64,000 bases of DNA, from positions 23,648 through 87,647 of the forward strand of contig JAKUQS010000006.1 in assembly GCA_022451485.1 (NCBI GenBank). Reading direction: 5' to 3'. Numbering within the stretch: the stretch's first letter is position 1; every line of letters begins with the position of its first letter. Below, piece after piece: positions 1 through 64,000 of this stretch. The notes below the pieces were generated by a model. It was given only the letters and a program-made list of their open reading frames with translations, had not been told where the DNA came from and made no database searches. This DNA is from Gammaproteobacteria bacterium. Its GTDB lineage: Bacteria; Pseudomonadota; Gammaproteobacteria; Arenicellales; UBA868. The position numbers and the translations under genes were made by a program.

Positions 1-551
1 GCGAGTTCACATAAAACCCTCAAATTCAACTTGTGACTCTCCTCACTGACACCCGCGCAACCATCTGACAATAAAGTTACATTAAAACCTCTGAGATGGG
101 CATCACGGACCGTGGATGCAACCGCGCCGTTAGTCACTATTCCTCCAACAATCAGGTTTTTGGTATTTAACTGCTTCAACAGCCAGTCCAATCGGGACAT
201 AAAAAATGCCGAGTAGGTCACTTTCTCAATCGCGTAGTTACTTGGTGCGAGTTCGTCCACTAAGCGGTGTCCGAAAGTTCCCGATTGGAAATCGCCCGCT
301 TTTAGGAAAGGTCGCAATTCTTTCAAGTGACTTGAGATCAACACACCTCCGGCCATATCCCGAACCAATGTAAAATGTGAGGAAATAATTGGTATCCCTA
401 ACTTGCGACTCCTGTCGACTACGCCTTGCAAATTCTTGACCACCCTGTTGAACGCCACAACGTTCACACCGCCCTTCGCATAGGCACCGTTTTGATGAAT
501 AAAGTCATTTTGCAGGTCCAACAGCAATAAAGCCGTATCCGAAGCATCCAT
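1..551 (-). CDS. Isochorismatase-family hydrolase; partial, C-terminus lies beyond window start
   Basis: Reverse-strand translation from ATG at 551..549 reads MDASDTALLLLDLQNDFIHQNGAYAKGG...LIVGGIVTNGAVASTVRDAHLRGFNVTLLSDGCAG with no stop before nt 1. The D-x-Q-N-D-F N-terminal motif is typical of the isochorismatase / cysteine-hydrolase fold, but the catalytic Cys position appears replaced by NGAV. The ATG overlaps the TGA of the upstream hyuA by 1 nt (TGATG). This ORF is absent from the ORF track because it runs off the edge. Confidence 0.6.
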   Translation of the reverse strand, partial: MDASDTALLLLDLQNDFIHQNGAYAKGGVNVVAFNRVVKNLQGVVDRSRKLGIPIISSHFTLVRDMAGGVLISSHLKELRPFLKAGDFQSGTFGHRLVDELAPSNYAIEKVTYSAFFMSRLDWLLKQLNTKNLIVGGIVTNGAVASTVRDAHLRGFNVTLLSDGCAGVSEESHKLNLRVLCEL

Positions 552-2593
552 CACGAATCCAATTCCATTATCAAATTTCCGTAGGAGTCAATGGACCCCT
601 TTAGTTTTTCATCAACTAGAACTGTTGAATCAGCCTGTTCGATAAGGCAAGGCCCCACAATTACAACACCAGGCTCTAAATGATCCCGTTGATACACAGG
701 CGTGGGTTGCCAGCTTCCCTCTACCCACATATCCCTTGTAGCGGCGCCTGCTGTTTTCCCCAGAGGAGACGCTGAACGCACCAACAGCGACAAATCAAAG
801 TCGGGACGTTTGCCTACAAGAATAATCCGCAGGTTCAGGATTCTTATGGGAATATCTTCCAATATGGTGCTATAAATTCGTTGATAGGTGTCCTCGAATC
901 TGCTTCGCACGCGTTCTGCATTGATCGGCTGTTCTGACAAACGAACGGTAATGGTATGGGTTTGCCCGACGTAGTTCATATCCAACTCAAGACAAACCGA
1001 AACTTCCTTTACCGAACGCTTCGATGTTTCGAGGCTTTCAAATAACTCATTCTGCAAACGTTGGGCTTCTTCGTTTAGGAGCCTAATATCCAATTCCTCC
1101 AGTAACGCATTAATGGTCTTCACACGATCAAATCGAATATCAGCAACGACGCATCCAAACGCACTCATGGCTCCGGGATATCTGGGAATCACGGCCTTAG
1201 AAAGGCCAACATCCTGGATTAAAGCGCCGGCGTGTAGAGCACCTCCGCCACCGAAAGGCATTAAAACAAACGACTCTGGCTGATAGCCCCGTTCAATTGA
1301 AAGCAGACGAATCGCCCCTGCCATTTTGGAGTTTGCCACTCGTACAATTGCATCAGATGCCTCCATTACACCCAGATTCAATGGACCGGCAATGTGCAAC
1401 TCAATCGCGCGCTTGGCAGCATTGACATCTAGCTCCGCTATTCCTTTACCGATGGGTGCTAACGGATTAATCCGCCCAAGAACCAGGTTCGCATCGGTTA
1501 CCGTGGGCTTCGTATTTCCTTTTCCATAACAAACCGGGCCAGGTTCCGATCCTGCACTCTCTGGACCGATTTCAAGAATTCCATCTGGCCCTAAATGAGC
1601 GATAGAGCCGCCGCCAGCACCGATCGTGACGATCTCAATCATAGGAGAGCGCGTAACCATCCCGAAATCAATAGACGTCTCTGCAACCATCGACGTCGAA
1701 CCGTTCGCGATCAGCGACACATCAAAGCTTGTTCCACCCATGTCACTGGTGATGACGTTGTCATAACCACTTTGATGGGCGATATACGCCGCGCCAATCA
1801 CACCAGCAGCTGGGCCGGATAATGTTGTTCTAACAGCTTCCCGGCACGCCATAGCGGCACTAGTCAATCCGCCATTCGACTGGACAATCAAGAGCTCGGT
1901 CCCGCTGTCACGTGCCTGTATTTTTGTCTCTATTTCGTTGAGATACGGCCCTAAAACGGGTTGAAGATAAGCGTTGATCGCGGCAGTCGAGGCCCGTTCA
2001 TACTCTCTTATTTCAGGTAACAGTTCAGAAGAAGTGGACACATAATCGTTAGGCCATACGGTTCTCAAAACTTCAGCCGCCCGTTTTTCATTTTGATGGT
2101 TAGCGTAAGAATTGATAAAAAATACAACCACTGATTCCACGCCGTGTTCGAGCAGTGCTCGCGCTACCGACTTAATCTCACTCGGATTCACTGGGTCCAT
2201 TACTGTCCCATCTGCCAGAGTCCTCTCTTGAACCTCTTTTCGACAATAACGTGGAACAATCGGATCAAAATGCCCCCACAAGCCCCACGTATGTGGGCGG
2301 TCTCTTCGACGCATTTCTAGAACATCACGAAATCCTTTCGTCGTAATTAGACCCACTCGGGCGCCGGTTCGCTGGAGCAAAGCATTAGTCCCAACCGTTG
2401 TACCGTGGATCATGCTTCCAAGATTGCCTAACGATGCCTTAAAGCTTTCTAAGCCCCTCTCCACACCTTCGGCTTGCGCCTCATGATCGGTTACTACTTT
2501 CACAACCCGACAGGTTTCATTTACAGCGTCATAAAGAAATAGATCTGTATAGGTACCCCCCACGTCGACTCCAACCACCGTCTCGGTTAGCAC
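551..2593 (-). CDS. hyuA: Hydantoinase/oxoprolinase family, A-type (ASKHA ATPase) subunit (pair 1)
   Basis: Contains VGVDVGGTYTDLFLYD, MIHGTTVGTNALLQRTGARVGLITTKGFRDVLEMRR and DMGGTSFDVSL, all hallmark hydantoinase_A / acetone carboxylase beta motifs. The ORF-track start is TTG. A GTG at 2593 with GGAGGA 8 nt upstream is the likelier start and sits 1 nt after the hyuB stop. Symbol is family-level. Confidence 0.85.
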   Translation of the reverse strand: MLTETVVGVDVGGTYTDLFLYDAVNETCRVVKVVTDHEAQAEGVERGLESFKASLGNLGSMIHGTTVGTNALLQRTGARVGLITTKGFRDVLEMRRRDRPHTWGLWGHFDPIVPRYCRKEVQERTLADGTVMDPVNPSEIKSVARALLEHGVESVVVFFINSYANHQNEKRAAEVLRTVWPNDYVSTSSELLPEIREYERASTAAINAYLQPVLGPYLNEIETKIQARDSGTELLIVQSNGGLTSAAMACREAVRTTLSGPAAGVIGAAYIAHQSGYDNVITSDMGGTSFDVSLIANGSTSMVAETSIDFGMVTRSPMIEIVTIGAGGGSIAHLGPDGILEIGPESAGSEPGPVCYGKGNTKPTVTDANLVLGRINPLAPIGKGIAELDVNAAKRAIELHIAGPLNLGVMEASDAIVRVANSKMAGAIRLLSIERGYQPESFVLMPFGGGGALHAGALIQDVGLSKAVIPRYPGAMSAFGCVVADIRFDRVKTINALLEELDIRLLNEEAQRLQNELFESLETSKRSVKEVSVCLELDMNYVGQTHTITVRLSEQPINAERVRSRFEDTYQRIYSTILEDIPIRILNLRIILVGKRPDFDLSLLVRSASPLGKTAGAATRDMWVEGSWQPTPVYQRDHLEPGVVIVGPCLIEQADSTVLVDEKLKGSIDSYGNLIMELDS

Positions 2594-2594
2594 T

Positions 2595-4271
2595 TCAGGT
2601 GTCCTCCGTCGGCACAATTAATGGAGACGACACGTACCCTTGGAGGTTATCGTTGGCAATATCCCGCTCACTTCTCAGCGCTGAATCACCGTAACCTCCA
2701 CCCCCGGGAGTTTCCAGACGGACCCTTTGACCACGCCTCAACTTGATGTCTATCGCTTTTGAGCCTAGCGGCGGCGAAACCATCTTTCCGTTATGCTCAT
2801 AAGCGAAAAAGTTGACCATCCCCTCTTCGCCGCCACAGACCCCCGGAGGCCCCCACCGACTTCGATCACCAAATAGAAAAACGTCGGCATCTTTCTCCCG
2901 TAATACAATTTCATAAATCGCACCAAGGCCTCCACGATAACGACCCTCACCTCCACTATTAGGCCGAAGAGCCCATTCCGAGAAGTAAATTGGGTAAGCA
3001 GCTTCCAGGATTTCAAGCGGTGGTATCGTGGCCATGGAAATTGGTGCATTTCCATGATTCAACCCATCCCCTTCCGGGTGCCCCCCATGCCCACCGCCGA
3101 AAAAAGAAAACATTACCCAGCGTTCGCCCGATGCTTTATATCCAGACAACGATAGGGCATTGATTGTTCCATAAGCACAGCCGTTCACTATAGAAGGGTC
3201 AGCTTTCGACATGGACACGAAAATAACGTCGATGATTCGAAGAATCGTTTCGGTATACCCGCCGACTGGCTTTGGCGCGGTCGCGGCCAGGAGACTGTTC
3301 TCGGGAATGATGAACTCAATCGCAGACAGAACCCCCGAATTAGCCGGCACATCTTTAAAGAGATGCTTAAGCCCGACATAACATGCTGCTATGGTAGTTG
3401 ATCGAGACACGTTGACCGGCCCAGAACACTGAGCAGCGGTCCTGGAAAAGTCAAGAACCAATTTGGAACCATGGATAGTTAAATCCACAGCGACCTTCAA
3501 CGGATCATCATTCGTTCCATCATTATCTAACCAATCGTCCGCTGAGTAGCATCCGTCAGGCAGTCGGGATACGTGTGCGCGCATCATCTGCTCAGCAACA
3601 GTTTTTAAGTGTTGACAAATTTGCCAGACCACTGGCGACTCAAAATCCCTCAAAAGTTCGTTCATTCGATTGTTGCCAAGTTCCAGCGCACCAATCTGGG
3701 CCTTCAAGTCACCGAGTAATGACACCGGCAGACGCGAATTCGCCTGCAGAATATGAACAATGTCCAGATTCATAACGCCCCGATCGATAAGGAGGACGGG
3801 AGGGACCAGAATTGCCTCCTGATGGCTCTCGGTTGCTGCAGGATTATAGTTTCCCGGGACATTGCCACCGACATCATGCCAATGGGCAACTGACGCAATA
3901 AAACAGAATATCTTGTTGTCTTTGAAATACGGTCGAATCAGTTTGAAGTCTGAAAGATGGGTACCGCCCTCATAGGGGTCATTGAATAAATAAACATCGC
4001 CCGCGCGAATCGTGAGATGGTTTTGTTTCAGGTGATTAATTAAGTGTTTAACAGCGAACGCCATTGTCCCAACAAATATCGGCAATCCGTTCTTGCCTTG
4101 AATTAGGGTTTCACCTGTAGAGGGATGATACAAGCCATGACTTGCATCTCTCGCTTCGGCAATAATGGGATTGAATGCGGAGCGAAAGAGCGTCGCATCC
4201 ATCTCATCTGCGATTTGTTCCAATCGCCCTTTTATAACGGCAAGGCTGGTTGGATCAATTTGTACTGTCAT
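2595..4271 (-). CDS. hyuB: Hydantoinase B/oxoprolinase family subunit (pair 1)
   Basis: N-terminus DPTSLAVIKGRLEQIADEMDATLFRSAFNPIIAEARDASHGLY, plus the NDPYEGGTHLSDF motif and C-terminal GGGGYGDS, typical of hydantoinase_B. The ORF-track start is GTG at 4292. ATG at 4271 with GAAGGTGG upstream is preferred. Confidence 0.85.
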   Translation of the reverse strand: MTVQIDPTSLAVIKGRLEQIADEMDATLFRSAFNPIIAEARDASHGLYHPSTGETLIQGKNGLPIFVGTMAFAVKHLINHLKQNHLTIRAGDVYLFNDPYEGGTHLSDFKLIRPYFKDNKIFCFIASVAHWHDVGGNVPGNYNPAATESHQEAILVPPVLLIDRGVMNLDIVHILQANSRLPVSLLGDLKAQIGALELGNNRMNELLRDFESPVVWQICQHLKTVAEQMMRAHVSRLPDGCYSADDWLDNDGTNDDPLKVAVDLTIHGSKLVLDFSRTAAQCSGPVNVSRSTTIAACYVGLKHLFKDVPANSGVLSAIEFIIPENSLLAATAPKPVGGYTETILRIIDVIFVSMSKADPSIVNGCAYGTINALSLSGYKASGERWVMFSFFGGGHGGHPEGDGLNHGNAPISMATIPPLEILEAAYPIYFSEWALRPNSGGEGRYRGGLGAIYEIVLREKDADVFLFGDRSRWGPPGVCGGEEGMVNFFAYEHNGKMVSPPLGSKAIDIKLRRGQRVRLETPGGGGYGDSALRSERDIANDNLQGYVSSPLIVPTEDT

Positions 4272-4403
4272 ACCACCTTCTCGTAGGGGCACCTCTCAAG
4301 GACTAACCATCGATCAGTCATACCGGGTTTCGGCTTTTCTACAATACGTTTTTATTGCGCACAACTCGAAAGAAGAATTCTTAACGACAGCTTCTACAGC
4401 GGG

Positions 4404-5732
4404 TTAATAAAGTTGATCGGGGAGCCAAAGTGCTATTTGCGGGAACACAACCAACAATACTGCAGTAGAGGCAAGTAACAAAAAGAAAGGGAACGCGGCC
4501 ACCGCCACACGCTCTATGGGCTGCCCTGACAATGCCTGTAATACAAACAAATTAAAACCTACAGGTGGTGTGACCTGTGCTAATTCGACAGTAATAACCA
4601 AGAAAATACCAAACCAGATTGGGTCATATCCCGCCGCAATAATAAGTGGAAGCGTTATAGGTAGGCTCATCACGCAAATAGACAGTCCTTCCATAAAAAG
4701 ACCCAACAGGAGATAAAAGACACCGATAATCAAGATGAGGCCATATGGACCCAAGTCCAGACTAACTATCAGCTTGGAGATTTCTTGTGGAATGTGCAGA
4801 AATCCCATCGCGGATGACAATACTCCTGCAGCAACCAGAATAGATAGCGCCATACAGGTGATGCGTACAGCACCTCCTAGCGAGTCGACAAATACCTTCC
4901 ATGTAAGTTGTTTTAAAATAATCGTAATGGCTAATGTCCCCGTAAGCCCAAGCGCGGCCGCCTCTGAAGGAGTTGCGAGTCCACTGTAGATACCGCCAAG
5001 AACGAGTGGGATTAATATGAGTATCGGAAGCATGAGGCCCAAACCTCGCAGCCGATCACGGTTCGTATAACGAGGCCCGGTACGTTTTGGCACCAAGTCA
5101 GGATTGATTGAACAACGCACGGCGATAAAAGCTGAGTAAAGACCAGCTGCAAGCAGTCCTGGAAGTAATCCAGCTGCAAATAACCTCGCGATCGATACTT
5201 CCGCTAAGACCCCATAAATAATCATGACAATTGACGGGGGAATCATCAGGCCCAGGCTTCCAGCGCCGGCCAAAGAACCGACGGATAACCATTCGTTGTA
5301 ACCCCTTTCCTTTAGAGCGCTCGTCGTAATCCGACCAATCGTTGCGGTTGTCGCAACACTTGAGCCACTCACTGCTGCGAACAAGGTGCAACCGGCAATA
5401 TTCGTGTGAAACAGTCGCCCCGGCACCAAGTCAACCCAAGGCTCCAGACCGCGAAAAAGACGTTCTGACACATCTGTCCTGAAAATTAGCTCCCCCATCC
5501 AAACGAATATTGGAATAGCAGCCAGTTCCCATGTATTGGCCGTACGCCACATGGTTCCTTTGAAAATGTTTCCGATACGATCAATGGGCATATCTAGGAA
5601 TAACACGAGGCCGGTAACGCTTACTAATGTCAGCGCCGCGAATACCCAAATCCCCATCCCAAGAAATAGAAACATGATGAGGAGGACTAAGCCTGCGACC
5701 AGCAGTGGCATTGTAGAAATAAGTTCGGACAT
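4404..5732 (-). CDS. dctM: TRAP transporter large permease (DctM family)
   Basis: 442 aa, polytopic. Matches DctM N-terminal and core sequence (LLVAGLVLLIMFLFLGMGIWVFAAL...). Confidence 0.85.
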   Translation of the reverse strand: MSELISTMPLLVAGLVLLIMFLFLGMGIWVFAALTLVSVTGLVLFLDMPIDRIGNIFKGTMWRTANTWELAAIPIFVWMGELIFRTDVSERLFRGLEPWVDLVPGRLFHTNIAGCTLFAAVSGSSVATTATIGRITTSALKERGYNEWLSVGSLAGAGSLGLMIPPSIVMIIYGVLAEVSIARLFAAGLLPGLLAAGLYSAFIAVRCSINPDLVPKRTGPRYTNRDRLRGLGLMLPILILIPLVLGGIYSGLATPSEAAALGLTGTLAITIILKQLTWKVFVDSLGGAVRITCMALSILVAAGVLSSAMGFLHIPQEISKLIVSLDLGPYGLILIIGVFYLLLGLFMEGLSICVMSLPITLPLIIAAGYDPIWFGIFLVITVELAQVTPPVGFNLFVLQALSGQPIERVAVAAFPFFLLLASTAVLLVVFPQIALWLPDQLY

Positions 5733-5752
5733 GGCGATCTTTACCGGCAGCC

Positions 5753-6283
5753 TCAGTCGATACCTAAATTCGCGGCCCGAGACGCATCAAGATCAACTTG
5801 ATTACTCAAAACCCTTAAAAGATAAGCCAGCAGTTGGAGCCAAAGTATGATTAATCCTGCCAGCATGAAACTTTCGGGTATCCACTGCTGCATGTTGAGC
5901 ATAGTCCCACTTGTATAACCGCTATCAAACTTTTTTAGAACACTCCGCGCGAAATACCACAATGGCAAGCCCATTGCGATTAACGTGCCGATACAGCAGA
6001 ACACTTCGAGCACTTTTCTGGCAGTTGAGGTTGGATTCATCTTGGAAAGGACTAAATTCACTCGAATAAGACCACCTTTTTCCAATGTGTAACCCATTCC
6101 GAGATAAGCGCACGCCGCAACGCTGTATCCAATCAATTCATCAAGAGCAAAGGTGGAGGTGCTGAACGCACTTCGCACGAAAATCTCCAGCAATATGTGG
6201 CAAACCATATAGACAATGATTGCACCCGCCAGGACTGCCGCAGCCCGGGATATAAAGAAAACAACGTTTTGAAATGTTTTCAT
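5753..6283 (-). CDS. dctQ: TRAP transporter small permease (DctQ family)
   Basis: 176 aa, 4 predicted TM helices, placed between dctP and dctM as in canonical TRAP operons. Confidence 0.7.
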   Translation of the reverse strand: MKTFQNVVFFISRAAAVLAGAIIVYMVCHILLEIFVRSAFSTSTFALDELIGYSVAACAYLGMGYTLEKGGLIRVNLVLSKMNPTSTARKVLEVFCCIGTLIAMGLPLWYFARSVLKKFDSGYTSGTMLNMQQWIPESFMLAGLIILWLQLLAYLLRVLSNQVDLDASRAANLGID

Positions 6284-6376
6284 ATACGTTCCCGACTAAA
6301 CGGAATCCAGCCCCTAACGCGAATGTCAGGGGCTGGATTTTCCAATGCTCAGTCGAAACCAAAAATGCCGGTGACG

Positions 6377-7402
6377 TTAACCGCCGTAGTTGGCCTTCAT
6401 GAATGCATCAAATTCCGCCATAATTTTTGCGGCCTGATCAGCACCCATATTTTTAATCCAAGCTTTTTTTAACGGCGCCGCAGCGACCTTAATATGATCG
6501 ATAACAGACGCTGGAACGTCCTCAACATATTCTGCTCCGACTGACTTCAGCGTGTCTTTGTTCGCCGATACGCGAGACCGCGCGCGCTGCCATGCGGCCT
6601 GTTCCGCTCGGTCAGCAGCCACTCGTAAAGCAATCTTCATTTCAACAGGCAAATCGTTATAGACATCAAGATTCATAGCGACCGCATTGATACCCATTGC
6701 GAAACCAATTGAGTTGAAATACTTGCACCCCAACTCCCAAAACTTTGAGTTAACACCGCCTTCATCGGAGGTTAATACGCCCGTAATCGTGCCGTTACTC
6801 AGCGCTGGAATAACATCTGCCCAGCTTAATTGAATGGGAGAAGCACCGGCGGCCTTCAGGACTTCGGCACCCTGGGCATTGTAAGTTCTGATCTTCAGGC
6901 CTTTCAGGTCTTCAGGTTTGCGAATCTTGGTTTGTTCCCAAATACCCTGCGGAGTCCATGGCGCACCGTACAGCATGGTCTGATTGTGCTTGTTAAAAGC
7001 CTTCTCATAATAAGGCTTCGCCACAATAAACATGGCTTCCGTTTCATTCACAGTCGTCGTGATAAATGGCAAGCTTTGCAGATCAAAGATGGGTTCAATT
7101 TTCTCTAGGGATGAGAAGGGAGTGCTTGCGATGGGCACAGCCCCATCCATAACCGCCTCAAAGTGCTGGCGTGATTTGAATCCAAGTCCCCCACCAGGAT
7201 GGTTTGTTACTGCGATTCGACCACCACTGGTAATCGCTACCGCTTTAGCAAAATCAGCATCCGTCTGTCCTGGCAACGAACTTGCCTGGTATTCATTAGC
7301 CAAATCAAATTTAAATTCGGCCGCAAGCACCGCACTACTAACAGCAAACAACGCAGCGATACCACCAACTAGACCAAGACCGCATTGAATTAATCGATTC
7401 AT
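6377..7402 (-). CDS. dctP: TRAP transporter substrate-binding protein (DctP family)
   Basis: DctP-like mature domain with a signal peptide (MNRLIQCGLGLVGGIAALFAVSSAVLA). Preferred ATG at 7402 has a GGAGG Shine-Dalgarno 8 nt upstream. The ORF-track start at 7444 is probably too long. Confidence 0.8.
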   Translation of the reverse strand: MNRLIQCGLGLVGGIAALFAVSSAVLAAEFKFDLANEYQASSLPGQTDADFAKAVAITSGGRIAVTNHPGGGLGFKSRQHFEAVMDGAVPIASTPFSSLEKIEPIFDLQSLPFITTTVNETEAMFIVAKPYYEKAFNKHNQTMLYGAPWTPQGIWEQTKIRKPEDLKGLKIRTYNAQGAEVLKAAGASPIQLSWADVIPALSNGTITGVLTSDEGGVNSKFWELGCKYFNSIGFAMGINAVAMNLDVYNDLPVEMKIALRVAADRAEQAAWQRARSRVSANKDTLKSVGAEYVEDVPASVIDHIKVAAAPLKKAWIKNMGADQAAKIMAEFDAFMKANYGG

Positions 7403-7551
7403 GGATGTCTCCTCCTTTTTAGAATATTCTGACAACAAAAACATAGCTAGCAGCGTGACGTTAACATAATTTATACAATCGATCAGATTACGCTACAACA
7501 ATAGGAATCTCGTGGATTTTACAGGCCTCAACACATTCAACAGATAACCGT

Positions 7552-8445
7552 TTAAAACGTTGTGGCCTTTGACGAATCCCATTCAAGCAAGGCCCCCACC
7601 GCTTGGCCGAGGACACGCTGGATTTCGGGAAACTTTGCAATAGGCTCTCTAGTTTTTTCATTCATATACAGACGTCGGTTTACCTCAAGTTGCACGGAAT
7701 GGCGGCCAACCTGAGGATCGCTATAGGCCCTCACCAGTTCCACCCCCTTATAGGGATCATTTATCGAAACGCTATAGCCCTGTTGCTTCAGACTACGTTC
7801 TAACTGGCGCGTCACGCCCTGTGCACAGGTTGTACCGTCTCGATCGCCAATAACAAAGTCGGGTCGCATACTCTCCTCTTCCTCTAAAGTAGAGGATTTT
7901 GCTCGGCTGGCCATAGAGTGGCAGTTAACGTGAATAAAGTATCCAAAGCGTCGGTGCGTTGCATCGAGTATCTGGCTAATCTTGTCATGGTAGACATCGT
8001 AATATCTTGACAAACGATGCATCACTACCGCCGGCGAGATTGGGTGTTGGTACATCGGGCTTCGCAGCACCGGCGCCCTAGTCCATATCAACCCGATTCC
8101 GCGCTTACTCTTTGCAGACGGTTTCAACTCAAATGGTAGCTTGCCAGCACCGCCGTCGCACAAATCGTCCACCTTGAGATCGCTCCGAGCCCTATTAGGG
8201 TCTATATAAGTTCTCGGGAATAACGCATCGATCATTACGCCACCTATATCGAGGACATCTTCGAACAGCCGCTCCACATGAGTGTCTTCGCCCCAACGTA
8301 GTTGTTCAATTGGGACTTGATGTCCAAAATCACTTGGGTAGAACGTCCCGCTGTGTGGAGAATCGAGAACCAAGGGTATTAACTGTTGCGTTGCGCCACG
8401 CACTCTAACCACTTCATCAACCAAGTCTTCATTATTTATATGCAT
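7552..8445 (-). CDS. N-formylglutamate amidohydrolase (FGase) family hydrolase
   Basis: LVLDSPHSGTFYP motif and overall FGase/HutG-like fold signature. The track start at 8460 is TTG. An internal ATG at 8445 (MHINNEDL) is preferred. Confidence 0.6.
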   Translation of the reverse strand: MHINNEDLVDEVVRVRGATQQLIPLVLDSPHSGTFYPSDFGHQVPIEQLRWGEDTHVERLFEDVLDIGGVMIDALFPRTYIDPNRARSDLKVDDLCDGGAGKLPFELKPSAKSKRGIGLIWTRAPVLRSPMYQHPISPAVVMHRLSRYYDVYHDKISQILDATHRRFGYFIHVNCHSMASRAKSSTLEEEESMRPDFVIGDRDGTTCAQGVTRQLERSLKQQGYSVSINDPYKGVELVRAYSDPQVGRHSVQLEVNRRLYMNEKTREPIAKFPEIQRVLGQAVGALLEWDSSKATTF

Positions 8446-8483
8446 ATTGTTGCCTGGCAACTCTCACTACCGAACCTGAAGCC

Positions 8484-9404
8484 CTAGGTCTTTGCCTCCG
8501 GCGCAGATCGCAAATTTTTTAACATCGTTACCAGATTATCGTCGCGCCACTCCTCCAGCTCGTCAATTGTTGCGTGGCCCCAACGATCATTAATGGCCTG
8601 AATAAACTGATCCTCGCCGCCCGGCTCTCCATCCCAACCAAAGTGATCAATCATATGGCGCACGCCGCCTTTCCCCCCTCCTAAATGGCGATGAAGGATT
8701 GGCCCCTGGATGGCCCATCTAAGTCCCGGACCCAAGGTTACCGCCTTATCTATATCATCATAGTCACAGATGCCATTAGCCACTAGTGACAATGCTTCCT
8801 CAAAAACTACGCGCTGTAATCGATTGGCTATATAGCCCTCGATTTCTGTTTGCAATCTTAGCGGTGCCTTCCCTAATCGATCATACAAGCCGACGGCCCA
8901 GTCAAGCACATCGATGGGTGTTTCCGCGCCGCCGACCACTTCAACCAGTGGAATAAGATAAACCGGGACAAAGGGATGCCCCACGATGACCCGTTCCGGG
9001 TTTCTGCAACGACTCGACAGACGGCTGGGCAGAAACGTAGATGAAGAACTCGCGATCACACTATCGATCGGGCACGCTTCGCTAATCTTCCCTATCAACT
9101 CTATCTTGAGAGCCTCGTCATCCGGAGCACTCTCTTGGATAAAGTCCGCCCCTGATACCGCCTCCGACATATCGTTTGTAAAGTGTAATTGAGACCGATC
9201 TGCTTCACTCGGCAATCCGATGTCTACTAATTTAGGCCAAGCCGCGTCAATGGCTCTCTCCAGATGATCTGCTGCGGCCGGATTAGGGTCTGTCGCAAAC
9301 ACTTCGATCCCGCGCGAGAGAAAACAAGCAGCCCATGCTGCACCAATCGTACCGGATCCCACACAGGCTACCCGCCGGACGTTGTTAAATAAGGGTCTAG
9401 TCAT
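8484..9404 (-). CDS. 3-Hydroxyacyl-CoA dehydrogenase family, L-carnitine dehydrogenase-like
   Basis: Rossmann motif VACVGSGTIGAAWA, plus ADFIQESAPDDEALK, VIVGHPFVPVYLIPLVEVVGG, GPGLRWAI and GGGKGGVRHMIDHFG. These closely parallel L-carnitine dehydrogenase (LcdH/CDH) signatures. Confidence 0.65.
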   Translation of the reverse strand: MTRPLFNNVRRVACVGSGTIGAAWAACFLSRGIEVFATDPNPAAADHLERAIDAAWPKLVDIGLPSEADRSQLHFTNDMSEAVSGADFIQESAPDDEALKIELIGKISEACPIDSVIASSSSTFLPSRLSSRCRNPERVIVGHPFVPVYLIPLVEVVGGAETPIDVLDWAVGLYDRLGKAPLRLQTEIEGYIANRLQRVVFEEALSLVANGICDYDDIDKAVTLGPGLRWAIQGPILHRHLGGGKGGVRHMIDHFGWDGEPGGEDQFIQAINDRWGHATIDELEEWRDDNLVTMLKNLRSAPEAKT

Positions 9405-9792
9405 ATATTTAATACCTGAGTTTGTATAGAGAGCTGTATCGTGACGCGGTATGCTTTAGCCCATGATAAACATTTCCAAGAAACCTTGAACAGGCTATAA
9501 GCCATCAAGAGTCGAGGCAAGAATAAAATCGCATTACAATCTCGATGAGCCTGGTATCTAATGACTAATTCAGTAAGCTCCAAACGACGCGACTGTCTTT
9601 TTACGTCGGGCGCAACTCAAGAGAATCTCTTTGACCGGACTGGACTCTGGCGTGTTGCCATAGATCCATTCGTTCCAACCAAGCTACCTATGTTTGTCCG
9701 ACAATTGGGAAGGCAAAAGTTACTGTTCGGGAATTCAATACGTACCAGTCGTACTCAACGGACCATCCGTTATGTAGCCGGAGGGCTTTAGA

Positions 9793-10839
9793 ATGAGAGT
9801 AGAACACGGCATTCGATCATCTAACTGGAATGACATTCGAGAACAAGCGGCATGGGCTGAGTCTCGAAACTATGACGGGGTTGTTACATTTGAACTTAAC
9901 AATGACCCCTTCATGTCACTCGCTATTGCCACTGCCGCTACGCAACACGTTCGATTAGGAACTGCCATTGCTGTGTGTTTCCCGCGCAGCCCCATGGTGG
10001 TTGCGTACAGCGCCTGGGACCTTCATACCCAATCTTCCGGACGATTCACGCTAGGCCTAGGCACACAGGTTAAGGGTCATAATGAACGTCGTTTCAGCGT
10101 ACCGTGGACCGCGCCGCAGCCTCGACTGCGGGAATATATCGAGGCCCTGCGGGCGATCTGGCGATGTTGGGAAAACAATGAACCGCTTGACTATCAAGGA
10201 GAGCATTACCAATTTACATTGATGACACCTGAATTTTCCCCGGCAAAATCAAACCTCGACGCTATACCCGTCACTATTGCAGCCGTCGGGCCAGCCATGA
10301 TGAGGCTCGCAGGTCAGACCTGTGATGGGGTCAGACTTCACCCGTTTGCAACACGGAAATACATTACAGAAGTCGCACTTCCTGAGATCGAATCGGGCCT
10401 CGTTAAGAGCGGTCGCGACCGTTCTTCATTTGAAGTGTGGGGAGGCGGTTTCGTTGCTATTGGCGCTGATCAAAAAGCGCTAACTGAAGCACGTGAAGAT
10501 ATTCGTGCGCGGATTGCATTTTACGGATCCACTCGGACTTACTTACCCGTATTGGCGTTGCACGGTTGGGAAGATCTTGGGGCAACACTGCACCAGATGT
10601 CCCGCCAGGGACTCTGGAATAAGATGGCAGCTGAGGTTCCTGATCACGTCGTCGATGAGTTTTCTATCATCGCACCGCCTGACGAATTGATTCCAAGGGT
10701 GCGTGAGCGGTTTGAGGGCCAAACGGATACGATCGCCCTAGATTTTTCTCCATTGTCCAACGAAAATGATGTACGACAACTAGTCTCGGAGATACACGAC
10801 ATTGACAGTCAATTCAAACAGTTTTCAAAAAGCTGGTGA
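9793..10839 (+). CDS. LLM-class (luciferase-like) flavin-dependent oxidoreductase
   Basis: 348 aa. Pattern of the TIM-barrel luciferase-like monooxygenase family. GGAGGG RBS precedes the ATG. Confidence 0.6.
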   Translation: MRVEHGIRSSNWNDIREQAAWAESRNYDGVVTFELNNDPFMSLAIATAATQHVRLGTAIAVCFPRSPMVVAYSAWDLHTQSSGRFTLGLGTQVKGHNERRFSVPWTAPQPRLREYIEALRAIWRCWENNEPLDYQGEHYQFTLMTPEFSPAKSNLDAIPVTIAAVGPAMMRLAGQTCDGVRLHPFATRKYITEVALPEIESGLVKSGRDRSSFEVWGGGFVAIGADQKALTEAREDIRARIAFYGSTRTYLPVLALHGWEDLGATLHQMSRQGLWNKMAAEVPDHVVDEFSIIAPPDELIPRVRERFEGQTDTIALDFSPLSNENDVRQLVSEIHDIDSQFKQFSKSW

Positions 10840-10896
10840 CAGCATACTCTCCAGCCACGATCTCACAACCAGGGAAAAGACACTCAAGCACATCAC

Positions 10897-11817
10897 ATGA
10901 GCATGACAGATCTTCTTCAGGGAAAAGTTGCCCTGGTTACTGGCGCCGGCCGCGGCATCGGCGCGGAAATTTCCAAACTGTTAGCCGCCTATGGGGCTAG
11001 CGTATTAGTGAATGATCTGGGTGGTAGCGGTTACGGTGAAGGGGCTGATTCGACGCCCGCGGAAGAAGTAGCTAACCATATTCGAAACCTGGGCGGTTAT
11101 GCCAGCACCAATGTTGACAGCGTCTCCGACGGTGATGCTGCCAGACGCATGGTGCAACAAGCGGTGGACACCTTTGGTCGAATCGATTTGGTCGTAAACA
11201 ATGCTGGCATTTTGCGCGATGTCATATTCCATAAGATGTCTGAATCAGATTGGGATGCGGTCATCGACGTTCATCTAAAGGGAGCTTTTAATATTGCTAG
11301 CGCCGCCGCTAAGCACTTTCGAGAACAGCAGTCAGGCTGCATGGTTCATATGACATCGACTTCTGGGCTGATTGGCAACTTTGGTCAAGCCAATTATGCC
11401 GCCGCCAAAATGGGCATCGTCGGCTTGTCCAAATCCGTTGCGCTTGATATGGCACGTTTCAATGTGAGGTCCAATTGCATTGCGCCATTTGCCTGGAGTC
11501 GAATGATTGGATCAATCCCGGTCAATGATGCAGTACAGAAAGAACGCGTTGCGAAACTCAAACAAATGACCCCTGACAAGATTGCACCGCTTATCGTCGC
11601 CCTGGCATCAGATGCGGGTCGTGACATTACCGGTCAAATATTTGCCGTTCGTCATAACGAAGTGTTCCTGATCAGTCAAAACCGCCCTATCCGGAGTGTG
11701 CATGAAGGCTCGGGTTGGACTCCCGAAAATCTGATTACACATGCGTTTCCTGCGTTTAAGGCCCAGCTCTATCCGCTGGATCGCAGCCAGGACATATTCA
11801 GCTGGGACCCGATGTAA
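10897..11817 (+). CDS. SDR family (3R)-hydroxyacyl-CoA dehydrogenase, MFE-2 N-terminal type
   Basis: GKVALVTGAGRGIG, GRIDLVVNNAGILRDVIFHKMSESDWDAVIDVHLKGAF and GNFGQANYAAAKMGIVGLSKSVALD closely match the dehydrogenase domain of multifunctional enzyme type 2. Confidence 0.75.
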   Translation: MSMTDLLQGKVALVTGAGRGIGAEISKLLAAYGASVLVNDLGGSGYGEGADSTPAEEVANHIRNLGGYASTNVDSVSDGDAARRMVQQAVDTFGRIDLVVNNAGILRDVIFHKMSESDWDAVIDVHLKGAFNIASAAAKHFREQQSGCMVHMTSTSGLIGNFGQANYAAAKMGIVGLSKSVALDMARFNVRSNCIAPFAWSRMIGSIPVNDAVQKERVAKLKQMTPDKIAPLIVALASDAGRDITGQIFAVRHNEVFLISQNRPIRSVHEGSGWTPENLITHAFPAFKAQLYPLDRSQDIFSWDPM

Positions 11818-12680
11818 TGACCATTGACTACGATGCCCTGCTGAATTGGCCGTTCCCCGAAGTTGAGCAAACTTATACAGAAAAGGATACGATTCTTTAC
11901 GCACTCGGTGTTGGGCTGGGTAACGATCCTCTCGACGAGAGACAACTACGTTATGTATTTGAAGAGCCGGCGCTTATCGCCCTTCCAACGATGGCCGCAG
12001 TCTTGGGCACCCCAGGTTTCTGGCTGCGCGAAACATCCACCGGTGTAACCTGGGAAACGCTTCTACATGGCGAACAAGGCATTGAGCTCCATCGCCCCTT
12101 ACCATCGACCGCAACCGTCGTTGCCCAAACACGGGTAACAGATATTCTGGACAAAGGTGAAGGACGCGGGGCCCTGATTTACACAGAGCGACATATCAGG
12201 AATCGCGATACCGGTGAATCCCTCGCCACCCTCACTTCTACGACCGTCGCCCGCAGCGACGGGGGCTTCGGTGGACCCTCTGTCGCGCAGCCCCGCCCCC
12301 ACCCCTTACCTGATCGACTCCCGGACCGCGTCTGTGATCTGACCAGCGTTCCCCAGGCTGCCCTTATTTATCGACTCTCCGGCGATCCCAATCCCTTACA
12401 CGCCAGCCCCGAGGTCGCACGAAGTGCGGGCTTCGACGCGCCCATTCTGCACGGGTTATGTACGCTAGGTATCGCGGGCCATGCCGTCCTCAAAACTTGT
12501 TTAGACTACGAAGCCCATAGATTTCATTCGATGCGACTGCGATTTTCAGCGCCGGTCTACCCAGGGGAAACCATTCGAACTGAAATGTGGCTTGAAGGAA
12601 ACAACATCTCTTTTCGTGCGGTTGCAGTCGAACGAGATATCACCGTCCTCAACAACGGTTACATCGGCATACGGGATTAA
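11817..12680 (+). CDS. MaoC-like (R)-specific enoyl-CoA hydratase 2 (double hotdog)
   Basis: 287 aa with N- and C-terminal MaoC/hotdog halves, the hydratase-2 part of MFE-2. The ATG overlaps the stop of the upstream SDR (ATGTAATGA), which points to translational coupling. Confidence 0.7.
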   Translation: MTIDYDALLNWPFPEVEQTYTEKDTILYALGVGLGNDPLDERQLRYVFEEPALIALPTMAAVLGTPGFWLRETSTGVTWETLLHGEQGIELHRPLPSTATVVAQTRVTDILDKGEGRGALIYTERHIRNRDTGESLATLTSTTVARSDGGFGGPSVAQPRPHPLPDRLPDRVCDLTSVPQAALIYRLSGDPNPLHASPEVARSAGFDAPILHGLCTLGIAGHAVLKTCLDYEAHRFHSMRLRFSAPVYPGETIRTEMWLEGNNISFRAVAVERDITVLNNGYIGIRD

Positions 12681-12691
12681 CACACAACAGC

Positions 12692-13831
12692 ATGAGCACA
12701 CTTTCAGGCATTAAAGTGATTGAATTCACAGGACTCGGACCGGGTCCATTCTGCGCGATGATGCTTGGGGACATGGGCGCTGACGTAGTACGAATCGATC
12801 GTATCGGCGGGCACCCCAGCACCGTCGACGCCAGAAAAAATATTCTTGATCGATCCCGCCGTTCGGTAGGGATAGATCTAAAATCAACCGATGGCATGGC
12901 AACCGCCTTGCGTCTGATTGATCAAGCCGATGCTTTAGTAGAAGGCTTTCGTCCTGGGGTGATGGAGCGTCTTGGCCTCGGACCGGACATCTGCCTGCCG
13001 CGCAACCCTCGCCTCGTTTATGGCCGTGTCACCGGATGGGGACAGTCCGGACCGTTGGCTCAGGCCGCGGGTCACGACATCAACTATCTTGGTATTACCG
13101 GCGCGCTCTCTGCTATCGGATCGGAAACCAGCGGCCCCGTACCCCCGCTAAATATGGTGGCCGATTTTGGAGCCGGGGGCATGATGCTCACAACGGGCAT
13201 TTTGGCCGCTTTGCTGCAGGCAAAGGCAACAGGCCGCGGTCAGGTGGTCGACGCCGCAATGACCGATGGTGTTCCACTGTTGATGGGCACCGCTTTCACC
13301 CTAAGAGCCAACGGGCGTTGGAACGAGGACAGCTACAACAACCTGGTGGACGGTGGCGCGTACTTTTATACCACCTATGAATGTGCCGACGGACGATGGA
13401 TTGCCCTGGGAGCTATCGAATCGCAATTCCACGCGCTGCTGCTTGAGAAATTGGGTCTGACTAATGCGCCAGAATTCCAAAACCCGCTGAATTCTGAAAA
13501 CTGGGGTGCCGCAAAATCTCGCCTGGCCGCTGTCTTTATCACTCACAATCAGGCCCATTGGCGGAAATTACTCGAAAACACCGATGTCTGTTTCGCGCCG
13601 GTCCTGACGATGACCGAGGCCCCGCAACATCCACACAATATTGCTCGGAACACTTTCATTGAAATTGAAGGAACTCTACAGGCGGCGCCTGCGCCGCGAT
13701 TCAGTGAGACTCCCAGCGAGACCCCAACTACTCCTCCCCTACCGGGAGAACACAACGATGAGGTCCTTCGCGAGTGGGGTTTTGATGAAGGCGAAGTTAC
13801 AGAACTCACTTACAGTGGCGCCATTGGCTAA
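12692..13831 (+). CDS. Family III CoA-transferase / alpha-methylacyl-CoA racemase-like (CaiB/BaiF family)
   Basis: IKVIEFTGLGPGPFCAMMLGDMGADVVRIDR N-terminus is diagnostic of the CoA-transferase family III fold. Confidence 0.75.
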   Translation: MSTLSGIKVIEFTGLGPGPFCAMMLGDMGADVVRIDRIGGHPSTVDARKNILDRSRRSVGIDLKSTDGMATALRLIDQADALVEGFRPGVMERLGLGPDICLPRNPRLVYGRVTGWGQSGPLAQAAGHDINYLGITGALSAIGSETSGPVPPLNMVADFGAGGMMLTTGILAALLQAKATGRGQVVDAAMTDGVPLLMGTAFTLRANGRWNEDSYNNLVDGGAYFYTTYECADGRWIALGAIESQFHALLLEKLGLTNAPEFQNPLNSENWGAAKSRLAAVFITHNQAHWRKLLENTDVCFAPVLTMTEAPQHPHNIARNTFIEIEGTLQAAPAPRFSETPSETPTTPPLPGEHNDEVLREWGFDEGEVTELTYSGAIG

Positions 13832-13865
13832 AGCGCTGCATCGATAAGACCAATAAGGAGACTTG

Positions 13866-15344
13866 ATGACCGTTGGCATCCACGCATTTGGCGCCTATAT
13901 CCCGAAGGCGCGGCTACAACGGAAAGTCATGGCTCACGCCTATAGTTGGTTTAACCCCGCACTTGCGAGTCTCGGACAGGGTGAACGTGCCATCGCCAAC
14001 TGGGACGAAGATGCGCTCACAATGGCAGTGGAAGCCGCACGCAATACGCTTAGCCCACAACAATACGCACAAATTGACGGCCTTTATCTGGCTTCCACCA
14101 GCCTCCCGTTCCAAGACCGACAGAATGCGGGAATCGCCGCAGAAGCAATGCATCTTGGTAATGATCTTCAGACGATGGACATCACCGGCTCCCAGCGTGC
14201 TGGCACTTCGGCCTTATTGACCGCACTGCAAATAGCAGTCGGCAATGAGCGGAATACGTTAGTCATCGGTGGAGAAAAACGTCAGGCCAAAGCAGGGAGC
14301 CCACTGCAACTGACTTCTGGGGATGGCGGGGCTGCCCTGTTAGTCGGGCCTGGCGAGGGTGTCGCCACACTGATGGGTTACGCCGCACAAAGCGTCGATT
14401 TCGTTGATCATTACCGGGGGCAGAATCAGCCATTCGATTATGTGTGGGAAGAACGATGGGTGCGGGACGAGGGATTCCTTAAAATCGTACCTAATGCGGT
14501 TCGTCAAGCTCTAGCTAATGCGGGCGCTGCCGCCTCCGAAGTTGATCATTTCTGCTTTCCTTCGCCCGCTAGACGGGTTGCCGGCATGTTGGCAAAAACA
14601 CTCGGTATTCCCGACAGCGCGGTGCGTGACAACTTACAGGGGCGCGTAGGGGAAGCCGGGGCTATCCATCCACTTCTCATGTTTACACATGCACTCGAGG
14701 AGGCAACCCCAGGCCAATTAATTTTGATCGCTGGCTTTGGCCAAGGCTGTGACGCCCTACTCTTTCGGACAACTAACCAACTCGCGACACACCGCCCCAT
14801 CAAAGAGATGAAACAACTGTTAAGTGCGGGGTATCCGGACGAAAACTATCACCGGTATTTGGCGATTAACGATCTGGTAACCGTTGAGCAAGGACTCCGG
14901 GCCGAAGTGGATAAGCAGACGGGCCTAACCACACTGTATCGAAACAGGGAAATGCTGCTTGGCCTTATCGGCGGGCGCTGCGAAACCTGCGACACGCTGC
15001 AGTATCCGAAATCCAACATTTGCGTGAATCCCGATTGTGGTGAATCAAATACGCAGGTTGCCCACTCGTTCGCAAACATGCCGTGTAAAGTGAATTCCTA
15101 TACGGCTGATCGACTCACCTATTCCCCGGATCCTCCGGCTTACTACGGCATGGTACAGTTTGATCAGGGTGGTAGAGCAATGCTCGACTTCACGGATGTT
15201 TCCTCTGACTCAGAAGTGACCGTCGGACAAGCGATGCGTCTCATGTTCCGAGTCAAGGACTATGATGTGGCGCGTGGATTCCGCCGATACTTCTGGAAGG
15301 CGGCACCCATCGGGAATGCTTTCGATAACAACGGGAAACCTTAA
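13866..15344 (+). CDS. HMG-CoA-synthase-like condensing-enzyme-fold protein fused to a C-terminal DUF35 (Zn-ribbon + OB-fold) domain
   Basis: N-terminal ~350 aa resemble HMGCS/KAS-III-like thiolase-fold proteins. The C-terminus carries CETC...NPDCG (rubredoxin-like zinc ribbon) followed by an OB-fold, as in DUF35 partners of SCPx thiolases. AAGGAG RBS lies 6 nt before the ATG at 13866. Confidence 0.6.
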   Translation: MTVGIHAFGAYIPKARLQRKVMAHAYSWFNPALASLGQGERAIANWDEDALTMAVEAARNTLSPQQYAQIDGLYLASTSLPFQDRQNAGIAAEAMHLGNDLQTMDITGSQRAGTSALLTALQIAVGNERNTLVIGGEKRQAKAGSPLQLTSGDGGAALLVGPGEGVATLMGYAAQSVDFVDHYRGQNQPFDYVWEERWVRDEGFLKIVPNAVRQALANAGAAASEVDHFCFPSPARRVAGMLAKTLGIPDSAVRDNLQGRVGEAGAIHPLLMFTHALEEATPGQLILIAGFGQGCDALLFRTTNQLATHRPIKEMKQLLSAGYPDENYHRYLAINDLVTVEQGLRAEVDKQTGLTTLYRNREMLLGLIGGRCETCDTLQYPKSNICVNPDCGESNTQVAHSFANMPCKVNSYTADRLTYSPDPPAYYGMVQFDQGGRAMLDFTDVSSDSEVTVGQAMRLMFRVKDYDVARGFRRYFWKAAPIGNAFDNNGKP

Positions 15345-15346
15345 CA

Positions 15347-16552
15347 ATGGCAAAAGGGATCAGAGATAAAGTCGCGATTCTTGGAATGGGCTGCTCCAAC
15401 TTTGGTGAGCGCTGGAATGACAATGCTGAGGACTTGATGGTCGAGTCCTTTTCAGAAGCGCTGAAAGATGCTGGTATCGAAAAAGACCAAATTGAGGCGG
15501 CCTGGTTTTCAACCGCCATTGAAGAACAACACGTGGGAAAATCCGGCATACCACTCGCGATGGCCCTAAGGCTTCCTTATATACCTGTCACGCGTGTCGA
15601 GAATTATTGCGCCTCAGGATCGGAAGCATTCCGTGGTGCCGTCTACGCAGTTGCCTCCGGTGCCGCCGATATCGCCCTCGCATTAGGTGTCGAAAAACTA
15701 AAAGACACAGGATATGGCGGGCTACCGCAAAGGTCCCGTGGCGGGCTAAATGACCTGTATTGGTCCAATATGTCTGCCCCGGGCTCCTTTGCCCAATTGG
15801 CGAGCGCTTATCAGGAAAAACATCGGGTCTCGAAACAAGATCTCAAACAAGCCATGGCACATATTTCCGTGAAAAGCCATGACAACGGTGCAAAAAATCC
15901 AAAGGCACACCTTAGAAAACCGATTACCGAGGAACAAGTGTTGAACGCACCAATGATCGCCGAACCACTGGGGCTCTTTGATTGTTGTGGGGTATCTGAT
16001 GGATCGGCGTGTGCCATTGTGACGACACCTGATATTGCTTCGGCATTGGGAAAAAAGGACATGATAACCGTGAAAGCGCTGCAGCTGGCCGTCTCTAACG
16101 GTACCGAGGTGCAACACAATTCATGGGATGGCAGTTATTTCATGACTACACGCGCCGCTTCGAGACGCGCGTACCAAGAGGCCAATATCGAAAAGCCACG
16201 CGCGGCAATCGATCTCCTTGAAGTACATGATTGTTTCTCAGTCACAGAGCTGGTAACCATGGAAGATCTCTATATCTCAGCTGAAGGCGACGCCATTAAT
16301 GATGTTAGAGATGGATTTTATGACGCAGACGGCAAAGTGCCGTGCCAGATTGACGGAGGACTGAAGTGCTTCGGACACCCCATTGGAGCATCCGGGCTAC
16401 GTATGTTGTATGAGGTCTATCTTCAGATGCAAGGTCGGGCGGGGACTCGTCAACGTGCCCAGGATCCGGTTTTCGGTTTAACACACAATCTCGGTGGCTT
16501 TCCTCATCAGAACGTCTGCTCGGTCGTAATCGTCGGGCAGCACGGCGCATGA
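15347..16552 (+). CDS. SCPx-type thiolase (nonspecific lipid-transfer protein family)
   Basis: KVAILGMGCSNFGERW and VENYCASGSEAFRGAVYAVASG are typical of SCP-x / Ltp thiolases, which work with DUF35 partners. Confidence 0.75.
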   Translation: MAKGIRDKVAILGMGCSNFGERWNDNAEDLMVESFSEALKDAGIEKDQIEAAWFSTAIEEQHVGKSGIPLAMALRLPYIPVTRVENYCASGSEAFRGAVYAVASGAADIALALGVEKLKDTGYGGLPQRSRGGLNDLYWSNMSAPGSFAQLASAYQEKHRVSKQDLKQAMAHISVKSHDNGAKNPKAHLRKPITEEQVLNAPMIAEPLGLFDCCGVSDGSACAIVTTPDIASALGKKDMITVKALQLAVSNGTEVQHNSWDGSYFMTTRAASRRAYQEANIEKPRAAIDLLEVHDCFSVTELVTMEDLYISAEGDAINDVRDGFYDADGKVPCQIDGGLKCFGHPIGASGLRMLYEVYLQMQGRAGTRQRAQDPVFGLTHNLGGFPHQNVCSVVIVGQHGA

Positions 16553-16562
16553 CGCCAAAACA

Positions 16563-18116
16563 TCATATTTGACGAGGCTCATTTTTCCAATAACGGTCGC
16601 GAAGTCGTCGCTTAAAAATTTTTCCTGAATCTTCTCGAGGAAGTTCCTGCTCGAACTCTATTCGCCGGGGCACCTTGTACCCCGCTATTCGCTCACGCAG
16701 ATAAGTCTTGATATCATCGGATTTCAAGGAATATCCTGGGATACATTGCACGACCGCTAACAGTTGCTCTCCATACTCGTCGTGGGGAATCCCAAACACC
16801 GCGCAATCTGCAACTCCAGGCATGCCGACTAAACTGGTTTCAATCTCTGCTGGATAGATATTCACGCCGCCGGAGATCACCATGTCACGCACCCTATCGC
16901 ACAAGAAAAGATAACCGTCAGTATCAAAGTAGCCCATGTCACCGCACGTAATCAGTCCGTCTCTTTCAATCTCCGCCCGCTCCTTATCGCGATTGTTGTA
17001 GGTAAAGTCCGGAAAGCCCGCAAGCCGGCCAAAAATCTCACCTGGTACACACGCTGGCACCTCATGACCATCGGAATCTAACGCTTTGACTCTAGCCCCC
17101 TCTAACGGTCGCCCCACGGTACCTGGCTTGCTAAGGGCCTCCGCAGAATCACAAATCGTCATATATCCAAGCTCTGTTGAGCCATAAAACTCATGGACGA
17201 TCGGCCCCCACCATTCAATGATTTCGCGCTTAACCTGTGCAGGACATGGTGCCGCAGCAATCATAATGTGCTGAAGTGACGTCACGTCGTATTCAGCCCG
17301 AATCGATGACGGTAACTTCAATAGGCGTATCAACATCGTCGGCACGAGAAATATATTGGTTATCTTATATTTTTGGATCAGACGAAGGCTCTCCTCCGCA
17401 TCAAAACGTGGCATTAACACCATGGTTTTTGCCTGCTGTGCAGCCCGAAGCGCCATGGAATTTGGCGCACTGTGATAGAGCGGCCCGGGAACGAGTGCAC
17501 TGATACCCGGACTTAGGCCAAAGACACGGTCGCGAATTCGACCCAGGCCCTCAACGTCAGGTTTAGATTGAGCCAAGCGACGGACTCCCTTTGGCGACCC
17601 CGTCGTTCCTGAGGTATAGAACATGGATTGAATAACCTCGGAACGTCGGTCTGGGAGCTCTCCCGCACCATCGATCAACACATTCCATGCCTGCCGCCCG
17701 CTACCATGAGCTACACAAACCTCTTTTGCCAGGCCATAGGCTGTGGCTAATTCTGCCGAAGTGTCGACCACCAAAACCTCCATCCCCCATCGCTTCCCTT
17801 CACTCAACGCACTGGAAACGCCCACTAGCAAATCCGCATGGCCCACTAAAACACGTGGCCTTGAATCCTCCAGCAGATAGGCTAACTCACCAGCAGTAGA
17901 ATGCCAGTTAATGGGTACCGCGTAGGCGCCCACTAAATTGGCCCCATAAGTCGCTTCGAAAAAACAGAAATCGTTCCGCAGTAGCAAGGCAACCGCATCA
18001 CCTGACCCGACTCCCAATGCAGCAAACACATTACCGGCCCGTAACACTCGTGACTCAAAATCATCACGCGACAACCACCGCTCTCCGCTAAAGAATCCCG
18101 CCCTCTGGCTCATCGA
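16563..18116 (-). CDS. Acyl-CoA synthetase (AMP-forming ligase family)
   Basis: AMP-binding motifs FYTSGTTGSPKGV and GYGSTE-like, with a C-terminal K. Preferred start is ATG at 18116 (MSQRAGFF) with GGGGTGAG upstream. The track ORF extends to 18251. The gene is convergent with the thiolase (10-nt gap). Confidence 0.7.
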   Translation of the reverse strand, partial: SMSQRAGFFSGERWLSRDDFESRVLRAGNVFAALGVGSGDAVALLLRNDFCFFEATYGANLVGAYAVPINWHSTAGELAYLLEDSRPRVLVGHADLLVGVSSALSEGKRWGMEVLVVDTSAELATAYGLAKEVCVAHGSGRQAWNVLIDGAGELPDRRSEVIQSMFYTSGTTGSPKGVRRLAQSKPDVEGLGRIRDRVFGLSPGISALVPGPLYHSAPNSMALRAAQQAKTMVLMPRFDAEESLRLIQKYKITNIFLVPTMLIRLLKLPSSIRAEYDVTSLQHIMIAAAPCPAQVKREIIEWWGPIVHEFYGSTELGYMTICDSAEALSKPGTVGRPLEGARVKALDSDGHEVPACVPGEIFGRLAGFPDFTYNNRDKERAEIERDGLITCGDMGYFDTDGYLFLCDRVRDMVISGGVNIYPAEIETSLVGMPGVADCAVFGIPHDEYGEQLLAVVQCIPGYSLKSDDIKTYLRERIAGYKVPRRIEFEQELPREDSGKIFKRRLRDRYWKNEPRQI

Positions 18117-18348
18117 CTCACCCCAACTAATTTCATCCGGTCTGCTCACGTCCTTACGTTTAAACAACCGACTCTTCCACCCATTTTGCACGAAGTTTCC
18201 ATCAGCCACGAGCCCTGATGATTTTCGATGGCGCAAGCCTAGACCAACCATCTATACTTCGTCGCGCATTACCCATAGGAAGCGTGTCAAACAAACGCAA
18301 GCGGGCGGAAAACACCAACTGGATTCAATCGATCATTCATGGGACATC

Positions 18349-18996
18349 ATGAACAGCAACGAAAACGACATTTATGAAAAATGCTCCTACGGCTCCGAAT
18401 CAATCGGATTTGGAGAGACACCGGGGGTCGCTGTGGTGGATTTTCAGTTAGGATTCACCGACCCCAACCATCAACTGGGTGGCTCGCCATTAGTCCAACG
18501 TGCAATCAGTAATTCCGTTCGATTATTGGACGTTGCCCGAGAGTGCGGTGTGCCCGTCGCCAATTGCTATACAGGATATAGCTCATCCCGTGACAAGCCT
18601 TACTGGAAGATTGCTGCCGTCCTAGAAGGCTTTATCGATGGTGATCACGCAACAGAATTTGATCCGCGAACCTACAACAGAGAATATGACGTTGCGATGC
18701 GAAAATCCGGTGCGTCCATGTTCTTCCAGACACCCGCAGCTGCGTTCTTTAACAAAGAAGGTGTGGACACGATTATTCTCGTGGGCTGTGTCACCTCAGG
18801 ATGTGTGCGGGCGAGTATAGTTGATAGCTTTCAGTGGGGTTTCCGAACGCTGGTACCTGAAGACTGTGTCGGCGATCAACATGAAAAGCCTCACTGGGAT
18901 AATTTGCGAGATGTCTCCCGACGATACTGTGATCTGACCACAGCAGATGCAATGATCGATGCAATTACAAACTGGCGCCGTAACAAGAATCAATAA
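18349..18996 (+). CDS. Isochorismatase-family cysteine hydrolase (N-carbamoylsarcosine-amidase-like)
   Basis: VAVVDFQLGFTD and ILVGCVTSGCVRASIVDSFQWGFRTLV. The conserved Cys sits in the G-C-V context seen in CSHase, pyrazinamidase and YcaC enzymes. Confidence 0.65.
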   Translation: MNSNENDIYEKCSYGSESIGFGETPGVAVVDFQLGFTDPNHQLGGSPLVQRAISNSVRLLDVARECGVPVANCYTGYSSSRDKPYWKIAAVLEGFIDGDHATEFDPRTYNREYDVAMRKSGASMFFQTPAAAFFNKEGVDTIILVGCVTSGCVRASIVDSFQWGFRTLVPEDCVGDQHEKPHWDNLRDVSRRYCDLTTADAMIDAITNWRRNKNQ

Positions 18997-19050
18997 AATA
19001 CACAGCCGATTGACTACCCTACCGCTAGCGCACTTACCCAGCAGATACGT

Positions 19051-21423
19051 ATGAGCAAGGATTCCCGAAAAATAACGGACTGGTTTGACAGTGAATTACA
19101 GCGTGCTAAAGATGAGTTCTCTCAACTGAACAAGCACGCAACCCCACAACGAATAGACTCTTCGACGCCGAAGCGCGAGACCAATACTGAGAGAGCAAAT
19201 ACAGCCTCCAGCGAGATTCGTACAACACCTGACCATAAAACGGAACCAGTTGCTCGACAACAAGAAACACCGCCACGATCCTCTCCGAACATCGCGGCCC
19301 AGTCAAAACAAAAACCCAGACCAACCCACCAAGAAAATACAACACGTCCCGTTTCGACAGGAACTGCATCTTATCGCTTGGGCGTTGATGTGGGAGGAAC
19401 CTTTACTGATGTTTTATTAATTGATGAAACCAGCGGTGATTTTTTTACCGCTAAAGTAGCATCAACACCGCAAGACTCATCCATTGGCGTACTGGAAGGT
19501 ATTGAACGTGTTTGTCATTCGGCAAATGTTGCTCCGTCCGATATCAGTCATGTAATGCATGGAACAACAGTCGCCACCAACACAGTCCTAACGGCATCTG
19601 GAGCAAAGGTCGGGCTTGTTACTACCAAAGGATATCAACAGGTTCTTCAAATCGCTCGCTCCTATGTTCCGGGGGGGTTGGGCGGTTGGGTGATTTTCAA
19701 CAAAAGCGACCCGCTCTCTCCACTTGAACTCACTATCGAAGCGATCGAACGCATCGACGCGAAGGGCAACATTGTTACCCCGCTTGATGAGGATGCATTG
19801 CAAAACTCTCTGAAATCCCTAGCAAACGAAGGCATTGAAGCGTTAACTGTTTCGTTAATGAATGCGTATGCCAGTGGCATTCATGAGCAACGAGTACGTG
19901 CCATCGCTGAAAGAATAATACCGAACATTCCTGTGTCCATTTCTTCTGAAGTCGTACCCGAAATGTATGAGTACGAACGAACTGAAACAACCGTGGTGAA
20001 TTCGTATATTCGACCCGTAGTCTCCAACTATCTAGAGAGTTTAGAGGGCGAGTTGAATCGCCGAATGAATCAGGTTCAGTTACACATATTACGTTCCGAC
20101 GGTGGTTTGGCCTCAGCTGAGGCTGCTAAAGCGACACCCGTTAATTTATTAATGAGTGGTCCAGCCGGTGGCGTATCGGGTGCAATATGGATTGCAAAAC
20201 AGGCCGGATTTACTGACCTCTTGACTTTTGATATGGGGGGAACCTCGACAGACGTTGCCCTAATTCAGAACGGTGTCCCCCAGACCCGCCGAGAAACTCG
20301 TGTAGCCGATGTGACAGTACGCTCATCCTCGGTTGACGTGCGAACGGTCGGGGCCGGAGGCGGCTCCATCGCTTATGTTCCGGAATTGACCAAAGCTTTG
20401 CGGGTCGGTCCGCAAAGTGCCGGGGCAGAACCTGGTCCGGCGGCCTACGGTAAAGGCGGTATAGAGCCAACGGTCACTGACGCCAACGTTGTACTGGGCT
20501 ATCTCCCAGCGGATGCGAGACTGGGCGGAGAATTGGCGATTGACCGAAAAGAGGCCGAACAAGCAGTGAATAAAGTAGCCAAAGCGATGGATTTATCACT
20601 AAAAGAGGCTGCAGAAGGGATTATCAATATCGTTAACGAAAATATGTTTGGGGCGCTGCGACTGGTCTCCGTTGAACAAGGTTTTGATCCGAGAGACTTC
20701 GCTTTAGTGGGCTTCGGTGGAGCAGGTCCACTTCATGCTAACGCGCTCGGCAAGCTGATGAATTCGTGGCCAGTCATCATACCACCGGGTCCCGGTGTGC
20801 TGTGCGCTTACGGTGACGCCACTACCCGTGTTCGCGACGAAGCTTCCCGAACCTTTGTACGGCGATTTTCCGAGACTAACAACGATGAAGTGCTGTCTGC
20901 TCTCCGAGAGCTCGCGACGGCAGCGGCCCAGACTCTCTATGCCGAGGGAGTGCCTGAAAGTGAACAAACCACGTTGTACCAAATCGACCTCAGGTACGCT
21001 GGGCAAGGAATGCGACTAACGGTTGATGTCTCTCCGGAAGACTTCGAGAGAGACGGCCTAGACGGTCTAGGCCATCGCTTTGACAAGATGCACGAACAGT
21101 TGTTCACCTTCTCTCTCGACACGCAGCGAGAGCTTTACAACTTGCGTGCACTCGTTCAAGGACGGGAAAGTTCGGCAACAGCACTGCGTCTCCCCGAAGG
21201 TGGTGGCGATCCTCAGAGCGCCGGTTACGCTCAAACCACTGTCTTTGTCGAAGGGCGTGATCATGGGGCGATGATTTATGATCGATCGAAATTCAGACAT
21301 GGCGATCGCATCGAGGGTCCAGCAATCGTTACAGAAATGGACTCAACCACCCTGATCCTGCCAAACCATGCCGGTGAGGTAGATTCGGTAGGGAATATTT
21401 TAATTAATCCGATTAACGACTAG
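19051..21423 (+). CDS. hyuA: Hydantoinase/oxoprolinase A-type subunit with ~110-aa low-complexity N-terminal extension (pair 2)
   Basis: Core begins YRLGVDVGGTFTDVLLIDE, with VMHGTTVATNTVLTASGAKVGLVTTKG and DMGGTSTDVALI. Residues 1-110 are Pro/Thr/Gln/Lys-rich with no recognisable domain. No convincing alternative start with an RBS was found near the core. Confidence 0.75.
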   Translation: MSKDSRKITDWFDSELQRAKDEFSQLNKHATPQRIDSSTPKRETNTERANTASSEIRTTPDHKTEPVARQQETPPRSSPNIAAQSKQKPRPTHQENTTRPVSTGTASYRLGVDVGGTFTDVLLIDETSGDFFTAKVASTPQDSSIGVLEGIERVCHSANVAPSDISHVMHGTTVATNTVLTASGAKVGLVTTKGYQQVLQIARSYVPGGLGGWVIFNKSDPLSPLELTIEAIERIDAKGNIVTPLDEDALQNSLKSLANEGIEALTVSLMNAYASGIHEQRVRAIAERIIPNIPVSISSEVVPEMYEYERTETTVVNSYIRPVVSNYLESLEGELNRRMNQVQLHILRSDGGLASAEAAKATPVNLLMSGPAGGVSGAIWIAKQAGFTDLLTFDMGGTSTDVALIQNGVPQTRRETRVADVTVRSSSVDVRTVGAGGGSIAYVPELTKALRVGPQSAGAEPGPAAYGKGGIEPTVTDANVVLGYLPADARLGGELAIDRKEAEQAVNKVAKAMDLSLKEAAEGIINIVNENMFGALRLVSVEQGFDPRDFALVGFGGAGPLHANALGKLMNSWPVIIPPGPGVLCAYGDATTRVRDEASRTFVRRFSETNNDEVLSALRELATAAAQTLYAEGVPESEQTTLYQIDLRYAGQGMRLTVDVSPEDFERDGLDGLGHRFDKMHEQLFTFSLDTQRELYNLRALVQGRESSATALRLPEGGGDPQSAGYAQTTVFVEGRDHGAMIYDRSKFRHGDRIEGPAIVTEMDSTTLILPNHAGEVDSVGNILINPIND

Positions 21424-21441
21424 ATATCGCGACGCTTAAAC

Positions 21442-23334
21442 ATGCCAGCACAACTGATACAAAACAACACGAAACCGTTTCAGTCTGTCACTGTTGATCC
21501 CATTACGTTAGACATCATCGAAAATGCTTTACGTAATGCGCGGACAGAAATGGACGCAGTACTCTTTAGAACTGCCATGTCACCCGGTATACGCGAACAA
21601 CACGATGCCTTCCCAATGATTGCTAACCAGGAAGGGAAAATGGTCGTCGGTCAGTTCGGATCATTTTTCTGGGGGTTCCAGCAAGGTTACGACGGCACCA
21701 TCGAAGAAGGCGACATTTTCCTAACTAATGATCCGTACACCTGTAATGGTGCCATCAGCCATCTGAACGATTGGTTGATGATGATGCCTATTTATATTGA
21801 TGGACGGATAGTCGCGTGGGCTGCAATGTTCGGACACATGACCGACATCGGAGGAAAAGTTCCAGGCAGCCTACCGACCGACGCTGCGCAAATATTTGAA
21901 GAAGGCATTCAAATCCCACCGGTCAAAATCTATCGCAAGGGGGAACTCAACAAAGAAATACTGGAAATGATTCTTCGGAATTGTCGACTCCCAGAATGGA
22001 ATCGCTCAGATTTCAATGCGGTAGTAGCAGCGCTTCGACTGGCTGAACGACGTATCGTTGAAATGGTCGAACGCTTTGGAGTCGACCCGCTGATCTCCGC
22101 GATGCAGGAGATGCTAGATCGAAACAAACGGGCCATGGGCTCCATTCTTAACATGGTGATCCCGGAAACAAAGCAACACTTTGTTGACTATATCGATGAT
22201 GACGGGATGGGCATGGGCCCCTATAAAATCGAATGCACGATGTGGCGTGAAGGCGAAATCGTTATTTTTGATTTCGCTGGAACTGACCCGCAGTCCATCA
22301 GTTCAGTCAATTTCCTCTTAAACGAGGAGATGTTCAAAATGTTCCTGGGCGCATTTTTTATCAATCTTTTTGACCCACAGATACTGTTTAATGATGGCTT
22401 TTATGATCTTGTCGAAGTCAGAATTCCTCGTGGATCAATACTTAAACCCATCCGGCCTGCGGCATTAAGCTCACGGACCCATATGCTAGCCCGCATTTTT
22501 GACATTATGAGCGGTCTGCTCGGTCAAAGTTCACCAGACGCCTTGTGTGCTGCCGGTTTTTCTGACAGCCCGCACTTTATGTACTCGGGTTATGACAAAG
22601 AAGGTGAATGGTATCAGCTCTATCAGATTGGATTCGGCGGAGTCCCCGGACGGCCTGCCGGCGATGGCCCAGACGGCCATTCACTTTGGCCAGCCTTTAC
22701 CAACGTACCCAATGAGTTCCTAGAAGCATACTTCCCGTTACGCATTGTTCAATATCAAACCATTATTGATAGTGGCGGTGCCGGACTACATCGGGGGGGT
22801 AATGGTTTGTCCATGGGTTATCAATTTCTTGAACCCGGGGAAATCTCAATCCATGATGATCGTTGGCTTACCCACCCTTGGGGTGTTAATGGTGGGCGTC
22901 CAGGGAAACGCAGTACCAAACTGATGGTGCGCAACACGGGTGAATCGGAATGGATGTCGTCTAAATGCGATCGAGTTAAAGTGTCACCTGGCGATACCCT
23001 TTACTTCAACACTTGGGGTGGTGGTGGTTGGGGTGACCCGCTTGAACGTGATCCTGCAACAGTCGCATTAGATGTCCGAAGGCGATTAGTTTCTCCCGAA
23101 GGCGCAAAACGCTATGGCGTTGTTATCACCGACGACAATAAAGTTAATGACAATGCTACCGCTGAGTTACGTCGCCAACTTTCATCGTCACGAGGGAAGG
23201 TTGAGTTATTTGACTTTGGTGGCAGCGTAGAGGAATTGAAGGCCAGGTGTCTGTCAGATACTCATCTGCAGCCACCTACGACGCCAGTCTTTCAAAAATG
23301 GATGACCTTATCGGCCAGCGACAGTAAAACCTAG
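21442..23334 (+). CDS. hyuB: Hydantoinase B/oxoprolinase family subunit (pair 2)
   Basis: DPITLDIIENALRNARTEMDAVLFRTAMSPGIRE plus the NDPYTCNGAISHLNDW variant motif. Starts 18 nt after the hyuA stop. Confidence 0.8.
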   Translation: MPAQLIQNNTKPFQSVTVDPITLDIIENALRNARTEMDAVLFRTAMSPGIREQHDAFPMIANQEGKMVVGQFGSFFWGFQQGYDGTIEEGDIFLTNDPYTCNGAISHLNDWLMMMPIYIDGRIVAWAAMFGHMTDIGGKVPGSLPTDAAQIFEEGIQIPPVKIYRKGELNKEILEMILRNCRLPEWNRSDFNAVVAALRLAERRIVEMVERFGVDPLISAMQEMLDRNKRAMGSILNMVIPETKQHFVDYIDDDGMGMGPYKIECTMWREGEIVIFDFAGTDPQSISSVNFLLNEEMFKMFLGAFFINLFDPQILFNDGFYDLVEVRIPRGSILKPIRPAALSSRTHMLARIFDIMSGLLGQSSPDALCAAGFSDSPHFMYSGYDKEGEWYQLYQIGFGGVPGRPAGDGPDGHSLWPAFTNVPNEFLEAYFPLRIVQYQTIIDSGGAGLHRGGNGLSMGYQFLEPGEISIHDDRWLTHPWGVNGGRPGKRSTKLMVRNTGESEWMSSKCDRVKVSPGDTLYFNTWGGGGWGDPLERDPATVALDVRRRLVSPEGAKRYGVVITDDNKVNDNATAELRRQLSSSRGKVELFDFGGSVEELKARCLSDTHLQPPTTPVFQKWMTLSASDSKT

Positions 23335-23350
23335 TCGTGACTGTACTAGG
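23330..23350. terminator. Weak hairpin (6-bp stem CCTAGT/ACTAGG, 9-nt loop) between convergent hyuB and peroxiredoxin genes
   Basis: cctagtcgtgactgtactagg lies in the 18-nt gap between two convergent stops. The short, AT-containing stem has no flanking T-run, so this is a low-confidence bidirectional terminator. Confidence 0.2.
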
Positions 23351-23352
23351 GC

Positions 23353-24330
23353 TCAGGCTTTCAACAAGCGAAGCATTGACGCGGCGTCACTCACGCGGAC
23401 ATCAAACCCTGCCTCAACGTTCATGTGGATGATGACTCCCCTTTCAACATACATGGCATAACGCCGGGAGCGCATACCGAGTCCGGACCCCCTCAAATCC
23501 AGTGTTAGGCCCATCCCTCTAGTAAAGCACCCACTCCCATCTGCCAACATTGAAAGCTTGTCCGAGATGTTAGTCGCCCGCGCCCACGCATCCATTACAT
23601 AGGCATCGTTCACGGCAATACATACGACATGATCGACGCCGGTGGCGCACATTTCCGCTGCTGCAGCTATATACCCTGGTAGGTGCTCGCGATTACATAT
23701 AGGTGTAAACGCACCGGGCACTCCGCAAACCACCACTCGTTTTTCTGCAAACCATTCGCCAGAACCGAACGTCAATGAAGTGCCGAATTGTATTTGTTGA
23801 AGCGGCGCATCTGGAACACAATCACCAATTAATCGCCTCGCAGAGAAATAACTTATCAACCCTTCCAGTGCACCCTCAAAGTCATCTGAATTGAACCACT
23901 TCACCAGATCTCCCGCCGGCCCTAGAATCCAAAACACCGCTGGACTTTCAACCGGATCGTGCCCCGAAATACCTCTGAACATTCGGGAAACTGAGTCGTC
24001 AGGATCGAACAACACCTCAATGACACTATCAAGGCGTTCCGACAACTCCTGATTAACTACGAACCCTGCTTGAATGATGACAACCACTCGCGCGTTTCGC
24101 GAACCCAATCGAGAAACAAGCCCTGCCAATTTGTTAACTCTTGCGAGATCCCGGCGTAATGCACCAAAGGTGATGCAACAGAAGACAACATGCTGGCCTG
24201 CAAAATCCTCTGATCGGACAGACAGACCATAATGATTCCGCAAGCAAAACGGTTTGATCTTTTTCACAACTTTGTCGCTACGCAAAACACGTGCATCCTG
24301 CGCACCGCTACTCAGAGGAGTTCGATGCAC
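23353..24330 (-). CDS. Prx5-type peroxiredoxin domain, C-terminal ~165 aa, preceded in-frame by a ~160-aa thioredoxin-fold-like region
   Basis: C-terminal VVCGVPGAFTPICNREHLPGY...VVCIAVNDAYVMDAWA matches the PRDX5/redoxin active-site region. The N-terminal half (GQHVVFCCITFGALRRD...) looks like a second degenerate AhpC/TSA-like domain. The true start is uncertain. Confidence 0.6.
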   Translation of the reverse strand: MHRTPLSSGAQDARVLRSDKVVKKIKPFCLRNHYGLSVRSEDFAGQHVVFCCITFGALRRDLARVNKLAGLVSRLGSRNARVVVIIQAGFVVNQELSERLDSVIEVLFDPDDSVSRMFRGISGHDPVESPAVFWILGPAGDLVKWFNSDDFEGALEGLISYFSARRLIGDCVPDAPLQQIQFGTSLTFGSGEWFAEKRVVVCGVPGAFTPICNREHLPGYIAAAAEMCATGVDHVVCIAVNDAYVMDAWARATNISDKLSMLADGSGCFTRGMGLTLDLRGSGLGMRSRRYAMYVERGVIIHMNVEAGFDVRVSDAASMLRLLKA

Positions 24331-24752
24331 CGTGTAAGCGCGTCCCGAACAGCCGCTTCACATGCCTCCCGTTCCACACTCATCTCTCCATCGTCGGCGA
24401 GGGCTGGCATGTTATTGGAACGTCGCATCAATGGGGCTCGACCAAACTGACTTTTTCGAATGCCAAAGGCAGGCAATTCCAAACGCACTAACACTAGTAT
24501 CTCGTCACCCTCAACGCGACGATCTCTAATTTCATGCCGCCACTTCTCCCCATAATGTTGTTCTAACCATTGAATGGGATCATCCAAGTGATCTCGGGTT
24601 TCTTCGGTTAGCCGAACTACCTTTACTTCGGCACCTTTACCATGGGGATCTGCGCGTGGAGACTCAATATTGACGCTCGCATAGAGACTTTCTAGCTGCT
24701 CTCGATTCGCATCCAGCAGTTCAGAGAAAGTATTTCCAGAATTTGAGCTCAT
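24312..24752 (-). CDS. Hypothetical protein whose C-terminal ~80 aa form a domain also found fused to two HyuB proteins in this window
   Basis: YGEKWRHEIRDRRVEGDEILVLVRLELPAFGIRKSQFGRA...EREACEAAVRDALTRCIELL aligns with residues ~60-135 of the HyuB at 28326 and with the last ~79 aa of the HyuB at 39554. Track ORF starts at TTG 24767 (overlapping the upstream hydrolase stop). ATG at 24752 is the alternative start. Confidence 0.5.
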   Translation of the reverse strand: MSSNSGNTFSELLDANREQLESLYASVNIESPRADPHGKGAEVKVVRLTEETRDHLDDPIQWLEQHYGEKWRHEIRDRRVEGDEILVLVRLELPAFGIRKSQFGRAPLMRRSNNMPALADDGEMSVEREACEAAVRDALTRCIELL

Positions 24753-24763
24753 GCGCGCTCTCT

Positions 24764-25486
24764 TCAAAAATCAACACGCGTTGGCAATGTTCCTTGCCAC
24801 CATTGCCGGAATTCGTTGTCAGCGCGGCCTTCCATTCCCCCAGCTACCACGAGTGCCTCGAGATGTTCTTGTATCTCCTGTTCAACCTTAACGTCACAGT
24901 ATTTCGAATCCATGTCAAAGAGATTGGCGTGATGGGGACCCTCGGCACGATCACCAACACCCTCTCGGCAAACAATAGTCCGAAAGCCGTATTGTAAGGA
25001 ATCAACTGCAGAGGCCCTCACACACCCACTAGTGGTCGCCCCGGTGATAATGACAGTATCGACACCCTGCCCATGAAAATAACGATCCAATTCGGTACCA
25101 AAAAATGCACTAGCGTACTTCTTAATGATGACCTCATCACCTTTTACGGGAGCAATTCTCGAATCAATTTCTACCCACTTAGAGCCTTTAACAAGCAATG
25201 ACAATGCCGGAATCTTCTCTATGAATATGCCCGCGTCATTAAAGTCTGGGGCATAAGCTACCGTTGTGTAGACCACCGGGAAACATCCTTTTCTGAATGC
25301 CGCCAGTAATCGAGCGGTAACGGCAACCTGATCATCAAAATTCCCGCCCAATGGTGATGTTGGATCGGTAAATCCGTTGCTGAAATCGACGATTAATAAT
25401 GCCGGTTTCTCTCCAAAGCCAGACCTACTGCCTAATCCTTTCTCTGCGTAGTCAGCACGGGTTGGTTCTTCCCAATCGTGTTTCAT
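24764..25486 (-). CDS. Isochorismatase-family cysteine hydrolase (paralog of 18349-18996)
   Basis: ALLIVDFSNGFTD and IITGATTSGCVRASAVDSLQYGFRTIV are closely parallel to the 18349 gene. ATG at 25486 (MKHDWEE) is preferred, which removes the overlap with the upstream membrane-protein gene. Confidence 0.65.
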   Translation of the reverse strand: MKHDWEEPTRADYAEKGLGSRSGFGEKPALLIVDFSNGFTDPTSPLGGNFDDQVAVTARLLAAFRKGCFPVVYTTVAYAPDFNDAGIFIEKIPALSLLVKGSKWVEIDSRIAPVKGDEVIIKKYASAFFGTELDRYFHGQGVDTVIITGATTSGCVRASAVDSLQYGFRTIVCREGVGDRAEGPHHANLFDMDSKYCDVKVEQEIQEHLEALVVAGGMEGRADNEFRQWWQGTLPTRVDF

Positions 25487-25512
25487 GGATAACCCAGTTA
25501 TTGAACAATGTC

Positions 25513-26058
25513 TTAACGACGTCCGACCACTCCGGGGGGCGTCCAACCGCGGCGCCAACCCACTCTGTAAGCCCGAACTACTCGGTGCAGCAAATAAAAC
25601 AAAATCGCCATTAACATCAAAACAAACACAGACAGCAAGCGACTCCCGAACACGGCACTGATGATCTGACCATCATTCATTAGGTGCTCGCTCAGCATTT
25701 CAACAGCCTGAATAGTCGCCCCGGCACACAAGATGACAGCAGCCAAAATGGCTATCTGCAGGGTATCGAAAACCAGTTCTTGCGCACTTGTTTCTGAAAA
25801 CTGGTCAAATATATTCTTTTTAAATGACTGCCGATGGGAGATTGCAAAACTAATGATCGCAACCACTGATGCAAACCAGAAGAGAATATTGGAAAAATGG
25901 ATTCTTGGGATATGCTCCATTAAATACTGCTCTACCGGTTGGTAAAACAGTAAAAAGAGAACAATAACGACAACAATACCCAATCCAATCCAGGATCCGG
26001 GCCGTTGCCACCGGTTTTGTAAGGATTCCATCGCTGATCCATACTCCAGAGGTTCCAC
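25513..26058 (-). CDS. Small integral membrane protein (about 4 TM), unknown function
   Basis: Hydrophobic segments IGLGIVVVIVLFLLF, FWFASVVAIISFAI, LQIAILAAVILCAGATIQAV and LLSVFVLMLMAILFYLL. GTG start with AAGAGG 6 nt upstream. It shares an A-x-L-x-AGA-x-x-QAV motif with the protein at 37903-38370. Confidence 0.5.
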   Translation of the reverse strand: MEPLEYGSAMESLQNRWQRPGSWIGLGIVVVIVLFLLFYQPVEQYLMEHIPRIHFSNILFWFASVVAIISFAISHRQSFKKNIFDQFSETSAQELVFDTLQIAILAAVILCAGATIQAVEMLSEHLMNDGQIISAVFGSRLLSVFVLMLMAILFYLLHRVVRAYRVGWRRGWTPPGVVGRR

Positions 26059-26265
26059 GTCGACCTCTTTATACCATCAACAGTCTCATTCGTGTCAGCT
26101 CTTGGCCAAACGAACCAGAAGAAAATATTCAGCTACTATTTTAAACGACTTCCCGCGCACCGCGATCTGTTGTAAATTCTTCAACTCTAATTCGACCCGC
26201 GCCGAACCGGTCAACCTAAGCCATTTGGTATTCCGCCAGATTCTTAAAAGGAGAAGTTTAAGCTG

Positions 26266-28329
26266 ATGTCTGCCCGCCTAGGGATTGATGTTGGAGGGAC
26301 GTTTACGAACTTATCCCTTCTGGATGAGCGTTCAGGGAACATATATGCGGCAAAGATTCCGTCGACACTTGGCGATCCCACGTCAAGGATCTTTTCTGGA
26401 CTGGATGAACTCCTCGAAATCAGCGACGTGTCGGCCGCAGACATCGCGACGGTTGTTAACAGCACGTCGTTACCCTCGGCGGTCGTTGCTGAACGAAATG
26501 GCTCGAAAGTCGCTCTACTTACCACTCAAGGCTTTGAACACATACTTCTTCTAGGAGGGGTATCGGAGGATTCTGCCTCATCCAATCCCCATACGGCCAT
26601 CCAGGCAGAACCACTGGCGGATCTTGCGCTGACGCGCGGTATTCCGGAACGTATGTCATCCGACGGACAAATCCTACAGCCACTGGACGACTCGGTTGCG
26701 TCGGCTCTGATCCAGGAGATTATTCACCTAGGGGCGGAACATATAGCCGTATCACTACTTCATTCCTACGCTAATCCTTTACACGAACGCATTCTCCGTG
26801 ACCTGATATCAAACATTGCTCCGGATTTACCCGTGACACTATCGAGCGAATTACGACGGGTCTTTCATGAGTTTGAGCGCACGTCTCTCGCAGTGATGAA
26901 CGCCTATGTTCAGCACAGCATGATCACCCATTTAAAAAGTCTAGGGGACAAATTCGCAGACCTGTCTGCACCCCCGCATATATTTGTAGCACGATCGGAT
27001 GGCGGGCTCATGGGTTTAGAGCGCGCGCAACGCACTCCGATCTTCGCTGCGCTGTCCAGTTCTGCATGCGCCGCAGGGGCCGCCCACAGCATTGCCTCTT
27101 CCGCTAACTGTGGCGATACGATCGCGTTAGACTGGGGAGGAAACACAACAGAAATTACACTGCTCCATCAGACTCTACGGCCACCTTTACGAGACGGATC
27201 GCTCGGTCCCTATTGCCTTGGACTTCCAACACTGGGCACGCGACACATTGGAGGCGGCGCAGGCTCTGTTATTGATATCCCAATAACAGGAAAGATTCGT
27301 ATAAAGAGCGACACCTATAATGGCCCTGGTCCGGCGTGTTACGGACTTGGCGGCACCGTCGCAACACTAACCGATGCCAATGTGATCTTGGGTCGACTAC
27401 CCTGCGAATTCCTGGCCGGGCGTATTCCAATCGATATCGAGGCGGCCGAGACAGCGGTGTCCGTCGCGGGAAAAGCGCTTGGGATGAATCCTGTAGAGGC
27501 AGCCCAAGCGATAATTGATGTTGCGAACGAGAAAGTTTACGGCGCCATACGTCAGCTCATGTCAGAACGACATTCGGATGACAAAGAATTCAACTTGATT
27601 GCGTTTGGGGGCGCTGGCCCAATGCACGCGAACGCCATAGGAATCCTCGGAAATATGTTCCCTGTTGTAATACCAGCCCAACCAGGCATGGTATCGGCTC
27701 ACGGCGCCCTATTCGCATCACAACGCCATGAGCTGGCCCAGACCATACTCAAGCCGGTTACTCATATAACCGGACAACTGCTCGATGATGCACTGGACAA
27801 GCTACAAACTCACGTCAGTACACAATTGCAAGAAGATGGATCAACTAACGACCAGTACACATTCCTGGCAGAGGCTGATCTTCGTTACTGTGGCGATAGC
27901 AGCGAGATTACACTCCCCTTAAATGTTGTCGACCCAAGTGCGGACCTTTCTCAACTAGAAGCACAGTTTATGCGGGCCCATCAGAACTTGTGCGGATTTG
28001 AGATGGATTTACCAGTTGAGATCGTCAACTTGCGAATCATCGGGTATACACAATCTCAAGTAACGACATCAAACGCCAAACATCAAGCCCGAAGGTCAGA
28101 ATCCACCCCACCCAATCAATGCCGAACCTATTTTGATGGGAGTTTCCTCGACACCAAGGTCTATGAGCGCGCAGATTTGATGCCCGATGAGTCCGTTTCG
28201 GGCCCGGCTGTAATCCTCCAATACGATGCCACCACCCTAATTCACCCAGGCCATGTCGCCCATGTTACTCCCGAGGGCACGCTTTTGATTAAACCTCAAA
28301 CACCGACGGATAACGCGACACTATCGTGA
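26266..28329 (+). CDS. hyuA: Divergent hydantoinase/oxoprolinase A-type subunit (pair 3)
   Basis: LGIDVGGTFTNLSLLDE and overall collinearity with HyuA. The otherwise invariant HGTTVATN segment is replaced by NSTSLPSAVVAERNGSKV. AAGGAGA RBS precedes the ATG at 26266. Confidence 0.7.
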   Translation: MSARLGIDVGGTFTNLSLLDERSGNIYAAKIPSTLGDPTSRIFSGLDELLEISDVSAADIATVVNSTSLPSAVVAERNGSKVALLTTQGFEHILLLGGVSEDSASSNPHTAIQAEPLADLALTRGIPERMSSDGQILQPLDDSVASALIQEIIHLGAEHIAVSLLHSYANPLHERILRDLISNIAPDLPVTLSSELRRVFHEFERTSLAVMNAYVQHSMITHLKSLGDKFADLSAPPHIFVARSDGGLMGLERAQRTPIFAALSSSACAAGAAHSIASSANCGDTIALDWGGNTTEITLLHQTLRPPLRDGSLGPYCLGLPTLGTRHIGGGAGSVIDIPITGKIRIKSDTYNGPGPACYGLGGTVATLTDANVILGRLPCEFLAGRIPIDIEAAETAVSVAGKALGMNPVEAAQAIIDVANEKVYGAIRQLMSERHSDDKEFNLIAFGGAGPMHANAIGILGNMFPVVIPAQPGMVSAHGALFASQRHELAQTILKPVTHITGQLLDDALDKLQTHVSTQLQEDGSTNDQYTFLAEADLRYCGDSSEITLPLNVVDPSADLSQLEAQFMRAHQNLCGFEMDLPVEIVNLRIIGYTQSQVTTSNAKHQARRSESTPPNQCRTYFDGSFLDTKVYERADLMPDESVSGPAVILQYDATTLIHPGHVAHVTPEGTLLIKPQTPTDNATLS

Positions 28330-30617
28330 AGAAACCCACCCTTTCCCTGGATGAACTCGCGGCCGCCAATCAAAGCGAGTTTGATCAATTATTTGCAACA
28401 AGGATGGCGCTCAGCCCCCCGATCATCACCGATGGCGTTGCTCAAGCGCCTATACCAGCCCACCAAATAGCAAACGATACTGACAATGATGCGCCTTCTG
28501 TCGGACCACATATTGCTACCTTGCTGACAAACACTTACGCCAATGGCTGGTCATATGAAATTGTTGAACACGAGGTGGGGCCAAGAGACGTCCGAGTACT
28601 TTGTCGTCTAACAGCGATGGACCAAACTCGAATGCAGTTTGGCACGGCCGTTAACGATGGAAATATCGGAATCGCACTTCAACGAGCAACGGATGATGCG
28701 CTCGCCCGTTGTCATGCTGATCTGGCCCCAGAGACGCACGCTGACTTTGTCTCTGCCCACGGACATCAACGAACACACAAGGTAGCCGGGCCAACCAGCA
28801 CGCTAAGCCAAAGCGAGCAGATCTCCAAAGCTATAAAAGAAAATACCCGCGCTGGAGACGACATTGAAATCTCGCTGCCTCATATTGTGGAGACTGCGTT
28901 GACGTGCGCACGACGAGAAATGGACACTCTTCTTTTTGGTAGAGCCATGTCCTCTGGAATCCGCCTCCAGCGGGACGCCGGCACCCTGATCGCGGATCCC
29001 AACGGGTGTTTGCTGGTTGGGAATACCGAAACCGATTTACCCAAACTGTTACGGGAATCCATGTCTGATCTCGCTCCTGGGGATGTCATCCTACACAGTG
29101 ACCCATATAGCGCCGGGGGGGCTGGCGGGCACTTGAACGACTGGTGCATCGTAACTCCCATCTTTTTAGAGAGCCGACTTGTGGGATTTAGCTCGGCCTA
29201 CGGACATATGAGTGATGTCGGCAGTGAAGCACTTGGCAGTAACCCGGCGACCGCACATTCTATTTTTGGCGAAGGCCTGCGTATTCCACCCATTAAGCTA
29301 TACAAGAACGGCATCCTAAATCACGAATCGCTTGCAATTCTGACGAGCAATACCCGGACACCCGTCGCAAACCATCACGATCTACTGGCACTGGTAGCGG
29401 CCACAAGAATAGGTGAAGCCCGAGTGCTTCAATTGTGCGCGCGCTTTGGTGAACACAGCTATATCCGGGCAAGTGAAATACTGCAAGAACAGACACATCA
29501 GATGATGCGCAAAATCATATCCAAATACTTTCCCATTGAACCCCAATCATTTCACGACTACATAGATGATGACGGCTGTGAACACGGACCTTTTCGACTA
29601 AAAGTGACCATCTGGCGTGAAGGTGACAAAGCTTATGTAGATTGGACGGGCACGGATGCCCAAGCCCTCGGACCTATCAATCTTCATCTTCAGGAATCAA
29701 CTTTACAGAGTCTTGTGGGTCGCTACCTACTTCGTCGTGTCGACCCGGAGATGGAACCATGCGGCAGCGGCAACTCGTTATTTGACATCACACTTCCCAA
29801 AGGCTCACTCATTAAAGCCGCGTTTCCTGCAGCCTTGGGTAGCCGTAGACACGTGCTAGGTCGGTTACGGGATGTTTTAAATGGTGTATTCAGCCACTCA
29901 GCCGATTCGCTCGTCACAGCAGCAGGCGAATCCAGTCAGAGCCTTTTTACTTTTGTACCAGGTGATGATGCTCGAGGGCTACCGCTGTCTGAACCCCACT
30001 TTGGCGCCCTGCCAGCGCGCGCAGCTTCAGACGGAATTGATGGACCGAGCTGGGCACACAGCAGGAAACTATATTCTGTTGAGGCCATGGAACATCGGAC
30101 ACCAGTAAGAGTTGACTCCCGACGGTGTATTCCAGATTCCGGTGGTGCGGGAACCTTTCGGGGTGGTAACAGCGTAGCAACGATCTACCAATTTACAGCG
30201 CCCGGAGCGCTGTCGATTCAGGATGATCGCCAGAATGGCAGGCCGTGGGGTGTTTTTGGAGGCCAAGCTGGGTCTTGTTCTGAAAAGTCTTTAACCACGA
30301 AAAACGGTGAACAGCGAACAATCGCGGCTAAAGCGGACCGTGTATCGGTTTACCCAGGTGATAAACTGCATTATGTGGAGCCCGGTACTGGAGGCTGGGG
30401 AGATCCGCTGAGACGGTCCGTGGAAGCTGTCCAAAAAGACGTCGCACGCGGATTAACCACCATTGTGTCAGCCAAAAACGACTATGGGGTAATCATCGAT
30501 TCAGACACAGGGGCGGTTCAGGCGGAGGAAACCGACGCATTACGTCGACGTGTTATGGGTACACCTGGAAAACGCTTACATTTCGACTTTGGAAAGAAAG
30601 CAGCTCCCGAACCCTAA
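28326..30617 (+). CDS. hyuB: Hydantoinase B/oxoprolinase family subunit with ~190-aa N-terminal extension carrying the recurrent ~80-aa domain (pair 3)
   Basis: HyuB core begins near IVETALTCARREMDTLLFGRAMSSGIR and includes the SDPYSAGGAGGHLNDW motif. N-terminal residues ~55-135 (NGWSYEIVEHEVGPRDVRVLCRLTAMDQTRMQFGTAVNDGNIGIALQRATDDALARCHADL) are homologous to the protein at 24312-24752. GTG start overlaps the hyuA stop (GTGA). Confidence 0.75.
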   Translation: MKKPTLSLDELAAANQSEFDQLFATRMALSPPIITDGVAQAPIPAHQIANDTDNDAPSVGPHIATLLTNTYANGWSYEIVEHEVGPRDVRVLCRLTAMDQTRMQFGTAVNDGNIGIALQRATDDALARCHADLAPETHADFVSAHGHQRTHKVAGPTSTLSQSEQISKAIKENTRAGDDIEISLPHIVETALTCARREMDTLLFGRAMSSGIRLQRDAGTLIADPNGCLLVGNTETDLPKLLRESMSDLAPGDVILHSDPYSAGGAGGHLNDWCIVTPIFLESRLVGFSSAYGHMSDVGSEALGSNPATAHSIFGEGLRIPPIKLYKNGILNHESLAILTSNTRTPVANHHDLLALVAATRIGEARVLQLCARFGEHSYIRASEILQEQTHQMMRKIISKYFPIEPQSFHDYIDDDGCEHGPFRLKVTIWREGDKAYVDWTGTDAQALGPINLHLQESTLQSLVGRYLLRRVDPEMEPCGSGNSLFDITLPKGSLIKAAFPAALGSRRHVLGRLRDVLNGVFSHSADSLVTAAGESSQSLFTFVPGDDARGLPLSEPHFGALPARAASDGIDGPSWAHSRKLYSVEAMEHRTPVRVDSRRCIPDSGGAGTFRGGNSVATIYQFTAPGALSIQDDRQNGRPWGVFGGQAGSCSEKSLTTKNGEQRTIAAKADRVSVYPGDKLHYVEPGTGGWGDPLRRSVEAVQKDVARGLTTIVSAKNDYGVIIDSDTGAVQAEETDALRRRVMGTPGKRLHFDFGKKAAPEP

Positions 30618-30718
30618 ACGCCTATGGCCACGATACCACAGACCAAATCGATAAAATAACGCCGCCACAGGCATTACAATCAACTATTAGAAAGCCACAA
30701 AACAGCTGGAACGCGCCT

Positions 30719-33283
30719 ATGTCCATCGAAAGCCTAATCACTATCGTCCTAATAGCAATTGTTGCGATCGCTATTTTCTATATCATTTCTATCTGGGTCT
30801 ACAAACGGGCACCAGCCAATATGGGCTTCATCCGTACCGGTTTCGGTGGCACACGTGTCTGCCTCGGGCAAGGCGCCATTGTTCTACCTGTTTTCCACGA
30901 AGTCTCATGGGTGTCGCTGGAAACTATTAAATTGATCGTCGGTCGCGCGCGTGATCAGGCCATTTTGACGCACGACAATATCCGCATTGACGTCGTTGCT
31001 GAACTCTATACTCACGTTGGGCACACTGCCGACTCCCTTCTCATTGCAAGCAGAAGTCTGGGCCAAAAGACATTCGATCCCGACACGGTTCGTAGTCTCC
31101 TTGAAGCAAAAATCATCAGCGCATTGCGGAGCTACGCGGCGACAAAAGATCTAGCGGAACTACATGAAAATCGAGACACCTTCGCACGCGACATAAAATC
31201 ACAGGTTATCGAAAGCTTCAGCGCAAATGGTCTTGTCCTGGAAGAAGTCACCATTGTCTCGATGGAGCAAACGGGAAAAGAGTACTTCAAGACCGATAAT
31301 GTCTTCGATGCAGAAGGCCTACGAATCATTACCGAGATCACATCACGGGCGAAACGGGACGTCCACGAAACCGAAAAACGAACCAGTGTGGCGATTCGAC
31401 AGAAGGAATTAGAGACTCAACTCGAATTGCTCGAAATCGAACGTCAAGAGGCGTTTGCTCGTTCGGTACAAGATCGGGCCATCTCCAACGAACAAGCCCT
31501 TCATGTCGGTGAAAAGCAACGTTACGTCCTCGATCAAAAACTATCTGTTGAACAAAAGGAGATCGAAAACGAACGTCTGGTTGAACAACTCAGAACTGAG
31601 CGTGATGTAGCCATCATCGAAGAGTCACAAAAACGTGAATCTTCAGAAATTGAGAAAGGCAAACTGATCGAGCAACAACGACGAGATCGTGAGATCGTAC
31701 TCATTGAAAAAGCGAAACAGGAGGAATTAGCCGAAATCACACGCAAACTCGATCTTGACAAAGCAGAAAAGGATCGGCAGATAGAGCTCGTTGAGAAAAC
31801 GAAACAGGAGGAGCTCGCTCAAATCACACGTGAGGTGTCATTGGATGCGGCCCAAAAGGATAAACAAATACGATTGATCGCCAACGAACAAGAGCGGGAA
31901 GAAGCCGAAATTGAACGCCAGACGGTCATCACCGCTCGCGAGGAAAGCGCCCGCCTTGAACGGAGTAAAGTTGCAGAACAGGCGGAAATCGCCATCAGTC
32001 AGGAAAAACTCAAAACCCGATTAGCTCTTCTCGATGTTAATAAACAGGATGCCCTTTCCACCTCCTCTCAGGAGAAAGACGTTGCGGAAGCTCAGGCTAC
32101 CCTGTTGAGTGAAAAACAGCGATTCCTGCTCGAAGAGAAATGGAAAGTTGAACAAGAGGAAATCAACAAAGAGTTGGAACTCGAGAAAGCCCAAATCGCG
32201 AAAGATACGTCGATTCTAAGTGAGTCCCAAAAACGGGAGACGGCAGAGGTCCAACGTTCCCTGGCGCGGCAAAGTGAGGAGCGAAATCGGGAAATCGCTT
32301 TATCCGCAAAAGATGCTGACCTTGAATTGGCGGCTGCAAAACGCCTAGAGGCCACGGCATCCCGACAGCAGGCCGAACATAATGCCGACTCAGTCCGACA
32401 TATCGCTGACGCGGAACGTCAAAAGATCATCGACCTGATAGAGGCTGAAAATAACGCGGATACACGCCGTGTAGAAGAGGAAAATAACGCCGAAATCACG
32501 CGAATGCATATGCTTGCGCAGGCCGATGCGAGGAAAGAAGCGGCTGAGCGTGAAGCCACAGCAACTCTCACCCGCGCCCAGGCGACCAGTGATGCACAAC
32601 AAATCTCCGCCATTGGGATCGAGAAGGAAGCAGCCGCTAAAGGGCGGGCCGAAATGGAGATCGAACAACTGAGAGTTGCGAACACACAACGCATGCTGGA
32701 AGCAGAAGCAAGTGGAATTGAGGCAAAAGCAGATGCTTTGAAGAAATATAACGATGCGGCTACCTTTCTAGAACTATCGAAAATGCATATAGAAGCTGAA
32801 CGCGATGTTCGTAGTGATCAGGCTAAAGCGATGGGTAATGCGCTACAGGGCGCCCAAATAAGAATGTATGGTGGCAGTGATGACGGAACCATAGACAACA
32901 TCCGCGGCCTGTTTACCTCCGGTTTTGGGATTGGAGAGGCACTTGAAGGCCTCGCTCAGTCCCTACCCGAAGGGCTACGCCAGCGATTTGCTCAGAATGG
33001 CGTACGCGGCCTTTTTGGAACGCCAAATGGCGCAGGTCGCTTCCAGGAAGCAGTCGCTGCTGTGGGCACATTACTCCAGGGCACTTTAAAGACAAAACGT
33101 GAGCGCGAAGCCACAACTTTTCAGGACGCGGTGCAAATATTGGAAGAGGCCGCAGGCGCAGACACAGCACAGTTAGAAGCTGTTGCAACGCTTTCCCAAT
33201 TTAACCAAGACGGCGTTTTTAACGAAGTCCCATTTGAAACTGTATGGAGTCTGGTCCTCGCCACATCAAAGGCGGTAAATTAA
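30719..33283 (+). CDS. Flotillin / SPFH (band-7) family protein with extended coiled-coil region
   Basis: N-terminal TM (IVLIAIVAIAIFYIISIWVY), SPFH core (GFIRTGFGGTRVCLGQGAIVLPVFHEVSWVSLETIKL...) and about 450 aa of E/A/Q/K/R-rich heptad-like sequence. At 854 aa it is well beyond the typical ~500-550 aa of YqiK/flotillin homologs. Confidence 0.75.
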   Translation: MSIESLITIVLIAIVAIAIFYIISIWVYKRAPANMGFIRTGFGGTRVCLGQGAIVLPVFHEVSWVSLETIKLIVGRARDQAILTHDNIRIDVVAELYTHVGHTADSLLIASRSLGQKTFDPDTVRSLLEAKIISALRSYAATKDLAELHENRDTFARDIKSQVIESFSANGLVLEEVTIVSMEQTGKEYFKTDNVFDAEGLRIITEITSRAKRDVHETEKRTSVAIRQKELETQLELLEIERQEAFARSVQDRAISNEQALHVGEKQRYVLDQKLSVEQKEIENERLVEQLRTERDVAIIEESQKRESSEIEKGKLIEQQRRDREIVLIEKAKQEELAEITRKLDLDKAEKDRQIELVEKTKQEELAQITREVSLDAAQKDKQIRLIANEQEREEAEIERQTVITAREESARLERSKVAEQAEIAISQEKLKTRLALLDVNKQDALSTSSQEKDVAEAQATLLSEKQRFLLEEKWKVEQEEINKELELEKAQIAKDTSILSESQKRETAEVQRSLARQSEERNREIALSAKDADLELAAAKRLEATASRQQAEHNADSVRHIADAERQKIIDLIEAENNADTRRVEEENNAEITRMHMLAQADARKEAAEREATATLTRAQATSDAQQISAIGIEKEAAAKGRAEMEIEQLRVANTQRMLEAEASGIEAKADALKKYNDAATFLELSKMHIEAERDVRSDQAKAMGNALQGAQIRMYGGSDDGTIDNIRGLFTSGFGIGEALEGLAQSLPEGLRQRFAQNGVRGLFGTPNGAGRFQEAVAAVGTLLQGTLKTKREREATTFQDAVQILEEAAGADTAQLEAVATLSQFNQDGVFNEVPFETVWSLVLATSKAVN
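31714..31887 (+). repeat. In-frame tandem duplication, 2 x 87 nt, inside the flotillin coiled-coil
   Basis: Protein units IEKAKQEELAEITRKLDLDKAEKDRQIELV and EKTKQEELAQITREVSLDAAQKDKQIRLI. Nucleotide units aaacaggaggaattagccgaaatcacacg.. and aaacaggaggagctcgctcaaatcacacg.. are about 75% identical. Confidence 0.6.
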
Positions 33284-33307
33284 CCACGCTTACCATAGCC
33301 ACTAGTT

Positions 33308-34390
33308 ATGCCTGACTATGACGTCGTTCTAACTGACGTCTGCAAGACCTACCCCGGGGACACCCGCGCGGTTATCGATTTCAACGCCAGCATTGAAAGG
33401 GGTTCTTTTGTTGCCATGTTAGGCCCTAGTGGCTGCGGGAAAACAACCACGCTGCGAATGATTGGAGGCCTCGAGGAGGTAACAACAGGTAAAATTTACC
33501 TCAGCGGAAAGGATGTTACTGACCTACCGCCATCACAACGCGACACGTCGATGATGTTTCAGAGCTTTGCGCTCTTTCCACATCGCACCGTATTACAGAA
33601 CGTCGAATTCAGTCTTAAGATGCGAGGAATCGAATCGAACGAGCGACGCCGACAAGCGCAGGACATGATCGAACTCGTCGGCCTGACCGAATTAACAGAC
33701 CGCTTTCCCCGGGATCTAAGCGGCGGTCAACGCCAGCGGGTCGCACTGGGGAGAGCCCTGATCAGCCGCCCTACCGTTCTACTCTTAGACGAACCCCTTG
33801 GTTCATTGGATTACAGCCTTCGACAAGCCATGATGGTTGAATTAAAAAAGATTCAACAAGAGATCGGTATAACATTCATCATGGTGACACATTCTCAACA
33901 AGAAGCGCTCTCTATGGCTGATTCAGTTATCGTTATGAGTGATGCTGTTATTCAACAAACAGGCACATCCAGAGAAATCAATGAAATGCCTCGCACACGA
34001 TTTGTTGCTGAATTTATCGGAAACAATAACCTCTTTGAAGGGATTCTTACCTCAGTTAGTGGTTCTATCGCACTAATAGAACATGGTGACTCGATGTTCT
34101 ATGTAAATGTCTCGGACGACCATCTCCATCACACTGTCGGATCATCCGTCTCACTTTCGGTTCGAGCGGATTGTGTCGTCACGGGGACGAATTCAGATAT
34201 GGCCAACCGTATTGATGCAACCTATGTAGCGACAGAATATTTGGGATCCCTTGAAACAGATGTTTTTGAGTTTGCGCCAAACCACTACGTGCATGTCGAA
34301 CAACATCGGGCCAGCAAAAATCGCACCTATCAAGTTGGTGAAAAAGAAACGTTATGTTGGTCCGCTGTTTCTGCTGTTTTGCTGGACTGA
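33308..34390 (+). CDS. ABC transporter ATP-binding protein, PotA-like with C-terminal TOBE-type domain
   Basis: Walker A GPSGCGKTT, Q-loop, signature LSGGQRQRVALGRAL and Walker B LLLDEPL. 360 aa as in polyamine/opine-type importer ATPases. Confidence 0.85.
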   Translation: MPDYDVVLTDVCKTYPGDTRAVIDFNASIERGSFVAMLGPSGCGKTTTLRMIGGLEEVTTGKIYLSGKDVTDLPPSQRDTSMMFQSFALFPHRTVLQNVEFSLKMRGIESNERRRQAQDMIELVGLTELTDRFPRDLSGGQRQRVALGRALISRPTVLLLDEPLGSLDYSLRQAMMVELKKIQQEIGITFIMVTHSQQEALSMADSVIVMSDAVIQQTGTSREINEMPRTRFVAEFIGNNNLFEGILTSVSGSIALIEHGDSMFYVNVSDDHLHHTVGSSVSLSVRADCVVTGTNSDMANRIDATYVATEYLGSLETDVFEFAPNHYVHVEQHRASKNRTYQVGEKETLCWSAVSAVLLD

Positions 34391-34510
34391 GGCCAAAGTT
34401 ACGTAACACGAGACTGCTGCTCCTCGTCGTACAGATAGCAGTGAGTGGCCTCCACGCTTCCCTGTGAAAAACGACTCGTTTGATCAATCCAATCTCGGTC
34501 CGAAACGTCG

Positions 34511-35344
34511 TTAATTGATGCGCCGATACAATAGGCTATAAATTCCTAAAAACAGTCCAATCATTAACAAGGAAAATAAAGTAGATGCAGTACCAAGCGC
34601 AAAAAGCGTAGGCCGTATGCGCTGAGTCATAGAGGCGTTAATGTCTAACGGTAACGTATTAAACTCTCCCGCTAGAAGCGTTGTTCTGGCAAATTCATCG
34701 TATGACAAGGTGAAACCAAATAAGCCCGCCGCCACAACGCCGGGCAACACAAGCGGAAAGGTGACCTCTTTAAACACAGTCCATTCGTCTGCACCCATAT
34801 CTCGAGCTGCTTCCTCTAGGCTGGTATCGAATCGATTAAATACGGCCATCATCACCAGGAATCCAAACGGCAAAGTCCAAACAACATGCACCCCCAAACC
34901 TGAAGACCACCAGGCTGCTGGCATTCCTATCTGCCGCAGCAGGGTGGCCAGACCCAAGCTAAGCAGGATACCCGGAACCATTAATCCAGCCATTACCATA
35001 TAAAACAGAACATTCGCTCCAAAGAATTTTTTTCTAAATGCCATAGCTAGCATCGTGGAGAAAACTGCAGTAATCACCATAACAATTAAAGCCAATATTA
35101 AGGATCGCAGTAATGCCCCCTGCATATCGCCAACCGTAGATGGTTCAATTAGCTTTTCCCACCAGTACAGGCTTACCCCACGCATTGGGAAACTCGTACC
35201 GCCTCGACGCCCTTGAAAGGAAAGAATGAACATCGCAATCATTGGACCGTAAATAAACAAAATAAATAGCGCGTAATAACTGCTAAACAACGTAGTAATC
35301 CACGCCTTTTTTTTCTTTTGTGGGGTCCATCGCGCCATGCTCAC
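34511..35344 (-). CDS. ABC transporter permease, PotC-like
   Basis: 277 aa, 6 TM, PotC/ModB-like inner membrane component. Overlaps the upstream permease by 4 nt. Confidence 0.75.
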   Translation of the reverse strand: MSMARWTPQKKKKAWITTLFSSYYALFILFIYGPMIAMFILSFQGRRGGTSFPMRGVSLYWWEKLIEPSTVGDMQGALLRSLILALIVMVITAVFSTMLAMAFRKKFFGANVLFYMVMAGLMVPGILLSLGLATLLRQIGMPAAWWSSGLGVHVVWTLPFGFLVMMAVFNRFDTSLEEAARDMGADEWTVFKEVTFPLVLPGVVAAGLFGFTLSYDEFARTTLLAGEFNTLPLDINASMTQRIRPTLFALGTASTLFSLLMIGLFLGIYSLLYRRIN

Positions 35345-36351
35345 AGCTCCTTCCTGATATTAACCAGGCGCAAGATGATAATAACGCCTGCCATCATGGC
35401 TAACATCAGCATAATGGCGTTGACCGCGGCAAATGGGTAATTAGCTATCGCATAGTAGTTCAGGATCACGGTTCCAACGGTACTGGTTTTCCCCCCGTAT
35501 ACCACGACAGCAGTCGCAAATTCACCCATTAACATCACGAAAATAAAAATCATTCCAATGGCTACTCCCGGTAACGACAACGGGAGAATTATTTCTCTAA
35601 AGATTTGAAATGCTGTGGCACCCATGTCTTTAGCCGCCTCTATGATATCTGCATCAATTTTGGCTAAAGAAAAGAAAATAGGGCCAACGCACAAAACTAC
35701 ATAGATCTGTACTAGCGCTGTGGTATACCCAAATTCTGAATACAAAAGAACCCGCGTTGGTTTATCAATCACATCCAGAGCCAACAACATCGAATTCAAC
35801 AGCCCTCGGCGCCCTAACATCGGCAGCCAGGCAACGGCCCGTATCAAATAGCTAGTCCAGAACGGAACCATACAAAGAAGAAACAACGCCATCTGCCACT
35901 TGAAACTATTAACACGCATTGCTAGAAAATAAGCAATGGGATAACCGATCAAGAGACATAACAACATGACCTCAAACGTAAACCGGAAAGTGCTCCCCAA
36001 TGTTTTAACAAAGACGCTTGGGCTGAGAAAGCGCCGACTCTCCGGATCAAAGAAGCCATCCGAAACAAAATACTCTGCGTAATTCTGAAGATGGAAGCCC
36101 GGCTGCAACCCATGCCCGGTCGAGGTCCAGAAACTGAAGATAAAAATACTGATCAAAGGGATGACTAAAAACAACAATAGCCACACAACGCTCGGCGCTA
36201 CTAACCATCCCGTAGAAAAGCCACCTTCCCGTGAGGCTTGCCTTGTAACGGGTTGATCCGTGGCTGCCGGCGCGGGCTGAGCACCAATGAGGCCTCGGTG
36301 CAACGATACATCCCTCTCTTCCATCCGACTCCCGCGCATTTGGGCTGCCAC
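35341..36351 (-). CDS. ABC transporter permease, PotB-like
   Basis: 336 aa with EAA-type loop region and a ~45-aa N-terminal extension before the first TM. Confidence 0.75.
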   Translation of the reverse strand: MAAQMRGSRMEERDVSLHRGLIGAQPAPAATDQPVTRQASREGGFSTGWLVAPSVVWLLLFLVIPLISIFIFSFWTSTGHGLQPGFHLQNYAEYFVSDGFFDPESRRFLSPSVFVKTLGSTFRFTFEVMLLCLLIGYPIAYFLAMRVNSFKWQMALFLLCMVPFWTSYLIRAVAWLPMLGRRGLLNSMLLALDVIDKPTRVLLYSEFGYTTALVQIYVVLCVGPIFFSLAKIDADIIEAAKDMGATAFQIFREIILPLSLPGVAIGMIFIFVMLMGEFATAVVVYGGKTSTVGTVILNYYAIANYPFAAVNAIMLMLAMMAGVIIILRLVNIRKEL

Positions 36352-36508
36352 TATACTACCTTGCCAATTTGTAACCCTTCACCCACTTATTGCGTACAGC
36401 TACATACGCCTAGCCACAGCGTGCGCCGTCCACAACAATCCTATGTTGGAAACTTACCCTGGTGACCGAATACGCCGACCACCAGGGTAATAAACCACAA
36501 AACGCAGA

Positions 36509-37792
36509 TTAAGCAGTCAAAAACTCAGTCCAACGTTTAACCAGATAATCGTTTTCCTTCATCAGAGAATTCCAGACGGCGATCTTCTTGAATCGATCCC
36601 AGTAAGAGCCACCATCCCGGACTTCGCCTTTGGGTACCAACGGGTTACCGAACGGGTCCATTAGTTCCTTGGCCGCTGGTTTACCCATATACCAATAGTC
36701 CCATTCTTCAGGAGAAAGATGTTTTTTTACATTATCGGTCTGTGACATATAGTAGCCCTGACGCGCGACAAATGCCCCGGCCCAACCATCGAGCCACCAG
36801 TTAATGTACTCATAGGCCTGATCCAGACGTTTCCCTGAAACTTTGTTGGAAATAGACAATCCACCGTGCCAGCCACGATAGCCCTCTTTAAGATCGGCGT
36901 AAATACAGGGAACCCCTTCCGATCGAATAGCCGTCACCGCCGGAGACCACATACTTTCTACAGCCACCTCACCCGAAACCATCAGATTGACTGACTGGCC
37001 AAACGTCTCCCAGAACGCGCGGAAATGTCCAACCCGCTTTTTCTCAATCAGGAAGTCGATAAGCACATCAATCTCCTGTCGAGTCATATCACCCTTATCC
37101 TTAAACTTGATAAGGCCACTTGCTTCGGCACCCATTGCGGCGTCCATTACCCCGATTTGTGGGACATTCAACAACGCAACCTGACCGCGAAACTTGTCAT
37201 CAAAAAGCGACGCCCAGCTCTCTAACTTACCGCCGGTTTCCTCAGGGTTGTATCCGAGAGTATCGGCGTTGTGCCAAGTCGGCACAGCAGAAACATACCG
37301 AGATGGTCCGTCGATCAAATCTCCCGATTCATTGATCCAAAGCTTTCGAAAAGGCGCATCGCCGTCGCCTGGGTTCGAGTCCGGCGTTAAACGACCGGTC
37401 TTGCTCAGATCAGAGATGGAGTCCCAATCCTTCACCCGTTTCGTATCAGTTGGATGCCAAACCTTAGCCGGTATAAATACGTCAAAATCGTTGTAATAGC
37501 CTTCGGCGATGTCGTACTGATCATTTTGATTCAACATTTTCCCGAACATCGCACCGTAACCAAGTGCTTGGCCTCGCACTTCAAACCCCAAATCTTTAGA
37601 GGCCTGCGCCTGAATATCGTTAATGATGCTCACACCAAGGCCAATGGTCCGCAATGGCTCATTGCCGGTAGAGATATATGGAAACCCTGCCACGACTGTA
37701 CCCGCCGCAACCGCTTTGGCAGTCGTACCCATAAACTGACGACGACTCATACCGCCCTTTGTCCTATCTGATGTCTTCACTTTATCCGCCAT
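36509..37792 (-). CDS. ABC transporter periplasmic substrate-binding protein (PotD/PotF family) with Tat signal
   Basis: Twin-arginine motif SRRQFMGTTAKAVAAGTVVAG, then a PotD/F-like domain. Strong AAGGAGG RBS 9 nt upstream of the ATG at 37792. Confidence 0.75.
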   Translation of the reverse strand: MADKVKTSDRTKGGMSRRQFMGTTAKAVAAGTVVAGFPYISTGNEPLRTIGLGVSIINDIQAQASKDLGFEVRGQALGYGAMFGKMLNQNDQYDIAEGYYNDFDVFIPAKVWHPTDTKRVKDWDSISDLSKTGRLTPDSNPGDGDAPFRKLWINESGDLIDGPSRYVSAVPTWHNADTLGYNPEETGGKLESWASLFDDKFRGQVALLNVPQIGVMDAAMGAEASGLIKFKDKGDMTRQEIDVLIDFLIEKKRVGHFRAFWETFGQSVNLMVSGEVAVESMWSPAVTAIRSEGVPCIYADLKEGYRGWHGGLSISNKVSGKRLDQAYEYINWWLDGWAGAFVARQGYYMSQTDNVKKHLSPEEWDYWYMGKPAAKELMDPFGNPLVPKGEVRDGGSYWDRFKKIAVWNSLMKENDYLVKRWTEFLTA

Positions 37793-37902
37793 AGCTCTGT
37801 TCCTCCTTGTAATTTTAATTACCCCAAAAAGTCTTAAACAGTATGTTTCAATCCAGTGGGGCCTCCCGGTAACATTTGCGCATTATGCGCCCCTGCTATC
37901 CA

Positions 37903-38370
37903 CTATGCCTTAACCGGTCGAATTAATTTCAACAACCAAAAGATGATACAAAAAACACCGGTAATCACTACTAATGCAATGATCGTTCCTACTTGTTTAC
38001 CAAATCCCCCATCAAAAGTGTAGCCTGTCTGCAGCAGATAAACACAGGCATTTTGAACCGCCTGTAATGCCGCTCCTGCAGACAAAAGAACCGCTGTGAA
38101 GGTTGATCCCCGTAACGACGTTAACACCATCGACTCCACACTGCCCTGTCCCCTGATATACGTTTTATACGCGCTCCAGTGAAACGCACAAAACCCTAGA
38201 AGCCCAATGATCACTGTCACCCAGAAAACACTGTTTTGAAAGGTAAATCCATTCAAAACAATATTTACCAAAGCCTCAAACGGAGGAAAAAAGTAGAGGA
38301 AGGTTAACGCCAATATGAGAAGGAGAAACCCTACCAGAGTCCAAAACCACTGCCAGCCCGTCATTACCAC
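37903..38370 (-). CDS. Small integral membrane protein (about 4 TM), paralog of 25513-26058
   Basis: 155 aa. TAVLLSAGAALQAVQNACVYLL parallels LQIAILAAVILCAGATIQAVEMLSEHL in the 25513 protein, and both have a similar hydrophobic C-terminal helix. Confidence 0.5.
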   Translation of the reverse strand: MVMTGWQWFWTLVGFLLLILALTFLYFFPPFEALVNIVLNGFTFQNSVFWVTVIIGLLGFCAFHWSAYKTYIRGQGSVESMVLTSLRGSTFTAVLLSAGAALQAVQNACVYLLQTGYTFDGGFGKQVGTIIALVVITGVFCIIFWLLKLIRPVKA

Positions 38371-38440
38371 TCACACCTCATTGCAAAAGATGAAGACGAT
38401 CACTAATCATATAGTGTCTTTATGCGTTCAAACAGCCCGC

Positions 38441-39493
38441 TTAGGGTGCCACGCTGACCAGAAGGATGCCATAGATAACAAGGAATAGCACATCCCGGAC
38501 GCCACCCGCCCCCTGTTTCCCTGACCCACGAGTTCCAATCAGGATCATCACCTCAATCAAGGTAAATATTAGCCCCAGGAAGAAAAATGGCCAGATAGAG
38601 TCCCACCAGGAGCTGTCTGGAAGCACCTCATACGCTTGGACTGTTCTCCAAACCAGCAACAACAAGGGCATTAGGGTGAAATAAACATAGGCAACAAGAA
38701 ATCGATACCGAGTGGCCCTGCGATCTACCATCCAAAATACGACGAAGAAACCGACGATATTCACCACATCCCAGAATAATCCGCGGTACGTCGCCCCATC
38801 ACCGTGCTGGACAACATTTAGAAAGGCCAGAAAAAGAAAAAATACCATCGCGTCACAAAAAGCCCATTCGCGAAGCGTTTCACCCGAGCGTTTAATCGAC
38901 CATTCCCGAGTCGCCTTGTCGAAAAGCAGCACCAGGGCCACGCCCAGCGTCGCTGGATAGAGCAAGTGAAGAATCAGCCGGTATTGATCGGCGGGTTCAA
39001 CGGCTAGCCAATTCAGTAACAACAGCCCGACAAACAGACACAATAAACCCAACATACCCGCCCCAGCGGGAGTCTGCGTCGAGTTCATGGGTTGGTCTAC
39101 TCCACTCGCGGAAGCAGAATTAATCGGTGCTTTCTTGGGCCAACGTACAAACGCGCCAATCACAAAAGCCAAAAGAGCGCCCACCACAGCGACACCCATA
39201 ATGGTTAAGAACACGTCCGATCGGGCATCTGCCCGCCAAGTGGACTGGACAGCGACGGCATCTGAATACGACTGTACGATTAGCGTTATGCCCCCTATCA
39301 CGATAATCAGCAATGCTATGATTGCCAGCAGATATTCCATCCAAAGCACCCGTTCACCCTGCACGGAAGTATCGTCGCTACCCACCTCTGGGGAAGTACG
39401 ATGCCTCATGAGGAGATAGGCAACAAACGCCAACACAGCAATCACGGCCAGGCCACCCATAACAAAAATAAATGCTAGTGATTGAGCTACCAT
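38441..39493 (-). CDS. Polytopic integral membrane protein (about 8-9 TM), unknown function
   Basis: 350 aa with multiple long hydrophobic segments and no recognisable family signature by eye. Lies directly downstream of hyuAB pair 4. Confidence 0.5.
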   Translation of the reverse strand: MVAQSLAFIFVMGGLAVIAVLAFVAYLLMRHRTSPEVGSDDTSVQGERVLWMEYLLAIIALLIIVIGGITLIVQSYSDAVAVQSTWRADARSDVFLTIMGVAVVGALLAFVIGAFVRWPKKAPINSASASGVDQPMNSTQTPAGAGMLGLLCLFVGLLLLNWLAVEPADQYRLILHLLYPATLGVALVLLFDKATREWSIKRSGETLREWAFCDAMVFFLFLAFLNVVQHGDGATYRGLFWDVVNIVGFFVVFWMVDRRATRYRFLVAYVYFTLMPLLLLVWRTVQAYEVLPDSSWWDSIWPFFFLGLIFTLIEVMILIGTRGSGKQGAGGVRDVLFLVIYGILLVSVAP

Positions 39494-39553
39494 TCGTTCC
39501 CCGACAATGTCTTAGTCGATGTCAATTCCACAGCAATCGGTGAAATAATCGAA

Positions 39554-41680
39554 TCATGACTTCTCGGCAATCAGTCGTTCCACGCACCGTTGGAAGCTCA
39601 TGTCACTCGCTGCCTGAAATGCAGCCCCTAACGATGCCCCAGGATCAGTTACCGCCGAGCCGGTCTCAGCAACATAGGAATGATTTGCTCGTAATTCGCC
39701 TCGGACTTCTGCAATGTTTCCTCGTTGAGAGTAGTAGACCACCTCAAAACTCCATTGGTCCCCTACAGTTGCACGTATTGCAGTAAGGGATTCCGACTTA
39801 TCGACCTTCGACAGAATCGCCTCACTAATGGCACTTGATGGGGGAGCAGGAGCTTGATCACGAAGTTCTTCGTTGCCGACAGGGGCCGGCGTTACCGAAA
39901 TCGCAACGTTGCTCGGTGCGTTTTCCATTTGCGACCGCAGACTATTTGTCGCCGTCTCGTCCACCTCTTCATTGACAACATCAATCACCACGCCATAGGC
40001 ATTACGCGCATGTTCAACAGTACAAAAATCATCTAAGACATCCCCGAGAACGTCCTCTGCGGGGCGTTCAAGTGGATTTCCGTAACCTCCCCCACATGGC
40101 GCATAAAATGCGTGAACATCGCCCGACTTAACTCGCAAACCAGAGAATTTTGCGGGCATACTCTGGACATCGCTCGGGTCATCAACATTAAAGACTTCGA
40201 CCTTACCAGTGGCTCCCGACCAGCCACCAAAAATACCCCATGGAACATCGTGGTGTCTTTCATTTTCATGCGTAATAAAACCATCTGTGAGAACACGTTG
40301 TGACTTGACCACGCCAATGCCCCCTCGATACCTTCCCGCCCCAGGCAGCACGTCGTCACGTAATTCGTAACGATCACAGATCATAGGAAGATGCATGCCA
40401 AGATCTTCCAATGGATTATTTCGTGTATTCGCCATCAAATTGTCGATACTGTCAGGACCATCCGATTGCGGACGACCTCCGTAGGCGCCCTCATTGACTT
40501 CCAGGAATACCCAGTAATCTCCAGACGGTCGAACCCCTGAATACGCCGCGAAAGACAAAGAGGCAGAACTACCAGCAATGATCTCGTTGGGTAGCACAGG
40601 TGCGAGTGCTTTATAAATCAGATCAATTGCTCGATTCACTTGAGTAAAACGGGCTTCTGCAGCTGCAGGATATTCTGGGTTATAGATCGATCCCTTTGGC
40701 GCTATCACCTCGATGGGTCGAAATGAACCTTCATTCGAGGGGACAGTAATCTCAGAAGTTTCTGCGTCCAACAGTAAAGAACGAATAGCGCAGTAACAGC
40801 CCACTTTGGTGGAGCCTTCAAAGGGCACATTGAAACCGGTTTCAACCTGAGCCGAGGACCCCGTCAGATCTACTTGTATAGAATCACCCATAATTCGAAC
40901 ACACACCTTAATGGGTAACCGGACATCTCGATTTTTCCCGTCATCATCGAGAAAACCTTCTGCGCGGTACTCGCCATCTGGAATCTCAGCGATTCGTTGC
41001 CGCACCACTCGTTCCGTATAATCCATCAATTGGCGAGTCGCCGAGATTATCGTGTCCTTACCATAACGATCCATCAATTCTTGAAAACGGCGAACACCCA
41101 GCCGGGCTGAAGCTATTTGGGCCTCAATGTCACTTTGCAATTGTGTTGCAGCTCGGCTGTTCCGACCTAAAAACTCCCAAAGCCCTTCGTTGCGTGAGCC
41201 TTTCTCATAAAGTTTGGTGCCCGCAAATAGCATTCCCTCTGCAAAAACATCAGGAATGTCAATAATCAAGCCCGGGGTGGCCGCTCCGATATCAAGATGA
41301 TGTGCCGTATTAGCGCCGAAACCCACCAGTTCACCGCCATAAAAACAAGGAATAACTATTCCTATATCGGGTGAATGACTGGCTCCAAGGTAAGGATGAT
41401 TGTGAATCACAACATCACCTTCATTCCACTCTCCGCCTTGAAGGGATTCCTCAATCCCTCTCAAATATCCCGGCAGTGAACCAATATGAAGCGGCGTCGA
41501 TTCTGACTCACATAACGTGTTGAAATCAGTATCAAACAGCCCCGCTCCCAGATCTTGCGATTCGCGAATGATTGACGAAAACGACATCCGATACAGGATG
41601 TGACCCATCTCTTCAGCTATGGTGTCAAGTGCGCCACTGATGACTTGCAGCGTAATCGGATCTAATTCTTGCGAGGACAT
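39554..41680 (-). CDS. hyuB: Hydantoinase B/oxoprolinase family subunit with ~130-aa C-terminal extension carrying the recurrent ~80-aa domain (pair 4)
   Basis: DPITLQVISGALDTIAEEMGHILYRMSFSSIIRESQD, the HNHPYLGASHSPD variant motif and GGGYGNPLERP. After the usual C-terminus (NAYGVVIDV) comes a Pro/Ala/Ser-rich linker, then GDQWSFEVVYYSQRGNIAEVRGELRANHSYVAETGSAV...ASLGAAFQAASDMSFQRCVERL, which is homologous to the 24312 protein. Confidence 0.8.
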   Translation of the reverse strand: MSSQELDPITLQVISGALDTIAEEMGHILYRMSFSSIIRESQDLGAGLFDTDFNTLCESESTPLHIGSLPGYLRGIEESLQGGEWNEGDVVIHNHPYLGASHSPDIGIVIPCFYGGELVGFGANTAHHLDIGAATPGLIIDIPDVFAEGMLFAGTKLYEKGSRNEGLWEFLGRNSRAATQLQSDIEAQIASARLGVRRFQELMDRYGKDTIISATRQLMDYTERVVRQRIAEIPDGEYRAEGFLDDDGKNRDVRLPIKVCVRIMGDSIQVDLTGSSAQVETGFNVPFEGSTKVGCYCAIRSLLLDAETSEITVPSNEGSFRPIEVIAPKGSIYNPEYPAAAEARFTQVNRAIDLIYKALAPVLPNEIIAGSSASLSFAAYSGVRPSGDYWVFLEVNEGAYGGRPQSDGPDSIDNLMANTRNNPLEDLGMHLPMICDRYELRDDVLPGAGRYRGGIGVVKSQRVLTDGFITHENERHHDVPWGIFGGWSGATGKVEVFNVDDPSDVQSMPAKFSGLRVKSGDVHAFYAPCGGGYGNPLERPAEDVLGDVLDDFCTVEHARNAYGVVIDVVNEEVDETATNSLRSQMENAPSNVAISVTPAPVGNEELRDQAPAPPSSAISEAILSKVDKSESLTAIRATVGDQWSFEVVYYSQRGNIAEVRGELRANHSYVAETGSAVTDPGASLGAAFQAASDMSFQRCVERLIAEKS

Positions 41681-41699
41681 AAGTTATAAATTCATTTTC

Positions 41700-43781
41700 T
41701 CAATGGGAGAGCCGGCTTTCGATGGTCAGGTTTCCAAATTGACCTACATTGGCGGTGTAATCGGGTGGAATCAAAATCGTTGAATTGTGTTGGACCACCA
41801 CCGCCGGTCCAGAAATTACATGACCACCAAACAATTGACTCCGATCATAACGTGGTGTTGGGTAAGAATTTCCGTCATCAAACACTGTCTCTTGAGTGTA
41901 CAGAATTGCTGTTGCTACCGACTCTTTACCGGCTGTTGCAACTTCCGGGACCCGCAGTGGCGTTACATGTTGAACGCCTATCACTCGTAGCGTAATGAGT
42001 TCCACCTCACCGTCTCTAAATGCATAGCCATAGTCCAGCTCATGCTGCTGATGGAAACGATCAATGACTTCCACCATGGAAGATTCTGTTACCTGATCCG
42101 CTTCAATAAGAGCGCGTAATTCGAACCCTTGCCCGTGATATCGACATTCCGCGATTCTCTGAAAGTGCTGTTCAGAAACCGGAACACCATCACCTTCAAG
42201 ATCTTTTCGACACGCCTCTAAAAGTTCTGACAAAACACGATTGATTTTCGTCAGGTTTTCGTGCGTGATGTCGGATAAGGAAGCGATCACTGACCGTGCG
42301 TGCTCATACTGCATATCAGTTTGCAATAAACCCATAGCCGCAGTAATACCGGGAGCGACTGGAACGATGACATTCTTTGCCGACACCGCCTCCGCAAGGG
42401 CAACACCGTGCAGCGGACCTGCCCCACCGAACGGGATTAGGGAATAGTCCCTTGGGTCAACACCACGGGCGACTGAATTAGATCTAATGGCAAGCGCCAT
42501 ATTAGAGTTTACCAACCGAATGATCCCTAAAGCTGCATCTGTCGTTGAGATCCCTAGTGGCCGCGCTATCTTGTTCTCGATCGCCTGATCCGCCAGATCT
42601 TTATCTAAGGGAAGATCTCCACCCAACATCTTATCCGGATCCAGCCGGCCCAAAGAAACCTGCGCATCTGTAACTGTTGGCTCAACGCCACCACGCCCAT
42701 AACACGCCGGCCCTGGGTCCGCACCGGCAGAACGCGGCCCAACATGAAACCCGCCGGCCGAATCGATATAGGCAATAGATCCTCCACCCGCCCCGATAGT
42801 AACCAGATCAATCATAGGAATTAATACAGGATGCCCACTGACATAGGTATCCCGTGGATTCATTATCTTGATTTGACCGTCTGTGATGGTGCTGATATCA
42901 GCAGATGTACCGCCGATATCTACGGTAATGATATTCTGGGTGTTACACGCTACTGCTTCCGACTTCCCACCGATGACACCGCCCGCTGGCCCAGACATCA
43001 GCATCGTCACAGCACGCTGAGAACAGGTCTCTACTGTTGCTATGCCGCCATTCGACTGAATAATTCGCAAATTGGCATTAAAGCCCTCGCGGTTAAGCTT
43101 ATCTTTTAAGTTATTGAGATAAAACGACGTTCTTGGTCCAACAAACCCGTTCATTGCCGCTGTCGAAAATCGTTCGTACTCACGTAAGACGTTCGCGACA
43201 TCAGAGGACGCACAAACAAAAGCGTCCGGCATTTCCTTTTCGACAATCGCTTTAGCACGCCGCTCGTGTGAATCATTTAGGAAAGAAAACATGAACCCGA
43301 TCACAACAGACCGAATGCCTCGTTTTTTGAACAAAGCCACCGCTTCGAGAATCTCATCCTCGTTAAGAGGTGTTTCAATATCACCGGTCGGTGGCCGAAT
43401 GCACTCGGTCACCGCAATACGGTTGCGCCGTTTTATCAGAGGCCGACTCTGCCACGGAACATCAAAGTGCAAAGAGAAGTTATAAGGCCGTTTATGCCGC
43501 CCGATATGTAAAATATCTCGAAAATTTCGCGTTGTAATCATTCCAACTTCCGCGCCATCATTCTCAAGCGTCACGTTGGTAGCAACGGTTGTTCCGTGTA
43601 CGATAAGGTCGATGTCACTCGGTTTAACATCCGCTTGCTCACAGAGCTCCCGCAAACCAACCAACACTCCATCCGACTGGTCGCTCGGAGTACTTGCCAC
43701 TTTGTGGAAATAAACTCCGTGATCAGCCTCCAGGACCAGATCCGTATTGGTTCCGCCTACATCTACGCCTACCCTAGCCAT
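41700..43781 (-). CDS. hyuA: Hydantoinase/oxoprolinase A-type subunit (pair 4)
   Basis: MARVGVDVGGTNTDLVLE, IVHGTTVATNVTLENDGAEVGMITTRNFRDILHIGR and DIGGTSADISTI. ATG at 43781 with AAGGA 8 nt upstream; the ORF-track start at 43784 is TTG. Confidence 0.85.
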   Translation of the reverse strand: MARVGVDVGGTNTDLVLEADHGVYFHKVASTPSDQSDGVLVGLRELCEQADVKPSDIDLIVHGTTVATNVTLENDGAEVGMITTRNFRDILHIGRHKRPYNFSLHFDVPWQSRPLIKRRNRIAVTECIRPPTGDIETPLNEDEILEAVALFKKRGIRSVVIGFMFSFLNDSHERRAKAIVEKEMPDAFVCASSDVANVLREYERFSTAAMNGFVGPRTSFYLNNLKDKLNREGFNANLRIIQSNGGIATVETCSQRAVTMLMSGPAGGVIGGKSEAVACNTQNIITVDIGGTSADISTITDGQIKIMNPRDTYVSGHPVLIPMIDLVTIGAGGGSIAYIDSAGGFHVGPRSAGADPGPACYGRGGVEPTVTDAQVSLGRLDPDKMLGGDLPLDKDLADQAIENKIARPLGISTTDAALGIIRLVNSNMALAIRSNSVARGVDPRDYSLIPFGGAGPLHGVALAEAVSAKNVIVPVAPGITAAMGLLQTDMQYEHARSVIASLSDITHENLTKINRVLSELLEACRKDLEGDGVPVSEQHFQRIAECRYHGQGFELRALIEADQVTESSMVEVIDRFHQQHELDYGYAFRDGEVELITLRVIGVQHVTPLRVPEVATAGKESVATAILYTQETVFDDGNSYPTPRYDRSQLFGGHVISGPAVVVQHNSTILIPPDYTANVGQFGNLTIESRLSH

Positions 43782-43927
43782 CAATCATCCTTGTTAGAAT
43801 TGATCCTTGTTCATGAAATATGTCAAACGCCCTACCAATAACCCTCTCTAACTCACTCGTCAAGTCATTCGCCGATGATTCTCCCTGAAACTGCAGTTCA
43901 ACCAGCAAAACACTTTACCCGATACCT

Positions 43928-44611
43928 ATGACGAAACAGCAGATCGAGGACGATGCCATTAGCGCATTTAAGATCATTCAAAATGGTGGTATTGGGATTC
44001 TTCCCATGGATATTGGTTACTCATTGATTGGTGGGTCGTCTGACTCATTAATGCATATCTTCGAAACCAAAGGGCGCGCCAGTGGAAAGCTGAATGCGTT
44101 CGTTGGCGATCTCACGTCGGCCGATGAGCTACTTAATTTAACCCCTAAATCACGAGAACTTCTGCATTTACTCACCAAAACCTATGATCTACCGTTAGGG
44201 GCAATCGCTCCTTGTAACTTAAACCACCCCCTCCTAAAAGCCCTTGATAGCCGCACAAGGAGGATGAGCGTTAAAGCTGGGACCATTGTGCTCCTGGTTA
44301 ACGCCGGCCCGTTTCATGCCGCAATCAGTCGCCTCAGCCGCCAAACTGGCTATTTATTAATCGGTTCCTCTGCCAACCTCTCGAATTCAGGAACAAAATT
44401 CACGGTGGCCGATATTGAACCAGAAATATTAGATATTGCGGATATCATCATTGATCATGGGCTCCGCAAATACCACCTATATGGGCAATCATCGACGTTG
44501 TTAAACCTAGATACATTTGAAGTCGTCCGTCATGGGGCGTGCTTCGAACTGATCGCAGATGTCATCCAACGGCATTACGGTATAAAACTCACCGACCCGA
44601 AGGCAGGCTGA
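43928..44611 (+). CDS. Sua5/YciO/YrdC family protein (threonylcarbamoyl-adenylate-synthase-like fold)
   Basis: FKIIQNGGIGILPMDIGYSLIGGSSDSLMHIFETKGRASGKL matches the YrdC signature. Divergently transcribed from hyuAB pair 4. Confidence 0.55.
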   Translation: MTKQQIEDDAISAFKIIQNGGIGILPMDIGYSLIGGSSDSLMHIFETKGRASGKLNAFVGDLTSADELLNLTPKSRELLHLLTKTYDLPLGAIAPCNLNHPLLKALDSRTRRMSVKAGTIVLLVNAGPFHAAISRLSRQTGYLLIGSSANLSNSGTKFTVADIEPEILDIADIIIDHGLRKYHLYGQSSTLLNLDTFEVVRHGACFELIADVIQRHYGIKLTDPKAG

Positions 44612-44706
44612 GGTTATTCGATCGCGTTACCACCAGCGATTCAGGCAGCCCCGTATTGAACTGTGCGTGCAGGCGTCGGGTAGCGGCGGTGTCCCCCACA
44701 TCGATC

Positions 44707-46521
44707 TTAGGGCCTAACATAGCCGTCGCCATCGTTAACTCCCACCTGCCCCCCGATATCACCTCCATGGTCAAATAAAGCAGTTCTATTGGGCGCATCT
44801 TCTCTCAGTTTATTAGTCGCCTCATGATCAACGGTTAAGGCGTCAGTTAACGCCACCCCATAATCTCGTAATGCACTCTCTCGAGAAATAAAGCCGTCCA
44901 GCGCGTCTAATCGAACAGACTCAATTGGGCGTTTAAAAGCATCACCCCAGCCCCCACCTCCTGCTGTCATGATTCGAATTAAATCTCCCTTTTTAAGTTT
45001 ATTCTGATCGCTCATAGGCCGAAGGATCCGTTCATCATCCTGACCGGGATTCACAATGGCGCGCCCCGGCCGACCTGCCTCACCACCCTTGATACCCCAT
45101 GCCGGGTGCTTCACATTGTCTAGACGCAGGCCTAGAACCGCTTCATCGCCAATGACTCTGACATCCCGAATGACACCCGCGCCCCCTCGATAGCGCCCTG
45201 GGCCGCCCGAATCCTGATGAATCCGATAGGCCTCGATCCTCACCCCAAATTCCATCTCAGCAAATTCGACCGGATAATTCTTTTGCGCCACAAAATACAC
45301 AGCATCGATACCATCCGACGACACTCGCGCGCCGAATCCCACACCAAGTCCTTCAATACACAATTCATAACCACCACGTAATCGATCGTAGCTACGCAGG
45401 TAATAGAGTACATATACGGGAGAGGCGGCCGAAACATCGCCACCAGTCGCACGCCCAAGAACACCTAACAGGGACCCCGTTACTCGCACCATGGTATGGG
45501 AACGCATCCCTACCGCAGCAGGATAAACGGGATTAACAATACTTCCCTCCCGGAGTTGCACGTCAGTTAGGGCCTGTTGAAAACCCGCGTTCATTTGAAT
45601 ATCCGGATTGTCTCCCGTGAGGATCAGCCCCAGCATATTCGCTGGCACACTTTGATCCATTTTAAAGTTAATCGCACCCTGCGCCTGGTCGGTCGATGCA
45701 GTGAAATCGAGAGAAACTTCCTCACCTTGTTTATCCAGGGTCAGACACACCGCATAACTCTGATCGTTGGTGCCATCCCCATCCATATAATCTGAAAATG
45801 AATATTGGCCATCCGGGACTCTCTGACAAAGTGCTGTCCGCAGAGCAACATTGGTCTGCTCCAGGAGTTCAGCAAACGCACCCTCCAGGGTCTCTACTCC
45901 AAACCGGTTCGCAATCTCTTCCAACCGCCGTTTTCCCAGTTGGCAACATGCCATGATCGCCTGAAGATCACCTCTAACCATGTCCGGAAACCGCGAGTTA
46001 CGCAAAAACATGCGCATGACTTCTTCGTTAAATTCTCCGGCCCGATAGATTCTGGTGGGCGGAACCAAGATGCCCTCATGAAATGTCGAAGTGGCATCAG
46101 GGGAGATGCTCCCAGGCATTAAACCGCCGATATCCCATAAATGCCCCCAGGCCTCAGCAAAACCAATTAACCTTGGTCCCACAAATACGGGTGCGACAAA
46201 AACCATATCAGGCAAATGCGAGACAGCTCCATTAGACCAATAAGGATCGTTATAAATATAGAGATCCTCATCGCGCATTTCCGGCTTCGGGTATTGCTCG
46301 AGAATGCAGTCGATTAGATTTCCTGCTAGTGGCACGCGCGTGCCCGATATAAGGCGGCCCTGTTGATCGAAAAATGCCGAAAAATAGTCTTTCTTTTCAC
46401 GAATAAACGGGGACATTGATGTCCGGTCAATCAACGCCTCCATTTCCGAACGTGCCGATTGCAATGCGCCCTTAATTAGTTCGACACGAACAGGATCAAG
46501 GTGCGCGGAACGATTAGTCAT
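44707..46521 (-). CDS. hyuB: Hydantoinase B/oxoprolinase family subunit (pair 5)
   Basis: LDPVRVELIKGALQSARSEMEALIDRTSMSPFIREKKD, NDPYWSNGAVSHLPDM and GGGGWGDA. ATG at 46521 overlaps the upstream hyuA stop by 8 nt (ATGACTAA). The track ORF extends to 46608. Confidence 0.8.
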   Translation of the reverse strand: MTNRSAHLDPVRVELIKGALQSARSEMEALIDRTSMSPFIREKKDYFSAFFDQQGRLISGTRVPLAGNLIDCILEQYPKPEMRDEDLYIYNDPYWSNGAVSHLPDMVFVAPVFVGPRLIGFAEAWGHLWDIGGLMPGSISPDATSTFHEGILVPPTRIYRAGEFNEEVMRMFLRNSRFPDMVRGDLQAIMACCQLGKRRLEEIANRFGVETLEGAFAELLEQTNVALRTALCQRVPDGQYSFSDYMDGDGTNDQSYAVCLTLDKQGEEVSLDFTASTDQAQGAINFKMDQSVPANMLGLILTGDNPDIQMNAGFQQALTDVQLREGSIVNPVYPAAVGMRSHTMVRVTGSLLGVLGRATGGDVSAASPVYVLYYLRSYDRLRGGYELCIEGLGVGFGARVSSDGIDAVYFVAQKNYPVEFAEMEFGVRIEAYRIHQDSGGPGRYRGGAGVIRDVRVIGDEAVLGLRLDNVKHPAWGIKGGEAGRPGRAIVNPGQDDERILRPMSDQNKLKKGDLIRIMTAGGGGWGDAFKRPIESVRLDALDGFISRESALRDYGVALTDALTVDHEATNKLREDAPNRTALFDHGGDIGGQVGVNDGDGYVRP

Positions 46522-48580
46522 TGTGAATCTCAATAGAAATCGATCCAAGTTGATCCACACTCGCCATATCGCCTGGAAAGATAACGGTCGTCGTGTCCAA
46601 TTGATCAATAATGGCCGGACCTTTCAGCTCATGCCCAGCCAATAGATCATCGCGGTTATAGACAGGGGTCGATTTGAAACCTCTATTGGAAAAATAAAGA
46701 TTTCGTTCGCCGGCGGATTTGGGCCGCGTGCCGTTAGATGGATTTAATAGGCTTAGATCAAATTTGTCGACTACACCTATCGCCTTTACTCGAAGATTCA
46801 CAATCTCTACTTCTGCTTGTCGATCACAGAATGTGTATAGCTGCTCGTGTAGGAGATGAAATTGTTCAATAAGTTGTGACACCGTATCAGACGTTACTGA
46901 TCGACCGGATAATGGAACCGTAATCTCGTATCCTTGTTTTGCATAACGTATATCAGCCGCATACTCTAATTGTCGTCGTGATTCCGCTACCCCTTCCTTC
47001 GCAAGACCTTCTATTGCCTGAAGGGCAAGCTCGCCGATAACCTGTTCCATCAACTTATAATCGTAGCCTGGGGCCCTCTGCAAACAGGTCCTGACATAAT
47101 CATTTTGAAGATCAGTCCCCAATAACCCTACTGCACATAAAATACCTGGCATAGCTGGAATCATAACGGTGCGCGTACCTAATTCTCTTGCTAGTGCGCA
47201 CGCATGCATCGGCCCGGCACCGCCAAACGCAATGAGTGCAAACTCACTCGGATCGTAACCTTTCTCCACCGACACAACTTTAAGCGCCCCCACCATATTA
47301 TTGTTGACGATGTCGAGGATTCCGGCGGCCGCCTGATGCAGATCCATACCTAGGGGTTCCGCTACATATTGCAAAATCGCCCTCTCTGCCCGGTCACGAC
47401 TTAACAATACTTCGCCACCCAGGAGATAGTCGGGAATTCTTCCGAGGATGAGATTTGCATCGGTGACCGTTGGCCGCTCACCCCCTTTCCCATAACAGGC
47501 GGGCCCTGGTTCAGCGCCTGCGCTTTCGGGGCCTACAGTAAGAACACGATGCTCATTCACACTGGCAACACTGCCGCCACCAGCTCCTATCGTATGGATG
47601 TCTACGGTTGGAATTTGCAGGGGGAACGGTCCCACCTCACTCTCGTTTGTCATTGCCGGTTGCCCGTCTCGAATTAAGCTCACATCGGCACTCGTTCCGC
47701 CAATATCGATAGTGATGGCATTGCGATGACCGCTGGATGTTGCCACTACCCCAGCCCCAATTACGCCCGCCGCTGGGCCCGACAAGGTCATATTGATGGC
47801 CTGGCTCGACGCCTGACGTGGCCCGAAAACGCCGCCATTCGATTTCATAATCAATAACGGTGCTTTAATCTTCCGTCGATCGAGTCCTTCAGACAATCCC
47901 CTAATATAGCGATCAACCTGGGGATGAATAAACGCATTGAGCACTGTCACCATGGCGCGCTCGTATTCTCTAAATACCGGCAATACCTGGCTGGATATTG
48001 AAACATGCACGTCGGGGAGAAATTCAGCTAACAGGGTCGCAGCCGTTTGTTCATTAATTCCGTTGGCGTACGAGTGAAGAAAGACCACCGCAACAGATTC
48101 AACACCCATTTCTCTAAATTGTTTGATCGCATCGAGTGTTCTGTCACGGTCTAATGAGCGTTCTACCGCTCCATCCAGAAGCACTCTCTCCGGCACCTCT
48201 AATATTCTCCGCGGCGGCACTGGACGTTTGGGTTTTACCCAGGTATAGAGATTTTCCTTACGTGGAATATCATGACGGCCGATTTCAAGCACATACTTGA
48301 ATCCGTCGGTGACCAACATCCCGGTTCTAGCGCCTTTTTGCTCTAGGATGGCATTGGTTGCAACTGTTGAACCGTGAAATACGCGTGCTACCGAATTGGG
48401 CTCAATGTCGGCAAGTCGTGTAACTTTATCTAAACCAACGAAAAAGCCGACAGACTGATCGGATGGCGTTGAAGGCGTCTTAGCAGCCCATCGCTCTCCC
48501 GTGCGGCCATCGATGAGAATCACATCGGTAAACGTCCCCCCGACGTCAATCGCCACAACAAATCTTGAATCGTCGGCCAC
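46514..48580 (-). CDS. hyuA: Hydantoinase/oxoprolinase A-type subunit (pair 5)
   Basis: FVVAIDVGGTFTDVILIDG, VFHGSTVATNAILEQKGARTGMLVTDGF and DIGGTSADVSLI. GTG at 48580 with AAGGGGG 7 nt upstream; the track start at 48583 is TTG. Confidence 0.85.
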   Translation of the reverse strand: MADDSRFVVAIDVGGTFTDVILIDGRTGERWAAKTPSTPSDQSVGFFVGLDKVTRLADIEPNSVARVFHGSTVATNAILEQKGARTGMLVTDGFKYVLEIGRHDIPRKENLYTWVKPKRPVPPRRILEVPERVLLDGAVERSLDRDRTLDAIKQFREMGVESVAVVFLHSYANGINEQTAATLLAEFLPDVHVSISSQVLPVFREYERAMVTVLNAFIHPQVDRYIRGLSEGLDRRKIKAPLLIMKSNGGVFGPRQASSQAINMTLSGPAAGVIGAGVVATSSGHRNAITIDIGGTSADVSLIRDGQPAMTNESEVGPFPLQIPTVDIHTIGAGGGSVASVNEHRVLTVGPESAGAEPGPACYGKGGERPTVTDANLILGRIPDYLLGGEVLLSRDRAERAILQYVAEPLGMDLHQAAAGILDIVNNNMVGALKVVSVEKGYDPSEFALIAFGGAGPMHACALARELGTRTVMIPAMPGILCAVGLLGTDLQNDYVRTCLQRAPGYDYKLMEQVIGELALQAIEGLAKEGVAESRRQLEYAADIRYAKQGYEITVPLSGRSVTSDTVSQLIEQFHLLHEQLYTFCDRQAEVEIVNLRVKAIGVVDKFDLSLLNPSNGTRPKSAGERNLYFSNRGFKSTPVYNRDDLLAGHELKGPAIIDQLDTTTVIFPGDMASVDQLGSISIEIHND

Positions 48581-48815
48581 CAAACAACCCCCTTTATCGA
48601 TTCAACTTCATTATTTACGTGATGTGCCTGCTTTTCCAAACCGTGTCCACAACCAACCCATCTGCCACCACCTAAAAGTAACCTGATCCCAGCTTCCGTT
48701 GCTTGCCTTTGCCTTCCCTCATTGATGACTTTTCCTCACAACAACTAAGTCAGTATCCGGACACCAGCAAGTCAAGGTGTCGGCTATAGAGCCATGGTAG
48801 ATTCTCCATAGGACA

Positions 48816-49676
48816 TCAATATGGTCGGCAACCACCGATCACACTCCGATAAAAAACGCGCCGCTCCCCCTCAGGAATAGACTCGCGTTTATGATTACAA
48901 CAACGATTATCCCAAATCAGAACATCACCTTGCGCCCAGCGGTGCGTGTAATAGAGATGGTCTTGATCAACATGCGCCTTCAATTCCAATAACAAATTGC
49001 TCGCTTCACTCTCATCACTAAGACCTTCAATCGTTTCCGAGTTAAGGCAGGATACCCACAAAATTTTCTTTCCCGTCGGTGGGTGTATTCTCACCAACGG
49101 ATGGGCCTGTGCCGTGCTGTCTTGCTCAGAGAACCATTGTTTACCGCCCCCCAAATCCCGGCGGCTGGTTTTTCCCGCGTAAAGGTTAAAAGCGCTGACC
49201 TTCAAATTTCGCAAACGACGCTTCATCGTGGGGTTTAATTCCGAGTAGGCCTGAATGAGATTAGACCATGAGGTATCGCCGCCACTATCAGGCACCTCCT
49301 CTGCACGCATGACAGCTCCGGCGAGTGGTGTCGGTAGATAAACACCATCCTGATGAGGTTCTATATAACCACCACCCAGGAGTCCGTCTTCAGTAACGTT
49401 TGAAATAGTAATGATGTCAGGTTGTGAGATATCACCAAGGATAGGCATTTCCGGATACGGAGCATGCCGCGGCCCAAACCATTGCGTAAACTCAAGTTGC
49501 CGCTCGTCGGTAATAGACTGGCCGCGAAAAAAAACAACATGATATCGCTCCCACGCTCTGATGATTCGATGTATAAGTTCCCCCGACAAAGGTTGTGCCA
49601 GATCTACGCCCCGCACTTCAGCGCCCAAAGCCTGATCACTCGGAACTATTTCAAAATCCTGTATTCGATTAACCAA
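48816..49676 (-). CDS. TauD/TfdA-family Fe(II)/2-oxoglutarate-dependent dioxygenase
   Basis: 286 aa. HQDGVY (H-x-D), DTSWSN and distal H...R motifs in TauD-like spacing. Confidence 0.6.
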   Translation of the reverse strand: MVNRIQDFEIVPSDQALGAEVRGVDLAQPLSGELIHRIIRAWERYHVVFFRGQSITDERQLEFTQWFGPRHAPYPEMPILGDISQPDIITISNVTEDGLLGGGYIEPHQDGVYLPTPLAGAVMRAEEVPDSGGDTSWSNLIQAYSELNPTMKRRLRNLKVSAFNLYAGKTSRRDLGGGKQWFSEQDSTAQAHPLVRIHPPTGKKILWVSCLNSETIEGLSDESEASNLLLELKAHVDQDHLYYTHRWAQGDVLIWDNRCCNHKRESIPEGERRVFYRSVIGGCRPY

Positions 49677-49685
49677 AGCATTCCC

Positions 49686-50465
49686 CTATGAAGGTGTACC
49701 ATTGACAGCAATGATCTGACCCGTAATAAAAGCTGCGTACTCACTGGCGAGAAACATCACTGCATGGGCGACCTCTTCTGGCGTTCCCAAACGTCTCAGC
49801 GCGATGCTTTCCTTTAAAGCGATTTGACCCTCCGAGCCATATCCTTCCCATTGCCGAATATAATCCGGACTCGTAGGCATAAAGCCTGGGGCCACAGAAT
49901 TTATTCGAATGCCAAATGGCCCAACTTCGTGCGCGAGCTGCCGGACTAATCCAATCTGGCCCGCCTTTGACGCTGCATAACTCTGAATACCTGTGCGGCT
50001 AACTCGAAACCCGGCCCCACTGGAAATCACTACTATAGCCCCGGTTCCAGCAAGTTTCATTGATGGCAACACCGCTTTCACGGTGTTGAAGACTCCTGTC
50101 ACATTAGCATCAACAATTGCGCGCCATTCATGCTGACTGACTTGCTCGATTGGCTTTGCCTCTTGCCCAACAATTCCTCCCGCAGCGCAAATCACTATAT
50201 CGATCGATTGTCCGGAGCGTGAATCTTCTATACCTGCTACCAGAGACTCAACCTGCGCTACATCGGTAATATCGGCGCAGTACGTCTCCACGGTTCCGCC
50301 CCGCCCACATTGAACAAGGCCTTTTAATTTCTCCAGCTCAATATCAAGGATATCCGTGGCATGAACCTGGGCACCACGTTGGGCAAAGGATTCGCTCAAT
50401 GCGTATCCCAGCCCGCGTGCTGCCCCGGTAACCAAAACAGATTTATTTAAAAATTCGATATTCAT
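49686..50465 (-). CDS. SDR family oxidoreductase
   Basis: VLVTGAARGLGYAL glycine motif, NAG-like and YxxxK regions. Preferred ATG at 50465 (MNIEF). Confidence 0.75.
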   Translation of the reverse strand: MNIEFLNKSVLVTGAARGLGYALSESFAQRGAQVHATDILDIELEKLKGLVQCGRGGTVETYCADITDVAQVESLVAGIEDSRSGQSIDIVICAAGGIVGQEAKPIEQVSQHEWRAIVDANVTGVFNTVKAVLPSMKLAGTGAIVVISSGAGFRVSRTGIQSYAASKAGQIGLVRQLAHEVGPFGIRINSVAPGFMPTSPDYIRQWEGYGSEGQIALKESIALRRLGTPEEVAHAVMFLASEYAAFITGQIIAVNGTPS

Positions 50466-50648
50466 TGCCGAACTTAGCAGCCAACCAATTGGTCGATGAA
50501 TATCGTACACAATCACCCATCTTTAAACACGATCACACAGGGTTTCTAGGGGAATAACCAGCTAGTGTGCGACAGTCAACGCGGGGCTCGCTCGTATTCG
50601 CTATGATAACAGCGATCCATGTAACCTGAGCCTCGGAACTCATTAATC

Positions 50649-52850
50649 ATGTTAGCCATTACCGGTTACGCAAACCGCTTATCAATACGTCCAGGAGAAA
50701 CACTTGAGATCAAAGTGTCCAGTCAAAGTGTTCATCCCTATCAGGCGCAACTTACTCGCGTCGTCTGTGCCGATCCTAATCCGGCCGGCCCTGGTTGGCA
50801 GGAAATACCCATTGACGACCCAATCAACACAACCTATCCCTCCCGAGTCCAACCACATCACTTGGGCTCCTACATGTTTGCCGATGCCGGGGAGGCGCCT
50901 CCGCTTTCAAAAGGGGCTATTACCCTCACCGCATTGATGTACCCAACCACCCCCGTCCGCGGTGTTCAGGGTGTAATGGATATTGGGCCATTATCTTTAG
51001 CCATCGACAAACAAGGTTACCTCTGCGCAACACTCGATAAATCGACTGTATTCACTCTTACAGAGGTGAGACCGCTCTTTGAACGTCACTGGTATCAAAT
51101 TTTTTGTTGCTGGAACTGGGCCGCTGGGATGATCACTTTAGGATGCATACCACAGTCAACTGTTGAGAAAAGAGGCGTCCTTCAAAAAGAGTTTGAATGC
51201 CCACGCGCTACGCGCACCCCTGACATCAAAAACGTATCAATCGCCTGCCTGTTGAATCCAAACCCAAACGCATTCTTTAATGGAAAAATTGAAGGTGTCT
51301 GTATTTACAACAATGCACTCGACCTATCACACGTATCTACCCCAGAGCTTTCGAGAACGCATCCCGACCTCTATGCCGCTTGGGATTTTTCCCTGGGAAT
51401 AGGCACTGACGCAACTACTGATATCGGTCCGAACCAGCTCCACGGGACTCTCCACAACGTTCCCACGCGGGCTGTGACAGGTAGCAACTGGAGCGGCAAC
51501 GAAATGTGCTGGCGCCACGCGCGGGACGAATATGCCGCAATCCATTTTCACGATGACGACGCTGGTGATTTTAAGTGGGAGACCGATTTTGTATTTACTG
51601 TTCCGGAAAATCTTCAATCCGGTTTTTATTCAATCAATCTAACGAATAAGGATGGTAAAGACGCCATACCCTTTTATGTTTGTCCACCAAAAGGTACTCG
51701 ACAAGCAGACATTTGCGTTGTTATTCCAACCTTCACTTACGTTGTCTACGGCAATTACGTTCGCTTTGACTATGGAGAAGCCTGGGAACGACGAGCGACG
51801 GATTGGGGTGCCTATCCTCACAGCCCCGGTGCTCATCCAGAATACGGCTTATCCACCTACAACCACCACAGCGACCGAAGCGGAGTGAGTTATTCGTCGC
51901 GGCTGCGGCCTTTACTGAATCTTCGCCCGGGTTACTTAATATTCCCACACGATACGGGATCAGGGCTACGACACGTTCAAGCCGATACACACCTGTTAGC
52001 GTGGCTAGAGCATTTCGGTTATTCCTACGACATCATTACGGATGAAGAACTTCATTGTGAAGGGGTAGCGGCTATTCAGAACTACCCCGTCGTACTAACC
52101 GGAACTCATCCCGAATACCACACGTTAGAAAGCTGGCAAGCGTTCGCCGATTACAAAGAATCCGGTGGCCGCCTATGTTACCTAGGAGGAAACGGCTTCT
52201 ACTGGCGTATTGCCGTGCATCAAGAGACACCTGGAATACTGGAAATTCGAAGGGCGGAAAGCGGCATACGAGTCTGGGCCAGTGAGCCAGGGGAGTACTA
52301 CAATGCTTTCGATGGACAGTATGGCGGACTGTGGACTCGTAATGGTCGACCACCTCAACAGCTGGTTGGGGTAGGGTTTACGAGCCAGGGCAACTTTGTG
52401 GGATCGTATTATAGAAAAACTGCTAACGCGACTAATCCGCGCGCATCGTGGATATTCGAAGGGATTGACGACGATATCTTAGGAGATTTTGGTCTCAGCG
52501 GTGGAGGTGCTGCCGGTTTCGAAGTCGATAGGGCCGAACCGCGATTTGGGACGCCAGCAAACGCGCTCATCCTTGCAAGTTCTGAGGGTCATAGTGATTT
52601 CTTTATGGCGGTGCCAGAGGAAATGATGACGCCACTTGCCAATCTCGCCGATGCACCAATGGATCAGTTGATTCGTTCCGATATGGTTTTTTTCGAAACC
52701 CCTTCCGGTGGCGCGGTCTTCTCAGTCGGCTCGATCACATTCTGTGGCAGCCTTCCCCATGATAAGTTTGACAACAATATATCGACTTTGCTGCGAAATG
52801 TAATAAACCGTTTTGTTGAACCCGATCCTTTTAGTTATCCCCTTTCATAG
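50649..52850 (+). CDS. Large amidase-like protein, possibly related to N,N-dimethylformamidase large (beta) subunit family
   Basis: 733 aa, no signal peptide. Central and C-terminal regions (VVLTGTHPEYHTLESWQAFADYKESGGRLCYLGGNGFYWRI) resemble the class-I glutamine-amidotransferase-like domain found in DMFase large subunit homologs. Family assignment is tentative. Confidence 0.35.
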   Translation: MLAITGYANRLSIRPGETLEIKVSSQSVHPYQAQLTRVVCADPNPAGPGWQEIPIDDPINTTYPSRVQPHHLGSYMFADAGEAPPLSKGAITLTALMYPTTPVRGVQGVMDIGPLSLAIDKQGYLCATLDKSTVFTLTEVRPLFERHWYQIFCCWNWAAGMITLGCIPQSTVEKRGVLQKEFECPRATRTPDIKNVSIACLLNPNPNAFFNGKIEGVCIYNNALDLSHVSTPELSRTHPDLYAAWDFSLGIGTDATTDIGPNQLHGTLHNVPTRAVTGSNWSGNEMCWRHARDEYAAIHFHDDDAGDFKWETDFVFTVPENLQSGFYSINLTNKDGKDAIPFYVCPPKGTRQADICVVIPTFTYVVYGNYVRFDYGEAWERRATDWGAYPHSPGAHPEYGLSTYNHHSDRSGVSYSSRLRPLLNLRPGYLIFPHDTGSGLRHVQADTHLLAWLEHFGYSYDIITDEELHCEGVAAIQNYPVVLTGTHPEYHTLESWQAFADYKESGGRLCYLGGNGFYWRIAVHQETPGILEIRRAESGIRVWASEPGEYYNAFDGQYGGLWTRNGRPPQQLVGVGFTSQGNFVGSYYRKTANATNPRASWIFEGIDDDILGDFGLSGGGAAGFEVDRAEPRFGTPANALILASSEGHSDFFMAVPEEMMTPLANLADAPMDQLIRSDMVFFETPSGGAVFSVGSITFCGSLPHDKFDNNISTLLRNVINRFVEPDPFSYPLS

Positions 52851-52891
52851 TCTTCACCAGCTCACCACTCTCAGAAAATCACAGCATTATC

Positions 52892-54376
52892 ATGTCAAAA
52901 ATTGCCATCGGTGGGTTTTTGCACGAAACAAATTGTTTCGTGCCGATGAAAACAGACTATGCATACTACGCAACTGGAGGAGAATTCCCCCCTTTAGCCC
53001 ACGGACAAGAACTAATTGAACGAACAAAGGGTGCATCGTTCGGCATGTCAGGCTTTTTGGACACTATCTCCCCCTCTCACCAGCTCGAACCGTTACTGTG
53101 GGGACACGCCGGCGCCGGTGGATATATCACAGACGAATGTTTTGAACGAATCACAGGTGAACTGATAGGTCGTTTATCCGGCTTGATGCCCGTCGATGCC
53201 GTTTACCTAGACCTTCATGGCGCAATGTGCAGTGAAACCTTTCCCGATGCGGAAGGTGAATTACTGAGGCGTGTGCGTGCCAGCGTTGGGGCTTCAACGC
53301 CTATCGTAGTCAGTCTGGATTACCACGCGAACATAACCAGTCAGATGGTTGAATGTACTGATGGAATGGCCGTGTACCTTACTTATCCGCATATCGATCG
53401 ACAACACACCGGCGCACGGGCTGCCAGAATTCTTATGCGGGTACTTGAAGAGGGACTACCAGGCCACCGACTATTACGGCGCATACCATTTCTTCTGCCC
53501 CTTAACTTCCAATGTACCTTAGTTGATCCGTCGAAACGAATTGTCGACACAAGCGTGGATGGCGAGGGTGGTTTAATCCTCAACCTTTGTTACGCAGCCG
53601 GTTTCCCACCATCGGATCTAAACGAGTGTGGGCCAGCGGTGGTATGCCATGGCTACTCTGCCGAGGCTACCCTCGCTGCAATCGACCAATTAAACAATCT
53701 GGTTCTTGAGGAAGAGGCAACGTTTGCGGAACCCCTAATGACTCCAGACGAAGCCGTGACTGAAGCCATCATTACCAGTCGAAGCTCGAATCGGCCCGTC
53801 ATCATCGCAGACACTCAAGACAACCCCGGCTGCGGAGGCACCGGCGATACGACCGGCCTCTTGGAAGCCCTCGTACGCCATGATGCTACCGATGCGGTTC
53901 TCTGCGTCTTCACCGATGCTGAAGCTGCTTCCTCAGCACATCAGTCGGGTATCGGGGCACAGTTGAAGATGACCATCGGCGCAAAACATAACCTCCCCGG
54001 CGTGGAGCCATTTAGCGCTACGTTCGAGATCACGCATCTCAGTGACGGGATATTTACCACTACAGGGCGGAGCATCCCCGGCCGCAACATCAATCTTGGG
54101 CCCTGTGCGGTTTTGAAGATTGGGGGAGTATCCGTGTTTGTCTCAAGCAAAAGAATGCAAGCCTATGATCAGGATATCCTTCGTCATATTGGGATTGACC
54201 CAACGAAGCAAAAAATTCTCGCCCTGAAAAGCACCTGTCACTTTAGAGCTGATTTCGATCAGATCGCGGAGAAAACGTTAATTGCCATCGCGCCAGGGGC
54301 GCATATCGTCGATCCAAGAACATATCCCTACCGTCATCTTCGCAGTGACGTCAAACTACTTCCTGGTTCCGGTTAA
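52892..54376 (+). CDS. M81 family metallopeptidase (MlrC / microcystinase C-like)
   Basis: MSKIAIGGFLHETNCF N-terminus (DUF1485-like) and C-terminal DUF1446-like region, the typical two-domain MlrC architecture. Confidence 0.65.
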   Translation: MSKIAIGGFLHETNCFVPMKTDYAYYATGGEFPPLAHGQELIERTKGASFGMSGFLDTISPSHQLEPLLWGHAGAGGYITDECFERITGELIGRLSGLMPVDAVYLDLHGAMCSETFPDAEGELLRRVRASVGASTPIVVSLDYHANITSQMVECTDGMAVYLTYPHIDRQHTGARAARILMRVLEEGLPGHRLLRRIPFLLPLNFQCTLVDPSKRIVDTSVDGEGGLILNLCYAAGFPPSDLNECGPAVVCHGYSAEATLAAIDQLNNLVLEEEATFAEPLMTPDEAVTEAIITSRSSNRPVIIADTQDNPGCGGTGDTTGLLEALVRHDATDAVLCVFTDAEAASSAHQSGIGAQLKMTIGAKHNLPGVEPFSATFEITHLSDGIFTTTGRSIPGRNINLGPCAVLKIGGVSVFVSSKRMQAYDQDILRHIGIDPTKQKILALKSTCHFRADFDQIAEKTLIAIAPGAHIVDPRTYPYRHLRSDVKLLPGSG

Positions 54377-54389
54377 AGGGGCACGACGG

Positions 54390-55550
54390 TTAGTCGACCC
54401 GCTTAATTCCCAGCTTCTCTCGCTTCTCTAACCACCACTCCCACGACGGCGGCCAGTCCTTCCACTTCGTCTCGCACTCAAGCGTACGCGCAGCATGAAG
54501 AACCCAGTGTGGGTCGTAGAGTAACTCTCTGCCCATAGCGATCAAGTCGGCTCGCCCATCTTGCAGTATCTTTTCCGCAAACTCAGGCCGTGTGATCAAA
54601 CCAACAGCGATGGTCGGAATAGGAACCGTGTTCCGCAAATGCTCCGAATACGGGACCTGATAACCCTCTTCTAGAGATTTTCCCTCTTTTTCAAGGCGTG
54701 CCAACGAGTTTGCCGCACCAACACCACGAGACGAACAATCAACAATGTCCACGCCTCGGGATTTCAATTCTCGAACAAGATTCACCGAATCCTCGAGATC
54801 CCAACCCCCATCCACAGCATCGATACTAGAGATTCGAAAACTCAACGGAAACTGCTCAGGCCAATTTGCGCGAACTGACTCGGCCACCTCCAGTGCAAAC
54901 CGCATGCGTCCCGAGCGATCTCCTCCGTAAGCATCGGTACGTCGATTACTGATGGGAGAATAAAACGAATGAATCAAGTACCCGTGCGCTGCATGAATCT
55001 CAAGAAATCGAAACCCGCTAAGCGCTAGTCGAGCTACTCCTTTTCCGAAATCATCGACCAGCTGATGAATTTCGGCTGCCGAAAGCGCATGCGGAGTGTG
55101 ATAGCCCTCGACATTCGCTTCATCCATTGGCCCTGCAGGCTGCCATGGTGGTTCTCCCCGGGCAGCGTCGCTCTCCCCCAATGGCTGCAACCCATCAAAC
55201 GGCCGCTGCCGAGCAGCTTTAGTTCCCGCATGACCCATCTGAGCCGCAGGGACCGCGCCAGTTTCCTCTATAAATTTTGCGATGCGAGTTAAGGCCGGCA
55301 CCTGTGAATCATCCCAGATACCGAGATCCCAATGCGTGTTTCGCCCCCTCGGCTCCGGCGGAAGCACTTCCGTAAACACGCAGCCGACGCCGGCGACCGC
55401 ATACTTAGCGAGGTGCTGGAAATGCCATTCTGTGGCAATACCGTCATCACCAGCGAGATACATCTGCATTGGCGACAAAACAATTCTGTTGCGAAATGAA
55501 ACACTGCGAAGCTCATACGGCGAAAACAACAATGACTTGCGGCTTCCCAC
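54390..55550 (-). CDS. Old Yellow Enzyme family NADH:flavin oxidoreductase
   Basis: RNRIVLSPMQMY, the HAAHGYLIHSFYSPISNRRTD motif and GVDIVDCSS. Convergent with the MlrC gene (13-nt gap). Confidence 0.8.
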   Translation of the reverse strand: MGSRKSLLFSPYELRSVSFRNRIVLSPMQMYLAGDDGIATEWHFQHLAKYAVAGVGCVFTEVLPPEPRGRNTHWDLGIWDDSQVPALTRIAKFIEETGAVPAAQMGHAGTKAARQRPFDGLQPLGESDAARGEPPWQPAGPMDEANVEGYHTPHALSAAEIHQLVDDFGKGVARLALSGFRFLEIHAAHGYLIHSFYSPISNRRTDAYGGDRSGRMRFALEVAESVRANWPEQFPLSFRISSIDAVDGGWDLEDSVNLVRELKSRGVDIVDCSSRGVGAANSLARLEKEGKSLEEGYQVPYSEHLRNTVPIPTIAVGLITRPEFAEKILQDGRADLIAMGRELLYDPHWVLHAARTLECETKWKDWPPSWEWWLEKREKLGIKRVD

Positions 55551-55583
55551 GCTACGATCGTCGATGCAAACCAGTAAAATCAG

Positions 55584-57269
55584 TTAATTAGACAGGCCAT
55601 AATCGTTCATTGCAGAGCGTTCGCTAACTTTACGATTCCGCAGGTCATCTTGGACCGCTTCGCGATCACGACCGTTAGGATCGCCGTAGCCCCCACCACC
55701 TGCAGTTTCAACGATAAGTCGCTCACCTGAATGAACCATTGTGAAAAGTTTGGAGTTAACTACCTCTTCGGTACCATCTCGACGGACAATTTTAGAAAAG
55801 GCCTTGGCGCCGTCGCCGCCCCCTTGTGAGCCACGGGCTGCATGACGGTGGCGTTCACCACGATGGGTCAGTGCGATGTTGTCTGTTAAAAATTCTATTT
55901 CGCGCACGCAGCCCAGACCGCCGCGAAACTCCCCAACGCCGCCAGAGTCCGTTCGCAAACTCATTCGATGAACGCGGGCCGGCGCCTCCAACTCAAGAGC
56001 CTCCACCGGCATATTCATACAGTTGCTCCCGTCGGTTTCAATCACGTCGACGCCATCTTTTCTAGGTCCGCCTCCACTACCACCAGCATTAAACTCGCCC
56101 ACCACATAAGGTTTGCCCGATAGGTTTTTCCCACCCAGTGACAAAACCAATAATTCACCAGCGCTATCGGCGGGTATCTGTTCAGGAAGTGCGCCTTTCA
56201 ACGCACCCACAATACTGCCGGCAATGCGCTTGAGTGTCGCCGTGCGCGAATTTACTGGGGCGGGTTCCACGGGATTGACCAACGTGCCTTCTGGCAAATG
56301 GAGGCTAACAGGCCGAAAACAGCCGCCATTGGTCGGAATGGAACTATCGGTCACGGCTCGAACTGCGTAATAGGCCGCTGCCTGAGACCCAGACTTGACC
56401 GCATTAAAGGGACCCCGTGTCTGTGGGTCTGTACCTTCAAAGTCACAGTGGAGTTCGCTACCACTCACCGTAACCGCAACTTCGATCCTTACTGACTCAT
56501 CCAAATTAACGCCGTCATTATCCAGGTAATCAACATAACTATAGGTACCATCAGGTATTGCTTCCAACGCTTTTCGAGTCAACTGTTCGGATCGATCCAA
56601 CAGTTCATTGAATATTCTCAAGGTTTGGCCGTAACCGTATCGACCAGCAAGTTCAGCAACTCGGCGCGCGCCAACCGTACAAGCAGAGATTTGAGCGCCG
56701 ATATCGCCCATAAAAACCTGGGGGACACGAACATTCAATTTAAGCATCTCAACCAGCGTATGATTAAACTCGTTTCCTTCTCGGAGCTTTAGGGGAGGTA
56801 TTCGAATGCCTTCTTGATAGATTTCTGTCGCATTTGGCGGCACAGAACCAGGAGACATACCACCGACGTCCTGATGGTGTGTCATCGCCGCACTAAATGC
56901 TATGGGCCGCTCGTCAAAGAACACGGGCATCACGATCGCAATGTCAGGGAGATGGGTTCCACCGAGATAAGGATCATTCATAATATAGAGGTCGCCCGGT
57001 TTCATTTCATCCATGGGAAATGTTCGGGCAATAGTCTCGACAATCGGAATCAAAGTCGCCAAATGGATCGGAATCGCAATGGCTTGGGCAAGCGTTTCGC
57101 CATTCGGCGTAAATAGACTAGCCGATGCATCCAGACCTTCTTTGACAACGGTTGAAAAGGAACTCCGCAATAACGTTGATTGCATTTCGTTCGCGATGCC
57201 GTCTACCTTGTTTCGCACCACTTCAAGCGTTATCGGATCTGTCGTTGTAACATCGATCATTCGATTCAT
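55584..57269 (-). CDS. hyuB: Hydantoinase B/oxoprolinase family subunit (pair 6)
   Basis: DPITLEVVRNKVDGIANEMQSTLLRSSFSTVVKEGLD, NDPYLGGTHLPDIA and GGGGYGDP. Confidence 0.85.
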   Translation of the reverse strand: MNRMIDVTTTDPITLEVVRNKVDGIANEMQSTLLRSSFSTVVKEGLDASASLFTPNGETLAQAIAIPIHLATLIPIVETIARTFPMDEMKPGDLYIMNDPYLGGTHLPDIAIVMPVFFDERPIAFSAAMTHHQDVGGMSPGSVPPNATEIYQEGIRIPPLKLREGNEFNHTLVEMLKLNVRVPQVFMGDIGAQISACTVGARRVAELAGRYGYGQTLRIFNELLDRSEQLTRKALEAIPDGTYSYVDYLDNDGVNLDESVRIEVAVTVSGSELHCDFEGTDPQTRGPFNAVKSGSQAAAYYAVRAVTDSSIPTNGGCFRPVSLHLPEGTLVNPVEPAPVNSRTATLKRIAGSIVGALKGALPEQIPADSAGELLVLSLGGKNLSGKPYVVGEFNAGGSGGGPRKDGVDVIETDGSNCMNMPVEALELEAPARVHRMSLRTDSGGVGEFRGGLGCVREIEFLTDNIALTHRGERHRHAARGSQGGGDGAKAFSKIVRRDGTEEVVNSKLFTMVHSGERLIVETAGGGGYGDPNGRDREAVQDDLRNRKVSERSAMNDYGLSN

Positions 57270-57273
57270 GGCG

Positions 57274-59307
57274 TTATCCCTTTTTCAAGACCAGTTCACC
57301 GCTTTCAAGCGCCGTTGCCGTCCAACCCTCATGAAGGACTGTGGTCGTATCGGCTTGTTCAATTATAGCGGGCCTATCGATAACCGTTCCGACCGAAAGG
57401 CGTGCCCGATCCAGGATATCGACCTCAATTGAGGAGTCACTATTGAAAATCACTGAGCGACGCCCTTTCAATGGGTCTTCGTTGATCGGTTTAAGCAATA
57501 TTGGAGCTTCCGCTTCGTCACTACGGGCCCGGTGAACACTCCGTAAATTGACAATCCGGGCGGGCGACTCGGTGCTATATCCAAAAACCTGCTCATGGGC
57601 CCTAATAAAATCTCTATAAATTGAGTCACGTACGTTTGCATCGCTCATATCGACAATGATGTCTAGATAGTGGGACTGGCCCACATAACAGATATCTGCA
57701 GCATGAATCACCTCGACATTCTCAACGTCTTTTGCCTCCGCATCCATCAGACCGGAACACTGTTCATCCAAATCGTCAAATACCTTCTCAAGTGCTTGGG
57801 TCTCCGCCGCATCAAGATCACACGGGAAGCCAATCGATACTTCATGTTCAATAGGTGCTACCAGTAAACCTTCCGCTGACAAAACGCCGGGATGGCGGGG
57901 TACGATAACGGTTTCAATACTGAGTTCCTCAGCAAGCGGTATTCCATGAACCGGTCCCGCACCACCTAACGGCACGAGCGCAAAGTCCCTTGGATCATGG
58001 CCTTGACGTATTGATACTTGTCGCATGCCCTCGGCCATTTGCGCATTCACCACTCGATGAATTCCGAGCGCAGCCTGCTCGACGGACATTGATAGGGGGA
58101 TAGCGATGGTGTCTCGAATGACTTGTTCTGCAAGATGGCTATCTAACGAGACGGAACCCCCAGCAAAATATTCAGGGTTCAAAAATCCTAGCACAATCGA
58201 CGCATCGGTTACCGTAGCTAGCTGCCCCCCGCGGCCATAGCACGCGGGGCCTGGATCCGCGCCAGCTGACCTCGGCCCCACTCTCAGTCCCCCAGCCTCA
58301 TCGAGCCACGCGATACTGCCACCACCGGACCCAATCGCATTTACATCAACCATCGGAACGCGTACCGGATACCCGTCAATGCGACCTTCAGGTCGAACCA
58401 GGGGCTGGCCCCCGGCTACCAGGGCGATATCACAACTGGTTCCCCCAATATCCACCGTAATAAGGTCGTTCATTCCTGCGACCTGCCCGGCCCTACTCCC
58501 ACCAATCACTCCTGCGGCAGGCCCCGACAGAAATAATCTGACAGGTCGTTTAGTTGCGGTCTCGGCGGCACTGATACCCCCACGGGATTGCATTACCTGC
58601 AACGGAGCATTAACACCGAATCGGGATAAAGCAGATGCTAACTCTCCCAGGTATTCGCGAAGCACCGGTTTGGTATACGCATCAAACGCCGTGACCACAG
58701 TCCGTTCATATTCTCTAAATGCCGGATCGACGTCCGATGACAATGAAACCGATAGGTCAGGATATTCGGACTCGATAACCTCCCGCACTCGACGCTCATG
58801 TGTCGGGTTTAGAAAGGAAAATAAGAGACAAACCGCTACAGAGGTGACCCCCTCACTTCGCAATGTTTCAAGCGCCTGCCGCAGCGAGTTCTCATCCAGC
58901 GGCACAAGTATCTCCCCCTCACTCGACAGTCGCTCGATGACCTCCACCCGTCGGGCGCCTGGCGCGAGGAATACGGGTGTTTCAGGCTCTAACTCAAGCT
59001 CATAGATATCGGTCCGCATCTGCCGCCCAATCTCAAGCACATCGGCAAAACCGGCGGTCGTGATTAAACCGCTGTGCGCCCCTTTTCTTTCCAAAACCGC
59101 ATTGGTGGCCACTGTAGTGCCATGGACAAAGCGCCGAACTGACTGCACTTCATCGCCCGCGGCATCAAGAATCTGTCGCACACCATTCATCACCGCTTTC
59201 GACGGTTCACTAGGGGTGCTAGGCACCTTTAAAACCAAATCCGGGTGACCCGTCCGCCGACAGATCAGATCGGTGAAGGTGCCACCAGTATCTACGCCAA
59301 TATCCAT
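57274..59307 (-). CDS. hyuA: Hydantoinase/oxoprolinase A-type subunit (pair 6)
   Basis: MDIGVDTGGTFTDLICR, FVHGTTVATNAVLERKGAHSGLITTAGFADVLEIGR and DIGGTSCDIALV. Stop lies 4 nt before the hyuB ATG. Confidence 0.85.
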   Translation of the reverse strand: MDIGVDTGGTFTDLICRRTGHPDLVLKVPSTPSEPSKAVMNGVRQILDAAGDEVQSVRRFVHGTTVATNAVLERKGAHSGLITTAGFADVLEIGRQMRTDIYELELEPETPVFLAPGARRVEVIERLSSEGEILVPLDENSLRQALETLRSEGVTSVAVCLLFSFLNPTHERRVREVIESEYPDLSVSLSSDVDPAFREYERTVVTAFDAYTKPVLREYLGELASALSRFGVNAPLQVMQSRGGISAAETATKRPVRLFLSGPAAGVIGGSRAGQVAGMNDLITVDIGGTSCDIALVAGGQPLVRPEGRIDGYPVRVPMVDVNAIGSGGGSIAWLDEAGGLRVGPRSAGADPGPACYGRGGQLATVTDASIVLGFLNPEYFAGGSVSLDSHLAEQVIRDTIAIPLSMSVEQAALGIHRVVNAQMAEGMRQVSIRQGHDPRDFALVPLGGAGPVHGIPLAEELSIETVIVPRHPGVLSAEGLLVAPIEHEVSIGFPCDLDAAETQALEKVFDDLDEQCSGLMDAEAKDVENVEVIHAADICYVGQSHYLDIIVDMSDANVRDSIYRDFIRAHEQVFGYSTESPARIVNLRSVHRARSDEAEAPILLKPINEDPLKGRRSVIFNSDSSIEVDILDRARLSVGTVIDRPAIIEQADTTTVLHEGWTATALESGELVLKKG

Positions 59308-59419
59308 CAGACCAACTGTCCAATCATGAGCCCGCCCAAGGATAACTGTCTAAGACTCGGATAAAAACCACCAAACCATCGGTAGATTAGAAATCGGTGC
59401 CTTCAAAAGCCATTCTCTA

Positions 59420-60613
59420 TTACCTGAGAAAATCATACCGCCCAACCGCCGCCGGTGCCTCAGCCGCATCCAAGCCCAACTCCTTACGAACCAGGTTAAC
59501 CCCCTTTACCAGGGACACCATTTTATAAAATGCATGCATACGACTCATTCCTTGACGACCAAATCCACAATCACTGCTAATCAACAACCGATCGAGATCT
59601 ATAAATTCCAACGCTCGCTTAATCAAAGCCGCAACCTCATGCGGTGTTTCAACCTGCAATGTCCGATGCGTCACTGCCCCAATACAAATTTTCTTATCCC
59701 GTCCGATTCCGGATGCAATGACTTCCAATTCTGCACCTTTGTTATCGGCCGTCTCAAATGTCACAACATCAACATCCAATTGATCCAGGTACGGCAATAT
59801 CGCCTCGTAGCTGTAGTTGGCCTCAACCTTCTGCGCCAACGGATTACCCCAACAAGTGTGACACCAGACCTCAAGTCGATCCCGTAAACCGGCGACCTCT
59901 CGATTGAATGCCCTAACATAATCATCGAGTGAGATTTCCCACACGCTATCCGCCACAAAATGAAGACAGGGTTCTTCCACTTGTAAAATCTGGGCTCCTG
60001 CGTCAGCGACTGCATGGTATTCCTCATTAAGCGCATCCGAAAACCCCATCACCGCATCGATTGAGTTTTGGTAGTGATCGTTTACCGAGTTTTTATGTAC
60101 CATTTGCCCGCAGCATGAACCAATCTTGACCGGATGCTCAGTAAGCCGCTGGGCAGCCTTAAAAATTGCATCGTATTGCAGAGAACCTCGGCCAACTGGC
60201 CCAAGAATGCGCGGTGGCAATCGCGACTCCATCACCTCATGCAAAATGTCGCCCGGCGCATCAACACGTTTGACCGAGCCGCTATCATCACGGGGTGCCC
60301 ACTCGTTGCCGCCAGGACGCATCGCGATGTCACCCAATCCATCCATACGCTCAAATAAATAACCGAACCAAGAGCGTCCACCGATATCATTATCGAATCT
60401 CATATCACCGTCCGTAACGATATCCAGTCCCGCCCTGACTTGATCACCAATAACGGCCGTGACCGCGTCGAAATATTGTTCCCGAAACTGATAATCAGAC
60501 CCCATCGCTTCTAAGAACGGGCGCCGCGACAGACCCTCTGTAAACCACGAGGGTCTCGGTAATGAGCCAGTGATGGTTGTCGCCAAAGGTCTGTTGTTGC
60601 TTACGGTGAACAT
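59420..60613 (-). CDS. Cobalamin-independent methionine-synthase (MetE C-terminal domain)-like protein, UroD-like fold
   Basis: TTITGSLPRPSWF N-terminus resembles the MetE catalytic-domain start. 397 aa, with a Cys/His-containing C-terminal region (SSDCGFG) consistent with Zn-dependent alkyl-transfer enzymes of this family. Confidence 0.5.
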   Translation of the reverse strand: MFTVSNNRPLATTITGSLPRPSWFTEGLSRRPFLEAMGSDYQFREQYFDAVTAVIGDQVRAGLDIVTDGDMRFDNDIGGRSWFGYLFERMDGLGDIAMRPGGNEWAPRDDSGSVKRVDAPGDILHEVMESRLPPRILGPVGRGSLQYDAIFKAAQRLTEHPVKIGSCCGQMVHKNSVNDHYQNSIDAVMGFSDALNEEYHAVADAGAQILQVEEPCLHFVADSVWEISLDDYVRAFNREVAGLRDRLEVWCHTCWGNPLAQKVEANYSYEAILPYLDQLDVDVVTFETADNKGAELEVIASGIGRDKKICIGAVTHRTLQVETPHEVAALIKRALEFIDLDRLLISSDCGFGRQGMSRMHAFYKMVSLVKGVNLVRKELGLDAAEAPAAVGRYDFLR

Positions 60614-60681
60614 CGGCTTACTCCCATCTTTCCTACCTCTTTATTAACCTAGGCTACCACTTTGCAAGCAGTGCACGATCA

Positions 60682-61464
60682 CTATGCAGCCTGATACCGT
60701 GGGATACCAAGCGTCAGTCCACCATCTGCCAGCAGGACGCTGCCGGTACAGTAGCTGGCCTGACTGCTAAGCAAGAATTCTATCAACGCCGTGATTTCAT
60801 GCACCTCGCCAATTCGCCCCGTTGGTATGGACGTGAGCTTTGCTGCGTGTTCGGCAGCACCCTGAACCTTCGCAGCATCTAAAACGGTTTCCGTCCCAAT
60901 TACACCAGGTGCGACCGCGTTAACGCGAATACCATATGGTGCAAGTTCGAGCGCCATATCTCGAGTGAGCTGGGTTAATCCTGCCTTGGAAGGACCATAA
61001 TGCGCCACGCCAGGTCGGCAGAAAGTTGCCGACGTAGATGTTACGTTAACAATGCTGCCCGGGATTTTGTCTGCCACCATCAGGCGAGCAACAGACTGCG
61101 CCATAATGAAGGATCCGCGAAGGTTAGTGTTTAGTACCTGATCCCATTCTTCTACCGCAATGTCCAGGAAAGCGGTCACAGGATAAATGCCGGCACAGTT
61201 CACCAGGCCTTTAATCATCCCTATTTCTTCGCGAATCATCTCGACCGTTTTTGCGGCAACGTCAACATCACAGACATCTAAACAACGGCACACCAAAGAC
61301 GCCGAAGAATCGTTGTAGACCTTGTTTAATTTGCCCTCATCACGATCTAACGCGATGACTCGTTCACCCTTCTCTACAAGCGATTGCGCTAGATCACACC
61401 CTATCCCTGAAGCGGCTCCGGTAACCAAAACCCAGTTATTACCATCTGAATTATCGATACCCAT
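60682..61464 (-). CDS. SDR family oxidoreductase
   Basis: VLVTGAASGIG and NCAGI regions, plus a YxxxK catalytic region (YGPSKAG). Confidence 0.8.
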   Translation of the reverse strand: MGIDNSDGNNWVLVTGAASGIGCDLAQSLVEKGERVIALDRDEGKLNKVYNDSSASLVCRCLDVCDVDVAAKTVEMIREEIGMIKGLVNCAGIYPVTAFLDIAVEEWDQVLNTNLRGSFIMAQSVARLMVADKIPGSIVNVTSTSATFCRPGVAHYGPSKAGLTQLTRDMALELAPYGIRVNAVAPGVIGTETVLDAAKVQGAAEHAAKLTSIPTGRIGEVHEITALIEFLLSSQASYCTGSVLLADGGLTLGIPRYQAA

Positions 61465-61512
61465 GCAATCTCCCTATATCTTCGTCGTCAATATTCATGG
61501 ACAAGACTAATA

Positions 61513-62274
61513 TCAGGTAATCCATTGAAATCCGTCAACCGTGATGGCTTGACCATTGATAAAGTTCGGTTCCACACTAGCCAAAAACGCAACCACTTCA
61601 CCAATATCTTCCGGAGTCCCTAAACGCTGGAGGCTAATTCCCTCGGTAAATTCAGCTGAACGTTCGTCAAGCATTTTGCCGGTTAGCTCCGTTTTAATAG
61701 CGCCCGGACAAACTGCGTTCACGGTGATCGAGGGACCTAGTTCTTTAGCCAGCGAGCGTGTCATCCCCAAGATACCGGCTTTAGCGGCGGCATAAGCAAA
61801 TTTGCTGACCGCCCGTGTCACACCCCCGCTATAAGCACTTATTGACGAAATATTGACAATCCGGCCTGAACCACTGCGTAACATGGACGGGACGACAGCG
61901 CGACTCCAATTGAAACAGCCTTTAAGATGCACGTTAATGGTTCGGTCCCACTCAGCCTCACTGATATCCAACAAACCCTTTGGCATTGGCGTCCCAGCGT
62001 TGTTAACCAGTACATCAATCGACTCATAACGGGTCAGAATATCGTCTACAACCTCTTGAGCCCTTTCAAAAAGACTGACATCGGCCATGAATGACTCGGC
62101 ATGCACTCCCTTCGCGGCCAACGTAGCGGTTGAGCGTTTTAACTCCTCGTCGAGAACATCGACAAGAACGATGTCAAAACCTTTTGTCACAAGAGCCTTG
62201 GCGCAGCCTAGCCCGATGCCCCTCGCGCCACCAGTCACAACTGCAACTGAGTTACCGTGATTGCGTTTATTCAT
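61513..62274 (-). CDS. SDR family oxidoreductase (3-oxoacyl-reductase-like)
   Basis: VAVVTGGARGIG and NNAG, with the catalytic Tyr/Lys region YAAAKAGILGMTRSLAKE. Confidence 0.8.
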   Translation of the reverse strand: MNKRNHGNSVAVVTGGARGIGLGCAKALVTKGFDIVLVDVLDEELKRSTATLAAKGVHAESFMADVSLFERAQEVVDDILTRYESIDVLVNNAGTPMPKGLLDISEAEWDRTINVHLKGCFNWSRAVVPSMLRSGSGRIVNISSISAYSGGVTRAVSKFAYAAAKAGILGMTRSLAKELGPSITVNAVCPGAIKTELTGKMLDERSAEFTEGISLQRLGTPEDIGEVVAFLASVEPNFINGQAITVDGFQWIT

Positions 62275-62291
62275 AATTTCGCATTAAGCAC

Positions 62292-62326
62292 TGTATTGTG
62301 CGTGATTTGTCGATTGTGTATTGTCC
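62292..62326. promoter_or_regulatory. Cluster of short ATTGTG / TATTGT direct repeats in divergent promoter region
   Basis: tgTATTGTGcgtgATTTGTcgATTGTGTATTGTcc sits between the divergent SDR (61513-62274) and the FAD-oxidoreductase gene (62450). It is a possible operator, although no regulator gene is present in the window. Confidence 0.2.
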
Positions 62327-62449
62327 GAGTCTAACCAGACGAGAACATCCTGCACACAAAACCGCTATACCGAGCAGGGATTTTGCACAACATTATAAAA
62401 AGATACCCCCAACAGCCACTAACAAAGTTGATTGCCGCACGCACCTTAA

Positions 62450-63784
62450 ATGCCTCCGATTCCTGATCCAGTTCCCACAGACACAGAAGTACCGCATGAA
62501 ACTGAGGTGGTTGTCATTGGCGGGGGAATTATCGGTGTATGTGCTTCGCTGACGCTCGCTGAACAAGGGATCCCCGTTGTCTTATTCGAGAAAGGCGAAA
62601 TTGCAGCTGAACAGTCCTCAAGGAATTGGGGATGGTGCCGTCAACAAGGGCGCGACCCGAGAGAAATACCGTTGATTGTCCAATCCCTAAACCTGTGGCG
62701 AAGCATGAACAGCCGTATACAGCGAAATGTTGGATTTACCGAATGCGGAATTTTGACCCTTGCCCAGAGCGATACCGAACTCGAAAAACACCGTGCGTGG
62801 GCATCCCTTGGCGAAGACCATGGCATCAAGAACAAACTATTACTCGGCCCCGAGGTCACGCAACATCTTACGGACTGCGCGACTACCTGGGCCGGTGGTT
62901 TGTTTACGCCGTCGGATGGACGTGCTGAGCCAACCCTTGCAGCACCTGCCATTGCATTAGCGGCCAGAAGTTTAGGTGCCAAGATCTTCACCAATACGGC
63001 GGTGCGAACCATTGACACGCAAAGCGGTTGCGTCGATGGAGTCGTTACTGAACATGGACGAATTAAATGCAAAACGGTCGTCGTAGCGGCTGGCGCATGG
63101 ACTGGTTTATTTCTGCGTAATTTAGGAATTCGACTCCCACAACTGAAAGTGCGTTCATCTGCTTTTAGAACTCATCCTATGCCCGGTGGCCCAGAAATCT
63201 CCATTTATGCATCAGGCTTTGCTGCACGGAAGCGATCCGATGGCGGCTATACCATAGCGCTTGGTGGACGGACTCGCATACCTTATGACATCACTCCTGA
63301 TTCATTCCGATATTTGCGGGAATTTGCTTCCTTGGCATGGATGAGTCGAAAGAGTCTACGCTTGCGACTCTCCGATCGCTTTACCAAAGAGAAACGTTAT
63401 GCATCGCGCTGGGCTGCTGAAAGTCCAACGGTGTTCGAAGATGAACGAATACTGAATCCAGCGCCGGTTGTTAATCTGCTACAACAAGCCCAACAAAATA
63501 TTGGGGTTTCCTTTCCGTTTTTCAAGCAGATGTCGATCGCCGAGCAGTGGGCCGGCATGATCGATGTTACGCCCGATGCCATCCCAGTCATCTCGGAGAC
63601 GCCGGACCTGCCGGGGTGTGTCATAGCGACCGGGTTTTCTGGCCACGGCTTTGGAATAGGACCCGCAGCAGGCGAATTTGCCGCGCACTTGGCGCTAGGC
63701 CAAAAACCGCTAGTCGATCCAAAGCCTTTTCGACTGCAACGATTTTCCGATGGCAGTCCGATTACACCTATTGCCGGTATATAA
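62450..63784 (+). CDS. FAD-dependent oxidoreductase, DAO family (sarcosine/glycine/D-amino-acid-oxidase-like)
   Basis: VVVIGGGIIGVCASLTLAEQGIPVVLFEKGE dinucleotide-binding motif plus the RNWGW segment common in the DAO family. 444 aa. No clear RBS before the ATG at 62450. Confidence 0.7.
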   Translation: MPPIPDPVPTDTEVPHETEVVVIGGGIIGVCASLTLAEQGIPVVLFEKGEIAAEQSSRNWGWCRQQGRDPREIPLIVQSLNLWRSMNSRIQRNVGFTECGILTLAQSDTELEKHRAWASLGEDHGIKNKLLLGPEVTQHLTDCATTWAGGLFTPSDGRAEPTLAAPAIALAARSLGAKIFTNTAVRTIDTQSGCVDGVVTEHGRIKCKTVVVAAGAWTGLFLRNLGIRLPQLKVRSSAFRTHPMPGGPEISIYASGFAARKRSDGGYTIALGGRTRIPYDITPDSFRYLREFASLAWMSRKSLRLRLSDRFTKEKRYASRWAAESPTVFEDERILNPAPVVNLLQQAQQNIGVSFPFFKQMSIAEQWAGMIDVTPDAIPVISETPDLPGCVIATGFSGHGFGIGPAAGEFAAHLALGQKPLVDPKPFRLQRFSDGSPITPIAGI

Positions 63785-63826
63785 CCAACTACATTCTATT
63801 GCAGTAATACAAAGGGTTTACAAATC

Positions 63827-64000
63827 ATGAACGACGAATCACAGCCATGGGCATGGGATGAACCCCACTGGCGCAATCTGGTAAATCAAGTCCGAGCCGG
63901 TCGAAACCTGCTACCAAAACAATGGCCTAATGACGCAAGCGTTGCTATCGCACTTTCATTCGACTCCGATCACGAAACCAATGAGTTACGTGACGGCGGC
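63827..64000 (+). CDS. Polysaccharide-deacetylase-like protein, 5' partial (continues beyond window)
   Basis: MNDESQPWAWDEPHWRNLVNQVRAGRNLLPKQWPNDASVAIALSFDSDHETNELRDGG. The SFDSDHE segment resembles NodB motif 1 of PuuE-type deacetylases/allantoinases. AAAGGG lies 10 nt upstream. Only 58 codons are visible. Confidence 0.4.
   Translation, partial: MNDESQPWAWDEPHWRNLVNQVRAGRNLLPKQWPNDASVAIALSFDSDHETNELRDGG

Follow-up and report, generated by a model that had tools for sequence, protein, structure and literature searches.

Six deeply diverged HyuA/HyuB-type gene pairs, probably in separate catabolic modules, within 59 kb of a gammaproteobacterial contig

Enzymes of the ATP-dependent hydantoinase family spend ATP to open the rings of very stable compounds, namely cyclic amides such as hydantoins, 5-oxoproline, and lactams, and to our knowledge, only a handful of them have been characterized. 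The 64,000-nucleotide stretch of gammaproteobacterial DNA analyzed here (the window) carries six HyuA/HyuB-type gene pairs (P1 to P6) within 59 kb, which raises the question of whether they are copies of one operon, the cargo of a mobile element, or different enzymes and of which reactions they may catalyze. The probable answer is that the window is ordinary chromosome, in which separate conserved catabolic modules encode six two-subunit enzymes that diverged long ago within the ATP-dependent hydantoinase, 5-oxoprolinase, and caprolactamase family. The genes hyuA and hyuB (COG0145 and COG0146) are enriched in sponge symbionts, as seen in enrichment counts only (PMC5649159). As with that enrichment and with the expansions of catabolic paralogues in marine bacteria, a single catabolic family is present in many copies in the window, which belongs to an uncultured marine heterotroph; the sponge symbiont study does not describe clustering, module structure, or domain fusions.

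The six HyuA/HyuB pairs

An earlier note, made from the sequence alone, had placed six neighboring pairs in the window, and a Pfam search confirms them, with gene starts refined (Table 1). All six A subunits contain Hydant_A_N, Hydantoinase_A, and Hydant_A_C (PF05378, PF01968, and PF19278), and each B subunit has Hydantoinase_B (PF02538), with whole-protein E values from 1e-52 to 1e-177; the 12 proteins all pass the Pfam gathering scores, and the main domains reach 178 to 590 bits. The tight coupling of A and B also holds, the junctions ranging from overlaps of 8 nt (P5) and 4 nt (P3) to gaps of 1 nt (P1), 4 nt (P6), 18 nt (P2), and 19 nt (P4), as does the gene order, which is A then B in P2 to P6 and B then A in P1 alone. 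A seventh pair was absent from the 10 kb that flank the window on the left and from ∼3.5 kb on its right.

The A subunits of this family carry the ASKHA motifs DxGGTxTD, DxGGT, and GxxPGP, and D11 and D295 of the caprolactamase subunit CapA are essential (PMC8453981). These motifs are intact in A1, A2, A4, A5, and A6, and A3 has DVGGTFTN, DWGGN, and G-PGP in their place. The Asp-His-Asp-His metal tetrad, which is Asp41/His99/Asp102/His124 in CapB (PMC8453981), is complete in all six B subunits. The six loops that the earlier note quoted (DPYEGGTHL, DPYTCNGAISHL, DPYSAGGAGGHL, HPYLGASHS, DPYWSNGAVSHL, and DPYLGGTHL) are exact, and their differences at the DPY motif had been taken as a sign of functional diversification. 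The DPY residues are not metal ligands (PMC8453981). What varies is the loop that follows DPY and precedes the conserved His-x-x-Asp ligands, and it comes in two length classes. The different gene context of each pair fits functional diversification.

Table 1. Features of the window, with positions and strands
Feature	Position (nt)	Strand	Remarks
Isochorismatase-family amidase, third copy, last P1-operon gene	1-551	-	Truncated by window edge
A1, HyuA-type, 680 aa, GTG start 2593	551-2593	-	Pfam; ATP motifs intact
B1, HyuB-type, 558 aa, short DPYEGGTHLSD loop	2595-4271	-	PF02538 E 5.8e-158; metal tetrad intact
P1-operon upstream genes: 3-hydroxyacyl-CoA dehydrogenase-like, FGase (N-formylglutamate amidohydrolase family), TRAP transporter DctP/DctQ/DctM	4404-9404	-	
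Isochorismatase-family amidase 1, directly upstream of A2	18349-18996	+	Pfam
A2, HyuA-type, 790 aa	19051-21423	+	Pfam; ATP motifs intact
B2, HyuB-type, 630 aa, long loop DPYTCNGAISHLND, without Rad52-like domain	21442-23334	+	Pfam
Redoxin/AhpC-like protein, 325 aa	23353-24330	-	Conserved in L087, L099
hyp151, free-standing Rad52/Mgm101-fold protein, 146-151 aa	24312-24752	-	
Isochorismatase-family amidase 2	24764-25558	-	41% identity to amidase 1
hyp181, small multi-pass membrane protein	25513-26058	-	Paralogue of hyp155, 27% identity, E 1e-16
A3, HyuA-type, degenerate ATP-binding motifs	26266-28329	+	Pfam 178 bits, lowest of six
B3, HyuB-type, 763 aa, Rad52-like N terminus and Hydantoinase_B core	28326-30617	+	Metal tetrad intact
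B3 Rad52-like domain, residues ∼62-134	28509-28727	+	
854-aa SPFH/Band7 protein and ABC-transporter ATPase, directly downstream of A3-B3	30719-34390	+	
ABC transporter: two permeases and SBP_bac_8 solute-binding protein	34511-37792	-	73-96% identical in relatives
hyp155 and hyp350, membrane proteins without Pfam family, downstream of B4	37903-39493	-	
B4, HyuB-type, 708 aa, HPY signature, C-terminal Rad52-like domain	39554-41680	-	Pfam; N-methylhydantoinase-like core
B4 Rad52-like domain, residues 626-707	39560-39805	-	Profile match E 8.9e-10
A4, HyuA-type, 693 aa	41700-43781	-	Pfam; ATP motifs intact
B5, HyuB-type, 604 aa, long loop DPYWSNGAVSHLPD	44707-46521	-	Pfam
A5, HyuA-type, 688 aa	46514-48580	-	Pfam; ATP motifs intact
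TauD-family dioxygenase and SDR, upstream of A5	48816-50516	-	
Old-yellow-enzyme-type flavin oxidoreductase, downstream of B6	54390-55550	-	Syntenic in L007, L008, L012
B6, HyuB-type, 561 aa, short loop DPYLGGTHLPD	55584-57269	-	PF02538 E 3.5e-177
A6, HyuA-type, 677 aa	57274-59307	-	Pfam; ATP motifs intact
MetE-like (Meth_synt_2) protein and two SDRs, upstream of A6	59420-62274	-	Syntenic in L008

Divergence, distribution, and origin of the pairs

Twelve genes of the same two families within 59 kb could be the product of a recent tandem amplification of one hyuAB operon, serving gene dosage with little functional divergence, and the earlier note had named such clustering as evidence against its own reading. 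The probability of this explanation is close to nil. Identity between pairs is just 28 to 40% for the A subunits and 27 to 39% for the B subunits, and the only DNA repeats are 48- to 59-nt patches at conserved motifs; this deep divergence and the lack of DNA-level repeats exclude a recent amplification. In addition, each pair is far closer to its own orthologues elsewhere than to its paralogues in the window, with identities of 92% for B2 in the related locus L099, 77 to 90% for B4, 60 to 91% for B6, and, for B5, 58 to 65% in distant species and 79% in the sister-species contig L096. It is also very unlikely that the region is a mobile genomic island that arrived by horizontal transfer and collected hyuAB cassettes. 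Single modules do have close relatives under very different taxon labels, including Alphaproteobacteria and MAGs labeled Gemmatimonadota and Vicinamibacteria, which fits module-level transfer over long timescales. However, some of these odd labels are probably binning errors, the window contains no long DNA repeats, tRNAs, or Rfam matches, no integrase, transposase, or flanking repeats were found in it, its GC content is uniform (46 to 56% along the window), and its gene order is shared with a sister species and with a more distant relative.

The separate conserved modules that we favor are also visible in the distribution of the pairs. In a tblastn search of 72,556 plasmids and chromids, B6 gave 1.39 places per positive record, and the maximum among the 40 records listed was 6 places, in a whole 1.16-Mb replicon. 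Against this plasmid and chromid baseline, the density is high, as the earlier note had held, but its "island" is not a one-off. P2-P3-P4 occur in identical order in L099; contig L096 of the sister species RIS_SAG_16, a single-cell genome that is the closest genome, has P5, P4, and P3 ordered as in the window, with P6 on the same contig; and two or three pairs lie within ±10 kb in 9 of the 31 full-length loci around B6 orthologues. Several relatives are labeled Arenicellales or Acidiferrobacteraceae; this taxonomic placement draws on the titles of MAG and SAG records, some of which are clearly mislabeled or misbinned. The synteny with L099, the RIS_SAG_16 contig, and the direct adjacency of A5-B5-A6-B6 elsewhere (see below) indicate that the "island" is a mosaic of recurring modules. 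The possibility that this density is common across the taxon, which the earlier note had set against its claim, therefore applies in part, at the level of the lineage, in that the modules recur in relatives.

Nearest characterized enzymes

By sequence comparison, P4 is a split relative of the solved N-methylhydantoinase (EC 3.5.2.14). B4 matches residues 701 to 1281 of structure 7hk5 with 597 bits and ∼57% identity, and A4, with 618 bits, is collinear with residues 1 to 687. The ATP-hydrolyzing N-methylhydantoinase (7hk5-7hka and 9h03) is a single chain of 1,288 aa, whereas P4 consists of two genes; 7hk5 and B4 have the metal ligands in common, including the loop ...PYLGA[ST]HSPD, and the active-site loop reads NDPYLGATHSPD in the solved enzyme and NHPYLGASHSPD in B4. 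HPY stands in place of DPY in B4 and in all 120 of the B4 orthologue clusters examined, 117 of which have the extra C-terminal Rad52-fold motif. Because of the DPY-to-HPY change and the extra domain, the P4 substrate may differ from that of N-methylhydantoinase. The other five B subunits are distant from 7hk5 (199 to 278 bits) and from CapB (139 to 273 bits); B1, for example, scores 199 and 182 bits, respectively. The NCBIfam caprolactamase equivalogs NF050156 and NF050157, with a cutoff of 1,000 bits, give 171 to 318 bits for the B subunits and 320 to 573 bits for the A subunits. CapAB of Pseudomonas jessenii (6yra; PMC8453981) resembles the window pairs in its two subunits, ATP motifs, and metal tetrad and resembles P1 in its B-then-A gene order, but the identity of its B subunit to the window pairs is ∼20 to 35%, and the gene contexts differ.

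The earlier note had also listed ketone carboxylation among the candidate activities. Acetone carboxylase (5m45 and 5svb) and acetophenone carboxylase (5l9w) have homologous A and B subunits that agree with the window pairs in fold and type of metal site. That one or more pairs are ATP-dependent ketone carboxylases of these types rather than hydrolases is nevertheless unlikely. The B subunits score 139 to 597 bits against the lactamase and hydantoinase structures and 22 to 159 bits against Acx and Apc, the weakest scores of all characterized relatives, and the NCBIfam ApcA/C/D equivalogs give 82 to 322 bits, far under their cutoffs of 1,250 to 1,500. The Apc core is described as (αα′βγ)2 (PMC5214803), and genes for the gamma or epsilon subunits of the carboxylases were not found with the window pairs: no gamma-subunit Pfam family matched any of the 46 ORFs of at least 150 aa other than one antisense ORF inside A6, and inspection by eye of the ORFs of at least 50 aa outside the main genes revealed no gamma-like ORF beside a pair. 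The ORFs adjoining the pairs encode membrane proteins, amidases, or a Rad52-fold protein, the neighborhoods hold amidases and importers rather than ketone metabolism genes, and B3 owes its extra length to a Rad52-fold domain rather than to carboxylase-specific sequence.

P1 and the isochorismatase-type amidases

The P1 module would comprise a TRAP carboxylate transporter, an FGase-family amidohydrolase, B1-A1, and an isochorismatase-type amidase. On longer contigs, this third amidase is a 200-aa PF00857 gene with a 1-nt overlap with the A1 stop, and in the window, it appears as ORF 3-587 on the minus strand, with the start MDASDTALLLLDLQNDF. Amidase 2 has counterparts with 70 to 79% identity in L087 and L099. 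The best solved matches of amidase 1 are 26st_A (E value, 7.7e-30) and 4l07 (8.8e-30), followed by 1nba; 26st is an N-carbamoylsarcosine amidohydrolase, and 4l07 is an unnamed isochorismatase-family hydrolase, which we take to be maleamate amidase. N-carbamoylsarcosine amidohydrolase is thus the best match of the window amidases among the functionally named solved structures, but at ∼100 bits, they are equally close to 4l07. In L097, A4 has an isochorismatase-family gene immediately upstream, and the copies nearest P4 in the window (amidases 2 and 1) are ∼14 to 21 kb away. In the creatinine/N-methylhydantoin pathway, N-methylhydantoinase is followed by N-carbamoylsarcosine amidohydrolase, and this pairing resembles the Hyu-type pairs beside isochorismatase-fold amidases in the window; neither creatinine deaminase nor sarcosine oxidase was recognized next to the pairs. 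Since Hyu pairs recur with isochorismatase-type amidases, their adjacency suggests a two-step route in which a hydantoin or cyclic ureide is converted to an N-carbamoyl acid and then to an amino acid, CO2, and NH3.

The P2-P3-P4 supermodule and its Rad52/Mgm101-fold domains

The P2-P3-P4 supermodule would combine its pairs with an ABC importer, two isochorismatase-type amidases that resemble N-carbamoylsarcosine amidase, the 854-aa SPFH protein, three membrane proteins without an assigned family, and three Rad52-fold copies. L087, L090, L091, L096, L097, and L099 all retain the order A-B-Band7-ATPase, with hyp181 upstream of the A-B-Band7 unit in L087, L090, L091, and L099, and hyp155 and hyp350 are conserved in L087, L090, L096, L097, and L099. 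A2 has a 108-aa low-complexity N-terminal extension, which appears to be real because the L099 orthologue was called at 788 aa. The A3 orthologue in L099 is further degenerate (DIGRTFTE, NWTGN, and EFESSP), and the B3 orthologue there keeps the metal tetrad; identity to L099 is 47% for A3 and 57% for B3, versus 92% for B2. Judged from its motifs, A3 is a candidate noncatalytic subunit that may have lost ATPase activity. P3 appears to be a rapidly evolving P2 paralogue with a role that is probably structural or ATP independent.

The Rad52/Mgm101-fold domain occurs as the B3 N terminus, the B4 C terminus, and a free protein. The window copies have no PF04098 match, even at an E value of 5, and are themselves below the Pfam threshold, but two homologues, P0067 (26.0 bits) and P0134 (23.3 bits), exceed the PF04098 gathering score of 20.3, and the window copies match the profile of these homologues (E values, 1.5e-14 and 8.9e-10). 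The core consists of a helix, a three-stranded sheet, and a long helix, as in the single-strand-annealing fold of Rad52/Mgm101 (PF04098), which has a beta-beta-beta-alpha core and a preceding helix. This fold is otherwise known from DNA strand annealing, whereas in the window, the domain is either joined to a metabolic enzyme or encoded next to one, and no recombination genes lie near the copies. The domain pI is 5.0 to 5.4 in the window copies, compared with a median over 59 homologues of 6.8, and this acidity argues against DNA binding. One speculative reading, to which we give a low probability, is that P2-P3-P4 form a membrane-associated multienzyme assembly in which the Rad52 fold was recruited for oligomerization or tethering, linking two or three enzymes, the giant SPFH scaffold, the ABC importer, and the small membrane proteins. 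If so, P3 would be the structural core, and imported cyclic amides would be opened at the membrane.

P5 and P6 and the possibility of hetero-complexes

P5 and P6 would belong to a unit seen as A5-B5-A6-B6 in other Proteobacteria. In 7 of 80 other species, the four genes directly adjoin one another, with a homologue of SDR2 directly upstream in L020 and L049, and the two pairs are split by 7 kb in the window. It is possible, though doubtful, that the window does not encode six independent enzymes and that P2 with P3 (possibly with P4) and P5 with P6 form hetero-complexes in which P3 is a catalytically reduced structural partner. The adjacency of A5-B5-A6-B6, the conserved P2-P3-P4 order, the degenerate ATP motifs of A3 beside the retained metal site of B3, and the Rad52-fold domains on B3, on B4, and as a free protein all fit this arrangement, and the mixed A-type subunits described for the Apc core complex (PMC5214803) offer a precedent. 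However, adjacency fits consecutive pathway steps equally well, P5 and P6 are separated in the window, and L097 is without P5 upstream of P4 and has P6 on another contig.

Proposed mechanism and implications

For the six separate two-subunit enzymes that we consider probable, the mechanism can be transferred from caprolactamase, with ∼20 to 35% identity to the window proteins. By this analogy, the A subunit, an actin-fold ATPase, would use ATP to activate the stable cyclic amide and hand the activated intermediate over to the B subunit, whose Asp-His-Asp-His metal site would hydrolyze the ring. P2 and P3 offer a clear natural case of duplication followed by asymmetric divergence, with likely loss of the ATP site. 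The A-B-SPFH-ABC unit has an architecture found in no solved or characterized member of the family, and current annotations probably hide different biology there. For the conserved HPY clade with the C-terminal Rad52-fold domain, databases list >3,000 relatives, for which "N-methylhydantoinase B" is the only annotation. The six pairs are candidate lactamases and hydantoinases for biocatalysis. Six deeply diverged versions, each connected to a transporter or amidase of its own, are kept by a lineage that is seen in many marine metagenome assemblies, which points to a broad and unexplored ability to use nitrogen-rich ring compounds from dissolved organic matter.

Six divergent HyuA/HyuB pairs

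The ORF listing and Pfam scans of the window bear out six neighboring, coupled HyuA/HyuB pairs at the places given in an earlier note (P1 to P6 from left to right, with subunits A1 to A6 and B1 to B6). In each pair, one protein carries the Hydant_A_N, Hydantoinase_A, and Hydant_A_C domains and the other the Hydantoinase_B domain, with whole-protein E values of 1e-52 to 1e-177. Pair coordinates were refined by start-codon inspection and by gene calls on identical metagenome contigs. The gene order is B then A in P1 only and A then B in the other five pairs. An ORF at 58379-59005 (+) lies antisense inside A6 and was taken as spurious. Contigs reaching beyond the window showed no seventh pair in the 10 kb before its left end or in the roughly 3.5 kb after its right end. 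A2 has a 108-aa low-complexity N-terminal extension that is probably disordered; it is apparently genuine and not an artifact of start calling, because the ortholog in L099, a locus from a more distant relative, was called at 788 aa.

Coordinates of the gene pairs and associated features in the window
Feature	Position	Strand	Remark
P1	A1 551-2593; B1 2595-4271	-	1-nt gap
P2	A2 19051-21423; B2 21442-23334	+	18-nt gap
P3	A3 26266-28329; B3 28326-30617	+	4-nt overlap
P4	A4 41700-43781; B4 39554-41680	-	19-nt gap
P5	A5 46514-48580; B5 44707-46521	-	8-nt overlap
P6	A6 57274-59307; B6 55584-57269	-	4-nt gap
A2 N-terminal extension	19051-19377	+	108 aa
Rad52/Mgm101-fold domain in B3	28509-28727	+	N-terminal fusion
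Rad52/Mgm101-fold domain in B4	39560-39805	-	C-terminal fusion
Free Rad52/Mgm101-fold protein hyp151	about 24312-24767	-	146-151 aa
SPFH/Band7 protein and ABC ATPase	30719-34390	+	immediately downstream of A3-B3
Tandem repeat in SPFH gene	31685-31830		87-nt repeat
Membrane protein hyp181	25513-26058	-	small, multi-pass
Membrane protein hyp155	37903-38370	-	small, multi-pass
Membrane protein hyp350	38441-39493	-	350 aa, polytopic
Isochorismatase-family amidase near P1	1-551	-	cut by window edge
Isochorismatase-family amidase before A2 (Isochor1)	18349-18996	+
Isochorismatase-family amidase between P2 and P3	24764-25558	-
Gene cluster between P1 and P2	9793-18251
DMFA2_C protein and M81 peptidase	50649-54376	+	between P5 and P6

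The pairs are only 28 to 40% (A subunits) and 27 to 39% (B subunits) identical to one another, and the only DNA repeats are patches of 48 to 59 nt at conserved motifs, which rules out a recent amplification; the earlier note had named tandem amplification without divergence as one result that would overturn its reading of diversified paralogs, and that reading is supported. Orthologs elsewhere are far closer to each pair than its window paralogs are, with identities of 60 to 91% for B6, 68 to 100% for B4 (120 clusters, the best 120 of 3,397 matches), 58 to 65% for B5, and 92% and 57% for B2 and B3 relative to L099. A mobile island was likewise rejected, as the window has no tRNA, no integrase or transposase among 46 scanned ORFs, no long repeats, and a flat GC content of about 46 to 56%. 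The same 46 ORFs gave no match to transcription factor families, despite about ten operons in the window, and an Rfam scan at gathering thresholds gave no match, and so no riboswitch or other RNA control element.

Catalytic residues and nearest characterized enzymes

In caprolactamase, the ATP motifs of the A subunit are DxGGTxTD, DxGGT, and GxxPGP, with D11 and D295 of CapA being essential, and the metal tetrad of the B subunit is Asp41/His99/Asp102/His124 (PMC8453981). The tetrad is kept in all six B subunits, and all ATP motifs are kept in five of the six A subunits, the exception being A3 (DVGGTFTN, DWGGN, and G-PGP). The six loop sequences quoted earlier for the B subunits are exact. The "DPY motif" at which they were said to differ is really the beginning of a loop, with the His-x-x-Asp ligands at its other end. 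This loop has a short form in B1, B4, and B6 and a form that is three residues longer in B2, B3, and B5.

Closeness to characterized enzymes was judged by bit scores to solved structures and by a neighbor-joining tree of B2, B3, and B4 relatives. The B subunits score 199 to 597 bits against the fused N-methylhydantoinase 7hk5, 139 to 273 bits against caprolactamase CapB, 83 to 159 bits against acetophenone carboxylase, and 22 to 77 bits against acetone carboxylase. The NCBIfam equivalog models CapA/CapB and ApcA/C/D are the best matches for all 12 proteins, with scores far under the cutoffs, so that orthology to caprolactamase or Apc was rejected. Of the activities proposed in the earlier note, caprolactamase can thus be assigned to none of the six pairs. 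Ketone carboxylase is unlikely, because, besides the missed cutoffs, none of the scanned ORFs of 150 aa or more matched a gamma-subunit family and no gamma-like protein was seen on inspection of the ORFs of 50 aa or more outside the main genes.

P4 is the only pair close to a solved enzyme. B4 scores 597 bits against 7hk5 (about 57% identity), and A4 scores 618 bits and is collinear with residues 1 to 687 of the 1288-aa fused protein. The motif N-H-P-Y-x-G-[AS]-S-H-S-P-D, where the solved enzyme has N-D-P-Y, is present in 120 of 120 B4-type clusters, 117 of which also have the C-terminal Rad52-fold domain, which argues that P4 belongs to a large, distinct, and well-conserved subfamily next to N-methylhydantoinase. 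N-Methylhydantoin may or may not be its substrate.

Rad52-fold domains fused to HyuB

B3 has about 185 extra residues at its N terminus and B4 about 120 at its C terminus, and these extensions are homologous (30% identity over 74 aa; E value of 8e-7). A profile of the B3-type extension matches exactly three ORFs in the window, namely, B3, the B4 C terminus (E value of 8.9e-10), and the free protein hyp151 (E value of 1.5e-14). The extension domains and hyp151 had no match in a Pfam scan up to an E value of 5. Assignment to the Rad52 fold is supported by these profile matches and by the homologs P0067 (26.0 bits) and P0134 (23.3 bits), which pass the Rad52_Rad22 gathering score of 20.3. The B3-type architecture occurs in more than 100 clusters (40 to 44% identity, 99% coverage), and the B4-type architecture is more widespread, with 3,397 matches at E values of ≤1e-50, the best 120 of them at full coverage. 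HyuB relatives with a Rad52-fold domain number in the thousands in databases, and our literature search found no paper naming hydantoinase together with Rad52. The window domains are acidic (pI of 5.0 to 5.4; homolog median, 6.8), which makes DNA binding seem improbable. Members of the B4 clade can have the domain at either end, as it is N-terminal in the relative P0133 and C-terminal in B4 and P0177, and this placement would fit a role in tethering or oligomerization.

Unequal divergence of P2 and P3

In genomes with only one pair beside the SPFH gene, this pair is 47 to 52% identical to A2/B2 versus 43 to 45% to A3/B3, and in the neighbor-joining tree, B2 groups with the main extension-bearing clade, with B3 as a long sister branch. 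Identities between L099 and the window are 88 to 92% for B2, the SPFH protein, and the binding protein. Judged from these sequences, A3/B3 evolve much faster than A2/B2, with identities to L099 of 47% (A3) and 57% (B3) versus 78% (A2) and 92% (B2). The A3 ortholog of L099 (7941-9992) is more degenerate in its ATP motifs (DIGRTFTE, NWTGN, and EFESSP), and the metal ligands are still present in the B3 ortholog. An ancestral pair may have been duplicated to give P2, which would have kept catalysis and lost the Rad52-fold domain, and P3, which would have kept this domain and the place beside the SPFH gene and would be losing its ATP site.

The A-B-SPFH-ABC ATPase order is kept in at least six loci of other organisms. 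The 854-aa SPFH protein had no PDB match in a sequence search. The small membrane proteins hyp155 and hyp181 are paralogous (27% identity; E value of 1e-16). Together with hyp350, they belong to no Pfam or NCBIfam family (in the Pfam scan up to an E value of 5, hyp155 and hyp350 had no match and hyp181 had subthreshold matches only), and distant relatives that have the module also keep all three proteins.

Conserved modules and pair density

A module of a small membrane protein, A, B (about 765 aa), SPFH protein, and ABC ATPase, with an importer and two membrane proteins nearby, was found in an Arenicellales-labeled MAG (L087), a 4.9-Mb contig (L090), and a JGI contig (L091). L099 reproduces the complete P2-P3-P4 block gene for gene, and the sister species RIS_SAG_16 has P6 on one 117-kb contig, followed about 15 kb on by TauD-ADH-A5-B5-M20-YrdC-A4-B4-...-SPFH-B3, in the same order as in the window. 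A P5-type pair directly upstream of P6 (A5-B5-A6-B6) occurs in 7 of the 80 GTDB species with a B6 ortholog (L017, L020, L043, L045, L049, L082, and L011), with a third pair and an SDR also upstream in L020 and L049; P5 and P6 are separated by 7 kb in the window. Among 31 loci with full ±10-kb flanks around B6 orthologs, one pair was found in 22, two in 8, and three in 1. These findings show that it is common for paralogous pairs to cluster and that the lineage has inherited the arrangement. The closest B6 relatives include, among gammaproteobacterial ones, contigs labeled as Vicinamibacteria (91%) and Gemmatimonadota (77%) MAGs (L007 and L011); these labels are probably binning errors, and taxon labels of the lineage should therefore be used with caution.

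A scan of a plasmid/chromid collection with B6 gave 1.39 places per positive record, with a maximum of six per whole replicon among the 40 matches listed, and six pairs in 59 kb exceed the density seen in that collection. The unusual island of the earlier note is better described as several conserved catabolic modules side by side in a lineage that keeps them. In the literature on hyuAB copy number or paralog expansion, we found only the enrichment of COG0145/COG0146 reported for sponge symbionts (PMC5649159).

Gene neighborhoods and amidases

In the P1 operon, B1 and A1 come after genes for a 3-hydroxyacyl-CoA-dehydrogenase-like protein, an FGase-family amidohydrolase, and DctP-DctQ-DctM, and the last gene encodes an isochorismatase-family amidase. 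Another such amidase, Isochor1, directly precedes A2; among solved structures, its closest relatives are N-carbamoylsarcosine amidohydrolase (26st, E value of 7.7e-30; also 1nba) and the isochorismatase-family hydrolase 4l07, presumably a maleamate amidase. Between P2 and P3, the opposite strand encodes a redoxin-like protein, hyp151, an isochorismatase-type amidase that is 41% identical to Isochor1, and hyp181. P3 and the SPFH and ABC ATPase genes share one strand, and convergent to them are A4, B4, the family-less hyp350 and hyp155, a solute-binding protein, and two permeases. P5 is preceded by an SDR and a TauD-family dioxygenase, whereas P6 has genes for two SDRs and a MetE-like protein upstream of it and one for an old-yellow-enzyme homolog downstream.

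Isochorismatase-type amidases are thus encoded in three Hyu contexts (P1, P2, and P2-P3), and locus L097 has one immediately upstream of A4. In the known creatinine route, the step after N-methylhydantoinase is catalyzed by N-carbamoylsarcosine amidase, which has the isochorismatase fold. From this precedent and the amidases accompanying the pairs, we infer a general two-step logic in which ATP-driven ring opening would be followed by decarbamoylation.

The cluster between P1 and P2 (luciferase-like monooxygenase, SDR, MaoC hydratase, family III CoA-transferase, DUF35/ChsH2-like fusion, SCP-x-type thiolase, and AMP-ligase) resembles side-chain beta-oxidation or retro-aldol clusters. Between P5 and P6, a 733-aa protein (DMFA2_C) resembling the beta subunit of N,N-dimethylformamidase lies beside an MlrC-like M81 peptidase, and the two are syntenic in a sister species (L008).

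By themselves, the pairs of the window are new members of a known enzyme family. With the Rad52-fold domains, the conserved link to the SPFH protein and importer, and the degenerate ATP site of P3, part of the cluster departs from the known forms of this family and merits experimental follow-up.

Follow-up and report, generated by a model that had tools for sequence, protein, structure and literature searches.

In the 64,000-nucleotide stretch of gammaproteobacterial DNA analyzed here (the window), a 146-aa protein and the extensions of two HyuB proteins, N-terminal in HyuB 28326 and C-terminal in HyuB 39554, are homologous copies of one domain. This domain belongs to the Rad52/Rad22 single-strand-annealing superfamily, as a divergent member, and is not a new fold, and the HyuAB-associated family that it defines is a previously undescribed branch of that superfamily. 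The original prediction, made from the DNA letters of the window, had called the domain novel and unrecognized, which was not upheld, as profile, profile-profile and structure searches all point to Rad52/Rad22. The features discussed below are collected in Table 1.

Table 1. Features of the window that carry or surround the Rad52-like domain
Feature	Position	Strand	Evidence or remark
Stand-alone Rad52-like protein, HyuAB-associated "clade A" member	24312..24752	-	146 aa incl. stop codon
N-terminal amphipathic helix of the stand-alone protein, residues 7-26	24675..24734	-	AF2 helix; conserved in free proteins and N-terminal HyuB fusions
Rad52-type core of the stand-alone protein, residues 59-145, with a helix, three beta-strands and a variable loop before the long bridging helix	24318..24578	-	AF2 pLDDT 93-97; hhalign
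Cysteine hydrolase of the isochorismatase family, encoded immediately upstream of the free Rad52-like gene	24764..25558	-	PF00857 E 1.7e-30
Redoxin/AhpC-TSA (Prx5-like) protein, downstream of the small gene	23353..24330	-	PF08534 E 1.4e-24
HyuA (790 aa) and unfused HyuB B2 (630 aa; HyuB 21442), convergent with the free Rad52-like gene	19051..23334	+	Pfam
Predicted membrane protein of 181 aa, encoded divergently from the HyuA gene of the N-fused system	25513..26058	-	Conserved in position
HyuA partner of the N-fused HyuB	26266..28329	+	PF01968, PF05378, PF19278
HyuB paralogue B3, 763 aa, N-terminal Rad52-like domain	28326..30617	+	PF02538 residues 187-694, E 4.7e-109
N-extension of this HyuB, residues 1-136: N-helix and Rad52-like core, short loop	28326..28733	+	BLASTP E 3e-7; HMM E 1.7e-21
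854-aa SPFH/Band_7 flotillin-like protein and ABC ATPase, after the N-fused HyuB	30719..34390	+	PF01145, PF00005
HyuB paralogue B4, 708 aa, C-terminal Rad52-like domain	39554..41680	-	PF02538 residues 7-536
C-extension of this HyuB, about residues 609-704: a Rad52-like core that lacks the N-helix motif	39569..39856	-	BLASTP E 8e-7; HMM E 4.4e-5
HyuA partner of the C-fused HyuB	41700..43784	-	Pfam

Three copies of one domain

The small ORF reads from an ATG at 24752 on the minus strand and encodes 146 aa. With an alternative start, a TTG at 24767, the protein would be 5 residues longer; the ATG is favored because the N-termini of homologues (MTSNSRNSGNSFSELL...) agree with it. The TGA of the isochorismatase gene (24764-24766) is separated from this ATG by an 11-nt spacer (AGAGAGCGCGC), so that of the overlap or abutment first proposed for the two genes, abutment stands and overlap does not. 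The isochorismatase, small and Redoxin genes lie on one strand, and the true start of the Redoxin gene is likely near 24267; its counterpart in locus L001 encodes 304 aa and begins 44 nt after the small gene. A scan for promoters and terminators gave nothing convincing, with one weak 5-bp hairpin after the small gene.

BLASTP aligned nearly the entire small protein with the N-extension of HyuB 28326 (E 3e-7), and this extension in turn matched the C-extension of HyuB 39554 (E 8e-7). Because the small protein and the C-extension gave no significant direct BLASTP match, their link is transitive or profile-based. An independent HMM, built from 43 family members that are each less than 40% identical to any window copy, was run on the full set of 1785 six-frame ORFs from the window and the loci. 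It detected the small protein (E 1.5e-30), the N-extension (E 1.7e-21, residues 8-135) and the C-extension (E 4.4e-5), and no fourth copy scored among the six-frame ORFs of the window. The three segments, whose quoted peptide strings were all located in the sequence, thus align as originally claimed, each significantly in the profile comparison, and BLASTP and the HMM agree on one domain that occurs free, at the N-terminus of a HyuB and at the C-terminus of another. The similarity had been placed in the C-terminal 80 or so residues of the small protein; this limit was too narrow, as the BLASTP alignment with the N-extension spans almost the whole protein. Pfam, NCBIfam and PDB sequence searches with the three copies or with a first small alignment gave no matches, and at E <= 10 Pfam returned for the three copies only a spurious DUF6822 match (E 0.093) on the C-extension.

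Both HyuB extensions are genuine, since the Hydantoinase_B domain covers only residues 187-694 of the 763 aa of B3 and 7-536 of the 708 aa of B4. The C-terminal fusion is retained in B4 relatives at 63-99% identity. Homologues of the C-extension that seemed to be encoded by separate genes were rejected as such, being fragments of fused HyuBs at contig ends or at an N-run/scaffold gap (L009). B3 and B4 share 28% identity and belong to different HyuB subfamilies; the N- and C-terminal fusions are therefore independent and reflect at least two events. The unfused B2 shares 38-53% identity with N-fused HyuBs, versus 28-34% with its window paralogues B1, B4, B5 and B6. Judged by sequence identity, B2 falls in the HyuB subfamily to which the N-fused proteins belong, and it is a candidate in-trans partner of the free Rad52-like protein. 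Caprolactamase models come nearest to the HyuA and HyuB proteins of the window, at scores far below their cut-offs.

A branch of the Rad52/Rad22 superfamily

With this family as the only seed, an exhaustive profile search yielded 242 representatives, of which 149 were scanned with Pfam. Rad52_Rad22 was found in 39 of the 149 (best E 6.8e-18) and Mgm101p in 4. In an HMM-HMM comparison with hhalign, the domain matched bacterial Rad52_Rad22 proteins with 99.4% probability over 80-83 columns at 34% consensus identity, with E-values of 1.4e-21 and 9.6e-22 that are somewhat favored because the bacterial proteins were collected by similarity to the HyuAB-associated family. In a PDB search, the bacterial Rad52-likes matched yeast Rad52 at E 1e-6 and, at E about 1e-4, human RAD52; phmmer with one of them (P0072) found no PDB match. 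The best nine Foldseek matches were all human RAD52. The PF04098 model scored 23.3 bits on an N-terminal HyuB extension (P0047), above its gathering cut-off of 20.3 bits, and 18.3 bits on another protein (P0032); it matched none of the three window copies even at E <= 10. The Rad52 link emerged only with deeper profiles and the intermediate set of bacterial Rad52-likes: hhalign of a shallow 9-sequence alignment against one human RAD52 sequence (approximate) gave a non-significant probability of 1.2%.

The domain has the architecture that characterizes the Rad52 superfamily (PMC11783212), a bridging alpha-helix lying across a three-stranded beta-sheet. The same core of helix, three strands and bridging helix is found in bacterial and phage Rad52-likes (PF04098, about 200-240 aa), together with a common signature (LN..F...W.[FY]E[IV]....., [IV].VL..L, K.QFG.A, A..A...AL.+C); a leading NR..LE helix may also be common to both groups. 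In the 41-sequence family alignment, the core residues W71, G104, A134 and C142 are invariant. The core is preceded by a helix with the family motif S-x-F-D-[ED]-[LM]-L-x-x-N-[RK]-x-[QE]-[LF]-[DE]-x-L-[YF], whose ten-residue block 11-20 has a mean pLDDT of 91 in the AF2 model, and by a low-confidence coil (residues 27-47). In a search with a motif HMM, no other enzyme of the window carried this N-helix. HyuA 19051 has an N-terminal extension (WFDSELQRAKDEFSQL) that resembles the helix by eye, but the likeness received no support from the HMM and was rejected.

Absent from the family is the beta-hairpin beside the sheet, which is described as essential for annealing and DNA binding in single-strand-annealing proteins of the Rad52 superfamily (PMC11783212). 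Neither AF2 model has a strand before residue 72, and in the joint alignment no segment of the family corresponds to the hairpin region shared by bacterial Rad52-likes and human RAD52. The hairpin motif KQR.G....L.Y.EG and the C-terminal GVGLxLY/stem segment, both proper to the bacterial Rad52-likes, occur in 0 of 61 motif-bearing members, and the small protein stops as soon as the bridging helix is complete.

RAD52 forms undecameric rings and holds single-stranded DNA in a groove lined by R55, Y65, K152, R153 and R156. The equivalents of R55 and Y65 are R in 24 and Y in 25 of 25 bacterial Rad52-likes, and are unalignable or unconserved in the family. The family also differs from the N-terminal domain of eukaryotic RAD52 and from mitochondrial Mgm101, in that it has no hairpin to bear R55 and Y65 and has mostly Ala at the K152 position (A27/R19/T4 of 69). 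At the K144 position the counts are R21/Q17/E8; the K144 and K152 positions are basic in about a third of the family and the R153 position (the "RC" motif) in about half, with Arg in all three window copies. Equivalents of the fold-determining W84, A146, L151 and C154 are retained. On the alignment, most of the conserved Rad52 DNA-contact residues are lost, and the positions are relaxed in comparison with bacterial Rad52-likes. Net charge and pI of the core did not discriminate as a proxy for lost DNA binding, bona fide bacterial Rad52-likes being equally acidic.

Other small domains were compared as well. RDM1 (RAD52 motif-containing protein 1) has only a small RAD52-like motif and a function distinct from that of RAD52 (PMC11783212). 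By description, with no sequence comparison, it is a precedent for a small RAD52-like motif on its own, and it differs in that its motif is combined with an RRM and a nucleic-acid function, whereas the family is partnered with a metabolic enzyme. Double-stranded-RNA-binding domains (alpha-beta-beta-beta-alpha) scored below RAD52 in structure and showed no sequence-profile link, and Pfam dsrm gave no match. The gamma subunit of acetone carboxylase and the small subunits of acetophenone carboxylase, small extra polypeptides of a HyuA/HyuB-type enzyme, may be alike in role, a conjecture of the original prediction; no sequence or fold relationship to subunits of either enzyme was detected, and Acetone_carb_G was unmatched at E <= 10.

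Genomic contexts of the family

The family comprises at least 60 clusters at 50% identity, each of metagenome or MAG origin, and a genome scan with a single protein found one relative, in an uncultured gammaproteobacterial SAG (68% identity). The contexts stem mostly from a few metagenome projects and include several error-prone long-read contigs with frameshifted genes. In at least 15 representative clusters the domain is fused N-terminally to Hydantoinase_B, and in 12 of 12 loci examined it is fused to, or adjoins, HyuB genes. Every context read was either HyuA followed by domain-HyuB, or an isochorismatase gene followed by the free domain beside HyuAB; bacterial Rad52-likes differ from this catabolic-enzyme setting in their prophage or recombination context. 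With these clusters and loci and the two independent fusions, the Rosetta-stone link to HyuB that the original prediction had drawn extends well past the window.

The most constant neighbor of the free form is the upstream isochorismatase-like gene, present in four separate lineages. The pair was found also in L001, L006, L002 (60% identity, 11-nt spacer) and L003-L005, and in the last three the isochorismatase, free domain, HyuA and HyuB follow each other in that order and direction. Of the cysteine hydrolase and peroxiredoxin initially assigned to the small gene as operon partners, the hydrolase is thus constant and the peroxiredoxin is not: the Redoxin gene is present in the window, L001 and L006 and absent from L003-L005, and as a neighbor it is particular to the lineage of the window. 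One apparent isochorismatase-domain fusion (P0117) looks like a frameshift merge of adjacent genes and was counted as adjacency only.

Genes for a Band_7 protein and an ABC ATPase always lie downstream of the N-fused HyuB (L003-5, L006, L007, L008 and L012; 56-70% identity). The 854-aa flotillin-like protein of the window has an N-terminal hydrophobic segment and a long E/K/Q/A-rich region. ORFs 55-58% identical to the 181-aa membrane protein occupy the same position in L003-5, L007, L008 and L012, and a paralogue (25% identity, E 3.5e-11) belongs to the C-fused cluster of the window (37903-38370) and of L009.

Possible roles of the domain

Taking the sequence evidence together, we lean somewhat toward an exapted protein-protein module of HyuA/HyuB-type enzymes, in which DNA annealing would have been lost and the domain reused as an oligomerization or adaptor element. 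For HyuB 28326 and HyuB 39554 it would act in cis, and for the HyuA 19051/HyuB 21442 pair in trans; the strongly conserved N-terminal amphipathic helix would be the best candidate for a docking element. The domain may link an ATP-dependent ring-opening enzyme to the hydrolase of the next step. Creatinine degradation, in which N-methylhydantoinase is followed by N-carbamoylsarcosine amidase of the isochorismatase family, is a model for such coupling.

Retained nucleic-acid binding, by which the enzyme or the free protein would regulate its own operon through DNA or mRNA, has a precedent in the RHH domain of the proline enzyme PutA. Genuine homology to a DNA/RNA-binding superfamily, fold similarity to dsRNA-binding domains and the Arg shared by all window copies at the R153 position speak for it, as does the finding of no dedicated transcription regulator among the annotated ORFs, which cover part of the window. 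However, the essential hairpin is missing, the equivalents of R55, Y65 and K152, invariant in bacterial Rad52-likes, are lost, and three copies on different enzymes of one genome would be an odd design for a regulator; we consider such regulation unlikely. Slightly less credible still is a tether that would hold the enzymes, targeted by the N-helix, at a membrane platform of flotillin-like SPFH protein, small membrane proteins and ABC importer in a transport-metabolism complex. The module of 181-aa membrane protein, HyuA, domain-HyuB, Band_7 and ABC ATPase is kept in at least 7 loci, from lineages with 50% and 61-65% GC, and identity is higher for Band_7 (56-63%) and for the ATPase (68-70%) than for HyuB (42-48%). 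The C-fused cluster holds both the paralogue of the small membrane protein and permeases of the importer, and the N-helix followed by a flexible linker is reminiscent of targeting peptides. Yet co-localization is the whole of this support, the free form occurs in L002 and L001 without a Band_7 gene, though on short contigs, the C-terminal copy has no N-helix, and the helix motif was found on no other enzyme of the window.

The remaining explanations are less probable. A small-molecule-sensing allosteric domain, comparable to the regulatory beta-beta-beta-alpha domains in isopropylmalate or citramalate synthase, seems improbable to us. A redox role, in which C142 would act together with the adjacent peroxiredoxin-like protein and cysteine hydrolase, would fit the invariance of this residue in the family alignment and the Redoxin gene after the small gene in the window, L001 and L006. 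But the equivalent Cys is present in 22 of 25 ordinary bacterial Rad52-likes, so that C142 is ancestral and probably structural; the Redoxin neighbor is not conserved, and the HyuB-fused copies have no redoxin partner. We rejected this role as very improbable. To a wholly novel domain without relatives, acting as an analogue of a gamma subunit, we give almost no credence: the window protein has no Pfam, NCBIfam or PDB sequence match, but the convergence of profile, profile-profile and structure searches on Rad52/Rad22 refutes novelty of the fold. The idea of an accessory subunit survives within the module that we favor.

The exapted module that we favor might, in a bolder version to which we attach a small probability, have turned from a ring protein that anneals DNA into an assembly or tethering device and organize HyuAB and the follow-up amidohydrolase into higher-order assemblies, possibly at an SPFH platform beside the ABC importer, as an import-and-degrade metabolon. 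If true, such metabolic assembly would be the first role of the Rad52 fold that does not involve nucleic acids. To our knowledge, every role so far known for a Rad52-superfamily protein is in the annealing or repair of DNA or RNA, and full-text literature searches found no paper with both Rad52 and hydantoinase or oxoprolinase. If our reading is right, the family would represent a clear exaptation of the Rad52 fold and broaden what a "Rad52-like" annotation in a genome means. It would also add an unrecognized accessory element to the HyuA/HyuB family of hydantoinases, oxoprolinases, caprolactamases and acetone/acetophenone carboxylases. The conserved supercluster of two HyuAB systems, isochorismatase-like hydrolase, flotillin-like protein and ABC importer may bear on the degradation of cyclic amides and ureides in uncultured marine or symbiotic Gammaproteobacteria and in higher-GC lineages.

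Relationship of the domain to the Rad52 superfamily

The 146-residue product of the small gene (the free form) had no sequence match in Pfam, NCBIfam or the PDB. Given 9 aligned sequences, AlphaFold2 confidently predicted one helix, three strands and another, long helix; with 41 sequences, mean pLDDT rose to 82.9 (93-97 in the core, on average 91 in the N-helix block, residues 11-20). Human RAD52 chains made up all of the best nine Foldseek matches (E 6e-4 to 3e-3), with TM-scores kept low (0.33-0.44) by flexible parts of the model. A profile built only from relatives of the small protein (the family) retrieved 242 proteins at E <= 1e-3 when 1.84 billion representatives were searched exhaustively with hmmsearch. 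Pfam scans of 149 of these detected Rad52_Rad22 in 39 (best E 6.8e-18), Mgm101p in 4 and Hydantoinase_B in 8, and the N-terminal extension of one metagenomic HyuB (P0047) scored 23.3 bits with the Rad52_Rad22 model (cut-off 20.3 bits). Using hhalign, the family (56 or 41 sequences) was aligned over 80-83 columns with 24 canonical bacterial Rad52-like proteins, a set gathered by similarity to the family, at 99.4% probability (E 1.4e-21 and 9.6e-22). In the PDB, the profile of the bacterial proteins in turn matched Rad52 of yeast (E 1e-6) and of humans (E about 1e-4). Together, the Foldseek, profile, hhalign and Pfam evidence identifies the domain as a divergent Rad52/Rad22 member. The original prediction had not recognized it and called it novel; the HMM-HMM comparison and structure prediction that it proposed both point to Rad52, so that there is no novel fold.

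The further claim, that the small protein shares one domain with extensions of two HyuB subunits, held. In BLASTP comparisons, the small protein matched the N-terminal extension of HyuB 28326 (residues 1-136) at E 3e-7, and this extension matched the C-terminal extension of HyuB 39554 (about residues 609-704) at E 8e-7; the direct BLASTP match between small protein and C-terminal extension was not significant. A non-circular HMM, built from 43 family members from elsewhere, none of which reaches 40% identity with a window copy, was run against all 1785 six-frame ORFs from the window and the fetched loci. It scored the three copies at E 1.5e-30, 1.7e-21 and 4.4e-5 (small protein, N- and C-terminal extension), and found no fourth copy among all six-frame ORFs of the window. 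Similarity had been placed in the C-terminal 80 or so residues of the small protein; it is present there, but the BLASTP match with the N-terminal extension spans almost the entire protein, including an N-terminal helix not remarked before. Both HyuB extensions are real, and the C-terminal fusion is kept in relatives that are 63-99% identical. Candidate separate-gene homologues of the C-terminal extension were contig-end fragments or, in locus L009, due to a run of N within HyuB.

Features of the window (HyuB identities are pairwise, for the catalytic parts, to N-fused HyuBs from elsewhere)
Feature	Position	Strand	Remarks
Pair with HyuB 2595	551-4292		No domain nearby; 25-41% (joint range with HyuB 44707 and 55584)
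Second isochorismatase	18349-18996		Only ~40% identical
Pair with HyuB 21442	19051-23334		Unfused, beside free gene; 38-53%
HyuA 19051 extension	19051-19365		N-terminal, ~105 aa
Redoxin/AhpC-type gene	23353-24330	-	PF08534; downstream of small gene, same strand
Terminator-like hairpin	24291-24305	-	Weak; 5-bp stem, then GTGTTTTGCG
Small Rad52-like ORF	24312-24752	-	146 aa from ATG at 24752
Isochorismatase-family gene	24764-25558	-	PF00857; ends 11 nt upstream of small-gene ATG
Five-gene module	25513-34390		Arrangement (a)
Pair with HyuB 28326	26266-30617		HyuB 28326-30617, 763 aa; Hydantoinase_B residues 187-694; N-terminal fusion; 42-59%
ABC ATPase	33308-34390
ABC permeases	34511-36351
ABC SBP	36509-37792
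155-aa ORF	37903-38370	-	Downstream of C-fused HyuB; no Pfam match
350-aa ORF	38441-39493	-	Downstream of C-fused HyuB; no Pfam match
Pair with HyuB 39554	39554-43784		HyuB 39554-41680, 708 aa; Hydantoinase_B residues 7-536; C-terminal fusion; 28-33%
Pair with HyuB 44707	44707-48583		No domain nearby; 25-41% (joint range)
Pair with HyuB 55584	55584-59307		No domain nearby; 25-41% (joint range)

HyuB fusions and gene neighborhoods

The N-terminal domain-HyuB fusion occurs in at least 15 representative clusters. HyuB 21442 and HyuB 28326 share 39% identity; with HyuB 39554, either shares only 28-30%. As the domain is N-terminal in one and C-terminal in another of these distant paralogues, it joined HyuB at least twice, which makes the Rosetta-stone link to HyuB stronger than originally proposed. 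We consider it very probable that the domain is a Rad52-superfamily offshoot dedicated to HyuAB systems. Judged from sequence relationships, the free form is predicted to supply the domain where a HyuB of the normally N-fused subfamily (HyuB 21442) is without it.

Family members came from metagenomes or MAGs throughout and were annotated in every source only as "hypothetical protein". The single match among GTDB species genomes was in a SAG from an uncultured gammaproteobacterium (68% identity, full synteny with the window). Many contexts stem from a few metagenome projects with frameshifted long-read contigs. Two arrangements were seen. In arrangement (a), HyuA and domain-HyuB are followed by a flotillin-like SPFH/Band_7 protein of about 850 residues and an ABC ATPase, with a divergent gene for a 170-180-residue membrane protein upstream. 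It is found in the window and in L003-L005, L006, L007, L008 and L012, partially in L010 and L011; the GC content of these loci (61-67%, against about 50% in the window) indicates different lineages. Across the lineages that share the five-gene module with the window (L003-L008 and L012; 50% and 61-65% GC), Band_7 protein (56-63% identity) and ABC ATPase (68-70%) are more conserved than HyuB (42-48%). The divergently encoded small protein of the module has four TM segments, and the window Band_7 protein (854 residues) has an N-terminal hydrophobic segment and a long E/K/Q/A-rich region. In arrangement (b), an isochorismatase-like hydrolase gene directly precedes the free form (window, L001, L006). 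In L002, the small protein is just 34% and the hydrolase 60% identical, with an 11-nt spacer again, and in L003-L005 isochorismatase, free domain, HyuA and HyuB follow one another co-directionally.

HyuA/HyuB are split into 2-3 called genes in L003-L005, L007, L008 and L010-L012. As many of these contigs are long-read assemblies, the splits are probably due to frameshift errors. Several short-loop database members that seem to be "stand-alone" are thus really N-terminal HyuB pieces, and free versus fused counts from protein databases will be biased. P0117 (347 residues, metagenome) was rejected as a true fusion of isochorismatase and Rad52-like core; its linker is apparently out of frame, the N-helix motif is missing, and the protein is probably a frameshift merge of two adjacent genes.

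A longer reading of the small ORF, from TTG at 24767, is possible, but the N-termini of homologues begin MTSNSRNSGNSFSELL..., favoring the ATG. The small-gene start had been said to overlap or abut the isochorismatase stop; it abuts the stop, across a spacer, and does not overlap it. Isochorismatase-like hydrolases preceding the free form share a C-terminal tail ending in F(R/Q)(Q/R)WW (window, 24764-24850, ...NEFRQWWQGTLPTRVDF; L002, 2-418, ...DDFQRWWSQSPGASA), which may mark a dedicated subfamily. The peroxiredoxin-like neighbor is restricted to the window's lineage. It is bipartite, with a Prx5-like C-terminal half (motif PGAFTPIC) and an N-terminal half of about 165 residues with a weak AhpC-TSA-like signal only. 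Its listed GTG start (24330) would make it overlap the small gene; judging from the L001 homologue, the start is about 44 nt past the small-gene stop. The hairpin between small-gene stop and redoxin gene was not above background in a region scan (8 sites against 3.2 +/- 1.6 expected).

The gene content of the window suggests a catabolic island for amides, lactams or ureides. Its six HyuA/HyuB pairs have full Hydantoinase_A/B domains in the five scanned; the pair at 55584 was assigned from ORF size and blastp similarity to other HyuBs. The HyuB paralogues are mutually only 27-39% identical, and caprolactamase models are nearest to the window HyuA/HyuB, but with scores far below cut-offs. Around the pairs lie TRAP and ABC transporters, an FGase-family amidohydrolase, a dimethylformamidase-like protein, an MlrC/M81 peptidase, two isochorismatase-like hydrolases and CoA-ligase/thiolase/MaoC genes. 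Both domain-bearing HyuB systems converge on one ABC importer. The 155-aa ORF (with the 350-aa ORF, L009 1029-2620) is distantly paralogous to the N-fused module's 181-aa membrane protein (25% identity, E 3.5e-11 via L009), so that both systems have a small membrane-protein companion; the 350-aa ORF has only a weak CoxB-like N-terminal match.

Departures from Rad52 and possible function

Two features define the Rad52 superfamily, a beta-hairpin and a three-stranded sheet that a helix crosses, and both are termed essential for annealing (PMC11783212). The family has the sheet and crossing helix but lacks the hairpin: no strand precedes residue 72 of the model, and AlphaFold2 models and the family alignment place a low-confidence, often long and low-complexity linker there. 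The GVGLxLY C-terminal segment of bacterial Rad52-like proteins was found in none of 61 family members bearing the N-terminal motif. We compared human RAD52 positions (R55, Y65, K152 and others) that contact DNA in RAD52 structures. In the joint alignment, bacterial Rad52-like proteins have R at R55 (24/25), Y at Y65 (25/25) and K at K152 (24/25), whereas the family has no counterparts of R55 and Y65 and varies at K152 (A27/R19/T4 among 69). The K144 equivalent is R21/Q17/E8, and W84, A146, L151 and C154 are kept. Core charge did not separate the two groups.

The family hallmark is an N-terminal amphipathic helix, S-x-F-D-[ED]-[LM]-L-x-x-N-[RK]-x-[QE]-[LF]-[DE]-x-L-[YF], conserved in free proteins and N-terminal fusions and missing from the C-terminal copy. 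The joint alignment hints that this helix may be equivalent to the first Rad52 helix. The HyuA 19051 extension, of the same length in L001 and L006 (HyuA of 789-790 residues), has a short helix (ITDWFDSELQRAKDEFSQL) and a low-complexity Pro/Thr/Gln-rich linker; this helix resembles the N-helix by eye and was not detected by the motif HMM. The fold and superfamily are already known. The branch without the hairpin seems not to have been described, nor do its N-helix and its dedication to HyuA/HyuB enzymes: full-text searches found no paper naming Rad52 together with hydantoinase or oxoprolinase, and enzyme fusions go unmentioned in a 2024 structural survey that covers more than 10,000 SSAPs (PMC11783212).

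Absence of the hairpin and of conserved DNA-contact residues, together with two independent HyuB fusions, points most readily to exaptation of the domain as a protein-protein module; we give about an even chance to a module of this kind that no longer acts on DNA. Arginine at the R153 equivalent in all three window copies leaves room for residual nucleic-acid binding, although retained binding that serves autoregulation seems unlikely. Tethering of the enzymes to a flotillin-like/ABC importer platform, compatible with a protein-protein module, would fit the co-conservation of Band_7 protein and ABC ATPase with domain-HyuB across lineages; we rate it slightly lower still. An allosteric ligand sensor is improbable, and a redox role of the invariant cysteine very improbable, because the cysteine is ancestral to Rad52-like proteins and the redoxin neighbor is not conserved.

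Going beyond the homology, losses and associations observed here to a mechanism, we infer that the protein-protein module would serve HyuAB enzymes in assembly or as an adaptor, acting in cis within HyuB 28326 and HyuB 39554 and, as the free form, in trans for HyuA 19051/HyuB 21442. There is tight coupling between the free form and an isochorismatase-like amidohydrolase gene. In creatinine degradation, an N-methylhydantoinase step is followed by N-carbamoylsarcosine amidase, a pairing mirrored here by ATP-dependent HyuAB and an isochorismatase-family hydrolase. This parallel makes it plausible that the module would couple two consecutive enzyme steps.

Follow-up and report, generated by a model that had tools for sequence, protein, structure and literature searches.

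Proteins of the Rad52 family are single-strand DNA-annealing recombination proteins found in eukaryotes, mitochondria and phages. The DNA site of RAD52 comprises R55, Y65, K152, R153 and R156 (PMC4718542). The beta1-beta2 hairpin of Mgm101 walls the groove on its outer side and wedges into the DNA, and almost all remaining parts of the monomer take part in the subunit interface (PMC13110880). Here we describe a truncated core of this fold in and beside the enzymes of a metabolic gene cluster, within a 64,000-nucleotide stretch of gammaproteobacterial DNA (the window).

A Rad52-like core in the N-terminal extension of HyuB

The hyuB-1 gene (28326-30617, plus strand) encodes a HyuB subunit of 763 aa. 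Its match to Pfam Hydantoinase_B (E 4.7e-109) spans aa 187-694 and profile positions 7-519 of 519, which places it in the Hydantoinase B/oxoprolinase family (PF02538). A match that begins at aa 187 leaves an N-terminal extension of about 186 aa, in agreement with an earlier note, made from the sequence alone, that had given about 190 aa. Solved HyuB-type relatives, of which N-methylhydantoinase 7hk5 is the best (E 8e-59), align to hyuB-1 only from aa ~184 on. The GTG start of hyuB-1 overlaps the stop codon of hyuA-1 (26266-28329, plus strand), located immediately upstream, which encodes the partner subunit of 687 aa with Pfam domains Hydant_A_N, Hydantoinase_A and Hydant_A_C.

The extension begins with a conserved helix motif (aa 7-29, 28344-28412, plus strand; 'SLDELAAANQSEFDQLFATRM') whose helix is predicted at low confidence, followed by a variable linker (aa 30-58, 28413-28499) predicted to be disordered (pLDDT <50). 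A conserved core of ~80 aa (aa 59-141, 28500-28748) comes next and contains alpha2, beta3-beta5 and alpha3 in Rad52 numbering; a second variable linker (aa 142-186, 28749-28883) connects it to the Hydantoinase_B catalytic body. Identity to the orthologues from two Gammaproteobacteria genomes is 78% for the helix, 88% for the core, 31% for the first linker and 60% for the second. Within the core, W75 is invariant across the family and C129 nearly so. This anatomy is tether-like, with disordered, fast-evolving linkers and a conserved helix and core.

The earlier note had read the core as Rad52-like by eye. We compared a family profile of 42 HyuB-fused and free-standing cores (A3, containing no canonical Rad52) with a profile of bacterial Rad52-like proteins (A4) by hhalign. 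The two aligned over 82 columns with a probability of 99.8% and an E value of 6e-28, and shared the motifs 'RLNeaFG..WSfEvv', 'vvVLg.Lt', 'QFG' and 'A..DALkkC' in the same order. This score is partly expected because the A4 proteins were chosen as matches of the window profile. Support that is independent of this choice comes from the Pfam assignment of the A4 proteins and from the fold search. All seven A4 members scanned were assigned to PF04098 (Rad52_Rad22; E 1e-12 to 1e-16), and against solved structures A4 matched yeast Rad52 (8g3g, E 3.8e-7) and human RAD52 (1h2i and 1kn0, E ~5e-6). PF04098 was also matched directly by five of the 42 family members (E<=0.01), which matched no other family, and the HyuB-fused fragment P0010 passed its gathering score (23.3 vs. 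20.3 bits). The window's own three copies each fell below every Pfam threshold, and direct profile comparison with human RAD52 was weak (probability 13%).

The AlphaFold2 model of the core (pLDDT 84.7) has a helix-strand-strand-strand-helix layout. In a Foldseek search of the PDB, the best five matches were human RAD52, and the best matches in a viral structure library were phage Rad52/59/22 and Sak3 proteins. In both libraries the top matches all belonged to the Rad52 superfamily. The earlier note had named two outcomes that would speak against Rad52, the lack of any profile or structural relationship to Rad52-type folds and a predicted structure lacking the hairpin-plus-helix arrangement; both were checked, and neither was observed. 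In the residue pairing proposed by eye, the GW strand was placed correctly and the last helix was shifted by one residue; our transitive alignment of hyuB-1 to human RAD52 pairs A127 with K152, R128 with R153 and C129 with A154. We are highly confident that the core is a genuine, truncated member of the Rad52/SSAP superfamily in both homology and fold. Within the limited literature searched, no paper combining Rad52 with hydantoinase or oxoprolinase was found.

Loss of parts of the DNA site

Judged from the alignments, the core is truncated and corresponds to only part of the Rad52 N-terminal domain. The match of A3 to A4 is confined to columns 49-134 of A4 ('VI.RLNEAF' through 'KKCA'), and that of P0010 covers PF04098 positions 34-129 of 153. 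The alignment begins after the beta1-beta2 hairpin, which is absent; by profile mapping, R19 and Y29 correspond to R55 and Y65 and both lie in the missing segment. A disordered linker occupies the place upstream of the core where the hairpin would be. The C-terminal Rad52 helices are absent from the core as well. Among the 42 cores, the basic DNA-contacting residues of alpha3 (K152, R153 and R156) are not conserved as a set: the K152 position holds Ala in 14, Arg in 11 and other residues in the rest, the R153 position is basic (R or K) in 28, and the R156 position is basic in only five. The corresponding residues of hyuB-1 are A127, R128 and A131. The net charges of the three window cores are -5, -4 and -2, a measure that fails to separate the family from canonical Rad52 cores. 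Single-strand annealing has very probably been lost in the module, and the module probably no longer handles DNA. Given a basic residue at the R153 position and a topology resembling that of dsRBDs, the core may still have some capacity to bind nucleic acid.

Other copies, their neighbours and the family

The embedded domain had been described as recurrent, and jackhmmer against the six-frame translation of the window indeed revealed two further copies of the core, one at 24312-24767 (minus strand) and one in the C-terminal part of another HyuB. The former is a free-standing protein of 146-151 aa in which a linker connects the N-terminal helix to the Rad52-fold core. Its true start is likely the ATG at 24752, and the near-identical P0002 begins at MSSNSG. 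The protein has no match in Pfam, NCBIfam or PHROG. The helix motif is common to the free-standing protein and other N-terminally fused HyuBs; an HMM of this motif built from 68 homologues matched, within the window, only the hyuB-1 site and the free-standing ORF (E ~1e-10). Immediately upstream of the free-standing gene lies a gene for an isochorismatase-family hydrolase (24764-25558, minus strand; Pfam Isochorismatase) that resembles N-carbamoylsarcosine amidase, its best solved relatives being the N-carbamoylsarcosine amidohydrolases 26st (E 3e-64) and 1nba (E 1e-39). A membrane protein of 181 aa (25513-26058, minus strand), with no Pfam match, accompanies the cluster and has homologues in L002-L007, L010-L012, L015, L017, L018 and L020. 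In the window, L004, L005, L018 and L019, the gene after the free-standing one encodes a two-domain redoxin, and a cobW-type metallochaperone gene is found in the cluster of one lineage.

The second fused gene, hyuB-2 (39554-41680, minus strand), encodes 708 aa with Hydantoinase_B at aa 7-536 and the core at about aa 628-708 (nt 39557-39799; jackhmmer match aa ~615-708); its partner is hyuA-2 (41700-43784, minus strand). The window contains six HyuAB pairs and three of them are without the Rad52-fold domain, so HyuAB enzymes in general can function without it.

With a profile of the three window copies, we retrieved 325 proteins at E<=1e-3 and 42 at E<=1e-10 from 1.84 billion representatives. 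By this sequence measure, the core recurs far above chance. The homologues number in the hundreds and come from marine and soil samples. The unannotated family would take in at least 111 of the best 150 matches, all of them 'hypothetical' or unnamed, and we found no annotation of or paper on the module. The module occurs in three forms, as an N-terminal or a C-terminal fusion to HyuB, both joined via disordered linkers, and as a free-standing protein of ~150-180 aa. Three conserved subtypes of the core can be told apart, and their gene neighbourhoods are fixed; one subtype is found C-terminally in P0134, L015 and the window and N-terminally in P0073 and P0104.

The free-standing gene lay directly downstream of the amidase-like gene in all 13 metagenome loci fetched, and the same adjacency was seen in L001-L007, L021 and L022. 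In loci with called genes, the two genes overlap or are separated by at most ~12 nt. The free-standing gene usually has a fused HyuB in its vicinity: within ~8 kb in L010, L012 and L020 (N-terminal) and L015 (C-terminal), and likewise in L002-L007, which include the window's orthologous loci L004 and L005. L008, L013 and L016 (3-10 kb flank) contain the amidase-like and free-standing genes with no HyuAB nearby, suggesting that the free-standing protein may work with the amidase alone. The host enzymes are similar to an ATP-dependent N-methylhydantoinase (HyuAB) and to the amidase that acts at the following step; the best PDB relatives fit this candidate assignment, but identity is moderate and the window holds six HyuAB pairs. 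Because the clusters also carry an ABC transporter, the setting appears to be small-molecule (hydantoin or creatinine-type) catabolism. Around the module lie genes for transport and catabolism, and none for nucleic-acid functions was seen among these neighbours.

Possible roles and comparison with known systems

We consider the best overall explanation, with a probability of about one half, to be that an exapted Rad52 fold serves as a tethered assembly module for the hydantoinase-amidase pathway. In this view, a fold that once annealed DNA would now serve protein-protein assembly. In the rings of the Rad52 family, neighbouring subunits touch side by side through the alpha2, sheet and alpha3 surfaces, which the module has kept. 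The HyuB-tethered copy might bind the copy co-expressed with the amidase, or these copies might bind the conserved N-terminal helix, and such association would gather two consecutive enzymes into one complex. This mechanism of assembly is put forward tentatively.

Several other readings were weighed. The module might still bind single-stranded nucleic acid in a regulatory role, e.g. on its own mRNA, or in a nucleic-acid-directed one. Its homology to annealing proteins, the alpha-beta3-alpha topology shared with dsRBDs, an Arg-rich beta3-beta4 turn ('ERRREGDE') in the free-standing subtype and the frequent R or K at the R153 position, which is next to the conserved Cys as in R193-C194 of Mgm101 (PMC13110880), are in its favour. 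However, the whole hairpin is missing with its R55 and Y65 equivalents, the K152 and R156 positions are not conserved, the window cores are negatively charged and no nucleic-acid genes are nearby, and we regard this role as unlikely. In its extreme form, the modules would grip single-stranded nucleic acid and bring the hydantoinase and amidase to oxidised bases of the hydantoin type in DNA or RNA, or else couple these enzymes to an RNA. We find this highly improbable; if true, the cluster would encode a ring-opening machine directed by nucleic acid instead of an ordinary catabolic pathway. An oxidative-damage context for such a machine would agree with the adjacent peroxiredoxin-like gene.

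The conserved cysteines (C129 in 40 and C93 in 22 of 42 sequences), together with the redoxin and cobW-type genes, would suit a ligand-, metal- or redox-sensing domain that controls the hydantoinase or amidase. This too seems improbable, as canonical bacterial Rad52-like proteins, from which the module inherited its alpha3 cysteine, already have this residue ('KKC'), the equivalent Mgm101 cysteines are buried core residues (PMC13110880), C93 is Gly in the C-terminal subtype, and both neighbours are lineage-specific. The truncation, and the abundance of canonical relatives in phages, could point to a functionless relic, a prophage or chromosomal Rad52-like fragment accidentally fused to hyuB and decaying. 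A core far more conserved across species than its adjoining linker (88% vs. 31%), hundreds of homologues in marine and soil samples and three subtypes in fixed neighbourhoods make this very doubtful. The earlier note had allowed for chance similarity of an unrelated small alpha/beta domain. Such a domain (dsRBD-like or HPF-like), resembling Rad52 by chance or convergence, is hardly credible and is essentially refuted by the hhalign result, with its motifs in the same order, and by the direct PF04098 matches. Although dsRBDs are alike in topology, their structures rank below those of the Rad52 family, and Pfam reports only PF04098, with no dsrm match, among the family members.

If the assembly reading is confirmed, the module would clearly exemplify the exaptation of an SSAP fold to a role outside nucleic-acid metabolism: a Rad52 core fold that has lost the wall of its DNA groove and sits in or beside the small-molecule nitrogen-catabolism enzymes of marine and soil Proteobacteria. 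It would also define an unannotated protein family and point to an unrecognised third component of some HyuAB hydantoinase/oxoprolinase-type enzymes and their partner amidases. Creatinine/hydantoin-type pathways annotated in marine metagenomes may then operate as organised complexes.

The creatinine-degradation pathway, with its N-methylhydantoinase and N-carbamoylsarcosine amidase, supplies the best solved relatives of HyuB-1 and its isochorismatase-family neighbour. Our literature search found no Rad52-fold module in these characterised enzymes, and we know of none. By analogy of role only, the gamma subunit of acetone carboxylase is a small extra polypeptide that accompanies an ATP-dependent HyuAB-type core. 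Bacterial and phage Rad52-like SSAPs (PF04098; ~200-240 aa, e.g. P0053 and P0081) are homologous to the module over ~82 columns, with ~30% identity to the consensus, and share the helix, three strands and helix with W-S-F-E-V, V-L-G/C-x-L, Q-F-G and A-x-D-A-L-x-[KR]-C. Their N-terminal 'PF..IKQR.G...L.YVEG' hairpin (R55 and Y65 equivalents), 'LKKC' dibasic motif, 'FGVGL.LY' segment and C-terminal tail are missing or degenerate in the module, which is found in metabolic operons whereas they are found in recombination modules. The sequence likeness to the eukaryotic RAD52 N-terminal domain and Mgm101 (PDB 5jrb, 8g3g and 9yi6) is detectable only via bacterial intermediates. Compared with these proteins, the module, known here from sequence and predicted fold, is without the hairpin, the alpha4 helices and the C-lobe, and it may offer a natural minimal Rad52 core for separating the parts that oligomerise from those that bind DNA.

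Copies of the domain in the window

The hyuB-1 gene (28326-30617, + strand) is an ORF encoding a 763-aa HyuB. Pfam Hydantoinase_B matches aa 187-694 (profile positions 7-519 of 519), so that about 186 aa form an N-terminal extension. hyuB-1 starts with a GTG that overlaps the stop of the hyuA gene before it (26266-28329). In a jackhmmer search of the six-frame translation of the window, a recurrent domain was found within the extension, with a second copy in a small ORF (24312-24767, - strand) and a third at the C-terminus (aa ~615-708) of the HyuB encoded by hyuB-2 (39554-41680, - strand). An earlier note had described a HyuB with an N-terminal extension of ~190 aa holding a recurrent domain, and the measured length and the three copies bear this out. 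The small ORF and HyuB-1 also have a short N-terminal helix motif in common; an HMM of this motif from 68 homologues matched both (E ~1e-10) and nothing else in the window. The HyuA at 19051-21423 (+ strand) has an N-terminal extension of ~108 aa, with a short helix-like start ('ITDWFDSELQRAKDEFSQL') and then a long Pro/Thr/Ser-rich low-complexity stretch. Its likeness to the helix motif was noticed by eye; the helix HMM did not detect it.

A single-protein genome scan matched two genomes and nothing more, and a plasmid search gave no match to the domain. In L004 and L005, two uncultured Gammaproteobacteria genomes, the region is fully syntenic and the extension is 73% identical. Compared with these two, HyuB-1 is 78% identical in the helix (aa 7-29) and 88% in the core (aa 59-141), with 31% in the first linker and 60-62% in the second. 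The core is thus a real domain under selection, and the linkers that join it evolve fast.

Relationship to Rad52

Single-sequence searches of Pfam, NCBIfam, PHROGs and PDB sequences with the three window copies gave no match, and the sole find of a word-indexed search with a single domain was a near-identical fragment. A profile of the three copies, run exhaustively against 1.84 billion representatives, matched 325 proteins at E<=1e-3. We sorted the best 150 of these by simple motif rules, after putting aside one further match, an ankyrin-repeat false positive. The largest class (59) consisted of free-standing proteins of ~150-190 aa, likewise laid out as helix, linker and core, followed by 39 proteins of ~200-240 aa resembling canonical bacterial Rad52-like proteins, 35 core-only proteins, most of which resemble fragments, and 15 N-terminal and 2 C-terminal HyuB fusions. 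Most free-standing members (e.g. P0020, P0026 and L002 3122-3610) carry a Gly-rich insertion of 20-35 residues ('GSADGVAFS...') between beta5 and alpha3; the fused forms lack it, and the window's free-standing copy has a shortened one.

All seven canonical-looking proteins that were scanned matched PF04098 (Rad52_Rad22) with E 1e-12 to 1e-16, and P0010, a HyuB-fused fragment, scored above the gathering score of this family over profile positions 34-129. We aligned 42 HyuB-fused or free-standing cores, leaving canonical sequences out (A3), and the 39 canonical proteins (A4). PF04098 was matched by 5 of the 42 A3 members at E<=0.01 and other families by none. By hhalign, A3 and A4 are related with a probability of 99.8% (E 6e-28, 82 columns). 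A4 in turn matched yeast Rad52 (8g3g, E 3.8e-7) and human RAD52 (1h2i, 1kn0 and 5xrz, E ~5e-6). The A3 profile found no RAD52 chain among PDB sequences, and a direct hhalign comparison with human RAD52 gave a weak match (probability 13%) over 25 columns on the GW strand; the human sequence used agrees with the RAD52 segments in the A4-profile alignments. Because the A4 proteins were picked as matches of the window profile, the independent evidence lies in Pfam's assignment and in the fold.

AlphaFold2 with A3 gave a pLDDT of 84.7, with the core above 90. The predicted layout is a helix (11-21), three strands (25-34, 38-47 and 50-59) and a second helix (64-83), corresponding to HyuB-1 aa ~61-133. 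A prediction from three sequences reproduced this core and added an N-terminal helix of low confidence and a disordered linker. The five best Foldseek matches in the PDB were human RAD52 (E 2.4-3.9e-4), and the best matches in a viral fold library were phage Rad52/59/22 and Sak3 proteins. The Rad52-like pattern that had been read by eye in the HyuB-1 domain is thus supported by the A3-A4 alignment, the PF04098 matches and the Foldseek hits to RAD52. Both features whose absence had been named beforehand as refuting, a relationship to Rad52 by profile or fold and the helix-strand arrangement, were found (hhalign, PF04098, AlphaFold2 and Foldseek).

What defines this hitherto unannotated family is a minimal domain of the Rad52 superfamily, placed in a new architecture and outside a recombination context. 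Where its sources are named, they are MAGs of Gammaproteobacteria, Alphaproteobacteria, Ruegeria and Rhodospirillaceae. The source-named members are all 'hypothetical' or 'uncharacterized', barring fused fragments that take their name or Pfam tag from the Hydantoinase B part, and none of them carries a Rad52 Pfam tag. Among the papers searched, none joined Rad52 with hydantoinase or oxoprolinase, and no Rad52-fold module was found in the literature on the pathway enzymes. We expect the family to surprise specialists in single-strand annealing proteins (SSAPs).

Gene neighbourhood and pathway

Six HyuA/HyuB pairs lie in the window (551-4292, 19051-23334, 26266-30617, 39554-43784, 44707-48583 and 55584-59307), and only two of the HyuBs carry the Rad52-fold domain. 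Six paralogous ATP-dependent ring-opening pairs in 64 kb is an unusual density; several adjoin ABC transporters. The free-standing gene either overlaps the isochorismatase-family gene (24764-25558, - strand) by 4 nt or starts ~12 nt after it. The best solved relatives of this neighbour are N-carbamoylsarcosine amidohydrolases (26st, E 3e-64; 1nba, E 1e-39), and that of HyuB-1 is an N-methylhydantoinase (7hk5, E 8e-59). N-methylhydantoinase and N-carbamoylsarcosine amidohydrolase catalyze consecutive steps in creatinine/N-methylhydantoin breakdown. Another isochorismatase-family gene (18349-18996) precedes the HyuAB pair at 19051.

Scanning metagenomes with the free-standing subtype gave 13 loci; in every one, an isochorismatase-family gene directly precedes the free-standing gene. 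A HyuA/HyuB pair with a fused copy is present in four (L010, L012, L020 and L015; three N-terminal, one C-terminal), and HyuA stands at the edge of the contig in two (L011 and L017). No HyuAB was found within the 3-10 kb flank in three (L008, L013 and L016). L016, a genome-sized contig of 4.79 Mb (Ga0315336_1000001), has the amidase-like and free-standing genes with no HyuA/HyuB within 10 kb, and is the best test case of whether the amidase is the small protein's only partner. One core subtype occurs with the same kind of HyuB at the C-terminus in HyuB-2, P0134 and L015 and at the N-terminus in P0073 and P0104. The contigs of P0026, P0073 and P0055 were too short for gene context.

The same pattern, plus a conserved membrane protein and an ABC transporter, is found in L002, L003, L006, L007, L021 and L022, long-read metagenome contigs from one study (ERZ250394xx-395xx). 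Here the Rad52-fold part was called as a separate small gene beside hyuB (L002 7599-8321, L003 8001-8456, L006 8001-8585, L007 8001-8285, L021 9001-9567 and L022 9001-9555). In L021 and L022 a gene for 184-188 aa lies between hyuA and hyuB. We rejected these two as Rosetta-stone evidence because the HyuB frame continues upstream without a stop and the junction is like that of the fused homologue P0017. The frames and junctions point to frameshift errors in place of true split genes; the L021 and L022 genes are probably artefacts of long-read assembly, and the separate C-terminal ORFs of L002, L003, L006 and L007, likewise rejected, probably are too. Many ~150-200-aa database 'proteins' of the family may also be frameshift artefacts.

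Membrane proteins without a Pfam family (25513-26058, 37903-38370 and 38441-39493, all - strand) accompany the Rad52-fold/HyuAB clusters in many loci, possibly as transporters or anchors of the system. The free-standing gene is followed immediately, perhaps with a 19-nt overlap, by the gene of a 325-aa redoxin/AhpC-TSA protein (23353-24330, - strand), which has a C-terminal Redoxin domain; its N-terminal part (~165 aa) gives a second, weaker AhpC-TSA match. This neighbour is also present in L004, L005, L018 and L019. After hyuB-1 comes an 854-aa SPFH/Band-7 protein (30719-33283, + strand) with a very long Glu/Lys/Arg-rich coiled-coil-like region, kept at the same position in L005, L021 and L022 and followed there by an ABC ATPase.

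Possible role and comparison with canonical Rad52

The results show the homology, the predicted fold, its truncation, the pattern of conservation and the association of the genes with a HyuAB-amidase pair. From these we infer that the Rad52 fold was exapted as a tethered protein-protein assembly module. The HyuB-borne copy and the one expressed alongside the amidase would self-associate or bind each other, or alternatively the copies might dock the conserved N-terminal helix; association would join two consecutive enzymes. That the module is a decaying relic, or an unrelated fold, is essentially excluded by the A3-A4 alignment, the fixed gene neighbourhoods and the conservation of core versus linkers. 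With a minimal domain of this kind, it can be tested directly whether oligomerisation and DNA binding are separable in the SSAP fold.

In the SSAP core, helices alpha2 and alpha3 lie between the beta3-beta5 sheet and the beta1-beta2 hairpin; helices, sheet and hairpin form the floor, inner wall and outer wall of the DNA groove, respectively, and the subunit interface involves nearly the whole monomer minus hairpin and C-lobe (PMC13110880). The family domain is alpha2-beta3-beta4-beta5-alpha3 only, its alignment starting after the hairpin segment and ending with the Cys of canonical 'KKC'. The surfaces that serve subunit packing are kept. The DNA-site residues of human RAD52 are R55, Y65, K152, R153 and R156 (PMC4718542). 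By mapping through the A4-RAD52 alignment, the equivalents of R55 and Y65 fall inside the absent segment. At the K152 position HyuB-1 has Ala and the family varies, and the R156 position is basic in 5 of 42 A3 sequences. The lost hairpin and poorly kept DNA-site residues make annealing-competent DNA binding unlikely. The R153 equivalent, R or K in 28 of 42, is the only DNA-site position that is usually basic, and residual nucleic-acid binding is a rival to the assembly role. Net charge of the core did not help to judge whether DNA binding has been lost, since the cores of canonical proteins are, on average, just as acidic. The other rival is a Cys-based redox or metal role. W75 is invariant in the family cores, and 40 of the 42 A3 sequences have the alpha3 Cys (C129). 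This Cys corresponds to the buried Cys of Mgm101 that adjoins R193 (PMC13110880).
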